From the NCBI GenBank assembly GCA_014905635.1, contig JABVCE010000008.1, forward strand, positions 62,001 to 126,000: a stretch of DNA of 64,000 nt. Reading direction: 5' to 3'. Shown piece by piece: positions 1 through 64,000 of this stretch. The notes under the pieces were generated by a model. That model ran no database searches. It was not told where the DNA came from and saw nothing but the letters and a program-made list of their open reading frames with translations. The DNA is from Scenedesmus sp. PABB004. Lineage: Eukaryota. The translations under genes and the position numbers were made by a program. Each line of letters starts with the position of its first letter. Positions within the stretch are counted from its first letter, which is position 1.

Positions 1-193
1 CTGCTGCTGCTGATGGTGCGCGGCCTGCTGCTGTTGCTGCTGCTGCTGTTGCTGCAGCAGCTCCTGCTGCTGCAGCGCCGCCTGCTGGTGCTGGTGCACG
101 GCCTGCTGGTGGTCCAGCGCCTGCTGGTGCTGCTGCTGCAGGAGCTCCTGCGTCGCCGCCGCGGCGTGCTGCTGCATGGCCGCCGCGTGCTGG

Positions 194-229
<36 letters not shown>

Positions 230-408
230 GCCGCCGCCGCCTGCATGGCCGCCGCGTGCGCCGCCGCCGCCGCCGCGTGCTGGGCGAGGTGGGGCGCCTC
301 CTCGCCCGGCCAGCCGTTCATCACGAGCGGCCCGCCCGGCGCCTGCTGCGCCGCCACGGCCGCGGCGGCCTCCTGCTCCAGCTTGACGCTGCGCGGCTCG
401 GCGGACAT
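1..408 (-). CDS. 5' part of a Gln/Ala/His-rich protein (MSAEPRSVKLEQEAAAAVAAQQ...), continues beyond the window start; possibly a transcription regulator
   Basis: ATG at 408 on the minus strand in gccATG context, followed by an open frame of CAG/CAC/GCG codons (polyQ) to the window edge; no domain visible. Confidence 0.6.
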
Positions 409-1457
409 GGCTGCCCGCTAGCGACCATGCGGCGTCAGGCGCGGGGCATGGCGGCGGGGCTGCGCGCGCCGCGCCGCGCCGCTGCTGCCGGTCCGCTCGC
501 CGCCGCGCGCGGCGCGCGCCGCCAGCGGGGCTGCCCTGCGGCGTGGGGCGCGGGCGGGGCGCGGGGCGTTGCCTGGCGCGGTCCTGCAGGCCTGCCGCGC
601 CGCCCCGGCGCCGGGCGCGGGACCGGGCGCGCAGCAGGCGTGGGGGCCCGCCGCGGCGCGAGGGCGGGCCCGAGCCCGCCGCGCAGGCGCCGGGGCGACG
701 CAGCGCGGGCCGGGGCGCGGCCGGGGAGCGGCGGAGGCGCACCTGGGGCCCTGGCGGGCGCGGGGCGGGCGCGACGCAGCGGGGGCGCGCGCGCGCGGGG
801 CCGAGGCGCGCGGCGCGGCCGCTCGGGCGCGCCTCTGGCCAGCTCCACGCGCCACGCGCTGCGCTGGAGGCGGCTCTGCTGCTACTGATGCGGGGCGGGC
901 GGGATGCTGCGACCGCGACGCTGCGCCGTCACTGCGACGCCTGGGGTGCTCGGGGAGCGAGAGAGCAGCGCGCCGCCGGCGCTCGCGGCAGGCAGCGGCG
1001 ACAGGCACGCGCGCGCCCCTCGGGGCGCAGCGGGCAGGGCCCAGCACGCGTCCCAGCCTCGCCCCCGGTCCACTCACCGTCACCCCGCGCTCCAGGCAGC
1101 CCCGCACGCGCTGCGCCGCGGGCGCGCACCGGCCCGGCGCAGCAGACGCCTCCCCGCCGCCGCTGCGGCCTGCGGCCAGCCGCGCCCGCGTCCAGGAGTG
1201 CCGGGAGCGCGTGATCGAGGCGCAGGCGGGCAGGTGGGCCCGCCGGCGCGCCCGGGGGGCCGTGCAGCAGCGGGGCAATCACGCGCCCCCGCCTCCCGGC
1301 GCCTGGCGGGGCCGTGCCGGCGCACCCGCGCGCGCCGTGCGCTCATGGACCCGCGGCCGCCCCGTCACCGCGCCGCAGCGGCCAGGCGGCGGCCGAGGGG
1401 GCGCGCGGCGCCGCGCCGTCTCCGCCGCGCCGCCGCGACCGCCGCCGCGGCGCCGCC

Positions 1458-3143
1458 ATGGCCGCCGTGGCGCCCGCGGACGCCGGGCCGGGCGCGGTGG
1501 TGGTGCCCGCGCCGGTGGAGGAGCCGGCGGTGGACCGGGCGAAGCACCCGAGCGGCATCGTGCCGCAGCTGCAAAACGTCGTCGCGACCGTCGACCTGGG
1601 CTGCAAGCTGGAGCTCAAGGACATCGCCCTCCACGCGCGCAACGCAGAGTACAACCCAAAGGTGCGCCCCGGCGCGCGGCGAGCAGCGGCGCGCGGCGAG
1701 CAGCGGCGCGCGGCGAGCAGCGGCGCGCGGCGAGCAGCGGCGCGCGGCGAGCAGCGGCGCGCGGCACGCAGCGGCGCGCCCGGACGGCTGAGCGGCGCCG
1801 CGGTGGTGGTCTGGTCGCTGCGCGGCTCGCAGCGCTTTGCGGCCGTGATCATGCGCATCCGCGAGCCCAAGACCACCGCGCTCATCTTTGCGTCGGGCAA
1901 GATGGTCTGCACCGGCGCCAAGAGCGAGGCGGAGTCGCGCCTCGCGGCCAAGAAGGTACGGCCGCAGCTGGGCGCGGCGTGGCAGCCGCCCGCGCCTCCG
2001 TGTGGGGGCAGCGCCGCCGCCGCCGCCGCCGCTTGGGGCTGCCCGCGCCGCCCGCACGCGTGCGCGCTCGCGCGCCAGCCGACGCGACGCCCTCCCGGCC
2101 GCCCCGAACCTCGCGCGCGGCGCGCCTGCGCATCGCCGCAGTACTGCCGCATCGTGCAGCGCACGGGGTTTGAGGAGGTGAAGATGAAGGACTTTAAGAT
2201 CCAAAACATGGTCGGCTCGTGCGACGTCAAGTTCCCCATCCGCCTCGAGGGCCTCGCCTACTCGCACGGCTACTTTGCGACCGTGAGCCCGCGCGCCGCT
2301 GGCGCCGCCGCCGCGCCGCGCCACCCGGCCCGGTCGCGCGCGCGCCGCGCCGCGCCGCGCGCCGCCGCCGCCGCCGCCGCCGAGCCCCTGCTGTGTGTCG
2401 CGCGCGCTGCGCGTGCGCAGTATGAGCCGGAGCTCTTCCCCGGGCTCATCTACCGCATGAAGGACCCCAAGATCGTGCTGCTCATCTTTGTGTCCGGCAA
2501 GGTCGTGCTCACGGGTGGGTGGGCGGGCGCCGCGGCGCGGCGCGGCTTGCCGCGCGCCGCGCCGGCCAAGGCCGCGGCGCAGCGCGGCGCAGCGCAGTGC
2601 CACGAGCGCCTCGCGCCGCCGCGGCCGCGCGTGCCGGCTGCAGGCGCGAAGCAGCGGGAGCAGATCTACGCCGCGTTTGAGAACATCTACCCCACGCTGC
2701 AGGAGTTCCGCAAGCGCGACGCCGCCGACGCGGCGGGGCTCGCGGCGCTCGCGGCGGCGCCGGCCGGCGCCGACGCGGCGCGCGCGCCCGGCGCGCCCGG
2801 CAGCAGCGCGGCGGCCGCGGCGGCGGGCGGCCTGGGCGGCGGCATGATGCCGCCGCCGGCGCGGCGCCAGGGCGGGCCGATGCAGCCGCCGCCGGCGACG
2901 CCCGGCCCGGAGCACGGCGCGCCCGCGGCGACGCCGGCGCACCACGACTCGCGCCCGCCGCCGACGCCGCAGCACGCGCCGCCGGCGACGCCCGCGTACG
3001 TGCCGCCGGCGACGCCCGCGTGGCAGATCCCCGCCACGCCCGGGTTTGCGTCCATGCCCTCGCTGCCGGCGTACCGCGCGCCCGCGGCGCCCATGGCGCC
3101 GCCGCTGCCGCGCGCGCCCGGCGCGCCGCCGCCCAAGCAGTGA
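1458..3143 (+). CDS. TBP: TATA-box binding protein with a long Pro/Ala/Thr-rich C-terminal extension; exons ~1458-1661, 1833-1955, 2142-2282, 2421-2514, 2644-3143
   Basis: [102 protein letters not shown] introns. Confidence 0.97.
1671..1775 (+). repeat. 17-bp tandem repeat (GGCGCGCGGCGAGCAGC) x~5 in TBP intron 1
   Basis: Directly visible tandem units. Confidence 0.85.
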
Positions 3144-3568
3144 GCGACGGCGGCGACGGGCCTCGGCGACGGGCCCCGGCGACGGGCCTCGGGCCGGGCG
3201 GCGCCGGCGCCCCCGGCGCCGACACGCACAAACTCAATTGCACTCTTGGCGCGAATCTGTTTCGAGCGCCGCCCCGCGCGCGCCGGGCGCGCGGCAGCTG
3301 GGACGCTGCCGCCCCGGCCGGCGGCCGGCGGCGAGGTGACGGCGGAGTTGATGTCCCGTCGTGGGCCGCGCCCCGCCCGTCCTTGGCTGCACGGCGAGCG
3401 GCGGCTCAGCGCGGTTGCGCCCCGCCGACGACGGCGCTGCCCCAGCCGCCCAATTCAGCTGCCGGGCCAGCCACATCTCGCAGCGCCGCGCCACAGCCCC
3501 AGCAGCCGCAGCCGCCCACGCCGGCCGCCGCCGCCGCTGCCAGAAGCATCCAGCGCTCGCGCGCAGCC

Positions 3569-3822
3569 ATGCAGTCGCTGCAGGCCCGCAGCGCGCGCTG
3601 CGGCGTCGCCCAGCGCGGCAGCAGCCGGCTACAGGTGGTGGCGCGCGCGGAGGCGATTGCCGTGCCGGCGGGCAAGAAGGCGAGTGCTGCTGCTGCCCGC
3701 GCGGCGGGCGGGGCGCGGGGGGCGGCCGACGGGGCCTGGCAGCGCCCCGAGCAGCGTGGCGCGGCAAGTACGGCGGCAATGGGCCATTGCCGGGCCGGCG
3801 ACGGGCGCCGCGCGGCGCGGCA

Positions 3823-3856
<34 letters not shown>

Positions 3857-5004
3857 TGCCGGCGGCCCGCGCCGACGCGCGCGTGCGCCCGCAGGTGGAG
3901 CCCAAGGGCGACCGCGTGCTGGTCAAGGTGGCCAAGCAGGAGGAGAAGACGCGCGGCGGCATCCTGCTCCCCGTGTCGGCGCAGAAGCGGCCGACGTCCG
4001 GTGCGCGTGCCGGCAGCGCCCGCGCCCGCGCCGCGGCCGGGAGCGCGCGCGCCCCGCCAGCAGCGGCGCCTCACGCGCCGCCGCCGCGCGCGCAGGCGAC
4101 GTGGTGTCGCTGGGCGACGGCCGCGTCGGCGACGGCAGCGTGCGGCCGTTCACGCTCAAGCCTGGGCAGACGGTGCTGTACAGCAAGTTTGGGTTCATGT
4201 ACACGGAGCTCAAGGCGGGCGAGGATGAGCTCATCCTCATCCGCGAGGACGACGTCATCGGTGCGTGCGTGCCTCTGTGTGTGTGTGTGTGTGGTGGGGG
4301 GGGGCGGATGGATGGATGGATGGGATTAGGAGGGGCGGAGGGGAGAGGGGGAGGCCGGCGCCGGCGGCGCGGCGGCCCGGCGGCGCGCGTGCCGGCGGCG
4401 GCGCGGCGGCCGACCCGCCGCGCCGCGTCGGCGCGCAGGCGTGCTGCCGCGCAGCGACGCGGTCGCGGACGACATCCCCGAGCTGGTGCCGCTGGGCGAC
4501 CGCGTGCTGATCCGGGTGGAGGAGACCGCCGACGTCACGATCGGCGGCGTGGTGCTGCCGGACAGCGCCAAGGAGCGGCCGCTGAGGTGGGGCGGCGCGC
4601 CGGGCGGCGCGCCGGGCGGGGCGCGATTGTGGCGGGTTGCCGCGCGCGTGGCCTGACCGGTGGGCCGGCGCGTCGCACCCGCCGCCACCGCAGCGGCACC
4701 GTGGTGCGCGCGGGGCCGGGCAAGTACGACGCCGACGCGGAGGGCGGGCGCAAGGCGATGATCGTCAAGCCGGGCGACAAGGTGCGCGCCGCCCGCGGCG
4801 TCGGCCGCCGCGGCGCAACGCGGCGCGGCGCGCACCGACTGGGGTCCGGGACGCTCACACCGCCCGCCGCGCCGTGCCCCCCTCCCCCCAACCAAACCAA
4901 AGGTGCTGTACTTCAAGTACGCGGGCGACAACATGGAGACGCCCGACGGCGCCAAGTTCATCGTGCTGCGCGAGGACGACATCCTCACCCGCCTCGCCGC
5001 CTGA
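3569..5004 (+). CDS. CPN23: Chloroplast co-chaperonin with two GroES domains (Cpn20/Cpn23 type), multi-exon, with transit peptide
   Basis: [26 protein letters not shown]...IREDDVIG; second domain [31 protein letters not shown]...[14 protein letters not shown]...LREDDIL; R/S/A-rich N-terminus. Confidence 0.93.
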
Positions 5005-5337
5005 CCTGGCCGGGCGTGACGACGCGGCGGCGGCGGTCTGCGCAGGATGGCGGCGGTAACGCGCCCGCACCCGTGCGGCCTCGATCGCGCGTGTGTCACC
5101 GCGCGGCGCGAAGTGCTGCTGTTCACGCAAACTTCCTCAGGGACCCCGTGGGCAGGGACCCCGCGCCGCCGCTCCCGCGTTGTCGCTCCCCGCGGTCCGC
5201 GTCGCCGAGCCCGCCACTTCGCGGCAGCGCCCGCGCCCGCGCCGCGCCCCGTCAGCCCGCCCGGCCGCCGTGCAGCCTTTGCGGCCGCCTCCCCGCCCGC
5301 CCAGCCCGCCGCGCGCCTACCACGCACGCGCGACGTG

Positions 5338-7192
5338 ATGGCTAGGCCCCCGGGCGCAGCTTTGGCGGCGCTGCTGGCCCTCAGCGCGGCCCTGGGCGCC
5401 GCGGGGCAGCCCATCGTCGAGCCGGGCGACTCCCCGCGCCCTGCGCCGCAGCGCGCCTCCTTGTTCGACCGCGGTACCATTGCTGAGCTCCGCGACATCG
5501 GTGAGCGCCGGCACGGCGGCAGCGCGGCGCCGACGGCGGCGGCACCGGCGGCGACAGCGGCCGCGCCGCGCGCGCAGCTGCGCGCGCGGGGTGAGCTCAC
5601 CCTGCAGGGTGAGCTCACCCCGCGCCGCCGCCCCGCACGCGGCGCGCGCAGTGTCGGCCCTGCGCTTCCCCGGGAGCGCCAAGATGGCACCCGTGCTGCT
5701 CGACGAGGTCGACGCGCGCTCGTACGGCGGGGGCCTGTGGGTGCGCAACGAATTCTTGATCGACTTCGCCCCCGGCACGCCCCCCGACGAGCGCGCCCGC
5801 ATCGAGCGCCTCATTGCCAGCGAGGGCGGCGCCGTAATCTACCGCGGCGGCGTCGCGTTCGAGGGCCTCGTGTTTCGGGTGCGCGCGCGGCGGGGCGCGT
5901 GCGCAGCGCGCGCGCGCGCGGGTTGCCCGCCGCCCCGCTCATGCCCCGCGCCGCGGCCGCGCGCAGGGGCCCGAGAGCCTCGCCGGCAAGGTGCACGTGC
6001 TCAACTGCCTCGTCGACTCGCACGCTGTGCAGCGCGCCGCGCCCAACATGGTCTCCAGCGTCGACGCCGTGCAGCGCGACCCGGGGTGGGGCCTGGACCG
6101 CATCGACGCCCGCAAGCTGCCGCTTAACAAGCGCTACGCCTACAACTCGACCGGCGCGGGCGTGACCGTGTATGTCGTCGACAGTGGCGTCGCGACGGCG
6201 CACGCAGACTTTGGGGGCCGGGCAGCGTTTGGCGCCGACCTCATTAACGACGGCAGCCTCCAGGGCGACTGCCACGGCCACGGCACGCACGTCGCGGGCG
6301 TGGTCGCGGGGACGCGCTTCGGCGCCGCCAAGCGCGCGTCGGTCGTGTCGGTGCGCATCCTCGACTGCACCGGCGCGGGCGACAGCTCCGCCTTCTTCGC
6401 CGCGCTCGACTGGATCACGGCCGACGCGACCGGCGGCGCCCGGCGCAAGCGCTGCGTCGTCAACCTCAGCATCTCCTTTGGCGGCGCGGTGCCCATGATT
6501 GACGACGCGGTGCGGCACACGCGGCCGGGCGCGGCGCACAGCGCGGCGCCGCGCGGCGCGGCCACGCGCGCCGCCCTCACTCTCCGCGCCCCCTTCCCCT
6601 CTCCCGTGATTCTCTCGTTGTCGGCGGCGGCGCGCAGATCCGCAACGCCCAGAACGCGAGCGGCTGCGCGTTTGTGGTCGCGGCGGGCAACTCGAACAAG
6701 AACGCCTGCACCTACAGCCCGGGCAGCACGGCCGAGGCGATCACGGTCGGCGCGACCGACGCGGGCGACGCGCGCAGCTCCTTCTCCAACTTCGGGCGCT
6801 GCCTTGACCTCTTTGCGCCCGGCAGCGTCATCCCCTCGGCCAGCAACACCGACCCGACAGGCACCGTGCTCTACAGCGGCACCAGCCAGGCGGCGCCGCA
6901 CGTCGCAGGCGCGGCGCGCGGCGCGCAGCGCGGCGCGCAGCGTGGCGCGGCGCGCCTGCCGCAGTCCCGCAGCCGGCCGGCGCCGCCCGCGGTCCGCCGG
7001 CGCCCGCCGACGCCGCCGGCCGCCCGCCGCCCGCCGCCGGCGCGCGCAGGCGTGGCCGCGCTGTTCCTGAGCCGCAACCCCACCGCCAGCCCGCAGCAGG
7101 TGCGCGACGCGCTCGTCGCCGGCGCGGCGCGCGGCGTGCTGACTGGCATCGGCACGGGCAGCCCCAACCGCCTGCTGTGGAACCACTGGTGA
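5338..7192 (+). CDS. Secreted subtilisin-like serine protease (S8A, proteinase K/aqualysin type) with signal peptide and I9-like prodomain
   Basis: Signal MARPPGAALAALLALSAALGAAG; WGLDRIDAR; catalytic motifs VYVVDSG, HGHGTHVAG, VAAGN, SGTSQAAPHVAG; introns at ~5501-5651, 5879-5966, 6510-6637, 6909-7049. Confidence 0.93.
5584..5625. repeat. Perfect 42-bp palindrome in subtilisin intron 1
   Basis: GCGCGGGGTGAGCTCACCCTG|CAGGGTGAGCTCACCCCGCGC, checked base by base. Confidence 0.9.
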
Positions 7193-8003
7193 GAACGCAA
7201 CGCGGGAGCTGGGGCGTGAGCGCGCCCCCGGCGGACGCAGCCGTTTGAACCGCGCGGCGCCCGGGGCGACTAGCTGCATTTCATACCTTGGATGGGCGCG
7301 CCGTGCGCACGGCCTGCCTGCAAGCACTGACCAGCGCCGGGGCGCGCCCTTTTGTGCATGTGGCATCGGCGCCACTGCGATCAACTGCCGCCAGCACCCT
7401 TTCTTGCGCTCGCGGCCGGGGCCTAGCAGAGTCTCTTTGCACGTTCTCAGTCTCGCACGTTTCGTCATTGTTTGTCTCGCACGCATTGAATTGACCAGAG
7501 TCAGCTTGCACGAGTCGACTTCTTCGCACCGCACAGCAGGCCGCGCTGCCTGCGCGCGCCCCAACGCACGAGCGCATGAACTGAGTGAGCTGATGGACGC
7601 GCGTCCTGCTGAGCAGCCGGCCCTGGGATTGGTGGCCTGCAGGCCTGCAGGCACCAAGCTTTCGCCTGCGCTGCGCCCTCCTGGAGGGAGGGCAGCGGCG
7701 AGCGACCCCACAAGACCGCCCCCTGCATCCCTGCGCATGCGCGCTGCTCTGGTTGATCCTGTGGAGTGCTGGCGCTGAGCAGTGCCGGCCCTGGCGCGGA
7801 CGGCACGGCGAGCTGGTGGCGCGTGCCGGCGCCTATGTGTCGCCTCGAGGGTAACCTCGCGCAGGTTTCAACGCGGCGAGGTTGCCCGCACTCCCGCACC
7901 ACGCTGCGCGACACGGCGCTGCGACAAATGCTCTCTCCTGCGCTGCGGCAGCGTGTCTCAGCTGCCCCCGCCGCCAGCTTCACCTGCCCGGGGGCCCATC
8001 AGC

Positions 8004-9383
8004 TCAGCTGAGCACGCACGTCGTGGCGGCCGCCTCCTGCGCCGCGCCGCCCTGCCCGCAGCGCTCGCTGTGCGCCACCAGCGCCACCGCATCCGCAAAC
8101 ACGCCGCCGCAGCGCGGGCAGCCAAAACGCTCGCCGCCGCCCCGCGGCGAGGGCTGCGAGCCGGTGAGGTCCACCACCTCGGGCGCGTCGCCGCGCCGCT
8201 CGGCGTGCGCCGCCTCGGCGTGCGCGATCAGCGCCGCCACGCTCGCAAAGCGCGCGGGGCAGTGCGGGCAGCGCTCGGCGCCCTCACCGCCTTCGTTGGT
8301 GCTGCGCGGGGGCAGGCCCTGCGGCGGCGGCGGCGGCAGGCGCGGCGGCAGCACCGTGACGCGCCGTCGGACGCCGCAGGCACGCGAGCGCGGCGAGCCG
8401 CGCAGCGCCGGCGGGCAGCGGCGACGTGCGCTCACCAGCAGCTGGCGGCGCCGCTCCGCGCTGCCGTGCACGGTGTTGGTGGGTTCCGCGGCCGCCGCGC
8501 GCTGCTGCTGTTGCCGCTGCTGCTGCCGCTGCTGCTGCGGCCGCTGCTGCGCCGCCGGCCTGCCAGTCGCGGGCGCTGCGGAGCCGCCGCCGCGCAGCTC
8601 CGACAGCAGGCTGCGCCCCGCCGCAGAGACCGCGGCTGCGGCCGCCGCCACCGCCGAGGCGGGCTGCTGCCGCTGCGCCAGCGGGTGCGCTGCGGGCGGC
8701 GGCGGCGGGCGGGCGGCGGTGGGCGGCGCGCCAACCGCCGCGGTGTGCTGAGCGAGCAGCTGGCCCGCATGGGCACGGCCTCATGCGCACCCGCGCGGCC
8801 CTTGCAGGCGTGGTCGTCCTCGTGCCGGTGCTTCAGGCACACGCGCTGCCCGCAGACCTGAGTGCGCGGCGCGGAGGCGCATGATGAGCAGGGCGCGCGC
8901 TGCCGCTGCCCGCCGCTGCTCCGCGCGCGCCGCCGCCGCGCCAGGCCAGGGCTGCTGCCGCCCTTGCCGTTCTCCAGCGCAGCTGCGCCCACGCACCTTG
9001 CAGGTGTAGGCGTTGATGACGCTGAGCTTCTCCCTGCACCCCGGCGCGCCGCACCGCGGCTTCCGGTGCACGCGCCCGTAGTTCTCGGGGTCGCACTCCA
9101 CGCTGCCCGCGTGCGCCTCCCACGCGGCGTGCGGGTCGGCCCCAGGCCCCACGCGCACGCCCTTGGCGCAGAGCGGGCAGACCAGCACCTCCAGGGAGCG
9201 GCCAGCAGCGGCCGCGCAGGCGTGGCTCGCGTACGTGCGGTGCTGCAGGCAGGTCGTCGCGCCGCAGGCGTCGCAGGTGAAGGGCAGGAAGTCGAGCTGC
9301 GCGCAGTCCGGCACGCTGCAGTGCTTCCCGAGGCCGAGCAGGTCGGGCTGGTCGCCGTGCGCGGCGGCGGGCGCCGCTGCCAT
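8004..9383 (-). CDS. AN1-type zinc finger protein (two AN1 plus two C2H2-like fingers; SAP11-13/ZFAND2-like) with C-terminal CaaX
   Basis: LGKHCSVPDCAQLDFLPFTCDACGATTCLQHRTYASHAC, CPLCAKGV, second AN1 CGAPGCREKL...CK|VCGQRVCLKHRHEDDHAC, CPHCPARF..H...H, ends TTCVLS*. Confidence 0.9.
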
Positions 9384-9530
9384 GGTGGTGTGGTGACGGC
9401 GGCGGCTCGGCGGAGGCTGTCGGCGAGCGCGTGTGTGCGTCGGCTGCGCTGCGGTGGGCAGCAGCCTGGCGGCGCGCCGGCGGCCGAGCTGAACCGCACG
9501 AGTGCCGTGACGCGCTTTAGCTGAGGCGCA

Positions 9531-11469
9531 TTACGTAATACCCTTCCCTCGTCGCTCACGCCGGGCAGCGCGTGTGCGGCTGCCCCGTCCCCAGTGGCTC
9601 GCGCACAGACGCGGCCGCCCGCGCCGCCTGCAGCGGCACCGCGCGCGCGCGCCGGCCTCCTCGCACGCGCGCCGGCTGCCCTGCGCGCCGCACGCGGCGG
9701 CGGCGTCCGAGGCCTGCCGTCCCCAGCGGTCCAGGCCGGGCGTGAACACGTCCGCGGCGCAGCCGCCGCGCCGCCACGAGCAGCCCGGCCGCGCGGCGCA
9801 CCAGGCGCGCGCCTGGGGCGCGCCCAGGCCGCGCGGGGCGCGGGCGCAGGCATCCAACAGCCGCAGGTAGCACGCGGCCGAGCAGTCGCCAACCGCGCTC
9901 GCCTCGAGCGCCGCGCTCGCCGCGCTCGCCGCGGCGCTCGCAACGCAGCTGTGGCTCGACGCCTCAAAGGCGCACCCGGCGGCGGACGGGCCCGCGGCCG
10001 CGCTGCACACGCGCGGCGCCCACGCCCCGGCGCCATCCATTGGGTACAGGTTGCCACACCCGCCGCTGGCGGCCGCGAGCGAGCCGGGGCAGGCGAGGCC
10101 GTTGACCGAGGTGAGCGCGCGCGCGGCGCGCGCCGCGTCGCCCGCGGCGGCCAGCGGCTGCGCGGCGAACGCCGCCCACTCGGCCATCGCCGTGCCGTGG
10201 CAGCCGTCGTCGTAGCCGGCGGCGCCGCTGCTCATGGCCCAGCCGCAGCCGAGGCCCGGCGGCGAGAGGTCGAGGCAGGCGGCGGGCGTGGTGAAAGCGG
10301 TGCACGCGTGGTCGCGCGCCGCGGCCGCGCTCACGAGCCTGCGCACGGCGCGGGGGCGCGGGCGCGGGCCGTGTCTGCGCTCCGCCGCGCCGCGCGGCGG
10401 GGCCCCGTGCGCCCCGCCGGCGGGGCGCGCCCGCGCCCGCCGGCGGGCGCGGCAGGGCGGGCGCGGCCGCACTTTGCGACGAAGCTCTCGGGCGTGCCGG
10501 GCAGCGCCAGCAGGTAGGCACGGGCGACGGTGCAGGCGCCAAGGTCGCGCCGCCACTCGCACGACGGCACAAGGCCCGGGGGCAGCGCCGGCGGGCTGCG
10601 CGCTGTTGCTGGCACCTCCGCCAGCGCGGGTGCGGGCTTGGGCACGGCGGCAGGGCCGGCGCGGCGCGGCGGCTTCGCCGGCGCGAGCGCCTCGTGTGCG
10701 CCCTGAAGCCCACCGAGCAGCGAGGCGGCGAGCGCGCCCACCGCCGCCGCTGCGCCGCTGAACAGCGCGCCCACCGACGCCAGCGGGCCCGCCAGCCCCA
10801 GCGCCGCGCCGACCGACAGCTGCGCGAGCGGCGGCGCCGCCGGTGCCTGCCTGGGCGCGGGCTTGCGCTCGGCCGCCGCTGCCACCGCCACCGGCCGAGC
10901 TGCAGGCTTGCCCGGCGGCGGCGCCGGCTTCGCCGCCTGCTTGGCCACCGGCGGTGGCGCCTGGGTCGCCGCCGCGGGCTTGGCCGGTGCCGGCTCTGCC
11001 GGGGCTTGACCGCAGGCGGCGGTGTGTTGCGGGCCGCCGCAGGAGTCTTGGCCGGGGCGGGCTTCGCCGAGGGCTTGGCCGCAGGGGGCGGTGCGTGGTG
11101 GGCCGCCGCAGCGAGCTTCGCCGGCGCCGGCTTCGACGGAGGCTTGGCCGCCGGCGGCGATGCGTGGTGGGCCGCCGCGGGCTTGGCCGGTGCCGGCTTC
11201 ACCGGAGGCTTGGCCGCGGGGGGCGATGCGTGGTGGGCCGCCGCTGTGGGCTTGGCCGGCGCCGGCATTGCCGGGGGCTTGGCAGCAGGCTGCCGTGCGT
11301 GGTGGGCCGCTGCCGCGGGCTTGGCCGGCGCCGGCTTCACCGGGGGCTTGGCCGCCGTCGATGCGCGGTGGTGGGCTGCCGCCGCGGGCTTGGCCGGCGC
11401 CGCCTCCGTGCCAGCCGCCGCTGCTGCAACGCCCAGCAGCAACGCCGCAGCCAGCGCTCGGCGCCACAT
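9531..11469 (-). CDS. Secreted protein with N-terminal Pro/Ala/Lys/His tandem repeats and a Cys-rich C-terminal domain (cell wall/matrix-like); apparent 1-bp frameshift near 11001; 3' end uncertain
   Basis: Signal MWRRALAAALLLGVAAAAAG; repeats PAPAKPAAAAHHxxPPAAKPPxK; downstream CEWRRDLGAC, CTAFTTPAAC, WCAARPGCSW; intron ~10335-10470. Confidence 0.7.
10960..11400 (-). repeat. Coding tandem repeat, about 7 units of ~66-69 bp (22-23 aa)
   Basis: Recurrent plus-strand unit GGCTTGGCCGG(C/T)GCCGGCTTC...TGCGTGGTGGGCCGCCGC. Confidence 0.85.
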
Positions 11470-11805
11470 GCTGCTCGGATGGGGCTCCTTGACCGAAAGG
11501 CGCGCGCGCTTGACCGGCCACCGGGGCGCTCGCCTGCTCACCTGGCGCTGTCTGCTGCTGCTGGTGCGCGCTGGGCTACACGCGGGTCTCATGGCCGGCC
11601 GCGCTGGCGCCGCGCTCGGTCGCGCCGCAGTCGCGCGTGCCGCTGCGGCGCAGGGCACAGGGCGCGACGCTCGCGGCCGCCGGCGCGGCCCCGGGCAGCT
11701 GCCACGGCCGATCACCGCGGCCAGATCACGCGCCTGGGCCGCCGGGCCGCGATGGCGTGAGGGGAGCAGCAGCAGCAGAGCGCGCGCGCCACCGCCGACG
11801 CGCCC

Positions 11806-14800
11806 ATGGCCGACACGCTCATCAAGGACCTGCTGCTGGGCGACGATGTGGCGGGGCAGGTGGAGCTGCTGCTCAACCTGCTCAGCGACGCAGCGGCGGG
11901 GCGGGAGCTGTCGAATGTGGTGTCTGAGGTCATTCAGGTGCGGCGGCGCGTGCGCAGAGCGCACGCACGCGCCCGGGCGTCACCGGAGACCGGGGAGGGG
12001 CCTGGCGGCTCCCTCGCGAGCAGCGGACCCACGGCCTGCCAGGGGCGGCGGCGGCGGTTGCCCTCGCCCGCTGATCAACCGGCGCCGCGGCGGCCACGTG
12101 GGCGCGCCCTCCTGGCGTCGCCTCCGCGCCCACGCCCGCCTCCTGAACGCGCAGGTGACCATTGCAGGCGGCGTGGGGCACCAGCCGGTGAAGAAGCTCG
12201 CGTACGACCTGTGCAAGGCGGTGTCGCTGCTACCGAGCGACTACTCCCTGCTCGTGGACGGCATCAAGGCGCGCTGAGCGTGCCGCGGCCCCCACCGGCC
12301 CTCGTGCAGGCGCCGGGCTGCGCGCCGAGCAGCGCCGGCAGCGGCCGCGCCGCTCACGCCGCCGCCGACGCCGCCGCGTGCTGCTGCTGCTGCAGAACGA
12401 CATCTCCTGCGGCGTGCCGGAGACGCAGGTGCTGGCGCTGCGCTTCCTCCCGCATCTGCCGCCGGAGCACCTGCTGCACCTGCTCGACAAGGGTGCGCCG
12501 GGGGGGGGGGGGGCTGTTCGCGGCGGCGGGCCCCGCGGCCAAGGCCCGGCGCGGCCGCCTCGGCCCGCCCACCGCGCCGCCGCGGTGGCCCGTGCGCCTC
12601 CGCAGGGGACATTGCCACCTTTGTGGCGCCCCACACGCGCAATGTGGCACCCGGCGTGCGCAGCGCGGCGACGTCGGCGCTGTGCGCCGTGCTGCTCACG
12701 CCAGAGGTGCAGGCGGCGCTCGCGGCCTCGCCAGGTGCGCGCCGCAGGCGGCGTGTGCCCGCCGCACGCGCCGCCGCGCAGCGCCCGCGCCTGTCGCCGA
12801 GCGAGCCGCGGGCGCGCCGCCACGCAGACCTGGCGACGGCGGGCAGCGACTGGTGGGACGCTGTCGTGGACGCGCTGGGCGACTCGATGCCGGCCGTGCT
12901 GGTCGCGGGGCTCGCCGCGAGCAACGCGCTCTTCGAGGCCGCGGCCGCCGGCGGCGGCGACGCCGCGAGCGGCAGCGCGGCGTCGGTCGCACCCGCGGCG
13001 GCGCGTGCGGCGCTGCGCCTCGCCGCCGGCATCGGGCCGCTGCTGGACACGTGGCGCATGCTGCCCTCCCACGCGCAGGTGCAGGCCGCCGGGCGGGCGT
13101 GCGGGCGCGTAGCAGCGGCCGCGACTCCGGCCGCCCACGCCGGGCCCTGCCCCGCACCGGCGCAGGTGCCCGTGATCCAGCTGCTGGGCCACCTCTGGAG
13201 CCACCTGCTCGCAGCCGACAGCGGCGCGGCGGCCGCCGCGTCGGCGGGGCAGCCCGAGAGCAGCAGCGGGTCGCAGGCGGCGGCGCTGCCGGGTATGCTG
13301 GCGTACCTCTCCGCCTGCCTGGCCAGCCTCAACCCCGCAGTCAAGCTCGAGGCCGCGCGCCAGATCCTGCGCGTCAGCAAGGCCACCGCCGCCGCGAGCG
13401 CGGCCGGGGGGCCGGTGCCGGGCTGCTGGGGCGGCTGCGCCTGGTGGGCGCGGTGCCGCCCGCCACGGCCGCCGCCGCGATCGAGGTGCGATGCGTCCTG
13501 TGCGGCCCGCGGGCAGCGCGGCCGCGCCGCCGGCGGCCCGCGCCCCCCACGCCCCGGCCCGCGCCCGAGGCCGCCGTCGCGCCCCGCCCGGCCGCACAGG
13601 CGCTGATGGAGCTGCAGGGCCGGCTGCTGGTTGAGGCGGCGCTGGAGGAGATTGTCAGCCTGGTGGCGGCCCACCTCGACGTGCTGCAGGCGCGGCGGCG
13701 GCGCCCGGCGCAGCGGTGCAGCGGCCCGACGCGCGGCGGCCCGCCGCCGCGGCGCGCCCCCTGCCCGCCGAGCCGAGCCCTCGCGCCGCGCGCGCCGCCG
13801 CAGGTGCCGACGCGGCTGGCGGTGCTGTCGCGGCTGTGGCCCATGATCGCGCTGCTGCAGAGCCCCACCGACCGGCTCACCGCGTTTGCGCACTCCTGGC
13901 GCGCCGCGCTGCAGCTCAGCAACGACGTCGGCGCGGGCGGTGGCGGGGGCGCCGACTGGCAGGACCCAGGCGACGCGCTGTCGTGCGTGCTGGCCGACCC
14001 GTTCCTGGAGGACGTGATCGCCGAGCGCCCCGCCGCCGCGGGCGCGCTGGCCGCAAGCAGCGCCGCGGCGTCGCCGCCGGGCGGCGACGCCGGCGGCGCG
14101 GCGGCGGGGCCGACCGGCGGCGCGGGCCCCGCGGCGGGGCCGACCGGCGCGAGCGCCGCGAGTGGCCCGACCGGCGGCGGGCTGTCGGCCGCGGATGCGC
14201 TGGGCCTGGGCCAGGGCGCGCCGGCGGAGGTGCCCATCACGCTGCGAGGTGGGGGAACGAGCGCAGCACGCGCGCGCGCGAGGGGGGCGGCGGCGCGCGC
14301 TGCTCGCGGCTGACAGTCGGCTTTCGCCGCCGCCGCCGCCTCCGCCAGGCTCTCTGGACGGCGGGCGCAGCCGCAAGAAGCTGCTCGCCTCCAAGGCCAA
14401 GGGCGTGCTGAGCAGCGGCGCCGCGCTGGCAAGCAACGTCGGCGGCGCGCTCGCGAGCGCCGCGGCGGCGCTGCCGCTGCGGTTCATGGACGGCGGCCGC
14501 CCCCAAAAGTGCGGGCCAGCGCTCCGCGGCGCCGCCTGCACGGGTCGCGCGGACGCGGCGCCGCCTGCGCCGCCGGGCGCGCTGACGCGCGGCCCCGCGC
14601 CCGCTGCTGCGCGCAGGGCGCAGCTGCCGGCGACGCTGAAGCAGGAGCTGGTGTGCACGCTGCTGCAGGTGCTGCAGACGCACCCCGCCGCGCAGGCGGC
14701 GCTGCAGCTGCCGCTGGGCAAGCCGGTGCCGCCGCCGCCGCCGCCCGCCGCGCCGCCGGCGGACGCCGCGCCCGCGGCCAACGGCGAGGCGGCGGCGCCG

Positions 14801-17800
14801 GGCGGCGGCGAGGAGGGCGGCGCGGCCGACGCCGCGCCGGGCAGCCCCGGCGACGCGGCGCCCTCGAGCCCGAGCGCAGCAGCGGGCGCGGCGCCGGGCG
14901 CCGGAGGCGCGCCCGGCGGCGCGCCCGGCGGCGCCGCGCGGCCGCAGTTTGGCCCGGGCGACGTGTCGGTGTCGCCCGTGGTCGCGTCGCTGCAGGGCAG
15001 CGTCGTCGCCTGGCTCGCCGCGGCGGTCGCGGCGCTGCAGGCGGCGCGGCCGTGTCTGCACTGGGAGCCGCTCGTGCCGCCGCCGATGCCGGGCCTGCCG
15101 CCCACGCCGCCGCTGCCGCCGCTGGCGAGCGTCAACCTCACGAGCGTGCCCGTGGACCTCTGGCTCTGCCTGCTGCAGGCCGCGTGCCAGGCGGTGCGGG
15201 GGCTGGTGCGCCTGCACGGCTACGACAGCCTCAAGGCCATCTACAGGTGGGGGGCGCCGGGGTGATGGGGGGCTGCGGCGCGCCGCACGCCGCACGCGCG
15301 GCGCCGCACGCGCGGCGCCGCAGCATGTGCGGCGCGCCGACGCGCCCGCGCGCGCGCGCGCGCGCCCCACGCCGCAGGGCCAACGGCGGGCGCATGCTGC
15401 CGCAGCTGTCGCCGTGGGACGCGGGCGGCGCGCTCGCGCGCTCCGCCGAGGCGGCCGCGGCGGCGCTGCAGGCGATGCTCAGCCGCGAGCTCGCGGACTG
15501 GCGGTGCGCGCGCGGGCGCGGGCGCGGGCGCGGGCCGGCGGCGCAAGCCTGTGCTGCGCGCCCCGCGCTCGCGCTGCCCCCTCCCCGACCCCCCCCCCCC
15601 CTGCCACGGTCGCAGCTCGCTGTCGCTGGCGGCGCGGCCGCGCGTGCTGTGGGTCGCCGCGCACTACCTGGAGCTGCCCTCGCTGCTCGACGACACCTGG
15701 GCCACGCTGCTGGGCGCGGTCGAGGACGCGCTGCTGCGCGCGGGCAAGGCGGAGGGCGACGCGCGCGCGCGCCAGCTCGCCGCCAGCGCGCGGGAGGGAC
15801 TGCTGCTCAAAAAGTTTGCGCTGCCCCAGCTGGTGCGCGGCCGCGGGGGCCGGGCCGGGCGGCGGGCGGGCGCTGGCGGGCAGTCGGGGCTGCGCCGCGC
15901 GCGCTCGCGCGGGCGGCTCACCCCCTCACCCGCCACCCCCGCCGCGCCGCGCGCCCGCCGCAGTCCAACCTGGGCCGCGACCGCTCCGGCGCGCACACCA
16001 CGTTTGACGCCGCCGCCGCGAGCGCGCTGGTGGAGCTTCCAGAGTACCGCGCGGACGGCCTGGCGGTGCGGCACGGCGGCCCTGCGCCGCGCCGCGCCGC
16101 GCCGCGCCGCGCCCGGCGGCGCTCGCGCGGCCGCGCCGCGCCGCGCGCTGCGGCACGGCCGCGCCCGTCCGAGCGGCCGCGCTGCGCCGCGCCGCAGGTG
16201 GGGCTATGCGTGCTGCAGTACCTGGTGTGGGTGGTGCAGGCCACGCTCGCGGCGGGGCCGGGCGGCCCCGGCGTGCCCGCGGGGCCCGCCGAGGCGGTGC
16301 TGGCGCGCAAGCTGCTGGACCTCGTGCGCGCCGCGGGCGGCGCGGAGGGCGCGGGTGAGCCGCCGGCGCGCCGCCGCGGGGCGGAGTGCGTCGGGCCGCG
16401 TGTCGCGCGCGCACGGCGGCCACCGCGCCGCCCGACGCGCGCCGCGCCGCCGCGCTCCGCTCGCAGGCGTGGACGTGCGGGAGTGGTGCAGGCGCATGGC
16501 GCGCACGCTCGGCGCGCTGCTCGACCCGTCGGGCGCCGGCGGCGGCACGGCCGGCGGCGGCGGCGGCGGCGGCGGCGCCGGCGGGCCCGCGTTTGCCATG
16601 GCGGCGCCGGCGCCCGGCGCGGGCGCGTCCGGCAAGGGCGGCGCGCTGCCCGGCGGCTACAACGCGGTCGCGGGGTTCAGCGCGCTCGGCTTTGGCGGCG
16701 GCGACAGCAGCAGCGACGACGACGCCCCGGCGGGGCTCAGCCGCGAGGCGCGCCTGCAGCGCAAGCTCGGCCTGGCCGGCGGCAAGGGCCGCGGCGGCGC
16801 GGCCGCGGCCAGCGACTCGAGCGACGCCGGCGCGAGCAGCGACGACGACGCCGGCAGCGGCGGCAGCAGCAGCAGCAGCAGCGAGAGCGAGAGCGACGCC
16901 GAGGGCGGCGCGGCCGGCGGCAGCAGCGACAGCGACGCGGGCGGCGGCCCCAGCCTGCCCAACCCGCTCAGCGGCCTGCAGCTCGGCGCCGCGGCTGGCG
17001 GCGGCGGCGGCGGCGCCAAGGCGCGCCGCGCCGCGCGCAAGGCGGAGCGCGCGGCGCGGCGCGCGGCGCGGCGGCGCGCCGCCGCCGCGGCGCTCGCCGT
17101 GGGCGCGCCCGACGCCGCGAGCGGCGTGTGGGGGTACCCCTTTGGCGGGCCGCGCAGCGCGACGCTCTTCATCAGCCGCCGCGCGCGGCGGCACCGCCTG
17201 TTCCGGTGGCAGCTCTCGCTCGCGCTCGCGCACCTCGGCAACGGCGACGCCCCGGCGGCGAGGGCGGGGCGCCCGGCGCGCCGGCGCGCGCAGGCGGGCT
17301 GCTGGGCGGGCCGTTTGGCGCGCGCGGGGGCGCGGGCGCGCCGTCCGGCGGCCCCGCCGCGGGGCTGACCGACGCGACCGGCCCCGTGTTCAGCGCGGCC
17401 AGCGGCTTCCGGCTCGACCAGGCGGGCTTCTGGGCCAGCCTGCCCGGCCCCGCGAGCGGCTGGGCGGAGCTGAGCGGCCCCGCCGACCCGGTCGTGCTGT
17501 CGGGGCGCTACAGCGCGGCGCGCGGCGCCGGCAGCGCGCCGGGCGAGATCACGGTCACCCTGCGCGCTTTCAACCGGTGAGCGCGACGGGGGAGGAGAGG
17601 GGGGGGGGGCGCAGTGCGCTGCTGCGCCTGCGTGCACGCCGCCGCTGTCGGCGCAGCCTGCGCTGGCAGCGCCGGGGCTCGGCGGCCGCGCGCCCGGCCG
17701 ACGCGCCGCCGGCCGCCGCGCCCGCAGGCTGCCGGTCGACCTGGAGGGCGTGGAGGTGGCGGTGCGCCTGGCGGGCCCCGTGCGCGCGGAGCGGCGCGAG

Positions 17801-19254
17801 GCGAGCTGGATGCTGCCACGCCTGCTGCCCACCGAGGCGGCGCAGCACAGCTTCAAGATCATGCCCACCGGGTGCGCCCGCACGCACGCCCGCCGGCGAC
17901 GGCGCGACGCCGACGGCGCCGCCGCCACCGCCAGCGCGCCTGCGCACACGCTGACGTGCTGCACCCTCCGCCACCCGCGCAGCTACGGGCGGCTCGCGGT
18001 GCACGTGCGCCTGGTGCTGCCGGTGCCGCAGCTCGCGAGCGAGTCGGGCGGCGGCGGCGGCGCGCCCGCGCTGGCGTGCCAGCCGCTGGCGGTCAGCATG
18101 GCGCACCTGCTGGCGCCGCCGCCCGTCCCGCCGGCCAGCGCGCAGGACATGCTCGCGCTGTGGGGCAGCCTGCCGCTGCAGGTGCGCGGGCGCGGCGCGG
18201 GGCGCAGGCGCGCCGCGGCGCGGGCGCCGCGCGGCGAGTCTCACGCGCCGCCCCGACGGCCTGCGCGCGGCAGGTGGAGCTGTCTGCCACATGCGTGTGG
18301 CCGGGCCTGGACGGCCTGCTCCTGCTGCTCTCCGCGCTCGTGCGGCAGCCGCTGCACTGCGCGTGGGCGCACGTGCTGCCGGTCGTGTGCGGCGCGCAGG
18401 CCGCGTTTGTGGCCTGCCCCACCGCCCACAGCGCCGACAGCCTCGCCCTGATGCTCGTGGGGCAGCTCATGCCGGACGACCCGGGCGAGGCCGGCAGCGC
18501 ACCACCCGCGGACGCGCCGCCGGGCGCGGCGGGCGCGCAGGAGGGCGGCGGCGGCGGCGCGCCGCAGGAGAGCGGCGCCGCCGCCGGCGAGGCGGGCGCG
18601 CAGGAGGAGGGCGGCGGCGCGCCGGCGCCGGCGCGGGTGCCCGCACTGCGCGGCGTGGTGCAGCTCGTCGTGCGCGCGAGCAGCCACGAGGTGCTGCTGG
18701 CCATCCAGCAGGCGCCCGAGGCGTGGGTGTCGGACGTCAGCCAGGGCACGCTCGCGGTCGGCGTGGCGGCCGGCGGCGCGCCGCCGCGGCCGAGCCGCGG
18801 CAAGACGCTGCTGCACCCCAGCGTGGCGCGGCTCGAGGGCGCGCTTGCGCCCGCGGCGCCCGTCGTGCCGCCGCCGCCGCCCACGCCCGCGCTGGAGCTG
18901 CCCGTGCTGCCGCGCTTCCGCCGCAAGTGCGTGCGCGCGTGGACGCGCGCAGGAGAAGGGGGGCTGGCACGCGCGCGCGCCCCAACGACGGCCAAGGCCG
19001 ACCCATGCCGCGCTGCGCCGCGCCGCAGGCTGCGCGCCAAGGCGGACGAGGAGGACAGCGACGCGGAGGACGAGGAGGTGCCGCTCACGCAGGAGGAGGC
19101 CGCGGAGCAGCAGGCGGCGGTCGACAAGCACGCGGCCGCGTGCGACGACGCGCGCGAGGCGCACGAAGCGGCCAAGCGCGCGCGCGCCGCAGCGGTGCTG
19201 CGCACCGCCGCGCTGGCCGAGTGGCGGCGTGCGGCGTGTCCGTCGCTGGTGTGA
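11806..19254 (+). CDS. TPLATE: TPLATE (TSET/TPLATE adaptor complex large subunit), many exons; two apparent 1-bp frameshifts (~13410, ~17252)
   Basis: N-terminal DAAAGRELSNVV, PVKKLAYDL, DGIK|NDI resemble plant TPLATE (SAAGRDIS, CKKLAFDL, SGVKTDL); appendage LSGPADPVVLSGRY...ITVTLRAFNR; acidic tail ending AALAEWRRAAC like the plant AAVLQEWH..C. Confidence 0.8.
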
Positions 19255-19585
19255 CGCGCGGGCACCGCGCTGCGGCGGGGCGTGCGTGGTGCTGTCGGTC
19301 GAGCCGCGTGGGGCGCTGCGTGCGTGACCGTTTGATCGCGGCGCTGCGGCGGGTAACAGCCGTCCCGGCTCGCGCCTTTCGTCCGCTCGCGGCGCGCGCG
19401 GTTACTCGCCGCGCCGCCGCCCGTGCGGCGCACCAGGGGTTTGTGAGGCTGCTGTTCCAGCAGCGCCGACGTGCGCCGCCAGCAACACAACATGGGGTCA
19501 CGCGGCGCGGCCGCCCCATTTCGGGGGCGGGCCGCGCCGCCCACAGTGCTGGGCCTACCTAAGCCGTCGCCGCGCCGCGCCGCGC

Positions 19586-22196
19586 TCACGCGTCGGTGCT
19601 GACGCTGGCGCCCTTGCCGCCGCCCACGCCGAAGCGGATCGTCACGCGCGTCGGCTCATCGGCCGACGCGGCCGCCGCCGGCGCGGCCACGGTGGGCTTG
19701 GTGAAGCTCAGCGGCATGCTGAGCGTGGGCATCGTGAAGTTGGGCTTGGTGAAGGTCGGCAGGCTCGGCATGCTCAGCGTGGGCATGGTGAACGTCGGCT
19801 TGGTCGCGTTGGAGCCGATCGCCGCCTTGAGCGCGGCGACGACCGAGGGGATGGACACGTCGGCCTCCGGGTGCGCGCCGCGCTGCGGCGACACGCGGGG
19901 CGGGGGGGGGGGGGGGCGTGCGGCGGCGCGGGTGTTGGGGAGGCCGCGGCGCGGGCGGCGCGGGCGGCGCGGACGGCGCGGGGCGTGGGGCGCGCGGTGT
20001 GCGGCGGCCGCGCACCTCGGCGTTGGTCTCGTACGCCGCCTTGGTCACGGCGTTGGAGAGGGGCACGTACGTCGCCTCGCTCTTGGCCTCGACCAGCTCC
20101 GTCGCGACGGCGGTCGCGTGCGCAAACACGGCGCGCGTGGCGTTGACGAGGCTCTTCACCGCGGCGCCCTTGGGCGTGGCGCTGGTGTCGGTCTGCTTGC
20201 GCGCGAGCGCGGAGAGGGCGGAGTAAAAGGAGATGGTCTCCGCGTTGAGCGACGTCTTGTTGTTGTACTGCATCCACGTGCCCTGCGCGCGCGTGCGTGC
20301 GCGTGAGCCGGGCCAGCCGGGCGGGGCGTGAGCAGCGCGGCCGCGGGGCGCGGGCGCGCGCCATGCGCGCACGCGCGCCGCGGCCGCCCCGCCCCGGCCT
20401 CCCCCGCCCCGGCCTCCCCCCCGCCCCGGCCTCGCCCCGCCCCGCCCTCCCTCCGCGCGTCGCCCTGCGCACCAGGGTGGGGATCCAGTTGATGCCCTTG
20501 GCGCCGAGGAGGGTGGCCTTCTCGTAGAGCACGGGGACGAAGAACTGGAGGTTGCTGAACTCCTCGATCGCGTGGCGGCTGATCGCGTTGATGCTCTCCT
20601 CCCAGTCGGGGCTGCCCTTCTGGCTCGCGAGCAGGGGCGCGGTGAAGGCCTCGTTCATGCCCGCCGCGGTCAGGAAGCCCTCGGCCGGCGCGCGCTCGTC
20701 AAAGCCCTTGGACGGGATGCCCGCGACGACCTCGATGTCCACGACCATGCCCTCGGGCGTGTCGTTGAACTCGATGATCATCGTCCACGTCTGAGGGTTT
20801 TTTTTCAGGGGCAGGGGGGGGGGCAGGGAGGGAGGGCGGCAGGTGAGAGGGGCAGGCACCGGGCGGGGGTGGGAGGCGGGCGAGGCGTGTGCGTGTGTTG
20901 CGCGGGGGAGGGGCGCGGGGGGCTGTGCGCGGCGGGCTGTGCGCGGCGGGCGCTGTGGGCGCTGTGGTGGCGCCCCACGCACGGGCAGGCCCATGAGGGG
21001 CATGGTGATGACGTAGCGGTTCTTCATGAGGTTGGTGATGCTGTCGTGCACGTAGAACCAGCCGTTGGTCTCGTAGTGCCGGGTCATGGTCGAGCCCTCC
21101 GGGTTCCTGCGGCGCGGGCGCAGCGGGCGCGCACGCGGCAGCGCGGCGCGTGAGCCCCCGTTGCCTGCGGGGCGGCGGCCCGCCCGCGTGTGTGCGTGAC
21201 TGTGTGACTGTTGTGTGTGACTGTGTGTGCTCGTGCGCGCGTGCCTGTAGCGCTCATGGATGAGGGTGTAGATGGGCGGGCCCTTCTGGAGGAGGGGCAC
21301 GGCGGGGCCGAGCGTCCACGCGGCCTCCACGTGGTCGAGCGGGTGCCACAGGTGGTAGTAGTAGTATTTCTTCGCGGCGTTATAGAGGGGGGGGGGGGCG
21401 AGGGGCGGCGTCAGGCGCGGGCGCGTGGCGCAGGCGGCGCGCGGCGGCTGGCGGGCGCGCGGCGCGGCCGTCGCGGCGCGCTCACGTTGCCCTGGAACTC
21501 CACCACAGGGGGCATGAGGCCGAGGACGTGGGCGGAGATGAACCAGGTGGCCATCGTGCTCGTCATGTTGGCCTGGGGGCGCAGCGTGATCGAGCGGTGC
21601 GCGGCGCCGCTGTTGTCGGTCCAGCCCTTCACCACGGCGTCCTTGCCGGGGCACCACATCTTCCAGTTCAGCGGCGCCGGCGCCACGGAGTTGAGGCACT
21701 CCAGGTCCACCTGGCGAGCGAGCGCGGCGGGCGAGCGGTCGAGCGGCGGCGCGGCGTCAGCGGCGCGCGCCCGGCCTGGAAGCGCGGGCTGAGCGCTGCC
21801 CAAGCTGTCCCACGGGCTTTGCACCGCCGCGCGAGGCTTCGCGTCAAGCGCGCGGGCGGCTGGCGCGCGCGCGGCATGCGGAGCCGGCCCCTGCCCCGCG
21901 CGGCGCGCCGGGCCGCGCTCGGCGCCTGGCGCGCGCCCCGAGGCTGCGGCGTCACTCACCACTTTCTTCTCGGTGCCGGGATCGTTGGGCACGGCCTTGT
22001 AGGTGCCGGTGAGCATGGCCTCGGTCAGGTCCAGCGTCGCCTTCATGGCGTTGTCCACCACGAGCTGGTTGCCGAACGTCAGCGTGTTGGGCTGGTAGGT
22101 GCGGCCGTTGTAGGTGGTCATGCCGTTGTCGCCCAGCGTAGCCAGGGCGGGGCCCGCCAGCAGCAGCGCTGCCAGCGCGCACAGGGCGCCCTTCAT
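19586..22196 (-). CDS. Secreted PhlG/DAPG-hydrolase-like (putative Zn-dependent) protein with a Thr/Pro/Ser/Met-rich tail; ~7 exons
   Basis: Signal MKGALCALAALLLAGPALA; MTSTMATWF, YHLWHPLDH, IHERY and HAIEEFSNLQFFVPVLY match the PhlG-family pattern (YxxWHPxxH ... HxxxExxxLxxFLPxLY); strongly biased codons. Confidence 0.65.
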
Positions 22197-22846
22197 GGCG
22201 ATCGAGCGCTCGATCTGCGTCCAGGCGGCAGCGTGTGGGCGGCGGGGTGGGCCGCAGGGGCCGCGCGGCACGGCGCGCGCCGACCGCGGCCGGCCGCGCC
22301 CGCCCTCGGCTGGCGGCCCCGCTGCGCCTACGCCGCAGCGCGAACGTCTCGCACAGGTGTGAGACGCTCGCGGAGCGCGGTGATCGAGCGGCGCGGGCGC
22401 GCTGGCGCTGTCGCGACCCCAGCCGCGCCCGCGCGTGCCCGCCCGGCGGCTCACCTGGGGGCCTCCCTGATGTGTGAACTGGCTGGGAGGGGGTATCCCT
22501 GAGAGCAAAGGTCTGGGGAGCGCCGCGCGGCCGCGTCGCTTTCACGCACGCGCGGCGCGGCGCCCGGCACTAGCCGAGGACGTCATTTGCGCGCCCGCCT
22601 GCCTCCTCGCCTCCAGGCCGCGCGCGCGCTGCCGTTGAGCTGAGAGCGAGCCCGTACGGCGTTTCCAGGCCGGCGGGGCAGGGGCGCTAGAGCAAGGGCC
22701 GAGCTCGCCCAGCGCGGCCAGCGCACCGAGCACGCCGCCGGCGGCGCGTCCGGCGTAGCCCGCCGCCGAGTCACACACAGGCTCGCTGCACCACCACCCC
22801 GCCGCCAGAGAGCACAGCTAGGCCGTTCATCGAGGCCTCTCTGAGC

Positions 22847-23810
22847 TCACAGCAGCACCAGGCCGCCCCCCAGGCTACTCAGCGCCTCGGCAGGCATCGG
22901 ACCCAGCGCCAGGATCGTTCGCGAGCGCGGGCGCTCGGGGTCGCCTGCGGGGCGGCGCCGCAGCAGGGTCAAGGACCTGCAGGGAGGCGAGCAAAGGCGG
23001 CGCCGCGCTCCGCTGCTCCACTGCGCGCACGCCGGTGCGGCCGGCGCGCACCCGTCGCTTCGACCAGGCTGTGGGCGGGCCAGCCCGCCGCCCGCGCGGC
23101 TGCGTCGGCCACAAGCAGCGCCGCCTCGTCGTCTGCGCGCAGCACGAGCTTGGGCCCCTTGGCGAGCTCCCACTGCCCGAGGGCGGGGTTGCGCTGCTTG
23201 TGGTTCTGCGCGCGGGCGTGGTGGTCAGGGCAGCAGCCAGGCCGCGGCGCGGCCGCGGGCGCGCGCTGCATGGATGGACGAGCGGCGCACACCTTTTTGA
23301 ACAGCGCCAGCGCCGCGTGGGCGACCATGACGGCGAGCTTCTGCCGGCCCCAGGCGAGGTCGCGCCGCACGACAAAGACCATCCGCAGCGCGCTGCAAGC
23401 ACGGGGGCGAGCGGGCCGCGCGACGAGGTGAGGTGAGCGGCCGGTGAGCCAGCCCCCCTGGCAGCCGCCGGCCGTCGCTGCCGGCAGTCGCCGCCGCTCC
23501 TCCCTGCCCCTCCGCCAGGCAGCCGCCGCACCCACCGCGGGTCGGGGATGCCCGAGCCGCTGTCGCTGCGGCTGAAGCCGCCGCTGCTCGCCCGCGGCGT
23601 CGCCGGGACGCTGCCGCACACGCTGCCGCACTCGCTCATCCCGGCGCTGAACGCTCCGGTCGGCAGCGGCAGCGGCGGCAGGCAGGACGCATCGAAGCAG
23701 CGCGGCTGCTGCTGCTGCAGTCGCCGCCGCATCCACCACGCGCCCGCCGCGGCTCCGACAGCTGCTGCCGCTGCAAGCTCGGCCCAGCGGCGCCCCGGCG
23801 AGGAGGCCAT
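22847..23810 (-). CDS. PTH2: Peptidyl-tRNA hydrolase 2-like protein with N-terminal membrane anchor; catalytic motif degenerate
   Basis: RMVFVVRRDLAWGRQKLAVMVAHAA, WELAKGPKLVL, SRTILALGP; three GT-AG introns. Confidence 0.8.
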
Positions 23811-24090
23811 GATTGGGCGGCGCTCACGGCGGCGGCTTGGACGGGCGACGGCGGCGGCGGTTGCGGAGCGAGGGGCGCGCGGCTGGCTATGCCGAGTCGG
23901 CGAGCTCGTCGTGTGAGAGAGGCGTTTCTCTGAGGCGGGGCGACGCGGCCGGGGGGGGGGCACGCAGGGGCTGGCAGTTGGCCGGACACTCCAGCGGCAC
24001 GCGCAGCGACACGCCCCGCGGCGAGCCGGCCGTTTCCGATGTGGAAATCACCACCAACATGTCGCTCAACTCACCACGCACCACCGCCCA

Positions 24091-24681
24091 TCACCGCCGC
24101 TTGGCGCGCTTTGCGCCCCCAGCGTCCGCGGCCGGCCGACGCGCCTGCGCCGCGTCCCCGGCCGGCTCGGCCGCGGGCGTCTCGCCGCCGCCGGGCGGCG
24201 CGGGCGGCAGGTCAAAGCTGAAGCTGAAGCCGCCGCCGCCGCCGCCGCCGCCGCACGCGGCGCCGCCCGGCTCGTCGCCGCCCGGCTCGCAGCCGCCCGG
24301 CTCGCCCGGCGCCGCGGGGCGGCGCGTCTCCCTGAACAGCGCCGACAGGCGGTGCTCCGCCGCGCGCTGCGCGTCCGCGGCGTCGCGCGCGGCCTGCAGC
24401 ACGTCGAGCAGCTCCGGGCGGCGCGCGCGCAGCGCCGCCACGAAGCGGTCGTGCAGGCTGCCCCGGTCGGCGGCGGCGCAGCCCGACACGAGCTCGGGGC
24501 GCCCCGGGCGCAGGAAGTCGAGCACCGCGCCGAGGCCGGTGGGGGAGGCGTAGTTCTGCGTCACCGCCACGCACTCGTCGAGGTTGATCGCCATGTGCCA
24601 CCAGCCGCGGGGAACGTACAGCACCTCACCCGCGCGCACGACAGCCTCCAGCGGCGGGCGCTGCGGCGACGCGGCGGCGGT

Positions 24682-24723
<42 letters not shown>

Positions 24724-26492
24724 TGGCGGTGGCGCGGTGCGGAGACGGCGCGGCTCGCGCAGTCGGCCGCACCTTTGCGGCGCGCGCCTCGTCGTAAAAG
24801 TTGGTGAACCACTCCACCAGGCTCACCGGCGCGGCGACGTCGGCGCCGTCGGGGCTCGGGTGCACGCCCGGCGGCGGCGCGCCGGGCGGGAAGAGCACCC
24901 ACTTCTTGGCGCCCCGCACGACCGCGTTCCACGCGCACGTGGCGTTGGGGTCGACGTGGAAGCTGCTGCCGCTGCGCGGCGGGCCGACGATGAGCCACCT
25001 GCGGCGCGGGGGCGGGCGAGGGTGCGTGTGTGAGGGGCGTGCAACACGGGCGCATGTGAGGGGTGTGCGGGGGTGTGCGAGGGGGCGTGTGCGGGGCGTG
25101 CGAGGGGCGTGCGAGGGGCGTGGCGGCGTGGCAGCGCCGCGCCGCGCCTGTAGTCGGGGCGCGCCTCCTCGCCCAGCAGGGCAAAGAGGTCCTCCGTGAA
25201 CACCGGCGGCACCCAGTAGTCGGCCGCGAGGGCGGGGCAGGCCGACGCAAACGCCTGGCGGCACGGCGCGCGGCACGGCGCGCGGCGCGCGGCGCGCGGC
25301 GCGCGGGTCGAGAAGAGCGGCGGCGCGGGCGGCGGGCGCGGCACGCACGCAGCTGCAGCGCGTTGTCCGCACCTTGTCAAACTGCGCGCGCCGGGCGGGG
25401 GTGCAGGGCGGGCGCGGGCGCGGGTGAGGGTCGGCCGCACGCGCGCGCGCCACGCCGCGCGCCAAGCCCACAGCCCGCCGCCCCTCCCGGCCACCCCCCC
25501 CCCCCCCCCACCAGATACAGGGGCATCTCCTCCTGGGGCGCCCCCGTGTCGCAGTACGCGGCGTACGCGGCAAAGCGCCAGGGCATGTTGCCCACGATCA
25601 CCTGGCCCGCGGTCAACGCCCACGGTCAGCCGCCCGCCACGGGCAGGTGCGGGGACGGCGCGGCGCGGCGCGGCGGCTGCGCGTGGCGCACCGGGCGGCC
25701 CGCGAGCGCGGCGCTGAGGTACTCGCGGCTCCACTTGGCCAGCGCGGGCCAGCCCGCCGCGCCGTCGGTGAGCACCACGGGCGTGTTGGGCGCCTCGTAG
25801 GTGGCAACAAACTCCGCCGCACTCAGCCCCGCGCGCCTGCGGGCGCGGCGGCGCGGCGCGCGCGGCGCGTGGCACGCGGGGCGCGCGCGCGCGTGCGTGC
25901 CGGTCGCGTGTGCCGGGCGGGGCGCGCGCGCGCGGGCGCCGGGCGCGGGGGCCCACCGCGGCACATTGTCCACCTCCAGCCAGGCGGGCTGCAGCGGCAG
26001 GCGCGCGCAGAGCCAGGGCTGGTGCAGCAGGTCACTGTAGAAGCCGGCCACGCGCAGCGGGCGGTGGCTGCCGCGCACGTAGCGGCGCGCCCGGTGCGAC
26101 AGGTAGGTCTCCCGCCAGCTGCCGCACCACGAAAAGTCGCTGTCGAGCTCCTGCATCGCGAGGTTCTTCCACAGCTCCTGGGTGTGGGCAAACACGTAGA
26201 GCGCCCTGCTCGCGAGCCCGAGGCGCGCGAGGTCGGCCGCCGGCAGGTCGTACAGCAGCCCCAGCACCAGCTCGTCCGCGAGCGCCGCCAGCGCGCCCAG
26301 GCCGGACGTGCGGATCTCGGGTACTCTGCTCAGGTAGAAGTTGCCCCAGGGCTGCACGCCGTACGGGTGCGCCTCGACCGCCGCGTCGGCGCCGGCAGCA
26401 GCAGCGCCGCCCGCCGGCGCCAGCGGCTCCGCCGGCGGCTCCGCCGGCTCCGGCCCGCCCGCGCGCTGCCGCTGCTTGCGCGGCTTCGCCAT
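24091..26492 (-). CDS. JMJ22: F-box plus JmjC domain protein (JMJD6 group, Arabidopsis JMJ22-like)
   Basis: HPYGVQPWGN, F-box LAALADELVLGLL..., GFYSDLLHQPWLCA, WLIVGPPRSGSSFHVDPNATCAWN (HxD), YVPRGWWHMAINLDECVAVTQNY. Confidence 0.9.
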
Positions 26493-26841
26493 GAGACCGC
26501 TGGCGCGGGGGCGCGCGGCGTGCCGGCCCTCGCGCCTCCCGGTTCGGGGCGCGCCGCCGCCGCTGCCGCTGCCGGCCCGCGCGCGCTGCCCCGGCCCCGC
26601 CGCGATCCCGGAGGCGCGCTGGCGCGCTCTGCACGACACGGCGCTCACAGGGCCCCCGGTGCCGCCGCGGTGGGCCCGCCGTCGCCGGCGGCGGCCGCTC
26701 GGCGTGCTCGCTGCTCCGCGCGCGCCGCTGGCGCTGTGCGTGCCGTCCGGTTGCTGTGGGGTGACGCGGGTGGAGTTGGGGCTGGCGGTCGCGCGCGCGC
26801 ACCTGAGCCCTGCTGAACCGCACGACCGGTCGACGTCATTC

Positions 26842-27368
26842 CCCGCCGGGCGCGTCGTCGCGCCCGGGCAGCTCGGGCGGGCTCGGCGGGCAGCTCGGGG
26901 GCCTGCCAGGGTTGTGGCCGTGGGCGTGGCAATTCTGGCGCGCCAGGTCGTGAGCGCGCCGCGACGCCCGCGCGTGCAGTCCCGCCTCCGCCATCCCAGC
27001 ACCATGCGCTTCGCCCAGCTGTCGTCAGAGGTCAGCGCCCACGCGCTGCCCGAGGTTGCCGCCTACGTTGCGTACGCGGTCACCCCCCGACCGGCGAGGA
27101 CCGCGCCCCGGCATGCCGGCGACCCGGGCGCGGGTGCGTGCGGCACGGCGGGCACGGGGCGGGCGGGGGCGGGCGCGGCATGGGGCGTTGTTGCCTCGGC
27201 GCTGCCAGCGCGCCGAGGGGCCCTGCTGGCCGCCGCTCCTCCGCTTTGGCACGGCCCTGCGGCGCTGCGACCGTCGCCGTCGCCGGACGGCGGCGAGCCG
27301 CGGCGGTGGCGCGGCGGCGCGGCGTATCTGCAGGGCCCGCCGGTGTTGGCGCGCCGCGGCGGGCGGCG
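26842..27368 (+). repeat. Direct repeat A, copy 1 (~527 bp): duplicate of the 5' region, exon 1 and part of intron 1 of the MYND gene
   Basis: Matches 29150-29676 at offset 2308; I saw only two substitutions (26892 A/G, 27064 T/C). Confidence 0.95.
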
Positions 27369-27689
27369 CTGCCGTCGCCGTGCAGCCAGGCTGGCGGGGG
27401 CGGGCGGAGCCGCCTCACGCCCGCGCCCTGCGGCGCACTGCACCGGGACAGGCTCATCCCTTCTGCCGGGAGAAGCCCAGAGCCACAACACCCGCGCCTG
27501 CGGTCGGCGGCCGCTGCGCCCTGCGCCGCGCACCGCCGCCGACCGCCCGGCTGCCCAGCCCCGCCGCCGCGCCCGCTCCGTCGCCAATGCACACTCTGAG
27601 CTTGCGCTTGCGAACGCGCTGCGGGCCGCCACCGAACGACGCGCGGTCGAGCGGCTTCGCGCCAAGCTCTCCCACACACTCCGCTCGCG

Positions 27690-28877
27690 ATGCGCAGCGC
27701 GCCTGCGCTGGCGCGCTTGGGCGCGCAGCTGCAGCTGCTGCATGCGAGGAACTTCGCGGCCGGCGCGGCGTCGACGGCCAAGTCCACGTTCGCAGTTCCT
27801 GAGGGCCATCACGGCTCGGACCTGAGCAGCGCGGCCTGCCACATTGGCCTGGGTCGGCGGCGCGACCTGACCATGCGGCAGGACCTGAAGCTCTGGGACG
27901 GCGCGCAGGCGCTCACGCTGGCGGACGTCTTCCACGTGAGGCGGCGACGAGCAGCGGCGCCGCTGCTCGCTGCGCGCGCGGCCGCGGCGCACCCGGCAGC
28001 GGCAGCAGCGGCGGCGGAGAGGGCGCCGCCGGCGCGGGGACGGCGGCGCCGGCTGCAGCCGCAGCCGCAGCCGCAGCCGCGGCCGCAGCGCCCACCCGCC
28101 GCCGCTGTGTCTCGCCCGCGTGCGCAGAACTGCAAGACGCTGCTGGTGGGCTTCCCCGGCGGCAAGATCTGCACCGAGCAGCACGTCCCCGGCTACGCGC
28201 AGTCGGTGCGCGCGTCCCCGCCCCGCGCCAGCCGAGCGTGCCAGCGGCGGCGGGCCCCCCGATCGCTGCGGCTCCGCGCGCCGCTGCCGCGCCGACCGCC
28301 CACGCCGCGCCGCCGCCCCCGTGCGCCGCGCCGCAGGCCGCGGAGCTCAAGGCCGCGGGGGTGGACAAGGTGGTGTGCGTGACGGTGGCGCAGCCGGACG
28401 GCGTGCAGCGCTGGGCGGCGCAGCACGGCTTCGACAAGCCCGCCCACGTACGGCCGCGTGGCGCCCCGCGCCCGCCGGCACCCCCGCGCTCGCACCGCGC
28501 GCCCACCCCTGCCGCCCGGCGCCCTGCGCCGCGACTTGTGGCGCGCAGCTGCAGGTGCTGGCCGACCCCAAGTCGTCGTTCGTGCGGCTGCTGGGCCTCG
28601 AGCTCGGCCCGGACGGCCCGCCGTGCCAGCGCTTTGCCGCGGTCGTCGACAACGGCATCCTGCTGCGCCTGGTGAGCGCGCGCGCGGCACGCACGCGCCG
28701 CCACGGCGTCGCCGCGCGCCGGCGCGCGACGCGGGCAGCCGCAGGCAGCGAAGGCGGGCTGCTCACGCGCGGCCGCGCCGCGGCGGTGCTGCGCAGAAAG
28801 TGGAGCAGTCGCCGGCGGAGCTGAAGGTCACAGACCTGCGGAGCATGCTGAAGACCTTTGCCGACGCCTACGCCTGA
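27690..28877 (+). CDS. Type II (Prx5-like) peroxiredoxin/redoxin with organellar (probably mitochondrial) targeting peptide and atypical active-site loop; 5 exons
   Basis: LLVGFPGGKICTEQHVPGY, ELKAAGVDKVVCVTV, LADPKSSFVRLLGLE, RFAAVVDNGIL; presequence MRSAPALARLGAQLQLLHARNFA. Confidence 0.85.
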
Positions 28878-29149
28878 CGACGACCGGGGCCGCAGCTTGA
28901 CCGCGCGTGGGCAGGGGAGGGGCACCCAACACTGGACACGCCGGGGGCGGCGCTCGATTTTGTGCCCGCGCGCGCGGCGCCGCCGCGCCAGCTGCGATGC
29001 TGGCCGGCCGCGCCCGGCGCGCCTCACGCACTCTCAGAACGAGCGCTGCAGGGGGCTGGGGTGCGGGGTAAGCGAGGGCGACGCTGAGCGCACGCGCTGG
29101 TCGCCGCCGCCGTCGTCGCGCAACCTCGCTGGTGGTCGGTCGGGCAGTT

Positions 29150-29676
29150 CCCGCCGGGCGCGTCGTCGCGCCCGGGCAGCTCGGGCGGGCTCGGCGGGCG
29201 GCTCGGGGGCCTGCCAGGGTTGTGGCCGTGGGCGTGGCAATTCTGGCGCGCCAGGTCGTGAGCGCGCCGCGACGCCCGCGCGTGCAGTCCCGCCTCCGCC
29301 ATCCCAGCACCATGCGCTTCGCCCAGCTGTCGTCAGAGGTCAGCGCCCACGCGCTGCCCGAGGTTGCCGCCCACGTTGCGTACGCGGTCACCCCCCGACC
29401 GGCGAGGACCGCGCCCCGGCATGCCGGCGACCCGGGCGCGGGTGCGTGCGGCACGGCGGGCACGGGGCGGGCGGGGGCGGGCGCGGCATGGGGCGTTGTT
29501 GCCTCGGCGCTGCCAGCGCGCCGAGGGGCCCTGCTGGCCGCCGCTCCTCCGCTTTGGCACGGCCCTGCGGCGCTGCGACCGTCGCCGTCGCCGGACGGCG
29601 GCGAGCCGCGGCGGTGGCGCGGCGGCGCGGCGTATCTGCAGGGCCCGCCGGTGTTGGCGCGCCGCGGCGGGCGGCG
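29150..29676 (+). repeat. Direct repeat A, copy 2 (in its native position at the 5' end of the MYND gene)
   Basis: Matches 26842-27368. Confidence 0.95.
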
Positions 29677-32600
29677 GGCGGCGCTGCCCGGCGCCGCAGA
29701 GCTGGCGGGGCCCAGCCTCTCACGCCCACGCACCTCCGCACTTGCCGCCCTCCGCGCGCAGGCGCCGACCCGCCGGCCGCGCTGGCCGAGCTGCGGCATG
29801 CGGTCAGCGCGCGGGCGTCGCTGCTGACCGGCGGCGACGATGGCTGGGAGGCCGCCGCCTGGGCCACGCCCGACAGCGAGGTGCTGCGGGACGCGGCTGA
29901 GGCGGCCGCGGCGGCGCTGGCGGACGTGACGCGCGACGAGCCCGGCGCTGTCGCGGCCGCGGCCGCCGCCGTTGCCGCGGCCGTGGCCGGGGACGGCGGC
30001 CGCTGGCTGCCGCAGCTGTGCGAGCTGGCCGGCAGCGTGCGCGCCGCGTGGGGGGGCCTGGCGGGCGAGCTCAAGGCGCGCGACGCCGCGCCGCTGCAGC
30101 TCGCGGCGGCAGTCGGGCTCGTGCTGGCGCGCCTGCACCGCGCCGCGGCGCGCGTCGCGTCCGGCACCGGCGCGCCCGCGGCGCAGGCGGGTGCGCTGCT
30201 GCGCTGCCTGTGCGCCTGCCAGGGGGGCCTGCACGAAGCGCTGGCGGCGCACGCCTTCATCCTGCGCTGGCACGAGCAGCAGGCGGACACGGGCGGCGCG
30301 GGCGAGCAGGTGGACGCGCTGCTCCTGCGCGCGCCCCGCGGCGCCGCCGACGGCGCCGAGGCGCCGCCGGAGCCCGCGCGCCACGCGCCGCGCCTGCTGG
30401 CCGGCGGCGACGTGCCCGCCGCGCACCGGCGCTGGCAGCCGCGCTTCCTGCTGCCGCTCCTGCCGGCGTCCGGGCACTGGCGTGGCGGACGCGAGCTCCT
30501 GGCCGCGTGGGCCGCGCTCGCCGAGCGAGCGAGCAGCCTGGGCGTGCCGCTGGTCGCGACGCCGGGTGCGTGTCGCGCGGCTGGCTGGCGCGCTTGCCCA
30601 CGCGCGCGGGGGCGGCGGCTTGCGCGTCCCTGCTGACGACGCCGCCGGCCGGTCCCGCTCACCCCGCAGACGCGGTCTGCCTCGTCGTGGAGGCGCTGTG
30701 GCTCTTTGGCCAGCCCGCCGGTGGTTACCTGCCGGCCGCCTGGGCCGGCGCGCCGGCGGCTGATTGCGACGGCGACGACGACGACGACGCGCACCTGGTC
30801 GCGCTGTGGGCCAGCCTGCTGCCACGCCTGATCGCGTCGCTGGAGGCCGAGGCGCCGCCCGCTGGCGTGGTGGAGCGCCTGGTGGTGGCATGCGGCCCCA
30901 CGCTCCTTGGCATGCTGGGCGAGGCGCTGCAGCGCCTGGGGCGCGCCGACGGCGCCGTGACGCGCGCCGCGCTCGTCCGCTGCGTGCTGGACGCGAGCGA
31001 CGCGCCGCTGCTGGCGCGCCAGCGGCGCAGCGCGGCGCTGCTGGGCAAGGCGCGCCCCAAGCCGGGCGAGGCGGTGCCAGCGGAGCTCATGGCCCTCGCG
31101 CAGGGCCTCGCGAGCGCGGTGGGTGAGCTGCTGCGCCTGGAGCGCGCCGCGTGCGGCGGCGGCGCTGCCCCCGGCGACGGCGGCGGCGGCGAGGACGGCG
31201 GGGCGGTGTGGGTCGGCGCCCTGTGGCGCGCCAGCCCGCGTGGGCTGTGCGCACTGCTGGAGCTGCTGCTGCGCTCGCCCGTGCCGCCGGCGGCGCCGCT
31301 GGCCGGCCTCACCGAGCAGCTCCTGGGCGGCCTCTGGGCTGCCGTGCGGGCCGGCCCGCTGCTGGAGGAGCACGGCACCGCGCGCGCCGCGGCCGCGGCG
31401 ATCGTCTCGAGCCTCAAGGCGGCACGCTGCTGGCAGGCGGCGGCGGCGCGCGCGCTGGCGCTGGTGGGCGCAGACGCCGGCGCCGCGGCGCGCCGGGGCC
31501 GGCAGCAGGGCAAGGGCGGCGCCAGGGGCCGGCAGCCTGGCAAGGCGGCCGGCGCCACCGCGGTGGTGGCAGGGGGCGGCGAGGGCGCGCCGGCGCCGCC
31601 AGCCTGGATGCTGGCCGCGGCCGCGGCGGACAGCCAGGCGGCGCTGTGCGCGGGCCTGGCGCTGCTGGCGTGCTGCCTCGCGTGCACGCACGAGACGCTC
31701 GACTGGCGCCGGCGCGTGTGCGCGGCGCAGCAGCGCGCGGCGGCGCCCGCGCCGGCCGACGGCGTCGCCGACGGCCCCGGCCTGAGCAGCAGCCTGGGCA
31801 GCGAGAGCGTGTGGAGCAGCGGCAGCTTCCTGACCTCGAGTGACGACGATGAGGACGAGGACGGCGACGCCGACGCGGACGAGGCAGCCAACGCGGCCAT
31901 CGAGGCCGCGTCGTCGTGCGGGGCGAGCAGCGACGGCCTCAGCAGCTGCGGCAGCCCGCCGCGCGCCGCCCCCGGCTGCGCGCTGGCCCGCGCGGCGGCG
32001 CGCGCCGCGCCCGCCGCGCCCCCGCTGCCGCCGCCGTGCGCGCCGGGCAGCCACTGGGGCGACGTCGCGGTGCAGCTGGCGCTCGGCGCGGCCGCGCAGG
32101 CGGGCGGCGCGTTCGCGCTGCTCGGCGGCGCCGCGGCGGGCCAGGCGGACGGGGCGCTGGCCCTGCTCGAGCGCGTGTCGGCGGGCCTCGCCGCCACCGC
32201 GGTCAGCCTGGCCGAGCTCGCCCGGCTCGGCCTGCTGCCGGAGCTGGCGCCCGGCGCGCCCGCCGCGGAGGGCGCGGTGCGCGCCGCGCTGGCCGACATC
32301 CTCGCCGGCGGCGCCAGGGGCGGCGGGCGCCGCGCCGCCGCGCCGCCCGCCGGCGCGCCGGCAGACGCGCACCGCGCCTGGCGGGCGCGCCTCGCCCCCA
32401 GCGGCGCGCAGCAGCTGCACCTCGCGGCGGCGCTGTCGGCCGTGTCGCGCCAGCCGGCGGGCCCCGCCGCGGTGGGGTGCCACCACCCCGGCTGCTGCGA
32501 GCTGGCGGGCGAGAGCGAGCGGCGGCTGGCGACGCGCGCGTGCCGCGCGTGCCGCGCCGCCGCCTACTGCAGCCCCGCGTGCCAGGCGGCCGACTGGCGC

Positions 32601-32720
32601 GCCGGCCACCGCGCGCAGTGCGCGCACCTGCAGGCGGCCGCACAGGCGGAGTGGCTGCTCGCCGGCGGCGAGGGGGACGACGACGAGGGCGAGCGCGAGG
32701 AGGGGCGCGCCCAGTTTTGA
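29312..32720 (+). CDS. Large Ala/Leu-rich helical protein with C-terminal MYND zinc finger; exons ~29312-29441, 29762-30565, 30670-32720 (start tentative)
   Basis: CHHPGC...CRACRAAAYCSPACQAADWRAGHRAQC near the C-terminus; phase-consistent G|GTGCGT donor and GCGCAG acceptor. Confidence 0.75.
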
Positions 32721-33508
32721 TCGGCGCGCACGCGCGCGCGCGGACGGCATACGCCCCGCGCGCCGCGCGCCGCAGCAGGCATCGGTTGGCGCGGGCGGCT
32801 CTGCTGCTCTGTTTTCGGCGCACCGCGGTGCGCCCAGCTTGATCCCGGGGCCTCCTGTGAGGCGCCGCCTGGCGCGGCCGCGCGCGCTCGCCTGGCGCTG
32901 GTGCGTCGGCGGCGGCGGCGCCGCGCGCGCGCCGCGGGCCATCGCCCCGCACGGCCGCTCAGTGGCTCCGCTGGAAGAAAGCGGGGCGCACTCACGCACA
33001 CACTCACACACACATGCGCACACAGCGGCATGGGTTGGGGTGCGGGGGCTGTGGGAGGGGGCGGTCCGTCTCGCCGGTCATTGGGCCGCGTTGTTCCGAG
33101 GGGTTCGTGCGTGTGCGTCGCCGGCTTTTGGGTTGTACAACACCGACACAAGCAAAAACACACAAAAAAAAGCACATGTTGTGATGTTGTGAGAGAGCGC
33201 ACGCTGTCTGGGCAGCTGTACCGACCAGTACCAACAACCTTGTACACTAGCAAGGGGCGGCCAGGGGGAGCGCGCCGCCGCTGAAGGGGCCGCGCGCGCG
33301 CGGGCTGCCGCATTCGGCAGCGCGCGCGGCGCGTTGCGCGTGCGGCGGCGGGCAAGGGCGATCGGGGGTCGCGGCTGTCACCGGCCTTGTGTCCTGTGTC
33401 TTGTGCCTGTCTGCGGCGGCGGCGTGTGTGTGTGCTGCCAACCGGGCGCCGTGTGGGGTGAGAAGTTGCCAATTCAACGCTCTCCCGTCTCCCGTCCCTC
33501 TCGCGCTC

Positions 33509-36500
33509 TCACGCCTCGCCGTCGTCGAACAGCGGGTTCAGCGCGCCCTGCCCCCCAGGCGCCCGCGGCCAGGCCTGCCCGCCCGCGAGCGCCGCCGCCG
33601 CGGCGCGGACGTGGCCCGCGCGCGCGCTCACGGCAGCCAGCGACGGCCGTTGCCGCGGCTGCGCGGCCGGCCGCCACGCGCCGCCGGGGTGGCTGCCGCT
33701 GGCCGGCTGCGGTGGCCGACTGGCGGGCTGGCCGGGTCCGCCACCGCCGCTGGCCAGCGCTGGCGGCAGCGGGCGCGGCCGCGCTGCCGTCGGCGCGAGG
33801 CTCGGCCCGCGCTGCGCTGGCCGCTGCAGCTGCTGCTGCTGGCTCGGGCGCGCCCGGCCCGCCAGGCCGCGGCCGGCGCCCTCGTCGTCGGCCGGCGGGC
33901 CGCCGCCGTCGTCGTCGACGTACAGAAAGAAGCCCCCCGAGGGGGGCCGCCCCCTGCCCGTGCCGCTGCTGCTGCGGGCGGGTCGCTGCGGCGGCGGCCG
34001 CGCCGGCTCGGCCTCGTCGTCACCGGAGCTGCCCCGCCAGCCGCCGGTGCGGGGCTGGCCGCCCCGGAGGGCCTCCGCGCCAGCGTCGGCACCGACCAGG
34101 CTCTCCCTGCTCAGAGCGGCGCCGGCCCTCGCGACGGTGGGCGTCAGCGAGCTGCCGGCCCGGCGCGCGCCGCCCGGCGCGCTGGCGCCGGCCCCGGCGC
34201 GCGCGCTGCCGGCCGTCGCCGCCGCCGCTGCCGCAAATGGGCTGCCGCCCGTGCCGGCCGGTGCCAGCCCGGGCGTGCTGGCCGCCCTGCCGGGCTGCCG
34301 CAGCCGCTCCTGCGCCTGCAGCTCCCCCGACGGCAGGCGCGGCGGGCCCGCCGGCGGCCAGCCCGCGGAGCGCCTGCCGCCGCCGGCGCCCGGCCCGAGC
34401 TGCTGCTGCTGCTCGCCGTCTGGCTCGAACGCAGCGTTGTCGTAGGCGCGCGCGGGGCCGCCCGGCCAGCCGCCGAGCCGCGCCTCGCGGTAGCCGGCCG
34501 CCTGCTGCGCCGCGCCCACCAGCTCGACCAGCTGCGAGCGCGGCTGCGCGCCGCCCGCCGCCGAGCGCGGTTGCCGCGCCTGCGCGTGCGCGTGCGCGTG
34601 CGCGCCCGAGGGCCGCGCGCCGCCGGGCGCCGAGGCGGCGCGCGCGGCCGCGAGCTGCGGCGGCCTGCCGCCGGCCTCCCACCAGGCCCCCTGCGCTCCC
34701 TCGTCGTCGCTGCCGCCACTGCGGTCAAACAACGCCGCCGGCTTGCCTCCCTGCCGGCTGGCTCGCCACCCGGGCGTGTGGCCGCCGCCCGCCGTGGACT
34801 CGTCCCACGGGGCGGTGCCCGAGCCCCGCCGCCGGGGCGGCAGGCTGCCGCTGCCGCTGGGGCGGTGCGAGGCGCGGCGCCCGTGCCGCTCCGCCTCCAC
34901 CTCCTCGGCCGCCTCCCCCCAGTCCGCCCACTGCTGCGCGGGCCCCCGGCGGCGCTGTCGGCGTACGCGCCCGCCCGCTCGTCGCGGCCGTGCCGGCCGC
35001 GCGGCGCGTAGCGCTCGTCGGTCAGCTCGTCCGAGCCCGCGCGCGCCGCGTGGCGCGAGGACTCGCGGCGGTGCCGCCGCTGCGCGGCGCCCTTGCCGGC
35101 GGCCTCGTCCTCCCAGTCCTGGCTGCTGCCCCGGCCGCCGCGGCGCTCGCGGCGGGGCTCCCGGCGCCGCCCGCCGCCGCCGGCGCAGCACGCGAGGCAG
35201 CTGCCGGCCGCCTGCAGCGCGCTGCCGAGCAGCCCCGAGCGCAGCGCCAGGAACAGCAGCCCGCCGCCGAGCACCAGGCCGCCGAGCAGGCCCGCAAAGC
35301 CGCCCACGCGGCCCCAGCAGCCGCTGCGCACCGCACACACGACGTCGAGCCGGCTGCTGCACGCGGCGCAGCTGCGGTTGGACAGCGTGCCGGGGCCTGC
35401 GAGCGACGCATGCGCCGGCGCGAGGTGGTGGCGCCGCGGCGCACCGCGCCACGCCGCGCGCGCCGCCGCGCCGCACCCGTGCCGTTGCCGAGCAGGCCGC
35501 CGCTCGCCCACTCCTCGTACGCGGTGGCGTTGGTGTAAAACGGGACCTCGCGCGTGTCGCACACCTCGCCGCGCGCGTCGAGCATGGCCAGCCAGCAGCG
35601 GCGGCGCGGGGCAGCGGCGTCGTCCTCGACGTACACCACAAACGGCGGGATCGTCCCGTTTAGACCCGCCGCCAGCGCCACGCGCTGCGCCTCGACCGGC
35701 CGCACGTTGACGCTGCGCGCGCGCGGCAGCGGGAGCGGCAGCGGGTCGGCAGACCCGCTGGGCGGCGCGGCGGCTTGCTCGCGCACGCCGCGGGTGTGGG
35801 AAGCGCGAGTGCCGACCTGCAGTTTGTGACGGTGAGCGTGTAGGCGGCGGCGAGCGTGCCGGTGTTGGCCACCAGCGCGTGCAGGTAGCCGCGCGCCGCC
35901 GACGCCTCAAAGCCGCCGCAGCTGGACTCGGAAAACGTGCACATGCGCGCCGCTGCGCGCAGGGGCAGCAAGCAGCGCGCCGGCGCGTGAGCCAGCGGCG
36001 GCAGTGGGCGCGTGAGCCAGCGGCGGCTGCGCGCCGCGCGCGTGCGCGGCGGCAGGCGCCCACCCAGAATCTTGCAGGGGCTGGCCGCCACGACGAAGCG
36101 CAGGCTGTCCGCCTCCGCCTCGAGCTGCACCAGGCTGGCGCGCACGCCGGCGAGCGGCAGCGCGAACGAGAGCGGCCCGCCCGGCGCCGCGCGCAGGCCA
36201 GCGGCGAGGCCGTGCGTGAACTGGGAGACCAGGTACAGAGGCACACGCCCCGCCGCCACGCGCGCCACGTCGGCGGCCAGCAGGTCCTTGAGCTGCCCGC
36301 CGAGGCACACCTGGTGCAGTAGCCGCGCCGGTGGCGGGGCGCCGGGGCGCGTGGGTGCCCAAGCGGCGTGGCGCCGCCGCGCGGCTTGTTGCTGCGTGGC
36401 GCGGCGCGCCGCGCGGGGACGCGCGCGACGTGCCTGCGGCGCGCGCGTGCAGCCGCCTGGCTGGTAGCGGAAGGCTGTGAAGGAGGTGCCGACCTGGCGG

Positions 36501-38522
36501 CGCGGTGAGGCCAGGGCGTATGACGCCAGGGCGGGTGCGCGGCGGCCAGCGTGCCAGCCGGCGCGGCGGCCGTCGCGCCAGCGCCGGGGCCCGCGGGCAC
36601 CTTGTCGCACTCGGTGCCGTCAAAGGAGATGCGGCTGCGGTCGAGCAGCAGCCACTCGCTGCGGTTGGCAAACACGTCCTGCACGCTCTGGCCCACGCGG
36701 GGCCGGGGGATCATCAGCACCTTCTCACTGCAGTGCAGCGCAGCGCGGCGGCCGCGGCGGCGGCACGGTGGGCGGCGGTGGCGGCGGGCGGCGGCGTGCA
36801 CGCGGCTCGCGCGCGCGGCGGCTCGCGACCGGCGGCCGGGGCGGCGCAGCGCGCCCCACCTGAGCACTGGCGGCTGCACGTATCCGGCGAGGTCACCGAG
36901 CAGCTTGGCGCTGAGGGTGCGGTTGGCGCTCAGCGCGACGGGCGTTGACGGGCTGAGCGTGAGCACCTCGCCGCCCGCGCTGCCGTTGCCGCCGCCGGGC
37001 GCGAGCGACGCGGTAATGACGAACTGCAGCGACGCCTCGCCCAGGCCGTAGCCCTGCGGCGGCGGCACCCTGTGAGCCCCGCGCGGGCGCGGACGCGGCG
37101 CCGCCCGCCCTCGCGAGTCCGCCGCCGGGGTGCCGCCGCACGTGGCGCGCGCGCGGCGGCCCCGCTCCGCCCGCGAGCCCTCTGGCGGCGGCAGCAGGTG
37201 CCGGCACTCACCCCGTACCAGTGCGGGTCCATCATGAGGCAGTGCGCGCTGCAGGGCTTGCGGCCGATGAGGATGTCCAGCGGGTCGGCAAAGAAGTCGC
37301 AGTCCAGGTTGGCGCGCCTGCCCGCAGTCCCACGGCGGCGCCCGGGCGCGCGGGCGGCGGCGGCGGCGGGGCGTGGGCGGCGGCGGGGCACGCGCGCCTG
37401 CGCGGTGGCGCGCGACGCGCGGCCGGCCGCACGTGCGCTGCGTGTTCGTGCCAAAGGTCTCGTCCCAGATCTGCCCCGCGTCGCACTGGCAGGCAAAGCC
37501 CTGGCTGTCCACCACCGCCTTGCCGGACGCATAGTACCAGCCGCACGTGGGGCTCGCCTCCCACGCGCCGTCCTGCGGCGTCGGCGCCGCGCGCCCAGCG
37601 GCGGCGGCGGCAGGGCTCAGCAGCGGCGCCGCGGGGCCTCGCGGCGCGCGGCGCGCACGGTCGCCGAACTCGCGGCGCCGCCCCAGCGCGCGGCGCGAGC
37701 GGCGCTTGCGGACGTCGGGGCCGCCGTGCGCCGCGCGGGGCGAGGCGCGCCTTGCAGTTGCCCGCGCCGGGGCGCACGATGGCCTCGTATGGCTTGAAGT
37801 TGAACGACTGGAGGTACTGCAGCGGGTAGCTGCCCCACAGCGGGCCCTTGGTCAGGCTGACCACCAGGGTCGACGCGAGGTCGCGGCAGGCGCAGCTCGC
37901 GTCGGCGGCGTAGCTGCAGGGGCAGGGGCACTCGCCGCTTGGGCTGCGCGCGTGGCAGCGAGCGGCGCGGCGCGACGCGGGTCGGGCGCTGCGGCGCGCG
38001 TGGCGGCCCGGCCAGGCCAGGCAGCGTGGGAGGTTGCATGCCCACAGCCCCTGCACCTGCCCACGCAGGTGATGGCAAACTCAACGTCCTGGCTCGCGAG
38101 CGCGTCGCCGCTGTCGACGCTCACGACGACCACCAGCTTCTGCTTGCACGACAGCGCCGAGGCCACCTGCGGCGCCCGGCAGCCAGGAAGCAACGGCAGT
38201 GAGGCCAGCGCGGCCAGTGGCGGCTGCTGCAGCTTCGGGGCGCCCGCGCCGCGCACGCCGCCAGCCCGCTGCTCAGGCTCGGCGGCGCCGCTGGGGCGCT
38301 CTAGAGGCTGCAGCGGCGCATCCGGCGCAGCGATCGCGGAGCGTGTGCGCGTTTGGTGCCTGCGCAGGAGCCTGCCCCGCCCCGGCGGCGCCGCACCGTG
38401 CTGCCGTTGCGCACGCATGTCTCGAGCTTGCTCGAGGATATCACGTCCACGCCCGTGGCGCCGCGGATGCTGATCAGCGCTATCGCTGCGGCCAGTGCCC
38501 GCTGCCAGCGCCGCAGCAGCAT
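33509..38522 (-). CDS. HAP2: HAP2/GCS1 gamete membrane fusogen (class II fusion protein), multi-exon; apparent 1-bp frameshift in the cytoplasmic tail near 34945
   Basis: Signal plus DVISSSKLETC; CPCSYAADASCACRDL; TKGPLWGSYPLQYL; SPTCGWY...DSQGF; RANLDCDFFADPLDILIGRKPCSAHCL; GTECDK|VGTSF; TM segment and Cys cluster (SCLACC); closely follows Chlamydomonas HAP2 as I recall it. Confidence 0.95.
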
Positions 38523-38680
38523 CCGGGCATGGGGCTGGCGCCGCGGCGACGGTGGCGGGCGGCGCGTTGACCGCGGGCGCAGGCCAGCCTTTGCAGCCGG
38601 GTTGCATGCGCGCCCGGCAGCACGAACCGAGCAGCGCACCCACGCGACCCTGCACCGCCGACGAACGCGGCGCCGCCCGC

Positions 38681-40743
38681 TCAGGCGCCCGCGCCGCAGG
38701 CGGCCGGCACGCGCGCCGCCTCCTGCCCCTGCCCCTGCCCCTCGCGCGGCGCCGTCTGCTGGCGCTTCAGCGCCGGCTCCTCCGCGCACGCGCCCGCCGC
38801 CTGCTTGCCCAGCTGGCCAGCGGGCTGCTGCTCCTGCGCCTGCTGCTGCTCCTGCTGCTGCTCCTTCTGCGCCGCCTCTGCGCCGGCGACGCCCTGCTGC
38901 TGCAGCGCCGCCAGCGCCGCCGCCTCGCGCTCCTGCTCCGCGATGGCCGCCGCGCGCGCCGCCTCCTTCTCCATCTGCTTGAGCTTGCGCTCACTGATCT
39001 TGGGCTCCGGGTGCTGCCGCCCCGTGGCCGCCGCGAGGGCGCTCAGCTCGTTCACCTGCCCGCCGCGGCGCCGGCCGGCGCGCCGCGTGAGCAGCTGCAT
39101 GCACGCCGCCGCGCCGCGCGCCGGCCGCCGGCCGCGCCCGCCCGCGCGCGTCCGCGCGCCGCCACCGCAGCCGCCGCCGCACCAGCTTGAGGACGCCCGC
39201 CGCGCCGAGGGTGCTCGCCTCGCGGTTGAGCGTGTCGCGGATGTGGGTGAACTCTGCCAGCCAGCCCTGCGCCAGCTTGTGCACGTGGCCCTTGACCATG
39301 CGCATGTGCGTCGGGTGCGCCACGCACTGCTCCAGGTACGCGCGCGCCAGCGCGAGGCACTCCAGCGGCGTCGACCGCGCCTGCGGCGGCGCGGCGCGGG
39401 GGGCGTCGCGAGGCGGCGGCGGCGGCGCGGCGCGCGCGCCGGGCGCCGTGGCGCGCGTCCGCGTGCGCGCCTGCGGCGGACGCTCGGGGCTGAACAGGGC
39501 GGGGTCCATCAGCAGCGGCTCGGCCGAGAGCACGCCCTCCGCGCCGGTGGCCGCGAGCAGCGCGTCCGCGTCGGCCCGGCACCGCACGTCGCCGTTGGCC
39601 AGCACCGGGATGGCCAGCGCGGCGCGCACCGCCGCGATGGCCGCCCAGTCGGCGCGGTGCGCGGCGGCGTCCTGCGCGGCGCGCGCAGCGGCCGCGGCGG
39701 CGGCAGCGCGCTCAGCGGCGTCAGCGCACCCGCGTTGGCGCCCCGCCCCGCGCCCGCGCCCCTGTGCCCGCGCCCCTGTGCCCGCGCCCCCCGCACATCC
39801 ACGCGCTGCGCGCTGCGCCGCGCCGCGCCGCGCCGCGCCTTTTGTTCGCGCGTGCGCCCGTGCACGGCCAGCAGGCTCGCGCCCGCGGCCTGCAGCATGC
39901 GCGCATAGGCGAGCGTGTCGTGCAGGCGCGGGAAGAGGCGGACCTTGACGCTCACCGGCACCTCCAGCGCGGCCGCCGCGGCCGACACGATGCCGGCAAC
40001 GCGCGGCAGGTCGTCCATGAGGAAGGCGCCGTACTGCCCCCGCTTGGCGATGCGCTGCGGGCAGCCCAGGTTGAGGTCGACGTAGTCGGCAGACCCCTGC
40101 GGCGGCAGATGAGGGGGTGGGGGCGGCGGCGGAAAGGCGGCGGCGGCGAGTGAGCGAGCGGGCGGGCGGCGCGGCGAGCGACACGCGGGCCGCGCGCGCG
40201 CCCGTGGCTGGTCAACCCTAAACCCTCCAGCCGACCGACCTGCACGTGCGACGCGGACGCGATGAGCGTGGCGGCGTCGTTGGCGCAGAACTGCACAAAC
40301 AGCGGGCGGTCGCCGGGGCAGGTCGTAAAGTGCTCGGACCGGTAGTGCGGCTGCTCGCTGAACAGCCGCGCGTGCAGCATCGGCGTGTACGCCGCGCTCG
40401 CGCCGTGCGACCGACAGAGCATGCGGAAGGGGAGCTCGCTCTGCGGCGGCGGCGGACCCGGGAGCGGCTCGGCGGACCCGGCGGCGGCGCGGCGGCGAGG
40501 CGCCGCCGGCGCCGCCCCGCGCGCGCCACCCCCGCGGCGCACCTGGTCGACCATGGGCGCGACGTGGTACTTGGGGCTGCCCAGGGCGCGCCAGTAGGCC
40601 CATGCGCGCTGCGCGTGCGCCTCGAGCGCCGCCGGCTCGGCGAACGGCAGCGTCGGCAGCAGCGCCGCAGCGACGGCCGCCGGCCCGCCCTCCTCGCTGC
40701 CGGCCGCGCCCAGCCCGGGCACCTCGACGGCCGCCACGGTCAT
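38681..40743 (-). CDS. DUS1: tRNA-dihydrouridine(16/17) synthase, DUS1-like
   Basis: PKYHVAPMVDQ|SELPFRMLCR, YTPMLHARLF, DRPLFVQFCAND, VDLNLGCPQRIAKRGQYGAFLMD, LAVHGRTREQK, PVLANGDVR. Confidence 0.93.
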
Positions 40744-41413
40744 TGCGCGGCGCGCGGCGGCCGCGAGCGGCGCAACGGCGGCGCCGGCGGCGGCGGCGGC
40801 TCGAGCGGCTGCGACGGCGAGGGCCAGCGCGCTGGGTGTCACGGACCGGCGCGAGCGCGCGGGCGCGATGCGAGTGCGCGCGCGGGAGTGGGCGGTTGGG
40901 CGGCGCGGCGCGGCGGCAGCCGTCGCGCGGCGGGGTTCACCGAGCGCGGCTGCGGGGAGGCGGAGCGCTCGGGGGGGGGGGGGGGGGAGAGCTCGAGGCC
41001 AGGTTGCCGACCACCACCAGAACAGAGAGAGAAGCACTGCACACCACACTCGCACACCCCGACACGCGCGCTCTGCGACTCGGCCCGCCCCGGCACGGCA
41101 GGCGGCCCCGCCGCCGCAGAGCAGAGAGGCCGCTCACGCCAGCAATACCGCGCCGCACCGCGGCCCCACGCCGCCGCGCGCGCGCTGCGCGCGGCCGGCG
41201 CGCGCGCCGCGGCGCGGGCGCGCTCGCTCGCCGTGCATGCGCGCGGTGCCCCGTGCATGCGCGCCGTCGCTGGGTGCCCGGCACGCGCCGCGCCGACCCG
41301 AACACACATCCGCCGCCGCTGCTGCTGCTGCTGCTACATCCTACCGCCACCGCAGCTGCGCGCTCCTGCGCGCCGCCGCCGCTCCCGCACGCCCCCGCCC
41401 GCCACGCGCCGCT

Positions 41414-41414
41414 C

Positions 41415-41461
<47 letters not shown>

Positions 41462-41462
41462 C
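41414..41462. repeat. (CCGCGT)n microsatellite just downstream of the CTH1 stop
   Basis: About 7-8 tandem hexamers. Confidence 0.85.
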
Positions 41463-41466
41463 CCGC

Positions 41467-43752
41467 TCAGTAGCTGAGCTGGCTCTGGCTGGGCTCGAGG
41501 TCGAAGCTGCCGGTGGCCTTGGGGGTCATGATGAAAATCTGAAAGATCTCGGCCACCATGCGCTCCACCAGCGGCGCGCGCGCGAGCGCGACGAGCGGCG
41601 CGGGCAGGCCCTTGGCGCCGAGCGCGATGACCTGCTCGTTCAGGCGCACGAGGCGGTCCATCTTGACGAAGAACTCGGGGTGCTCCACGTCCGGCACGGC
41701 CGGGAAGATGCGCTCCGTGGTCTTGTTGGTCTCGATGATCACGTGCTGGTTGAACTGCGGCAGCGCGGCGCAGAGCGGTGCGCGGCGGCGGGGTGAGGCG
41801 TGGCGCGGCGCGGCGCGGCGCAGCGTGCGCGGGCTGTGGCGCGGCGCGGCGCGGCAAGCCAGCGCGGCGCGGCGTCGCGCACCTGCGTGGTGTTGAGGCC
41901 GAGGGACTCGTAGAAGGCGGAGCGCTGGTGGTCGTTGAGGTACATGGTGATGTAGACGGAGAGGCAGAAGAAGCGGCTCCACAGCTTGGCGACCCAGTCG
42001 TTGACAAACTCGGGCCGCACCTGGGGGGGGGGGGGGGGGCAGACAGAGAGCGGGCGCAGCGGGGAGGGGAGCTCAGCGCGCGCGCGCTCGGCGGTCACGT
42101 GTGCAGCGGCCGGCTGCTAGCCCGCCCCCGCGCCGCCTCCACACACCCCCGCCCCCGCACCGCACCTTGAGCAGGGCGGAGAAGAAGTCGCCGTGCCTGT
42201 TCTCGTCCTGGCACCAGTTCTCAAAGTACTCGAAGAGCGGGTAGAGCTGGTTGTCAGGGTTGCGCTGGAGGTGGCGGTAGATGCTGATGTAGCGCCAGTA
42301 CCCGATCTTCTCGCTCAGGTAGGTCGCGTAGATGATGAACTTGGGCTTGAAGAACGTGTACTTCCTGTGTCACGCAGGAGGGCAGCGACGGCGGCGGCGG
42401 CGCGCGGGTCAGCGAGGGAGGGGGCAGCGCGCGCGCGCGGGGCCGCAGCGCGCGCGCAGGCCGTGCGCAGGCCGCGCAGGCCGCGCGCGCGCAGGCCGCG
42501 GCGCGCAGGCCGCGCGTGCGCCCTGCCCACCTGTTCTTGGTGAGGAAGCCGAGGTCGAGCGCGAGGTTGAAGTCGCTCATCGCCTTGTTGAGGAAGCCCG
42601 CGTGCCGTGCCTCGTCGCGCGACATGAGCGTGAAGATCTCGGCCACGACCGGGTTGGTGCTCTTCAGGCGGCGCCCCAGCTCCTGCGCGCGTTGGGACAC
42701 GCGCGCGCGAGAGAGGGGGGGGGGTGTCAAGGGTCAGCAGGGGTTTGAGCATCAGCGCGCGCGCGCAGCCGCCCACGACACTGTGTCAGCCGCCGCATAC
42801 ACCCAGCCCCCGCGCCCCGCGTGCACGTGTGCGCGTGCGCCGCGCGTGCGCCGTGCGCCGCTGCCGCGCCTTGTAGAGCAGGAAGCCGGAGAACTCTGCC
42901 GTGCAGGAGCGCTCGAGGAACTCGATAAAGATCTTGCGCGTCTCGCCCGTGATGCCCTCCGCGGCGGCCTTGAACGTGTCGTTGCGCACAAAGTGGCGCT
43001 GGTTGTAGTCGTTCTTGAACTCGGTGCACATCGCCTCGAGCTCCTCCATGTCGAGCCCCGGGTTGATCTGCTGGCTGAAGAGCTGCTCCATCTCGTCAAA
43101 GTCGCTGCGGGGCGGGGAGGGAGCGGCAACGGAGGGCGAGGAGGGGTCAGGGCGGCGGCAGGGCGCGCGCGCGCCGCCGCGGGCGCGGCGGCAGTGGCGG
43201 GCGCGCGCGCGCGCCGGCCCCGCGGCCGACGCCGCGCTGCGCCGGGCGCGGTGCGCGTTGGCGCGCGGGCACGGCTGCCACCGCTGCCGACGCCGCTGCC
43301 GCCGCTGCCGCCGCCGCCGCTGCCGGCACTGCTCGCCGGGCGCTGCGCCGCTGCCGCCTGCTGCCGGCGCCGCTGCCGCTGCTGCTGCGCGCCGAAACCA
43401 CCCATTACGCGCCGCTGCCCCCCCGTGCGCGCTCGCCGCGGCGCTCATTGGCCGCCGCCCGGGCCCGGCGCCGCCCCGCGAGGGCGGCCAGGGCTGAGGG
43501 CGGCCCGCCTGGCCGCTGCGGGCGGACGCAGCAGGCCGCATCCACTCACGTCGTGTAGAAGCGCGGCGTGAGCAGCGACTCGGCCGACGCCTCCTTCACG
43601 CCGTTGCGCATGGTCTTGAAGCCCAGGTCCTCGCTCGCGGCCGCGGCCTGCACGCGCACCGACCGGCGCGCGCTCACGCGAGCGGCCCGGCGCCCCTGCA
43701 CGCAGCTGGCACGCGCCAGGCTGCTCTGCGCCTTGAGCATGGTCGCGGCCAT
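41467..43752 (-). CDS. CTH1: Mg-protoporphyrin IX monomethyl ester oxidative cyclase (CHL27/AcsF family; CTH1-like paralog), 6 exons
   Basis: [69 protein letters not shown]-terminus [16 protein letters not shown] resembles CTH1 more than CRD1. Confidence 0.95.
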
Positions 43753-43831
43753 GGCTGACGCGCGGCCGGGAGCGAATGAGGCGCCGGGGGCGGGTGGATG
43801 GGGCGGTCTGGCTCGCTCGCGCGACTGCGGC

Positions 43832-44389
43832 GCTGCGGCGCTGCGGGCGGGGCGGCGGTGGCTGCGGCGGGCGCCTGGCGACTGCTCGTGTGCCGTCGCG
43901 GTCGGTGCTGCGTGGATCCGGTCCATCGGCGCCATCTTGGTCAGGTTTAGGGCCGGGGCCAGCGAACGTCACCGCCACACGCGCGCGCCCGGCGCCGCGC
44001 CGCCCCCGCACCGGGCGCCGCGGCCGCAGCGCGCGACACCGCGACCGCCTGCGACCGCTGGCGCGGCCACGGGGCGCCTGGGCCGATGGTCATCGCCCAG
44101 GGGTCCTGGCCCAGGGTCGTCCGCTGAGCTGCCTGCCTGCGCGCCGGGCGCGACAGCTCCCCCAGCTGCTGCGGCGGCGCCTGCTGCCCTGCACTCCGCG
44201 GCTGCTGCTCGCTCCGCCGGCGCCGCCGCCGCCGCCGCCGCCTCGCCGCCGCCGTCGCCCGCCGCGGCCGCCGCGAGCGCCCCGGCGCCGCCGCCCGCGC
44301 CCGCGCGGCCGCCGCGCACGCCGGCGGGCACGCCGCCCGGCTCGACGACGTGCGCGCGGCTGCCGGGCTTGAGCTGCCGCTGCAGCTTG
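43832..44389. repeat. Direct repeat B, copy 1 (~560 bp): duplicate of the TTC33 last-exon end, 3' region and CTH1 upstream region
   Basis: Near-identical to 47173-47730 with a few substitutions and 3-6 bp indels; the TTC33 stop TGA is GGA in this copy (44104-44106). Confidence 0.95.
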
Positions 44390-44405
44390 CCAGTGCCGCC
44401 CTCGT

Positions 44406-46928
44406 TCACGCTCGCGGCATCCAGAGCACTGCGGCCCCTTGCTGCCGCTTCACCGCGGCGGCAGCGCAGCGCATGGCCTCGGCCCAGCTCGCCTCAGCCC
44501 CGGACGCCCCGGCGCGCACGGCCAGGCCGGCGCCGGCGCGGCGGCGCAGCTGCGTGTCTGGCTGGCGTCCCTGCAGCAGTGCGTCCACGCTGCGCTCGAC
44601 GTCCAGGTGCAGGCGCAGGCTGCGTCACAGAGCGGGGCGTGGGCGGCGTGGGCAGGCAGCGTTGTAGGCACAGGCCTGTGGACCCTCGCCGGCCGCAGCC
44701 GGGCTGACCACCCTGCCCGCGCACCTGTCGCGCGAGGTGAGCTCGACCAGCGCCGTGAAGGTGGCAGCGCCCGCGCGCTCGGTCCGCGTCTGCGCGTCGG
44801 CGGCGGCCGCGCAGACGCGGTCAGCGAGGGACGCGCGGGGCAAGAGCAGCCTCGAGCGCGGCGCACGGGCAGACCCACCTTGGGGCCGCCGGCTGCGGCT
44901 TCGTCGCCGAGCGTGACCGTCGTCACGCCGCCGACGAGCGGGCGAAGCTCCGGGTTCTTGAGCAGCTGGCTCAGGCTGGCCCCGTGCGCGGTGCCGATCA
45001 GGATCACACCGCGCTGCGCGATCGTGCGCGCGGCCGCCACCTCCTGCGTGTGCGAGGCATGCCGGCGGCCGCGGTCAGCCCACGAGCTGGGCCCGGGCAG
45101 GCTGCAGGCAGTTGCCGCGTCCCAGGAGCGCCAGGCCTGGTGCGCGCACCTCCTTGGTGCCGATCTCGTCGACGATGATGACGTCGGGCGTGTGGTTCTG
45201 CACCGCCTCCACCAGCACCGCCGCCTGCTCCTCGCGGCGGCGCACCATCAGGCGCCGCGCGTGGCCGACGGACGGGTGGCGCTGCGCCGCGTCGCCTGAG
45301 GGAGACCCAGCGGGCGCGCGGGCAGCATGTCGGGCGGGCCGGAGCCCGGCGGCAGCCCGCGCGGCTGCCAGGCTGCTGCCGCGCGCTGGCCCGCTGGGCG
45401 CGCACCCGCGATCTCGTTGCTTGTGTCCACGATGACCACCGCCAGCCCGAGGCCGCCCTCCTCCGGCGGCAGGCTCAGCAGGCGCGCGCAGTCGCGCAGC
45501 AGCGTGGTCTTGCCGGTGCCTGCGGCGCGAGACCGGCGGCGCGCGGGGTCGGGGTGCGCCTGGCCGGCCCCAGCGCGCGGCCTGCGAGCTGGTCGCTGCC
45601 GCGGCCGCACGCGCGCCCAGCGCCGCGCCTGGGCGGCCGAGCACGAGCAGGCTCTGCTGACGCTCTGAGTCGGGCGCGCGGAGCGAGGCCTTGAGCCAGC
45701 TCAGCACGTCGGTCAGCGCCTTGGCCGCGCCCGGGACGTGGCGCCCGACGCGGAGGGTCAGCCCGATGACGCGCCCGCTGCGGTCGCGCACGGCGCTGAC
45801 GCGGTGCAGCTGCCCCGGCACGCCCAGCCGGTTGTCGCTCCCCCAGGGGAGGTCAAACGAGAGCTCCGTGGAGCCCGCTGGCTCGCCTGCGGACTCGCCC
45901 TCCGTGCTGTCGCCCACCGTGGCAGCGTCGCCGCCCGGCGCCGGCGACGAGCCGCGCTGCTGCGCGGCCGCCAGGCGGCGCAGCGCGTCGCGCACGTCGC
46001 GGCGCTCGGCCACGACCGGCAGGGCGACGGACGCTCCGTCCGACAGCCGCACCTGCACGGCGTGCCCCGCGTCCACCGCGACGTCCACCAGCAGCGGCTC
46101 GCCGGGCGCGGGGTCCGCGAAGCACGCCAGGTGCGGGCGCAGGCTGCGTGGCGGCGCGGGCGCGCGGGGTGAGCTGGCAAGCCGAGGCCCAGCCGCGCTG
46201 GAGTGCGCGGCCGCACCAGCACACCTGTGGGGTAGGAGCTCCAGGAGGCTCGCGGCGTGCGGGTCGCCGCCAGGGTGCGCTGCGACCATGCCGCAGGGCG
46301 TGGCGTTGTCGAGGACGTCGCCAGTGTGTGGCACAACCCAGCTGTTGGGCAGGGCCCGCATCTCCAGCGCGCGCCAGTCGGCCTGTGCCGCATGCGCCAG
46401 CGCTGCGCGTGCACCGCCGGCGCCGCCGCTGCTGGCGCTGCGGTCGCTGGGCGCGCTGTCGCCGTTGCTGCCGCTCAGCGACAGGCTGTCGTCGGTGTCC
46501 CGGCTGCCGGCGAGCACGAGCAGGGCAGAGGCGTCCAGCGTCACGGTGCCGCCGTTGTTGGCCGACGTGCGTTGTACGCCAAAGCACGGCGACGCCGCCA
46601 GCGCCTTGACGAACCGCATGCCAAGGCGGAGCTTGAGTGGGCTGGGCAAGGTTTTGCCCACCGCATTGGTCACCTGGGCCACTGTGCCGCGCATCCGCCG
46701 CCGCTTGGCGAGGTACAGCGCAGCGCGCCGGTAGACGGCAACCTCCGCCGCGCTGGACGCCGCGGGCCACACCCGGTCAACCGCCCGCCGCACGGCGTCG
46801 GCGGAGGGCGCCGCCGAGGTGGCAACGGCGCGGCGCGGCGGCTGCGGCGCGGCGGCACCGGTGCGGCGCTGCTGCGCCAGCAGCTGGCGTCCCCGCCAGC
46901 GCGCGGGCGCGGCGCGGCGGAGCCGCAT
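44406..46928 (-). CDS. ycf45: Ycf45/SpoIIIAA-like AAA ATPase with transit-peptide-like N-terminus and an extra N-terminal domain; no R3H domain seen
   Basis: LHRVSAVRDRSGRVIGLTLRVGR, Walker A LGRPG|TGKTT, VVIVDTSNEIAG, EAVQNHTPDVIIVDEIG, GVILIGTAHG, LVGGVTTVTLGDE. Confidence 0.88.
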
Positions 46929-47172
46929 GCTACGCTTGCAAGCCCATGGGGAAGGGGCGGAAGACAGGCTCAGGCACGGAATGGGGCGGCTGGGGGTGCT
47001 AGAGGGCGAGAGGCACTCAACCGCCGCTGCTGTCTCGTGCCGGTGATTGGCTCCGATAGCGGCTGCACTGCTGCGCAGCCAGATGGAGCGCTCTGCCGGG
47101 ATCGAGGTGGCCGGGCGGGGCACGGACTGGCTCGGCGCGGCAGGCGTCACCGCGTGGCGCGCGCCCGGCGCT

Positions 47173-47730
47173 GCTGCGGCGCTGCGGGCGGGGCGGCGGT
47201 GGCTGCGGCGGGCGCCTGGCGACTGCGCCGTCGCGGTCGGTGCTGCGTGAATCCGGTCCATCGGCGCCATCTTGGTCAGGTTTAGGGCCGGGGCCAGCGA
47301 GCGTCACCGCCACACGCGCGCGCCCGGCGCCGCGCCGCCCCCGCACCGGGCGCCGCGGCCGCAGCGCGCGACACCGCGACCGCCTGCGACCGCTGGCGCG
47401 GCCACGGGGCGCCTGGGCCGATGGTCATCGCCCAGGGGTCATGGCCCAGGGTCGTCCTCTGAGCTGCCTGCCTGCGCGCCGGGCGCGACAGCTCCCCCAG
47501 CTGCTGCTGCGGCGGCGCCTGCTGCCCTGCACTCCGCGGCTGCTGCTCGCTCCGCCGGCGCCGGCGCCGCCGCCGCCGCCGCCTCGCCGCCGCCGTCGCC
47601 CGCCGCGGCCGCCGCGAGCGCCCCGGCGCCGCCACCCGCGCCCGCGCGGCCGCCGCGCGCGCCGGCGGGCACGCCGCCCGGCTCGACGACGTGCGCGCGG
47701 CTGCCGGGCTTGAGCTGCCGCTGCAGCTTG
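47173..47730. repeat. Direct repeat B, copy 2 (contains the functional TTC33 C-terminus and stop codon)
   Basis: Matches 43832-44389. Confidence 0.95.
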
Positions 47731-48417
47731 GCCAGCATCTGCGCCTCCGGCAGCTCCTCCGCCAGGCCCGGGTGCGCCGGTGCGAGCCTGGCCGCTGCGG
47801 GCGCGGGCGCGGTGGCGCGGCGGGCTCTCGCGCGCAGCCCGTGGTGCGGCGCGCGGCACGACGGCGCCCGCCCGCCGGCGCGCGCCGCTGGCCGCACCTT
47901 GCTCATAGCTTTGCAGCGCGAGGACGGGCTCGCCCAGGTTGAGGTGCGCGCGCGCGAGCGTGACGTGCGCGTCGGGCCAGTCTGGCCGCAGCGCCACCGC
48001 CTGCCGCGCCGCCGTGACCGCCTCGTAGCTGCGCCCCAGGCCGTCCAGCACCTGCGCGCGCATCTCAAACGGCTCCGCCAGGCTCGGGCAGATCTGCGGC
48101 GGCGGCGGTGGCGGCGTCGCGGCGCGTCGGTCCACGCGTGCAGCGGCGAGCGAGCGCGCCTCGCGCTGCCGCGGCCGCCACACCAGCGCCGCCTGCTCCC
48201 AGCAGCGGAGCGCGACGAGCGGCTGCCCCGCCTCCTGCGCCGCGACGCCCTTGTCGGCCCAGCGCCGCGCCGCGCCCGCCGCCGCCGCCGCGTCGCTCGC
48301 CGCCGCCGCCGCGTGCGCGGCGCCGCCCTCGTCGCCGTCGTCCGCCGCAAACGCTGCGAGCGGCGGCCGCGGCAGCTTTGCGGGCCGCCCGCCGCCGCCG
48401 CCGATGCGGAAGGCCAT
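47439..48417 (-). CDS. TTC33: TPR repeat protein, TTC33-like, 3 exons
   Basis: KGVAAQEAGQPLVALRCWEQAAL|ICP...EMRAQVL...AVALRPDWPDAHVTLARAHLNLGEPVLALQSYEQ. Confidence 0.75.
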
Positions 48418-48833
48418 GGCTGCGGGCGCAGCGGTCCGCTGGGGCGGCGCCGGGACTGGGGAACTGGGGACTGGGAGTCGCTGGCTGCGGCGGCGGCGGC
48501 GCAAACAACAGCGAAACGCGTCACGGCGCCCCGAACCCGAACGTCCGCAGGGTTGCTCTCTCCGCCGCGTGTCGGACCGTGCCACTCTCTCCCGGTCGGC
48601 GCGCCGCGGACGGCCCCGCCCGCCAGCGCCCGCCAGGCCTCGCCATCAGCAGCGGCAGCAGCAGGGCCCCCAGGCCTCGCGCCCGCGCCGAGCCGCCCCA
48701 CCGTCTCGCGCCGGCTGAACGCGCGCTGCCCGTCTGATCTAGCGGACGTGCCGGCAGCGGCGGCGGCGCTCAACGCCGCGCGGCGGCGGGCGGGCGGCGC
48801 GCCGCTGCTCGCGCGTGCGGGCGGTCGCGCGCG

Positions 48834-51643
48834 ATGAAGCAACGGGACGTGGACTACCTGATCCTGCAGTACCTCAAGAAGCGCGGGTGCGGCGGCGCGC
48901 CGGCCGCGGCGGCGGCGCGGGCGCGGGCACGGCGGCAGCGCCGCGGTCGCAGCCGCCCTCGCCCCGCCGCGCTGCCGCACGTCTCAACGCGCCCGTGCGT
49001 GCCCCGTGTGCCCCGCGCCGCCGCCGCGCGACCGCGGGGCAGGCTGGATGACGTCGAGCGCGCGTTCCGGTCGCGGTCGGGCTTCGACGCCGCCGCCGGC
49101 GGCGAGGCGGCGGCGCTCGGGCACGCGCTCGACGACGACGCGGGGCTGGCGGGGCTGCTGTTTGTGGTCGCGGCCGAGGCCGACCCCCGCGCCTACGTGG
49201 CCGCGTACGACGGCCTCGTCGCCTGGACGGACAGCTGCCTCGACCTCTACAAGGTGCGAGCTGTGTGTGCGGCGCATCGCACGGCACGCGCAGCGCGCGG
49301 CGCGCACAGCGGCACAGCACGCAGCGCGGCACGCGCAGCAGCGCACACACACACCAGCAGCGCGCGCCGGTGCCGCGACGGCAGCCCGCGCCGGCCGCGT
49401 GCTGCGCGGAGGCCCGACGCACCCCTTTTCCCCGCCCGCGCACGGGCGGCAGGCGGAGCTGGCGCGCGTGCTGTACCCCGTGTTTGTCCACGTTTACCTG
49501 GCGCTGGTGCAGCACGGCGCGAGCGGGGAGGCGGCGGCGCTGCTCGCCAGATACAGGCGCGGCGGCGGGAGCGAGAGGGACGGGGGGCGTGGTGGGGCGG
49601 TGGTGGGGCGCGGCGCAGCGGCGGCGCAGCGGCGAGCAGCGGCGCAGCGCCCACGCGCGCCCACCCGCGCCTGGCCGCCGCGGGCGCAGGCGGCGGCTGG
49701 TGGAGGTCGGCGGGCGGCAGAGCAGCGTGCGCGCGCAGGAGCTGACCGAGCTGCAGGCCGTCGCGGTGGCGCAGCACCTCGACGTCAACCCCTTTGCGCG
49801 CGCGGCGCGGGCGCAGCGCTGCGGCGTGAGCCTGTGCACCTACAGCTTTGAGCTGCTGATGCACCACCTGCAGGCCGCCAAGCAGTGGCTGCTCCTGCAC
49901 ATCATCAACAGCCACGTGCGCTTCGAGGTGCGCCGGCGCGGCGCGGCGCGGCGCCGCCGCTGCGGCCCGTGCCGGCCGCTGCGGCCCGTGCCGGCTGCCT
50001 GCCCCCTGCCTCGCGCCCACCCTGCCGCCGCCGCGCCCCCCGGCGCCTGCAGCTGTACGAGGGCCGGCCGCTGATGGACCCTGTGGCGGGCGGCGACGAG
50101 GAGGGGCGCGGCCTGCTGCAGACGCGCGCCGGCGAGGCGGCGGGGCCGGTCAACGCCACGCCGCTCGACCTCGGCCTGCTGCCCGGCGGCACCGAGGATG
50201 CGTTCGCGACGCAGCGCCTCCAGGTGCGGCCCCAGCCTCGCGCGCGGCCTCCGCGGCCCCACCACCCCGCACGCAGCTCGCGCCGACCCGGCCGCCAGCT
50301 GCCGCTGCTCACGCCGCCCCCGCTCGCCCCGCCCCTGCTGCCGCCTCACGCGCCGCCGCCCCGCCGCCGCCGCCGGCGTCGGCCGCAGGAGGAGGAGGAG
50401 CGGTTTAACCGGCTCGTCGCCAATGCCTCGAGCGCCGCCGCGCGCGCCGCGGCCGAGGCGGAGGACGCGGGCCTGGATGGCGAGGAGGCGATCACAGAGG
50501 CGGAGGCCGCCGCGAGCGCCGCGGCGGCGGCGGCCAACGCGAGCGTCAAGCGCCTGCGCGCGACGCGCGACCGCGCGCTCGGCGCGGCCAAGGCGAAGCA
50601 CCAGGAGATGCTGGAGAGCCGGCGCACGGCCGAGGCCGCGGTGCGCCAGGCCGTGGGTCAGCAGGGGGAAGCGGCCGCCGCGCACGGCGGCCGCGGCCGG
50701 CCGCGGGACGCGCTCTCACCCCGCCATCGCCGCCGCCATCCCCCCTCTCCCCGCCCGCCGCCGGCCCTAGCTGCCGCTGCTGCCGCTGCACGAGCGCGTC
50801 GCGGCGGCGCAGGCGGCCGACCTCGCGGCGCGCGCGGGCGTGGGCCCGGGGGAGCTGCCGTCGGCGTGCTTCTTCACGGTGCTGGACGCGCGCGCTGGCC
50901 TCACCGCGCTGGCGACCAGCCCCGACGCCAAGCTGCTCGCCACGGGCTTCAGCGACGCGGCGCTGCGCCTGACCCACCTCGGCGCGCTCGGCAAGGCGCG
51001 GCCGCGCCTGCGCGAGCGCGCGGGCGCGCCGCGCGGCGCCAAGCGCGGCCGGGGGCGCGAGATCGACGTCGCGGCGCCGCTCGAGGTGGACACGGAGGAG
51101 GCGGAGCTGCAGGTGCGACCGCGCGCGCGCGGCGGCACGGCCGGGAGGCCGGCGGCGCGCACCCGGCGCGCCTTGGCCGCCCACTGCATCAGCGCGCCGC
51201 CCCCTGCCTGCGCCGCAGGAGGAGCTGGACGGCGTGGCGCAGGCGGCCACGGCGTCGCTGGTGGGCCACTCGGGTGAGCCGCGCCGCGCGGCGCCCGCGC
51301 TGCGCCGCGCCCGCCCGTGCCGCCGCCCGCGCCCACGCGCGCGCGCGCCGCCGCCGCGCCCGCCGCCAGGCGCCATCAACGCGCTCGCGTTCAGCGCGGA
51401 CCAGCAGCTGCTGGTCAGCGCGTCGAGCGACGCCACGGTGCGGCTGTGGAGCACCGAGCTGCGGCGCGGGCTCGTCGCGCTGCGAGGTCACGTCTACCCT
51501 GTGTGGGACGTCGCGACCTGCCCGCACGGCACCTACGTCCTCAGCGGCGGCAGCGACCGCACCGCGCGCCTGTGGAGCATGGAGCACGCGCGCCCGCTGC
51601 GCATCTACGCCGGTGCGCGCCCCGCCCGGCGCCCACGGCATGG

Positions 51644-51724
<81 letters not shown>

Positions 51725-52621
51725 GGCGCGCGGCCCACCGCGCCGCCACGGGCGCGCCGCCGCCGCCGCGCAGGGCACCAGAGCGACGTGGACGTGGTGG
51801 CGTGGCACCCCAACAGCCAGTACGTGGCCACCGGCAGCGCCGACCGCACCGTGCGGCTCTGGGACGCGGCGAGCGGCGCGACGGTGCGCCTGCTCGCGGC
51901 GCAGACGAGCTGCCTCACCGCGCTCGCGTTCTCGCCCGACGGGCGCGCGCTGTCGGCGGGCTGCGAGGACGGCAGCGTCGCGGTCTACGATCTCAGCAGC
52001 GGCCGGCGGTGAGCGCTCGAGCGCGCGCGGCGGCAGGGGCGCGCCGCGGCGGCGCCCCGCCGCGGCGGCAAGCGCTGCCGCACTGCTTTTCGCCGCGCCG
52101 GCCCACCACCCCGGGCCGGGCCTCGCCGCCCCGCCCCGGCGCGCAGGGTCGCGCTGCTGGAGGGCCACGCCGGGCCCGTGTGGACGGCGTGCTACAGCCG
52201 CGGCAGCGGCAGCCTGCTCGCGACCGGCGGCGCCGACCGCACGCTGCGGCTGTGGAGCATGCCGCGCGGCGCCAACATCCTGGACGCCGTGAACGACGAG
52301 CTCGCCGCAGCGGCCGCAGAGGCGGGCGGCGCCGACGGCGCGGCGAGCGGCGGCGGGGCCGCCGCCGCGGGCGCCGCGCCGTCGACGCGCGGCGGCGGCG
52401 GCGGCGGCGGCGCGCCCGGCGCCGGCGGCGGCGGCGGCCACGCGGGCGGCGGCCCGTCGGGCGCGGTGGCCTGGCCGGCCTACCAGCCGCTGGCGACGTT
52501 CACGACGCAGGCGATGCCGGTCGTGGCCGCCGCGTTCACGCCGCGCAACCTGCTGCTCGCGGGCGGGCCCTGGTGCCCGCCCGGCGGCGCGCGCGGCGGC
52601 GGCGGGCGCGGCGGCCGCTAG
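48834..52621 (+). CDS. TAF5: Transcription initiation factor TFIID subunit 5 (LisH-like N-terminus, NTD2, WD40 repeats)
   Basis: LILQYLKKRG; YDGLVAWTDSCLDLYK|AELARVLYPVFVHVYLALV; LPSACFFTV; GHVYPVWDV, GH.SDVDVVAWHPNSQYVATGSADRTVRLWD; FTPRNLLLAGG. Confidence 0.92.
51646..51724. repeat. (CCCGCG)n microsatellite in a TAF5 intron
   Basis: About 13 tandem hexamers. Confidence 0.85.
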
Positions 52622-53000
52622 GGGCCGGGAGAGCCCCTTGCGCAGCGCTCGCGGCGCGGCCGCCGCCGTGCGCAGGACGTTCCGGCGCGCGCCGGCCGCG
52701 GGCGGCAGCGGCGGCGGCGGCGGCGCCGCTGGGGGCTGGACCTCAGCGAAAACGGGCCCTAGCAGGCTTTGCGTGGAGGCCCAGCAAGCGGGCCGCCCCG
52801 GGTCGCTTGCGCGCCAGCAGGGCTGAAGCGAGCGAGCGACTTTCGCACTTCTTGCTGCCCGTGCGCGGCTTCTGCGCACCCGCCCGCGCCGCCACACACG
52901 CGACCCCACCCTGACACAAGAGCCGCTCGAGACAGCGACCAGCGCCAACGAGCACGCCCTCGCGCCACGCTTGCCTCTCCCACATGCCCAGCGCCCTCGC

Positions 53001-55381
53001 ATGGGCTTGAAGGAGCTCATTTCCGGGGCCCTGCGGCCCCCACGCGCGGCGGCCGCCCTCGAGCTGGGCGGCTGCAGCGAGGCGACGGCGCAGGCGATAT
53101 GGTGCGCGGCCAGCGAGGAATGGGGCCCCATTTCTGCGCGCGCGCGCGCCCGCAGGCCCTGCGCGCCCGCGTATACCAGGGCCGGGGGTCGGGGCACCTC
53201 CTGCCGTGCCGCCCGAGGCGCGCCGCTGAGCGTAGGCGCCGCTCGCAGGCACAAATACCTCTCGTATCGCGCGGCGGGCTACGTGCGCCCCTTCCACGAG
53301 CGCAAGAGCCCGCACAGGATCAAGATGTTCCACATGGGCTCCCACGTCGTCAAGGAGTATAGCGGCGCGCGCGAGGCGGTGAGCCATCGGCAGCCGCTGC
53401 GCGGCTTCCCGGCCCAGCGGCGGCCCGGCGCGGGGTGGGCGGGCGCTCGGCGGGCCGGCCGCCCGTCGCGGCGGCCCCGGGGCGACGCGATCGGGCCGCC
53501 GCGCGCGCGCGCGAGCCCTGGGGCGGCCCGCAGTTGCGTGCGCCCCCCGCGCGCCGCGGACGGCGCCAGGACGGCCCCACGGCCGCCCTGGGTCAGCCCC
53601 GGGAGCGACGCGCCGTGCTGCTGGACCGGCGGGCCCGCGGGCGGGCGGTGGGGCTGTGGCGCATGCGCGAGCAGCACGCCGCAGCCCGCCGGCGCGGGCC
53701 CGGGCGGGCGCGCCCCGCCAGCGTCTCGGGCGGCGTGGCACCAGCCCGCCGGGACGGCGGGAGCGGGTCCTGCAGGCGCCGCGGCACCGGGACAGCGGCA
53801 GCAGCCGCGCTGACGCGCGCGCCGCGCCGCCGCCGCGTCGCCGCCGCCGTGGCCGCAGGTGGAGAAGGAGGTCGCGATCCTGCGCCAGCTGCGGCACGAG
53901 AACCTGGTGGGCTACCTCTTTGTCGCGGACCAGGGCAGCAAGATCAGCATCGTCATGGACTGGGCCGGCGACTCGCTGCGCGAGCACCGCGCGGTCACGC
54001 ACCCGCAGCAGTACTGCGAGGCCGTCGCGCGGCACATGTGCTACCAGCTCACCCACGCGCTCGTCTACCTGCACCAGAAGGTGCGGCGGCGGCGGGCGGG
54101 GCCGCCCGCGCGGCGCGGCGGCAGCAGGCAGCCGTCAGCGCAGCGCGCTCGCAGCAGCGCGCGAGCTGCGCCGCGCGTCGCCGCGGCCGCGTGTGCCGAC
54201 GCGGGCCCCGCCGCCGCCTGCCGCCCCGCCCTCTGCCCCCGGCCGCGCAGGGCATCATCCACCGCGACATCAAGCCCGACAACATCGGCGTGCACGTGGA
54301 CCACAAGGTGCAGCTCTTTGACTGGGGCGAGGCGCTCACGCTCGACACGGTCGCCAGCCTGGGCGACCGCGAGCTCGCGCGCCAGGTCGGCGTGTCGGGC
54401 ACACCGCTGTTCATGGCGCCCGAGGTGCTCAACTACCTCACGGGGCGCGACCGCGACCCGGCGGGCGACCACCGCTTGCGCCCGCTGCTCACGCCCGCGC
54501 TCGACGTGTGGGGCCTCGGCTGCGTGCTCTTCTTCCTGCTCGCGGGGCGGGACATCTTTGTGCACGACAGCTGCTGGGAGCTCGACGCGCTCGCCGACGT
54601 GGCGAGCGCGTCGGGCGGCGTGGAGCTGCCGCTCGGCGTCGCCGCGAGCCCCGCGGCGCGGCACTTCCTGGGGCGCTGCCTCGAGCGCGACCCGGCCGAG
54701 CGCGCGAGCGCGGCGGAGCTGATGCAGCACCCCTGGCTCATGGGTGCGGCGAGCGTGGCCGACATGGAGGCCTTTGCCGACGCGCGCGCACGCGTGGACA
54801 GCCTCGACAGCGCCGCCGCGCGCACCGCGCTGCTGAGCGTGCTCGCCGAGTCGTTTGGCAGCGCCGACGGCGGCGCCGACGACTGCGACGACGGCAGCTC
54901 GACGCAGAACCAGCCGATCAGCCTCTCGCCCGCCGCGGCCGCGGCGGCGCGCAACGCCGCGGCCGCGGCCGTCGCGGCGTCGGCGTCGGCCGACGCGCTC
55001 GCGGCGAGCGTCGCGCTCGCGAGCGGCGTGCCCGCGGCCGCGGGCGGGCCGCCCGGCGGCGGCGGCGACGCGCGCGCGCTCGCCGCGGTCGCGGCGGGCG
55101 GCGCGCCCGCGTGCCGCGCGGGCATGGTGCTGCTGCAGCAGCAGCAGCAGGCGCTGCTGCCGCCGGCGCGCAGCGGCAGCCAGCCGGGCGGCCACCGCCG
55201 CCTGCGCAGCGTGGGCAGCCACAAGAGCCTCAGCGGCGCGCCCGAGGAGGAGGGCAGCGCCGCGACGGCGGAGCTGCAGAAGCGCGGCGGCGGCGAGGCG
55301 GTGTGCGAGGTGCGACTGCGGCTCTCCGCGTCGAACCCCTCGCTCACCTCGGCGGGCAGCCTGCAGCTGCCGGTCTGCTGA
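53001..55381 (+). CDS. Ser/Thr protein kinase with atypical N-lobe and a DWG motif, low-complexity C-terminal tail
   Basis: VVKEY, EKEVAILRQLRHENLV, IIHRDIKPDN, LFDWGEA, GTPLFMAPE, DVWGLGC, ERASAAELMQHPWL; introns ~53102-53248, 53379-53858, 54081-54250. Confidence 0.88.
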
Positions 55382-56800
55382 TCGCACGCGCCCCGTGCGC
55401 GGCACGGCACTGTAGCATAGGGGCGGGGAGGGGGGAGGCCGCCGGGCCCGCCCGGCGGCGCGGCGCGCGCGCGCGCGCCCGCGCGTGACACAAACCACGC
55501 CTGCCGACGGGCGCGGTGTGGCACGCGCGGGCGCGCGCGGCACCCCGCGCCATCGGGCGGGCCGGCGGCGGGCAGTGGTGGTGCCACGCGCGCGTGGCGC
55601 GCGCCGCGCGCCGCCCCGTGCACAGGGTGGCGTGCGCGCCGCGCGCCGCGCGCGCGGCGTCGTTGACGCCCCAATGACGGACCAAGAATGTGCGCGCTCG
55701 CTGCAGCGGGGTGCATCGGCAGCGCCGGCCCGCCCCGGGCAGCATTTGCCGCAGGGGCGGGCGACGGCGCGAAGAGTCCCGATTGCGGCTGCACATGTGC
55801 GGCGCCGCCGCCGCTCCACCTCCGGGGCGGGCGGCGGCACGCCCACACGGCAGGCGTGGCAGCAGCAGCATGCTGGTGGCGGTGTGGGAGGGCGCAGGCG
55901 CACCGGGGGCGGCTGGCGTGGGGCGTGGTTGTTTTGGTCATGTTTGGTCCGCAGCTTGTAGACCAGCGCGCTCTGTGATTGATGATGACCCCTGGCCAGC
56001 CGCGCGCGTGCACGAGTGCGTGCGAGCGCGGCGCCACAGCGTTGTTGCAGCTGTACCCTACGCACACCCATCACGTCGCACCCTGGACTTGCAAACTGTT
56101 GCCGCCGGCCGCGTTGCGCTGGCCGTTGTACATGGCGCTGCCTCCGCGGGCCCGCGGCGGTGGCGGCGCGACTCTCTTGCCTCCTCACACGCGCGCACAC
56201 GCACGCCCCCCATTGGCTGGCTCTGGAGCAGCAGCAGGCGCGCGGCGCGGCATGCCACCGCCCGGCGCGCAGCCACCACCCTGCGCATAGCCGGGCGCGG
56301 GCCATGCCGCGCCGCGGCAGGCAGGCAGGCGACGCGATTGACTCTGTGAACCCTGCTGCCGGCCCGCCGCCGCTCCCGGCAGGCAAGCCCCCGCGCCCCC
56401 GCAGCTGGCAGCCACACCGCACGCGTGCGCGCAGCCCGCCGACGCCCGTCGCCCGCAGCAGCAGACGCCCGAGCGCCGCCGCCGCAGGAGGAGCGCTCGG
56501 GCCGGCGCACGGCGCCAGCTGCAGCAGGGAGCGGCTTTCCAGCGCTCATCGTGCCGCCCCGGGGCGGGTGAGGTGCGTGCGCGCTCGCTCGGACTGCGCT
56601 GGGGCGTGCAGCGCGCGCCACGCCCTGGTCAGCCGCGTGCCGTCGCAGAGAGTGCCGGGGCGCGCTCACAGTGGCAGCGGGGGGCACGTGCGCCGGGCGC
56701 TGCGCGCGGACGCCCGCCGAACGCCCTCTCGCTGCTGCCACGGCCGCTGCGCGCGGAGCGCAGGGCGCGCCTCCAATCGGGCGGCTCTCCCGGCATCACC

Positions 56801-58887
56801 ATGCTGAGACGGCTGGCGACGCGGGCCGCCACGCTGCAGGCGTCGCTCCAGCAGGCGCTGGCGGCGCCGGGCGCGGCGGCAGCAGCAGCAGCAGCGCCGG
56901 GCGGCGCCGCCGCGGCAGCGCGTCTCGGCGCGGCCGGCCGGCGCTGGGCGCCGGGCAGGGTGCGGCAGCTGTTCTCGTCGGCTGAGGGCGGCAGCGGCGG
57001 CGGCGCGAGCGGCGCGCCGCCCAAGAGCATGCTCGACGCGGCGATGCCCCACCAGGGCGCCGCGGCGGAGGCGCTCGGCACCGCGGCGGCGGTGCGCCTG
57101 CGCGCGATCGCCGAGGCCGAGGCGAGCAAGGAGGGCGGCGCGGCGTCGGGGCCGGGCGTGCTGCGGCGGCTGCTGAGCCTGCTCGTCGACGCGGCGATGC
57201 TCGGCGGCCTCGCGGCCACGGTCGCGGGCGGCTACACATACTACAGGCGCGCAGGGCGGCCGGGCGGGGGCAGGAGGGGGACTTTGTGGCTTGCGGCACG
57301 CCGCCGCGCGCCGGGCGCCCCCGAGTGGCCGCGCCGCGCGCTCACCGCGCCGCCCCCGCGCGGCCACCACTGCCGCCGGCGCAGGTACAGCCTGCCAGAG
57401 GTCGAGGCGATGCTGGCAGAGGCGGAGGGCGGCGCGGAGCCGACGCTGCAGGGCCGCGCGTGGGCAGGGCTGCTGCGCGCCTACCTCAGCGCGGCGGTGC
57501 CGATCGACCGCAAGGTGCGTGCGCGAGACCCCCCGCGCTGCGCCGCGCCGCGGCTGCGGCGGCGGCGCCGCACTGCGGCGGCGCGCGGCGCCCGCGCGCC
57601 GCCGCCCGAGCCCCGCGCCGCGCCGCGCCGCGCCGGCGCCGCCCAGGTGCGCGAGTACACCGACCCCACGTGCGACGCGCTGCTGCCGGAGCTCGCGCCG
57701 GAGCTGCGGGGCCGCGTGAAGACGCTGGTGCTGGACCTGCAGGACGTGCTGGTGCACAAGGAGTGGAGCCGCGCCAAGGGCTGGCAGGCGCGCCGCCGCG
57801 CCGCGCGGCGCGCAGCGCAGCGCCGCGGGGGGGCCGCCGCCAAGCGCGCCGCCGCCGCCGCGGCGCCGCAGGTGCTGAAGCGCCCCGGGGTGGAGGCGTT
57901 CCTGCTTGAGATGGGGCGCCGGTACGAGGTGGTGGTCTACACAGATGAGGCGGCCATGTACGCGGGTGCGCCGCGCGCCCGACACCGCACACCCACGCCG
58001 AGCCGTGCGCCGCCCCTGCCGCCGCGGCGTGGAGCGCGGCACCGCCACCGCGGCGGCGCCCGCGTGCGAGCTCGGAGGCCCCTCGACTAAACCCTTGCCC
58101 CCGCTGGCTCAAAACCCCGCCCTCCCCGCCGGACGCCAGACCCCGTGATCAACAAGATCGACCCCCACCGCGCCATCACGTACCGCCTGTACCGCCAGGA
58201 CACCCAGGCGCGCCGCCGCCGCCGCCGCCACCACGGCGCCCCGCGGCCCCGCGCCCACCGCGCCCACCGCGCCCGCCGCGCCCCGCCGCCGCCGCCGGCC
58301 TCATCCCACCTCGCCGCCGCCGGCCCCGCCCCGCCGCGCCATGCCTCGCTGCCGCGCAGTACAAGGACGGCAAGCACGTGCGCGACCTGTCCAAGCTCAA
58401 CCGCGACCTCAGCCAGGTCCTCTTCATCGCAGGTGCGCAGCGCCGCCACGTGGCCACGCGGCCCCCACGCGCGCCGCCCCGCGCCGCGCCTCGGCTGCTC
58501 AGCGCGCTGGCGCGGCGCCGCCGCCGCGCGCAGCGGACGAGTCGGCGTACGCGTTTCAGCCCGGCAACGCGCTCAAGCTGCGGCCGTGGGACCCGTCCTC
58601 GTCGCCGGGCGACACGACGCTGCTGGACCTCATACCCTTCCTGCAGATGGTGCAGGAGGTCGCGGTGCAGGTGCGCGCGCGCACGCGCGTGCGGCCGGGT
58701 CCAGCGCGCGCGCGGCACGCGCGGCGCGGCGCGGCCGACCCCGGCGCCGCGGCTGCAGGACGTGCGCGACGTCGTGCGCAGCTACGACGGCGAGGAGGAC
58801 GTGGCGGCGGCCTTCAAGGCGCGCATGGCGGCGCTGGCCAAGCAGAAGAAGGCCGGCGGCGGCGGGCGCTTCGGCACGCGCGCGTGA
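56801..58887 (+). CDS. TIM50: Mitochondrial import inner membrane translocase subunit TIM50 (NIF/FCP1 domain)
   Basis: Presequence MLRRLATRAATL, TM segment, KTLVLDLQDVLVHKEWSRAKGW, KRPGVEAFL, YEVVVYT, YKDGKHVRDLSKLNRDLS, LLDLIPFL. Confidence 0.92.
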
Positions 58888-59179
58888 GCCAGCGCGCGGG
58901 GCCGCGTGCGCGTGCGCGGCCCACCCGCGGCGGCGTCGCGGCGCCGCCGGCAGCGCGCTGTGTGCTCGCCGGACGCGTGGTGGGGCGGCTGCAACGCGCC
59001 GCGGCCGGGTTATGAGCGATTGCCGCGCAAGACCCCGCGGGGCGTTCGCGGTGCCAGCAGGCCGCCCCGGCCGCGTGCCGGTCTCCGCTCCCTCCCAGCG
59101 CAGGCTCCGCGATCAGACGCAGCGTTCCAGCACACGGCAAGTGCCACACGCGCCGCCTGGGCGCAGCAGGGCCTTCGCG

Positions 59180-61366
59180 ATGGGCCTGGGCGACTGGCGC
59201 AGCTGCCCGCTGTTCAAAGCGCCCGCGGACCGATGGGACGCGCTCAGCGCCGAGCAGCGCACCGCGGCGGGCGTCGCTGGGGGCGTCACGCTGGCGCTGG
59301 CCGGCGCGCTCGCGTACAGACGGTGCGCCCGGGGCGAGCGGGCCGCCACGCGCATGCGCTGGGCCGCTCCGCCGCGCCACGCCCAAGCTGGCGCCTGCGC
59401 AGCGGCGCCCGGGCGCGGCAGCCGGCGCTGATGGCCGGCGCGCGGCAGCTCCCCGCCCCACGCGCGCGATTCCGGCCGGCGCGCGGGGGGCGGGCGCACG
59501 GCGTTGGAGCCGGGCGCGGCGCCGCCATTGCGGTGGCGCGGGGGGCTCGCCGCCGCGGCGCGGCGCCGCGCGGCGGCGCGGCGCGGCGCCCGCTGCTGCC
59601 GCCGCCGCGCCGACCTGCGCCGCCCGCCGGCGCCCGCCGCGCAGGTACGTGGACGCGCGCAAGAACCGTCCGACCATCTTTGAGCTGAGCGGCGGGTCCA
59701 TCGAGAAGGACAAGGTGAAGAACGAGTGGGACAACTACGAGTCGAGCTATGGCAAGGAGGCGGGCGCGGGCATCACCGACCGCAGCAAGACCACGCAGCT
59801 CGTGGACGTCTTCTACTCCCTCGTCACGGGTGCGCGCGCGCGGCTGGCGGCCCGCGGCTGGGGCGCGCAGCTGGGCCCGCGGCGGTCGGGCGCCGCAGCG
59901 GGCGGCGCGCCCGCGCAGCGCCGCCGCCAAGCGGGCCCGCGGCGCGCGATCCTGGCCCCGCCTCCCCGTCCGCGCCCACACTTCTTGCTCGCGCGTGCGC
60001 GCGCGTGTGGCACGCAGACATCTACGAGTACGGCTGGGGGCAGTCGTTCCACTTCAGCCCGCGCCTGCCCGGCAAGACCTGGGCCGCGAGCGAGGCCGCG
60101 CACGAGGCGCGCGTCGCGGTCGAGCTCGGGCTGCGCCCCGGCATGAAGGTGCTCGACTGCGGCTGCGGCGTGGGCGGGCCCATGCGCACGATCGCCGCCG
60201 TCAGCGGCGCGCACGTCACGGGTGCGCGCGGCGCGGCGGCGGGCGGCGGCGGGCGCGGCGGCCGGCTGCGTCGGCCCCGCTGCGCTCCGCCACGCCCTGC
60301 GCTCACCCGCCCTGCCCGCCCCGCCCCGCCCCCCGGTAACTCCACGGCCAGGCATCACCATCAACCAGTACCAGGTCGACCGCGCGACGCACCACAACGC
60401 GCGGCTGGGGCTGTCGCCGCTCACGGACGTCGTGCGCGGCAACTTCTGCGAGCTGCCGTTTGCGCCGGGCAGCTTCGACGCGGCGTACGCGATCGAGGCG
60501 ACCTGCCACGGTGCGGCGCGGCGCCGCCGCCGCAGTGCCCCTCCTCCACCCCAGAACAAAAGCACCCCTCCCAGCCTCACCTCCGCCCGCCGCCACCCAC
60601 CCGCCCTCCCGCCCCGCGCCCCGCGCCCCGCGCCCCGCCCCGCGCGCAGCCAACAAGCTGGAGGACGTGTACGGCCAGATCTTCACCGCGCTCAAGCCGG
60701 GCGGCGTGTTCCTGACCTACGAGTGGGTCAGCACGCCGGCGTTCGACGCGGCCGACCCGGAGCACGTCCGCATCATCGACGAGATCAACTTTGGCAATGG
60801 CCTGCCGGAGATGCGCACCTGGGCGCAGGCCGAGGCCGCCGGCGCGGCGGTGGGGTTCAAGCTCGTCACCAGGCGCGCGCGCGCGCAGATGCGGGCGCGC
60901 TGGGCGCCGCGCCGCGGCGGCCGCGCAGCGCGCGCAGCTGTGCGTGCGAGCCCGTCCCCGAGCCCGCCGCCGCCGCCGCCGCCGCGCAGCCTGGACCTGG
61001 CGACGTCGTCGGAGGTCGCCGGCGGCTGGTACGGCCGGCTCGAGGAGCTGGCGTGGCAGAACGAGGTGCGCGCGCGCAGCGGCGGCGGGGGCGCACGCCA
61101 CGGCAGGCGGGGGCGGGCCGCTCTGCGCCGCGCGCTGGGCACCCGCGCGGGGCGGCGGCCGAGCCGCGCCGCGCCGCGCGTCGCGCCGCGCGTCGGCGCA
61201 GGTGAGCCACGTCGTCGTGAGCGCGCTGGACGCGCTGTGGCTGGCGCCCAAGGGCCTCAAGGAGGTGCACAACATGCTGCGCAACGTCGCGCGCAGCCTC
61301 GTCGCGGGCGGGCGCACGGGCGTGTTCTCGCCCATGCACATGCTCGTCTTCCAGAAGCCCAAGTGA
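59180..61366 (+). CDS. SMT: Sterol C24-methyltransferase (ERG6/SMT family, SMT2-like N-terminus)
   Basis: [77 protein letters not shown]. Confidence 0.95.
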
Positions 61367-61965
61367 GCGAGACAGAGAGGCGCCGCAGGCGGAGGGCGGG
61401 CGCGGGGAGAGGCGGCCCGGGGGCAGCGGCCCCGCGGGCGGGCGGGAGCGGGGCGGCGGCGGCAGCCGCGAGCGAGGACGTCGCTTGTGCGGCGCGTGCG
61501 TGCGCAGCGCCTCGGCGCTGCTGCTGTGGGTGGTGGTGGAGCGGCTGGGTGGAGGGGGGATTGCCTCTGGCTGGGGGCGGCGCGTGCAACGCGCGCGTGG
61601 TGCGAGCGCCGACGGCAGCACCAGGCAGGCCGCGCACAGCGCACAGCGCTCGCCCGGCGCCAGCACCACCACGATCGGTGCCACGCCAGCGGCCCGGCGG
61701 CGCGGCAACACGCGCACGCCGGCGGTGGCCGCAGCAGCAGCGCGCCGCCGCGCGGGGCGGCAGGGGCGGCGGCGGGCCGGGGCGCGCGGCGGCCGCTGGC
61801 ACGGTGGGCCTGGGAGTGCAAGGGGAGCGCGCAGGGCGCTCTCCGTGCATCGCCCGGAGCAGCGAGGTTTAGCATCACCATGGCGGCCCACGCCCGTAGC
61901 CCGCCGCGCTCGCGCTGAGCGCCCTCTCTCAGCGCGTGCCGGGCCGTCAGCGGTCGAACGCCACC

Positions 61966-64000
61966 ATGGCGGTCGGCAAGAACAAGCGCATCAGCAAGGG
62001 CAAGAAGGGCGGCAAGAAGAAGATGTAAGCGCGCCGCGCGGCGCCGCGAGGGGGCGCGGCGGGGGCCGGGGCGTCGGCTGAGGCCCGCCGCCGCCGCGCA
62101 GCGTGGACCCCTTCACCAAGAAGGACTGGTATGATGTGAAGGCGCCCTCCATGTTTGCCGTGCGCAACGTGGGCAAGACGCTCGTCACGCGCACCCAGGG
62201 CACCAAGGTGCGCGCCCTCGACCGCGCGGGCGGCGGACCGGGGCCCGCGCGGCCGCGGGGCGGGCATCGCCGAGCCCGCCGGCGCCCCGGCGCCCGCAGA
62301 TTGCCTCTGACGGCCTCAAGGGCCGCGTGTTCGAGGTCTCCCTGGCGGACCTGCAGAAGGTGCGCCGCCCGTCGCCGCGCGGGCAGCGGGCGCGGCGGGA
62401 GGGGCAGCAGCAGCCGGCGCGCGCGGATGGTCGGCTGCTGCCGGCGCCGCCGCCGCGCACGCGCACGCGCACGCGCCCGGGCCGCCCCCCTGCCGGGCGT
62501 GGCGCACGGGAGCAAGACGGCGGGCGGGCACCGGCGCAGCGGCGCGCGGGCGGCGGGCCAGCACAGCTCGCGGCGGCGACGGCGGCAGCAGCGGCGGCGG
62601 CAGCAGCGGCGCGGGGCGGGCGCCGACGCGCCCCGCGCCGGCCGCCGCAGAACGAGGAGGACGCGTACCGCAAGATGCGCCTCCGCGTGGAGGACGTGCA
62701 GGGCCGCAACTGCCTCACCAACTTCTGGGTGCGCGCGCGCGCGCGCGGGCGCAGGCGTGGCAGGGGCGGGCGCAGGAGCCGCTGGAGGCGGCGCGCAGCA
62801 GCACCACGAGGCAGCGGCAGCGGAGCCGCAGCGGAGCCGCAGCGGAGCGGAGTGGCAGCGACGCTGTGGCGGCAGCTGCTGCAGCAGCGGCGGCGGCGGA
62901 CCGCGATTGGCGGGCGAGCAGCCGGAGCCGGCGGGCGAGCAGCTGGCGGAGCGCCGGCGGTGGCACCCGTCAGCCTCAGCGGCAGCGGCAGCTGGAGCTG
63001 CTGCGGCAGTCGCGCCGGCGGCCGCGACGGGGGCAGCCGCAGCACCGGCAGCGGCGGCGGCGCGCGGGGCACAGGGGTCCTGCCCCCCTCGCGCACGGCC
63101 CGCACAGCATCCCGCACCCCGCTCACGCTCTCCTCGCGCCGGGCGCTGCGGCAGGGCATGGACTACACGACCGACAAGCTGCGCTCCATGGTGCGCAAGT
63201 GGCAGACGCTGATCGAGGCGCACGTGGACGTCAAGACCACCGACGGCTTCACGCTGCGCATGTTTGCCATCGCCTTCACCAAGAAGCGCCAGGGCCAGAT
63301 CAAGCGCACCGCGTACGCGCAGAGCAGCCAGGTGCGAGACGCGCGCCGCGGCGGCGCGGCGGCGGCGGGGCGCGGGGCGGCGGCGGGGCGCGGGGCGGCG
63401 GCGGGGCGCGGGGCGGCGGCGGGGCGCGGGGCGGCGGGGCGCGGCCGCCGCTCGGCAGCGGCCGGCCCGCGCCAGCGCCAGCGCTGCTGGCCTGCCCCAG
63501 CGCCCGGCCTGCGCGCCACGCTCACCCGCCGCCCCCCCCCCCCCCCCCTCTCTCCTGCGCCCCTGCCCGCGGCCCTGGCGGCCAGATCCGCACCATCCGC
63601 AAGAAGATGGTTGAGATCATGGCGCGCGAGGCGGGCGCGTGCGACCTCAAGGACCTGGTCGCCAAGTTCATCCCCGAGGCCATCGGCAAGGACATCGAGA
63701 AGGCCTGCCAGGCGCGCACGCCGCGGCTGGCGGGCGCGGCGCCGCGGCGCGGCGGGCAGCTCGCGCGGCCGCAGGCGCCTGTCGCGGCGGCGGTGGCGGC
63801 GGCGCTGACGCCCCCGCTGCCGCGCGCGCCGCTGCCCCCGCCCGCGCCCCGCTCCTCCGCGCTGCTCCCCGCAGGGCATCTACCCCCTGCAGAACGTGGC
63901 CATCCGCAAGGTCAAGGTGCTCAAGGCGCCCAAGTTTGACCTGCCCAAGCTCATGGAGGTGCACGGCGACTACACGGAGGAGGTGCCCGCCAAGGTGGAG
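61966..64000 (+). CDS. RPS3A: 40S ribosomal protein S3a (eS1), 3' end beyond the window
   Basis: [92 protein letters not shown]. Confidence 0.97.
63353..63443. repeat. 15-bp G-rich tandem repeat (GGCGGCGGGGCGCGG) in an RPS3a intron
   Basis: About 5 tandem units with G4 runs. Confidence 0.75.

Follow-up and report, generated by a model that had tools for sequence, protein, structure and literature searches.

Why do so many introns in this stretch of the Scenedesmus sp. PABB004 genome (64,000 nucleotides, hereafter the window) begin with GC, and has the alga's splicing machinery changed to accept them? The initial annotation listed 14 such donors and attributed them to altered 5' splice-site recognition that co-evolved with extreme GC content.

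GC donors in the window

Direct reading of the letters finds AG/GCG (the slash marks the exon-intron boundary) at all 14 coordinates, 13 as GCGCG and one as GCGAG, just as had been described: exonic AG before every donor and GCGCG nearly throughout. Four of the donors (25147, 39470, 39838 and 42869) lie on the minus strand. A self-trained, homology-free gene model in which seven donor dinucleotides were permitted recovers a GC donor exactly at 14/14 coordinates. It predicts 130 introns in the window, comprising 105 with GT donors, 19 with AG/GC donors (14.6%) and six doubtful non-AG GC calls, where the initial annotation counted at least 14 GC introns in about 100. The 19 AG/GC introns are as follows.

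3680..3894, plus strand: GC-AG intron, CPN23-like chaperonin; AAG/GCGAGT; ab initio, delta logL 9.1
6909..7049, plus strand: GC-AG intron, subtilisin; CAG/GCGCGG; homology
9628..9812, minus strand: additional predicted GC-AG intron; CAG/GCGCGC; ab initio only, delta logL 5.0
12269..12395, plus strand: GC-AG intron, TPLATE-like gene; AAG/GCGCGC; homology rank 1 of 88 pairs
13690..13803, plus strand: GC-AG intron, TPLATE-like gene; CAG/GCGCGG; homology rank 1 of 112
21107..21244, minus strand: additional predicted GC-AG intron; CAG/GCACGC; ab initio only, delta logL 20.8
24999..25147, minus strand: GC-AG intron, JMJD6/JMJ22-like gene; CAG/GCGCGG; homology
36311..36433, minus strand: additional GC-AG intron, HAP2/GCS1; CAG/GCACGT; Pfam PF10699 (positions 272-290 are residues 1-19 of 20, then 292)
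37573..37750, minus strand: additional GC-AG intron, HAP2/GCS1; AAG/GCGCGC; ab initio, with rough Pfam continuity only
39381..39470, minus strand: GC-AG intron, DUS1; CAG/GCGCGC; ab initio, delta logL 14.1
39672..39838, minus strand: GC-AG intron, DUS1; AAG/GCGCGG; homology rank 1 of 111 and Pfam continuity
42683..42869, minus strand: GC-AG intron, CTH1/AcsF cyclase; AAG/GCGCGG; NF010172 positions 109 and 110 joined
45520..45628, minus strand: additional predicted GC-AG intron; CAG/GCGCGG; ab initio only, weak, delta logL 2.7
49557..49689, plus strand: GC-AG intron, TAF5; CAG/GCGCGG; homology, donor side only
57247..57384, plus strand: GC-AG intron, TIM50; CAG/GCGCGC; top pair 94.4, best GT 71.7
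57788..57871, plus strand: GC-AG intron, TIM50; CAG/GCGCGC; top pair 191.3, best GT 108.4, read-through 153.3
58208..58359, plus strand: GC-AG intron, TIM50; CAG/GCGCGC; top pair 188.6, no in-frame GT alternative within the range tested
60873..60989, plus strand: GC-AG intron, sterol methyltransferase (SMT); CAG/GCGCGC; ab initio, delta logL 12.8
63712..63874, plus strand: GC-AG intron, RPS3a/eS1; CAG/GCGCGC; top pair 188.8, best GT 155.8

Protein homology, earlier credited with forcing all 14 donors, does so for 11 (6909, 12269, 13690, 25147, 39838, 42869, 49557, 57247, 57788, 58208 and 63712). Read through, intron 6909 becomes a 47-codon insertion inside the AGVAAL stretch of subtilisin (compared with PDB 4dzt), and the exons flanking 24999..25147 match the consecutive JMJD6 residues 173 and 174. 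The public gene model P0086 uses both TPLATE-like GC donors, 12269 and 13690. For TAF5, PF04494 position 60 ends the exon and position 61 falls at residue 7 of the next, leaving the acceptor less certain. The donors at 3680, 39470 and 60873 are not forced. The exon before 3680 is transit-peptide-like and has no homolog, and 39470 lies in a variable region of DUS1, where read-through scores 57.8 and splicing 55.2. For 60873 the searches yielded no homolog. PDB searches with CPN23 exon 1 and with SMT gave nothing useful. Among the GT donors, the hexamer GTGCGC, previously taken to account for most, is present in only 35 of 105; the three commonest GTGCG-type hexamers together make up 62 of 105.

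Frequency across the genome

About one in six introns of Scenedesmus sp. PABB004 appears to begin with GC in place of GT. In an 864-kb sample of the genome, 1,720 GT/GC introns were predicted and 274 of these are AG/GC (15.9%, CI 14.2-17.7%), not the near 1% that the initial annotation had named as evidence against its proposal. A held-out 400 kb yields 115 AG/GC introns of 753, found in 20/20 regions. When only AG-preceded donors of the 864-kb sample are considered, 274 of 781 are GC. Inclusion of the 97 non-AG GC calls would raise the total to 371 of 1,720 (21.6%); these calls are omitted from the headline count because control runs imply a false-call background of about 5%. The control dinucleotides GA, GG, AT, CT and TT sum to 43 of 1,735 calls. 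GA and GG together remain at background (12/1,735), and the +2 pyrimidine rule is thus intact.

Two further controls address the gene model. When called GC donors were turned into GT in a synthetic control, which is partly circular, 0-2 GC calls remained of 967-968. With GC forbidden and one alternative class left free, that class absorbs 95-184 calls; of these, 100/143 for GA, 115/180 for GG and 109/172 for CT fall no more than 30 nt from a GC call, and the rest lie farther away.

Introns are dense, at about six per gene. The Prp8 gene has 32, with 11 GC donors, all 11 AG-preceded. Its predicted protein stays colinear with human Prp8, and over a 1,026-residue span crossing 16 introns (four GC) the spacing equals that of the human protein and PDB 8xi2. 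GC...AG falls at protein-required positions, both in Prp8 and at 11 of the 14 window sites, as predicted for U2-type GC-AG introns. Splicing at the predicted GC sites would probably proceed as modeled.

Donor context and branch site

The flanking consensus (-1G, +5G and exonic AG) is stronger at GC than at GT donors. AG precedes 274 of 371 GC calls versus 507 of 1,349 GT calls, and 262 of the 274 AG/GC donors carry +5G. Conversely, +4G occurs in 3 of 240 GC donors versus 75 of 454 GT donors, a contrast that persists when both share one matrix. The compensation that the initial annotation considered absent is therefore present, in the form of exonic AG, +5G and avoidance of +4G. Mean Watson-Crick matches to U1 are 4.84 for AG/GC donors, 4.77 for non-AG GT donors and 5.65 for AG/GT donors. 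The donor consensus differs from the U1 complement at +2, +3, +4 and +6; at +4, C is preferred over G, a preference that U1 pairing does not explain.

The branch motif CTGAC/CTCAC/CCGAC peaks 30-39 nt before the 3' end across all introns and displays a U-to-C shift parallel to that of the donor. GC content is alike in GC and GT introns (0.870 vs 0.866, p 0.14). Minor-class (U12-type) introns carry a T-rich 5' motif; no such motif is found in the donor profile.

Composition against selection

These are probably ordinary U2-type GC-AG introns whose share has been raised to about 16% by genome-wide GC pressure. This pressure, exerted through mutation bias and/or GC-biased gene conversion, would convert +2T of old GT donors to C, and the change would be tolerated almost only with an exon-final AG, +5G and a base other than G at +4. 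The exonic AG would pair with U5 loop 1 and U1, and the context as a whole would leave a GC donor with about as much total pairing as a weak GT donor has. Selection favoring +2T would persist at about 2.5 log units, balanced by a neutral intronic C:T ratio of about 7:1, and an ordinary-looking machinery would still accept the eroded sites. How U1, U5 and U6 pair in this scheme, like its population-genetic balance, we infer from the sequence.

Relatives read V (GT) at TIM50 intron 57788 in 5/5 cases and have GT at the TPLATE-like intron 12269 in 14/14 and at DUS1 intron 39838 in 9/9. GC is therefore derived at these three introns (GT in 28/28). A metagenome scan with the TIM50 alignment was uninformative about relatives: 79 of 80 loci match in one uninterrupted block, and the only locus with an intron has a GT donor.

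The C/T ratio is 6.8 in introns and 20 at four-fold sites. A one-parameter model, calibrated on the PABB004 genome and with genome GC standing in for intron GC elsewhere, predicts 1.6-1.9% GC donors at 32-36% genome GC and 5-6% at 62-67%. The annotated counts to set beside these values are 1,235/113,733 for Arabidopsis, 8,057/114,347 for Micractinium and 7,090/124,435 for Chlorella sorokiniana. The model over-predicts at 63-67% GC for Chlorella variabilis (484/70,993), Gonium (293/100,177), Auxenochlorella (19/33,105) and Monoraphidium (19/67,746), and at 53% GC for Coccomyxa (1,179/69,321). A high GC-AG share for Monoraphidium finds no support in the accessible portions of the main text and supplement of a paper on this alga. 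GT-only gene finding damages many genes (Prp8 loses 180 coding bases), and the low GC-AG counts in related algal annotations may hence be artefacts. On this modeling, composition and modest selection would roughly account for the effect size without new machinery.

Splicing machinery and alternative explanations

The best surviving alternative, though an unlikely one, is that the U1 snRNP was remodeled, through A29C together with U1-70K R190M/R200S or through other proteins, so that proofreading relaxed and GC pressure then filled the space. At the loop I site matching human position 29, each of the two U1 copies carries C. A29 is kept in 11/11 of the genuine, mutually distinct U1 genes that turned up as contamination of prokaryote genomes, where a U1 pattern scan, used for the loop I comparison only, returned 27 stretches (the scan of viral contigs returned 0). 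In the human U1 snRNP, A36 is the pairing partner of A29, which also stacks with Arg190 and Arg200 (PMC4383343). In a short, weak alignment (E 1.2), these two Arg positions are occupied by Met and Ser in the alga's U1-70K, and an Arg one position after the R200 site may replace R200. That most donors form only about five Watson-Crick pairs with U1 also favors remodeling. However, loop I binds U1-70K and makes no splice-site contact, the same changes may occur in low-GC-AG algae, the rest of the U1-70K RRM, U1-C and two aligned Prp8 exons look conventional, and composition alone roughly suffices. The paired U1 and U1-70K changes may be the one trace of altered machinery. It is doubtful that a co-evolved U1 snRNP reads a partly new 5' grammar, with +2 an ordinary, compensable position and +4C favored over +4G, which would make the alga a natural GU-enforcement mutant.

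Other components look conventional. The U1-C zinc finger is present, lending no support to the altered U1-C suggested initially, and LUC7 is present as well. A splice-site shift reportedly also arises through loss of SNRNP27K, the subject of a separate study. Loss of the U6 methyltransferase METTL16 has been linked to such a shift in the accessible part of PMC11732430. PABB004 shows no sign of either loss: the METTL16 and SNRNP27K genes are each found with open models, as judged from sequence.

Positive selection of GC donors for being weak or regulated, and so useful in alternative splicing or in tuning expression, is very improbable. PMC2490688 discusses how GT-to-GC changes accumulate in mammals and are enriched where genes are alternatively spliced, but that study itself favors neutral fixation in strong contexts. 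In PABB004, core genes that are constitutive contain GC donors (Prp8 has 11, and RPS3a and TIM50 have others), and the donors are spread across all 20 held-out regions.

Direct pairing of GCGCG donors with a variant U1, U6, U5 or U2 snRNA, which the initial annotation proposed for U1 and U6, is more improbable still. The four mismatches between donor consensus and U1 complement would suit it, as would the scope of the search: of the first-look candidates, covariance scoring covered 41 of 245 for U1 and 48 of 671 for U6, and parts of the genome may be missing from the assembly. Yet every pairing region found is canonical, including the 5' end of U1, the ACAGAGA box of U6, U5 loop 1 and the branch-pairing region of U2. 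A DNA search for further U1 genes returned only the two identical copies, and a degenerate U1 5'-end pattern gave three other matches, all in protein-coding genes and without a U1 match. The second U6 match covers only a 3' fragment, without the ACAGAGA box. One candidate for a GC-complementary U1 5' end was discarded because it sits in a protein-coding exon. Of the original proposal, the high share of GC-AG introns stands, as does its link with extreme GC content; the variant recognition sequences do not.

Systematic assembly error, turning AG/GTGCG into AG/GCGCG, deserves equally little credence. Apparent single-base deletions do exist (TPLATE near 17250-17293), and lengths of the form 3n+2 are over-represented among the non-AG GC calls (48/97, p 0.003). 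Against this, AG-GT-GCG is not depleted at non-donor antisense positions (odds ratio 1.01, 0.79-1.29, versus about 0.49 expected), AG/GC intron lengths are uniform modulo 3 (92/84/98, p 0.58), and the GC share tracks splice-site strength rules. An error bound to that sequence context is excluded. Least credible of all are introner-type transposon insertions: introners occur in algae, but the idea is contradicted for the three introns at which relatives have GT, no sequence family is seen (an AT-containing 14-mer is shared by 25/274 GC versus 13/270 GT introns, and the commonest shared 14-mers are CA-type repeats), and junction duplications are not in excess.

Implications

Ordinary GC-AG introns under GC pressure, if this preferred reading holds, would test whether pressure on base composition can by itself reshape the grammar of splice sites. 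Extrapolation from 274 per 864 kb suggests that natural GC donors number in the order of 10,000 genome-wide, a number that would make the cost of +2C (about 2.5 log units) measurable. The context rule (exonic AG, +5G, no +4G) would be relevant to reading +2T>C variants.

Comparison with known systems

The GC-AG pattern is already known in other GC-rich algae; PABB004 is the first high GC-AG case found in Sphaeropleales in this analysis. According to the accessible part of a preprint on pelagophytes (bioRxiv 10.1101/2024.10.30.620910), GC-AG introns make up about 14-17% in Aureococcus anophagefferens and about 14% in Pelagomonas calceolata, compared with 0.32% in their low-GC relative Aureoumbra. 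The fraction and the GC-rich genome resemble those of PABB004, and in that part the authors credit GC content. The lineages are unrelated, pelagophytes being stramenopiles and PABB004 a green alga, in which the introns are dense, old and GT in relatives (three introns) and for which the pairing regions of the snRNAs have been examined.

In green plants, annotation-derived counts that pool GC-AG with AT-AC (PMC6310983) give a major non-canonical share of 7.0% for Micractinium conductrix, 5.7% for Chlorella sorokiniana, 8.5% for Ostreococcus tauri and 5.6% for Micromonas pusilla. These GC-rich algae, like PABB004, are several-fold above the plant mean of 1.2%. The predicted 16% would be about twice the highest non-GT share among the 121 annotated species (8.5%), a table value that includes AT-AC.

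The copepod Eurytemora affinis has GA/GG donors (PMC5714493) and shares with PABB004 the non-GT donors, near-obligate exonic AG and double-digit intron share. Its +2 base is a purine and its introns are recently gained, whereas GA/GG stays at background in PABB004. Mammalian U2-type GC-AG introns arose from GT-to-GC conversion in strong contexts (PMC2490688) and need -1G and +5G, which the accessible part of PMC11732430 explains by cooperative pairing of U5 loop 1 and the U6 ACAGA. Mammalian and PABB004 GC-AG introns are both GT-derived, both with -1G/+5G. Mammals have less than 1% GC-AG, whereas in PABB004 the intronic consensus is GCGCG, not U1-like, and +4G is avoided.

GC donors in the window

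The initial annotation had placed GC donors at 14 sites, in genes that we take, following it, to be TPLATE, JMJ22, CPN23 and so on. AG|GCG is indeed read at 14/14 coordinates, and a self-training, two-strand gene model, which starts from the same prior for each of seven donor dinucleotides (GT, GC, GA, GG, AT, CT and TT) and uses no homology, calls a GC donor at every one. All in-frame donor/acceptor pairs were then enumerated and scored against related proteins. The model introns of TIM50 (7/7, three with GC donors) and RPS3a (6/6, one with a GC donor) all rank first, as do DUS1 39838 (1 of 111), TPLATE 12269 (1 of 88) and TPLATE 13690 (1 of 112); the ranking has no discriminating power where conservation is poor, and five of 12 TPLATE GT introns do not come first. 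Continuity of profile or structure fixes subtilisin 6909, JMJ22 25147 and CTH1 42869, and the donor side only of TAF5 49557. DUS1 39470 ranks third of 76, with a slightly higher score for read-through. The claim that homology forces all these donors thus holds for 11 of the 14; for the other three (3680, 39470 and 60873) the support is the ab initio model. One additional AG|GC site, in HAP2, is confirmed by Pfam, and the window contains 19 AG|GC donors in 130 predicted introns. The public protein P0086, which its source labels Scenedesmus, fits the TPLATE-like exons exactly and already uses two of these GC donors, so the feature can at least be seen in an existing annotation.

The Prp8 gene provides an independent check. 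Its model of 2,340 residues has AG|GC in 11/32 introns. Two PDB-anchored exons lie 1,026 residues apart, equal to the human and 8xi2 spacing, and this span crosses 16 introns, four of them GC; Pfam positions are continuous over four GC junctions.

Source genome and gene content

The window has a GC content of 79% and occupies positions 62001-126000 of contig C76 in an assembly of 39.97 Mb in 80 contigs. Its nearest proteins are from Scenedesmaceae green algae, with TIM50 and RPS3a matching Tetradesmus obliquus proteins; a profile search gave no family match for the TPLATE-like product. Other features are:

25373-25381, minus strand: 9-nt micro-exon (three codons) of the JMJ22-like gene
about 26860-27400 and 29140-29690: two intergenic copies of a ~500-base repeat, read by eye
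33509-38522, minus strand: apparently intact HAP2/GCS1 gamete-fusion gene
44012-44410 and 47347-47794, minus strand: near-identical copies of a duplicated segment containing an intron-like stretch
56801-64000: TIM50, SMT and RPS3a, in that order

The gene model is confused upstream of CTH1 because of the segment duplication. Locus numbers of the TIM50 and RPS3a homologs differ by two in Tetradesmus obliquus (OEZ86_008193, 008195), and likewise in a second source, which suggests that the TIM50-SMT-RPS3a order is conserved in relatives. An intact HAP2/GCS1 would be compatible with sex, and hence with GC-biased gene conversion.

Frequency across the genome

The genome sample comprised the window and 40 pieces of 20 kb (864 kb, about 2% of the genome). 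When trained on the first 464 kb and applied to the held-out 400 kb, the model gives 115 AG|GC in 753 introns, with AG|GC present in 20/20 pieces. The full sample yields 1,720 predicted introns, comprising 1,349 GT, 274 AG|GC (15.9%, CI 14.2-17.7%) and 97 non-AG GC; predicted GC-AG introns are unusually frequent, as proposed, and not near 1%. The 97 non-AG GC calls were left out of the AG|GC count because they are shorter, are biased to length 3n+2 (48/97) and in at least one case absorb what seems to be the loss of one coding base, against a background of about 5% with free alternative donor classes. With a shared GT matrix, five control dinucleotides sum to 43/1,735, and GC to 377. At 17206-17394 (plus strand) in the TPLATE-like gene, homologs code continuously; in this alga the reading frame is shifted by what looks like the loss of one base, and an intron is invented there both by our model and by P0086. 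GC donors are a real genome-wide feature.

Donor and branch sites

GC accounts for 35% (274/781) of AG-preceded donors; by following triplet, the share is 41% for GCG, 82% (18/22) for ACG and 4% for GGG. A +4G occurs in 3/240 GC donors versus 75/454 GT donors, with an intron background of 40% after GGCG, though detection bias may affect these figures to some degree. Mean Watson-Crick matches to U1 are similar for AG|GC (4.84) and non-AG GT (4.77), indicating that the -2A gain compensates for the +2U loss. Human GC donors, according to PMC11732430, require U5 loop 1 plus U6 pairing, a dual need that fits the donor pattern of this alga. The branch motif C[T/C][G/C]AC peaks 30-39 nt before the 3′ end (1,567 introns of the genome sample). 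CCGAC exceeds CTGAC, and CTAAC is nearly missing despite canonical U2; the CCGAC excess is a shift parallel to the T-to-C change at donors.

Direction of change

Relatives' open frames on genomic contigs read into the intron, and the first intronic residue tells the donor. This residue is V (GT) at TIM50 57788 (5/5), TPLATE 12269 (14/14) and DUS1 39838 (9/9), and relatives are likewise GT (11/11) at one RPS3a intron that is GT in this alga. Overall, GC is found in 0/39, at four positions only and in related species. These introns are old, and their GC state is derived.

Explanations

The C/T ratio is 6.8 in intron interiors and 20 at four-fold sites, and the C:T of 274:507 at AG-preceded donors corresponds to selection for T of ~2.5 log units. 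If selection for +2T is constant, changing base composition alone would set the GC-AG share. A model on this basis, calibrated at one point, predicts 1.6-1.9% at 32-36% GC and 5-6% at 62-67% GC. Annotated shares are 1.1% in Arabidopsis, 1.4% in Physcomitrella, 7.0% in Micractinium and 5.7% in Chlorella sorokiniana, and far lower in C. variabilis, Gonium, Auxenochlorella and Monoraphidium (PMC6310983 supplements 7 and 8). Even this rough fit makes new machinery unnecessary, and base composition acting on an ordinary spliceosome is probably the best explanation. Neutral GC fixation in strong contexts has been proposed for mammals (PMC2490688), and PMC7072748 reports a weak correlation between genome GC and splice-site GC across kingdoms.

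A change in U1/U1-70K is an unlikely, though testable, lead. In loop I of both U1 copies (L001/L002:1501-1659, contig C46), human positions 29 and 35 are C (A29C) and U (A35U), and A29 is kept in 11/11 distinct contaminant U1 genes. In the human structure, as PMC4383343 describes it, A29 pairs with A36 and stacks on U1-70K Arg190 and Arg200; a short, weak alignment (L135:334-408, minus strand) places Met and Ser at these positions. Several prokaryote genome bins carry eukaryotic U1 snRNA genes as contaminants (L137-L161), one tandem array among them.

The initial annotation had linked the donors to GC composition through a variant U1 or U6 snRNA or U1-C. The link to composition stands; the variant snRNA does not, as the U1 5′ end is canonical in two identical copies and so is the U6 ACAGAGA box. 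Canonical sequence is also seen in U4, in U5 loop 1 and in the stretch of U2 that pairs with the branch site, and genome searches, with part of the candidates scored, found no variant U1. Genes for U1-C, METTL16, SNRNP27K, U1-70K, LUC7 and Prp8 were found. Two places, L051 (on C1, near the contig end) and L052 (on C61), score identically against the first exon of U1-C, which is duplicated or assembled redundantly. The U1, U2, U4 and U5 genes share contig C46 (L001, L002, L025, L026, L027), with U4 and U5 < 1 kb apart. The upstream element (CGTGG, then TGTTA) common to the others is absent from one copy each of U1 and U2, so these two snRNAs may each have one functional copy.

An introner origin was rejected, as GC introns in the genome sample show no sequence families and no surplus of junction duplications. 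Assembly miscalling of AG-GT-GCG would deplete the word at non-donor places too, and is dismissed by an interaction odds ratio of 1.01 (0.79-1.29) on the antisense strand of genes, where ~0.49 is expected.

Known cases

For Monoraphidium, PMC6310983 alone was found to treat GC-AG introns in a search that took in few subscription journals. At junctions matching intron positions of this alga, two Monoraphidium RPS3a models (P0059, P0062) contain inserted stretches and leave out one segment, oddities that could be mis-annotation at non-GT donors. Literature searches with that coverage of journals found no report of GC-AG donors for Scenedesmus or Sphaeropleales, nor, when widened, for green algae. 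Haptophytes and dinoflagellates have GC-AG shares higher still than those of pelagophytes. In pelagophytes, the share is given as 14-17% and put down to GC content in a preprint (bioRxiv 10.1101/2024.10.30.620910), compared with the 15.9% predicted in this alga.

Follow-up and report, generated by a model that had tools for sequence, protein, structure and literature searches.

Two pairs of half-kilobase direct repeats, each bracketing one complete spliced gene, in Scenedesmus sp. PABB004: possible products of templated break repair

The window analysed here is a stretch of 64,000 nucleotides from the green alga Scenedesmus sp. PABB004. Its DNA is very GC-rich, and its only dispersed repeats are two direct pairs, A and B; the remaining repetitive sequence consists of a 69-bp tandem array (10.9-11.4 kb) and an 86-bp palindrome (5562-5646). 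The features around the two pairs are as follows, in coordinates of the window:

24145..26492, minus strand: JmjC / F-box-like gene (Cupin_8, JmjC and F-box-like domains), JMJ22 in the initial annotation
26842..27368: repeat A1, 527 bp, 525/527 identical to A2, between the JmjC/F-box gene and the Redoxin gene
27369..29149, plus strand: interior A, 1781 bp, with a Redoxin-family (type II peroxiredoxin-like) gene
29150..29676: repeat A2, 527 bp, in its native place as the MYND gene's 5' region
38681..40743, minus strand: dihydrouridine synthase (Dus) gene, PF01207, the only Dus gene of the window
41470..43752, minus strand: Mg-protoporphyrin IX monomethyl ester cyclase gene (AcsF family; one of its exons matches TIGR02029, E 2e-39), CTH1 in the initial annotation
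43832..44389: repeat B1, 558 bp, copy of the last 292 coding nt of the TPR gene and 266 nt downstream
44390..47172, minus strand: interior B, 2783 bp, with a SpoIIIAA/ycf45-like P-loop ATPase gene
47173..47730: repeat B2, 558 bp, in its native place, with the TPR gene's 3' end (coding part 47730-47439) and 266 nt downstream
47439..48417, minus strand: TPR gene, two exons, protein conserved in two orthologues, TTC33 in the initial annotation

Both pairs had been described before as repeats of about 0.5 kb made of neighbouring-gene rather than transposon sequence, and this description holds. The copies of pair A, with a spacing of 2308, align without gaps and differ at two positions (26892/29200 and 27064/29372), and those of pair B share 546 matches, with six mismatches and three indels (6, 3 and 3 bp), which amounts to a divergence of 0.4% for pair A and 1.1% for pair B. 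The nine differences in pair B are spaced evenly along the repeat, without patchy tracts. Both repeats are unique host sequence, A holding the 5' region of the MYND gene and B the 3' end of the TPR gene; A and B are both young, and the 64-kb window contains no decayed, older pairs. The repeat ends are sharp. Apparent homology past the ends and apparent junction microhomology (CTGCC, CCAG) were dropped, as both fall within chance: in local flank-to-flank alignments, random places reached the observed score in 108-231 of 300 trials, and in anchored alignments the null reached it in 62-218 of 400, so that neither method found microhomology above chance at any junction of A or B.

At pair A, the JmjC/F-box-like gene has its ATG at 26492, 349 nt from A1. 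The Redoxin gene (27690-28877, plus strand) consists of five exons (27690-27935, 28128-28205, 28337-28447, 28549-28671 and 28797-28877) and four introns, with margins of 321 nt upstream of its ATG and 272 nt downstream of its stop within interior A. It matches green-algal PF08534 proteins over their full length. The gene beyond A2 carries a zf-MYND domain in its main ORF (Pfam); the best model of its exon 1 is 29312-29441, with the donor CGG|GTGCGT and an acceptor at 29762. As every workable candidate for its start codon lies inside A2, except for a weak one at 29798, A2 is the copy native to the MYND gene. A1 accordingly holds a copy of the MYND upstream region, of the candidate exon 1 (27004-27133) and of the first 235 bp of intron 1; besides the first exon and the start of intron 1, the repeat likely includes the MYND promoter.

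At pair B, the ATPase gene (46928-44406, minus strand) has six exons (46928-45629, 45519-45406, 45295-45150, 45043-44879, 44789-44725 and 44619-44406) and five introns, where the donor of the exon 46928-45629 would be a GC donor, and 244 nt of interior B lie upstream of its ATG. Residues 259-637 of its 667 align with residues 421-831 of an 849-aa homologue (P0047), and since the two proteins end at about the same distance past the last conserved block, the gene is not truncated. The TPR gene starts at 48417, with exon 1 ending near 47899 and exon 2 running from 47794 to the stop at 47439. Its orthologues P0086 and P0090 keep the sequence ...AQM.AKL...PGSRAHV... across the repeat boundary at 47730; judged by this conservation, B2 is the copy native to the TPR gene, and the possibility that it was inserted in place of the TPR tail is ruled out. 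A 5'-truncated retrocopy of the TPR mRNA is likewise ruled out, given that the repeat has no A-run at its end. In B1, the TPR stop codon reads GGA. On one side, 16 nt separate B1 from the ATPase stop; on the other, 79 nt separate it from the cyclase ATG at 43752. With such short distances, B1 must provide both the 3' end of the ATPase gene and the upstream region of the cyclase gene, in line with the earlier proposal that the duplication may supply a promoter or terminator.

Each pair thus encloses one complete spliced gene, as the initial annotation had stated, and both of these genes are co-oriented with the next one. Pfam searches with long stop-to-stop ORFs and single interior exons gave almost nothing, and the interior genes were identified via their homologues; both align end to end with green-algal proteins and are present as single copies in the window. 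Removing the interior and one repeat leaves a tidy gene order, again as previously noted: the remaining spacer at pair A, from the JmjC ATG to the candidate MYND ATG, measures 511 nt, and that at pair B, between TPR stop and cyclase ATG, 345 nt.

None of this resembles a mobile element or a retroposed gene. The ends of the two interiors lack terminal inverted or long terminal repeats, as the inverted repeats seen there do not exceed GC-rich noise; nine interior ORFs on the genes' own strands matched no Pfam family and hence no transposase or integrase, in a scan for mobility genes that covered these interior ORFs and single exons; and neither interior has further copies within the 64-kb window. 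The earlier reading of the sequence, which saw no transposase or terminal inverted repeats, is borne out in these respects. Because the enclosed genes retain their four and five introns, the events took place at the DNA level, as had been proposed, and the junctions show no A or T run of the kind a poly(A) tract would leave. Nor are these simple tandem duplications with head-to-tail copies, as 1781 and 2783 bp of unrelated unique sequence intervene.

Relatives provide a view of the older neighbourhood. We scanned metagenomes with exon 1 of the Redoxin gene and obtained only five loci, which are too distant or too short to show the state of the target site. In one of them, a 3073-bp contig of 55% GC (L002), a Redoxin orthologue in which all five exons are matched precedes a Dus fragment that lies on the opposite strand and has 50% identity to the Dus gene of the window over 58 aa (E 1e-17). 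In L002, the Redoxin and Dus genes are direct neighbours that converge on each other; in the window, they are 10 kb apart and likewise convergent. By our estimate, such a match would arise by chance with a probability of roughly 1%. This linkage, seen on one contig from one distant relative, suggests that the Redoxin gene is probably an old resident of its neighbourhood rather than a recent arrival, and that at least one of the two bracketed genes probably did not move. The Redoxin gene has other neighbours in the remaining loci: a 4HBT thioesterase in L003 and a WD40 gene in L001 and L005, which represent one organism (99.9% overlap), while Pfam recognizes nothing beside it in L004. Several weaker matches were rejected, namely a Dus match in L003, where Pfam shows the thioesterase, a JmjC match in L004, where it shows nothing, and the WD40 match in L005, a generic repeat that is not collinear with the TFIID-like gene of the window. 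Fused gene models among the homologues included no neighbour that maps into the window.

Further evidence on the relative age of the junctions comes from a freshwater metagenome, X1, which contains 5% of the sampled words and was compared over 27250-47249. The X1 strain, represented by short contigs, is about 98.4% identical to the window (31/1978 = 1.6% diverged over eight pieces). One 315-nt contig covers 29124-29439 with five mismatches and one gap. It joins 26 nt of interior A to A2, and the alternative flank is different at 18 of these 26 positions. With this anchor of 26 nt, below our bridging rule of 31 nt, and a depth of 2.3, the X1 strain seems to carry the interior-A2 junction. The X1 contigs, at a depth too low to be informative, bridge none of the other junctions; the further joints in X1 look spurious, with sides of only 20-28 nt. 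A1 and A2 differ at 2 of 527 positions, where about eight differences would be expected had the duplication predated the split from X1 (Poisson P ~0.01, our arithmetic). As the X1 strain seems to have the interior-A2 junction, yet A1 and A2 differ less than the strains do, interior-A2 looks like the old junction and A1 like the young copy. However, gene conversion between the copies could also account for their likeness.

To our minds, the chances are about even that, in both pairs, a unit of about 0.5 kb was copied across a resident gene during the repair of a break. The enclosed gene would already have been in place before each event, and a break on one of its flanks would have been patched with about 0.5 kb copied in direct orientation from its other flank, at a distance of 2-3 kb in cis, as a templated or 'filler' insertion of the synthesis-dependent strand annealing (SDSA) or end-joining type. 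At pair A, the MYND promoter, first exon and intron start (A2) would have been copied into the spacer between the JmjC and Redoxin genes to give A1; at pair B, the TPR 3' end and the spacer behind it (B2) would have been copied between the ATPase and cyclase genes to give B1, probably at the expense of part of the earlier spacer. The identity of the new copy and the repair pathway are points that we infer, while the repeats and their content, the intact genes, the native status of A2 and B2 and the Redoxin-Dus linkage in one relative are observed. On this reading, A and B are independent and fairly recent products of chromosome-break repair, and not of transposition. It is favoured by the linkage in L002 and by the apparent ages of the interior-A2 junction and of A1, and it is consistent with the completeness of both interior genes, their conserved orthologues and their single-copy status in the window, with the lack of inverted ends, a transposase or other copies there, with the occurrence of tail-to-head spacers as short as 158 nt, and with the fact that each repeat has a copy kept in its native place, A2 in the MYND gene and B2 in the TPR gene. 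Of the junctions at pair A, X1 shows interior-A2 only, over its 26-nt anchor, and the microhomology that such insertions may leave scores within the random-place null. That each pair brackets exactly one whole gene would be explained if only copies in direct orientation that fall within spacers allow every gene to keep a promoter and a terminator.

The initial annotation had instead proposed that a gene with introns and short flanks was inserted into a spacer (JmjC to MYND, TPR to cyclase) and that 527 or 558 bp of the target were duplicated, through break ends staggered by about 0.5 kb with fill-in or through integration of a circle, whereby the duplication would give the newcomer a promoter and a terminator. 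Parts of this model stand, namely the DNA-level events and the non-transposon, unique host repeats with regulatory ends that bracket each gene, but as a whole we regard it as rather unlikely. The linkage in L002 argues against a Redoxin gene foreign to its neighbourhood, as the gene would have had to land by chance within 10 kb of its ancestral neighbour; the interior-A2 junction seems to be present in a strain more diverged from the window than A1 is from A2; and the suggested search for donors or paralogues revealed no second copy, donor or remnant in the 64-kb window. Moreover, both inserted fragments would have had to hold exactly one complete gene, and random fragments of 1.8-2.8 kb will seldom do so with margins of 16-321 nt. 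On the other hand, the model leaves tidy spacers upon removal, its testable outer junctions (A2-MYND and B2-TPR) are native as it requires, and precedents are described in Arabidopsis (PMC2869330) and bacteria (PMC2853133). It would apply mainly to pair B, which fits the repair copy less well. Before copying, the ATPase stop would have lain 95 nt from the cyclase ATG, less than the shortest tail-to-head spacer measured in the window (158 nt, Dus stop to HAP2 ATG), so that a repair copy at B must assume a deletion and the replacement of a promoter, neither of which an insertion needs. The presence of young pairs without decayed ones is also easier to understand if the interiors can be dispensed with and, as inserts, are lost again by recombination between the repeats.

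Two further explanations appear weaker. Gene conversion acts well on direct repeats spaced by 2-3 kb, and the X1 contig is a mosaic that agrees with A1 at 29200 but with A2 at 29372; a multi-step history, in which a repeat-plus-gene unit was duplicated in tandem and one gene then lost, or in which an old duplication was kept alike by conversion, would accommodate this. We nevertheless deem it improbable, as each locus would require two precise events, the repeats stop sharply and no decayed homology extends beyond them, and the differences in B form no patchy tracts. A false duplication of one A and/or B copy in the assembly, by haplotype overlap or a mis-join, could be suspected from the near identity of A1 and A2 and from read evidence limited to X1. 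It is very improbable, however: the copies differ by two substitutions in A and by six substitutions and three indels in B, false duplications mostly lie next to a gap or next to one another rather than beside a unique gene of 1.8-2.8 kb, and X1 lends the interior-A2 junction weak, independent support.

No matter which piece moved, a spacer bearing a promoter or a terminator was duplicated in each event. If the repair copy is correct, a duplicate of the MYND gene's promoter and first exon now precedes the Redoxin gene, and a copy of the TPR 3' end terminates the ATPase gene and fronts the chlorophyll cyclase gene, which would be a simple route for neighbouring genes to acquire each other's regulation. 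Flanked by direct repeats of half a kilobase, the enclosed genes are also liable to be deleted cleanly. The occurrence of two events within 64 kb hints that their rate in this genome is high; it is nonetheless unlikely, in our estimation, that a frequent enzyme-free process places direct duplications of regulatory spacers, about 0.5 kb long, around single genes in this GC-rich alga. Were it so, such a process, either slotting intact spliced genes into spacers with giant target duplications or copying promoter and terminator units across neighbours, would act throughout the genome as a principal means by which genes are relocated, rewired in their regulation and reversibly lost. As events of this kind are already known, the value of the present case lies in a well-dissected example and in a caution for annotation, since both repeats contain pseudo-exons.

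A literature search found no green-algal case of such a gene insertion with target duplication, but several known systems are comparable. Templated 'filler DNA' insertions at double-strand breaks were reportedly described by Gorbunova and Levy in 1997 and by Salomon and Puchta in 1998, and such insertions measure hundreds of base pairs; gene-carrying patches in grass genomes are credited to Wicker et al. (2010), as cited in PMC3445842. On the repair reading, pairs A and B resemble these events in host DNA copied into a break, the lack of a transposase, sharp junctions, a retained donor and a size of hundreds of base pairs; they differ in that the donor lies 2-3 kb away in cis, with exactly one gene in between and twice in 64 kb, and in that no junction shows microhomology above chance. 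Tandem duplications by fill-in, which are said to be small and adjacent (work of Schiml and colleagues in 2016 and of Vaughn and Bennetzen in 2014), would account for a target duplication given staggered break ends, but here, a whole gene stands between the units, which are 0.5 kb long. Small, adjacent duplications are attributed by Schimmel et al. (2021; PMC8355091) to the fill-in of staggered or 3'-protruding break ends.

Gene insertions offer further parallels. Woodhouse, Pedersen and Freeling (2010; PMC2869330) describe transposed Arabidopsis genes flanked by genic direct repeats of 30-550 bp, which occur once at the target in A. lyrata, often with a parental copy shown; a gene architecture bracketed by repeats is therefore, on that account, already published and not new. 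Whereas the empty A. lyrata target was shown there, our pairs are known from one window, and the gene in pair A seems to be an old resident; in both systems, intron-containing, non-transposon genes stand between genic, non-transposon direct repeats. For bacterial restriction-modification genes, Furuta, Abe and Kobayashi (2010; PMC2853133), who cite Nobusato et al. (2000) on the same insertions, report an insertion with long target duplication and repeats of 46 to 423 bp. Those cases are prokaryotic, linked to natural competence and proven by strain comparison, whereas ours concern spliced housekeeping genes in a eukaryotic nucleus; what they have in common are gene units set between long, variable duplications of unique target sequence, without mobility genes.

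Two pairs of direct repeats of about 0.5 kb, hereafter A1/A2 and B1/B2, are present in the window, as the initial annotation had claimed, and both the self-comparison and the sharp ends of the copies place them far beyond chance:

26842-27368 and 29150-29676: pair A, 527 bp per copy, 525 positions matching, no gaps
43832-44389 and 47173-47730: pair B, 546 matches, six mismatches, indels of 6, 3 and 3 bp

Outside these ends, neither local alignments of the flanks nor alignments that start at the boundary score better than those of random places in the window. The self-comparison of the whole window returned no further dispersed repeats. The window also contains a tandem array at 10916-11451 (period 66-69 bp, about seven units, 65-80% identity) and a near-perfect palindrome of 86 bp at 5562-5646 (88% self-complementary).

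The G+C content is 73-83% along the whole window. Since this leaves all six frames open, genes were sought by codon-position G+C and by reading splice sites; the models were drawn by eye and then checked against homologues. Because the genes contain introns and their relatives are found in green algae, including Tetradesmus and Monoraphidium, the window is, judging by its gene content, nuclear DNA of a chlorophyte, which is probably placed near the Sphaeropleales. A freshwater metagenome (run X1) contains low-depth contigs that match within 27250-47249 at about 98.4% identity and come from a related strain, which places this alga, or one very closely related to it, in fresh water.

Each repeat pair brackets one complete spliced gene, and matches to homologues bear out this part of the initial annotation:

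27690-28877, plus strand: Redoxin-family gene in interior A, five exons, aligning end to end with green-algal PF08534 proteins
46928-44406, minus strand: SpoIIIAA/ycf45-like P-loop ATPase gene in interior B, six exons, matching residues 421-831 of the 849-aa homologue P0047

The Redoxin-family product shares the unusual FPGGKICTEQH motif of the green-algal PF08534 proteins, the spacing of which is presumably altered relative to the classical motif. Together with the homologues P0003-P0007, it forms a green-algal subfamily marked by this conserved motif and an N-terminal block (..VPEGHH.SDLSS.ACHIGLGRRRDL..). The ATPase gene is not truncated, because it ends where P0047 ends; its intron 1 donor (45628-45627, minus strand) seems to be GC instead of GT, as no other splice retains the P-loop GRPGTGKTT of the homologues. 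No second copy of either interior, as a donor locus or paralogue of these passenger genes, is present in the window.

The surrounding genes were identified at the family level: a JmjC gene with an F-box-like domain and a zf-MYND gene on either side of interior A, a TPR gene and an AcsF-type Mg-protoporphyrin cyclase gene on either side of interior B, as well as a dihydrouridine synthase (Dus) gene and a TFIID-NTD2 gene; the names JMJ22, TTC33 and CTH1 are those of the initial annotation. A HAP2/GCS1 gamete-fusion gene (35484-38522, minus strand; Pfam PF10699 matched on two exons, E 8e-11 and 3e-4) hints at a sexual cycle in this alga. The Dus stop codon and the HAP2 ATG that follows it are 158 nt apart, the shortest spacer measured.

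Both repeats consist of neighbouring-gene sequence, as had been proposed: the 5' region of the MYND gene in pair A and the 3' end of the TPR gene in pair B. With one weak exception, all workable start codons of the MYND gene fall inside repeat A, and the best model joins a predicted exon 1 (29312-29441), which ends in a consensus donor, to an acceptor at 29762. On this model, repeat A covers the region upstream of the MYND gene together with exon 1 and the first 235 bp of intron 1. Of repeat B, 292 bp form the end of the TPR coding sequence and 266 bp lie beyond it, and the TPR protein is conserved across the repeat boundary in two orthologues (P0086 and P0090). Given the position of the MYND starts and this conservation, A2 is, by sequence, native to the MYND gene and B2 to the TPR gene. 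One of the six differences between B1 and B2 (44106 versus 47441) hits the TPR stop codon, which reads TGA in B2 and GGA in B1 on the gene strand. No inverted ends were seen and mobility domains are absent from the ORFs scanned, in agreement with the reported lack of a transposase or terminal inverted repeats.

On sequence alone, a repeat-gene-repeat arrangement is symmetric between a gene that was inserted with duplication of its target and a resident gene across which the repeat unit was copied; evidence was therefore sought outside the window. A search of public metagenome contigs for Redoxin exon 1 yielded five loci, L001-L005, with L001 and L005 representing one organism. L002 (55% GC) carries, behind its Redoxin orthologue and on the opposite strand, a Dus fragment with 50% identity over 58 residues to the Dus of the window (E 1e-17). 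In the window the two genes likewise converge, at a distance of 10 kb. The neighbours differ elsewhere: L003 has a thioesterase, L001/L005 a WD40 gene and L004 none that is recognisable. We estimate the chance of one such neighbour match at about 1%, and the linkage speaks for a long-standing residence of the Redoxin gene in this neighbourhood. Moreover, each interior holds a single complete conserved gene, and the margins range from 16 to 321 nt. Random fragments are unlikely to have this form, but it is what one expects where only copies in spacers survive, and it favours copying of the repeat unit across a resident gene. We give this history about an even chance of being correct.

The initial annotation had instead proposed insertion with a large target-site duplication, of which the repeats and the single genes stand, while for pair A the Redoxin-Dus linkage in L002 and the window speaks against an arrival. 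A further point against it comes from X1, the only public run with this DNA, whose strain is diverged at 31 of 1978 positions (1.6%; eight pieces shown). One 315-nt contig of depth 2.3, with five mismatches and one gap, spans 29124-29439 and thus appears to carry the interior/A2 junction. Its anchor is just 26 nt of interior A, below the 31-nt minimum for bridging, and the alternative flank differs from it at 18 of these 26 positions. With a divergence of only 0.4% between A1 and A2, versus 1.6% for the strain, this weakly suggests either that the A duplication is younger than the strain split and the junction old, as a resident gene predicts, or that gene conversion keeps the copies alike. 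Pair B fits insertion better: if the ATPase gene were resident, its stop codon would originally have lain just 95 nt from the cyclase ATG, against a shortest measured spacer of 158 nt, so that residence calls for a deletion and the replacement of a promoter, neither of which insertion needs. Both pairs are also young, and decayed pairs are absent from the window, which fits inserts being lost by recombination between their repeats. Overall, we regard insertion as rather doubtful, a multi-step or conversion history as unlikely and an assembly artefact as very unlikely.

If the repeat unit was indeed copied across resident genes, a break in a spacer would have been patched by a 0.5-kb copy of a template that lies on the same molecule at a distance of 2-3 kb, and selection would have kept only direct-orientation copies, each gene retaining its promoter and terminator. 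A1 would then set the MYND promoter and first exon ahead of the Redoxin gene. The exon copy in A1 (27004-27133) could be spliced in frame into the first Redoxin exon at the AGs 27601, 27652, 27667 and 27796 with no stop met, and a chimeric Redoxin N-terminus is possible. Under either history, the ATPase gene now takes its 3' end, and the cyclase gene its upstream region, from B1.

Our literature search found no comparable cases in green algae. In Arabidopsis, recently transposed intron-containing genes are described as lying between direct repeats of 30-550 bp that consist of genic host sequence and of which the A. lyrata target has a single copy (PMC2869330). For bacteria, an 'insertion with long target duplication' is described in which the repeats measure 46 to 423 bp and mobility genes are lacking (PMC2853133), and in grasses, filler-DNA repair is reported to carry gene-bearing fragments (Wicker et al. 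2010, as cited in PMC3445842). Given these precedents, the repeat-bracketed genes described here are a further example of a described phenomenon rather than a new mechanism.
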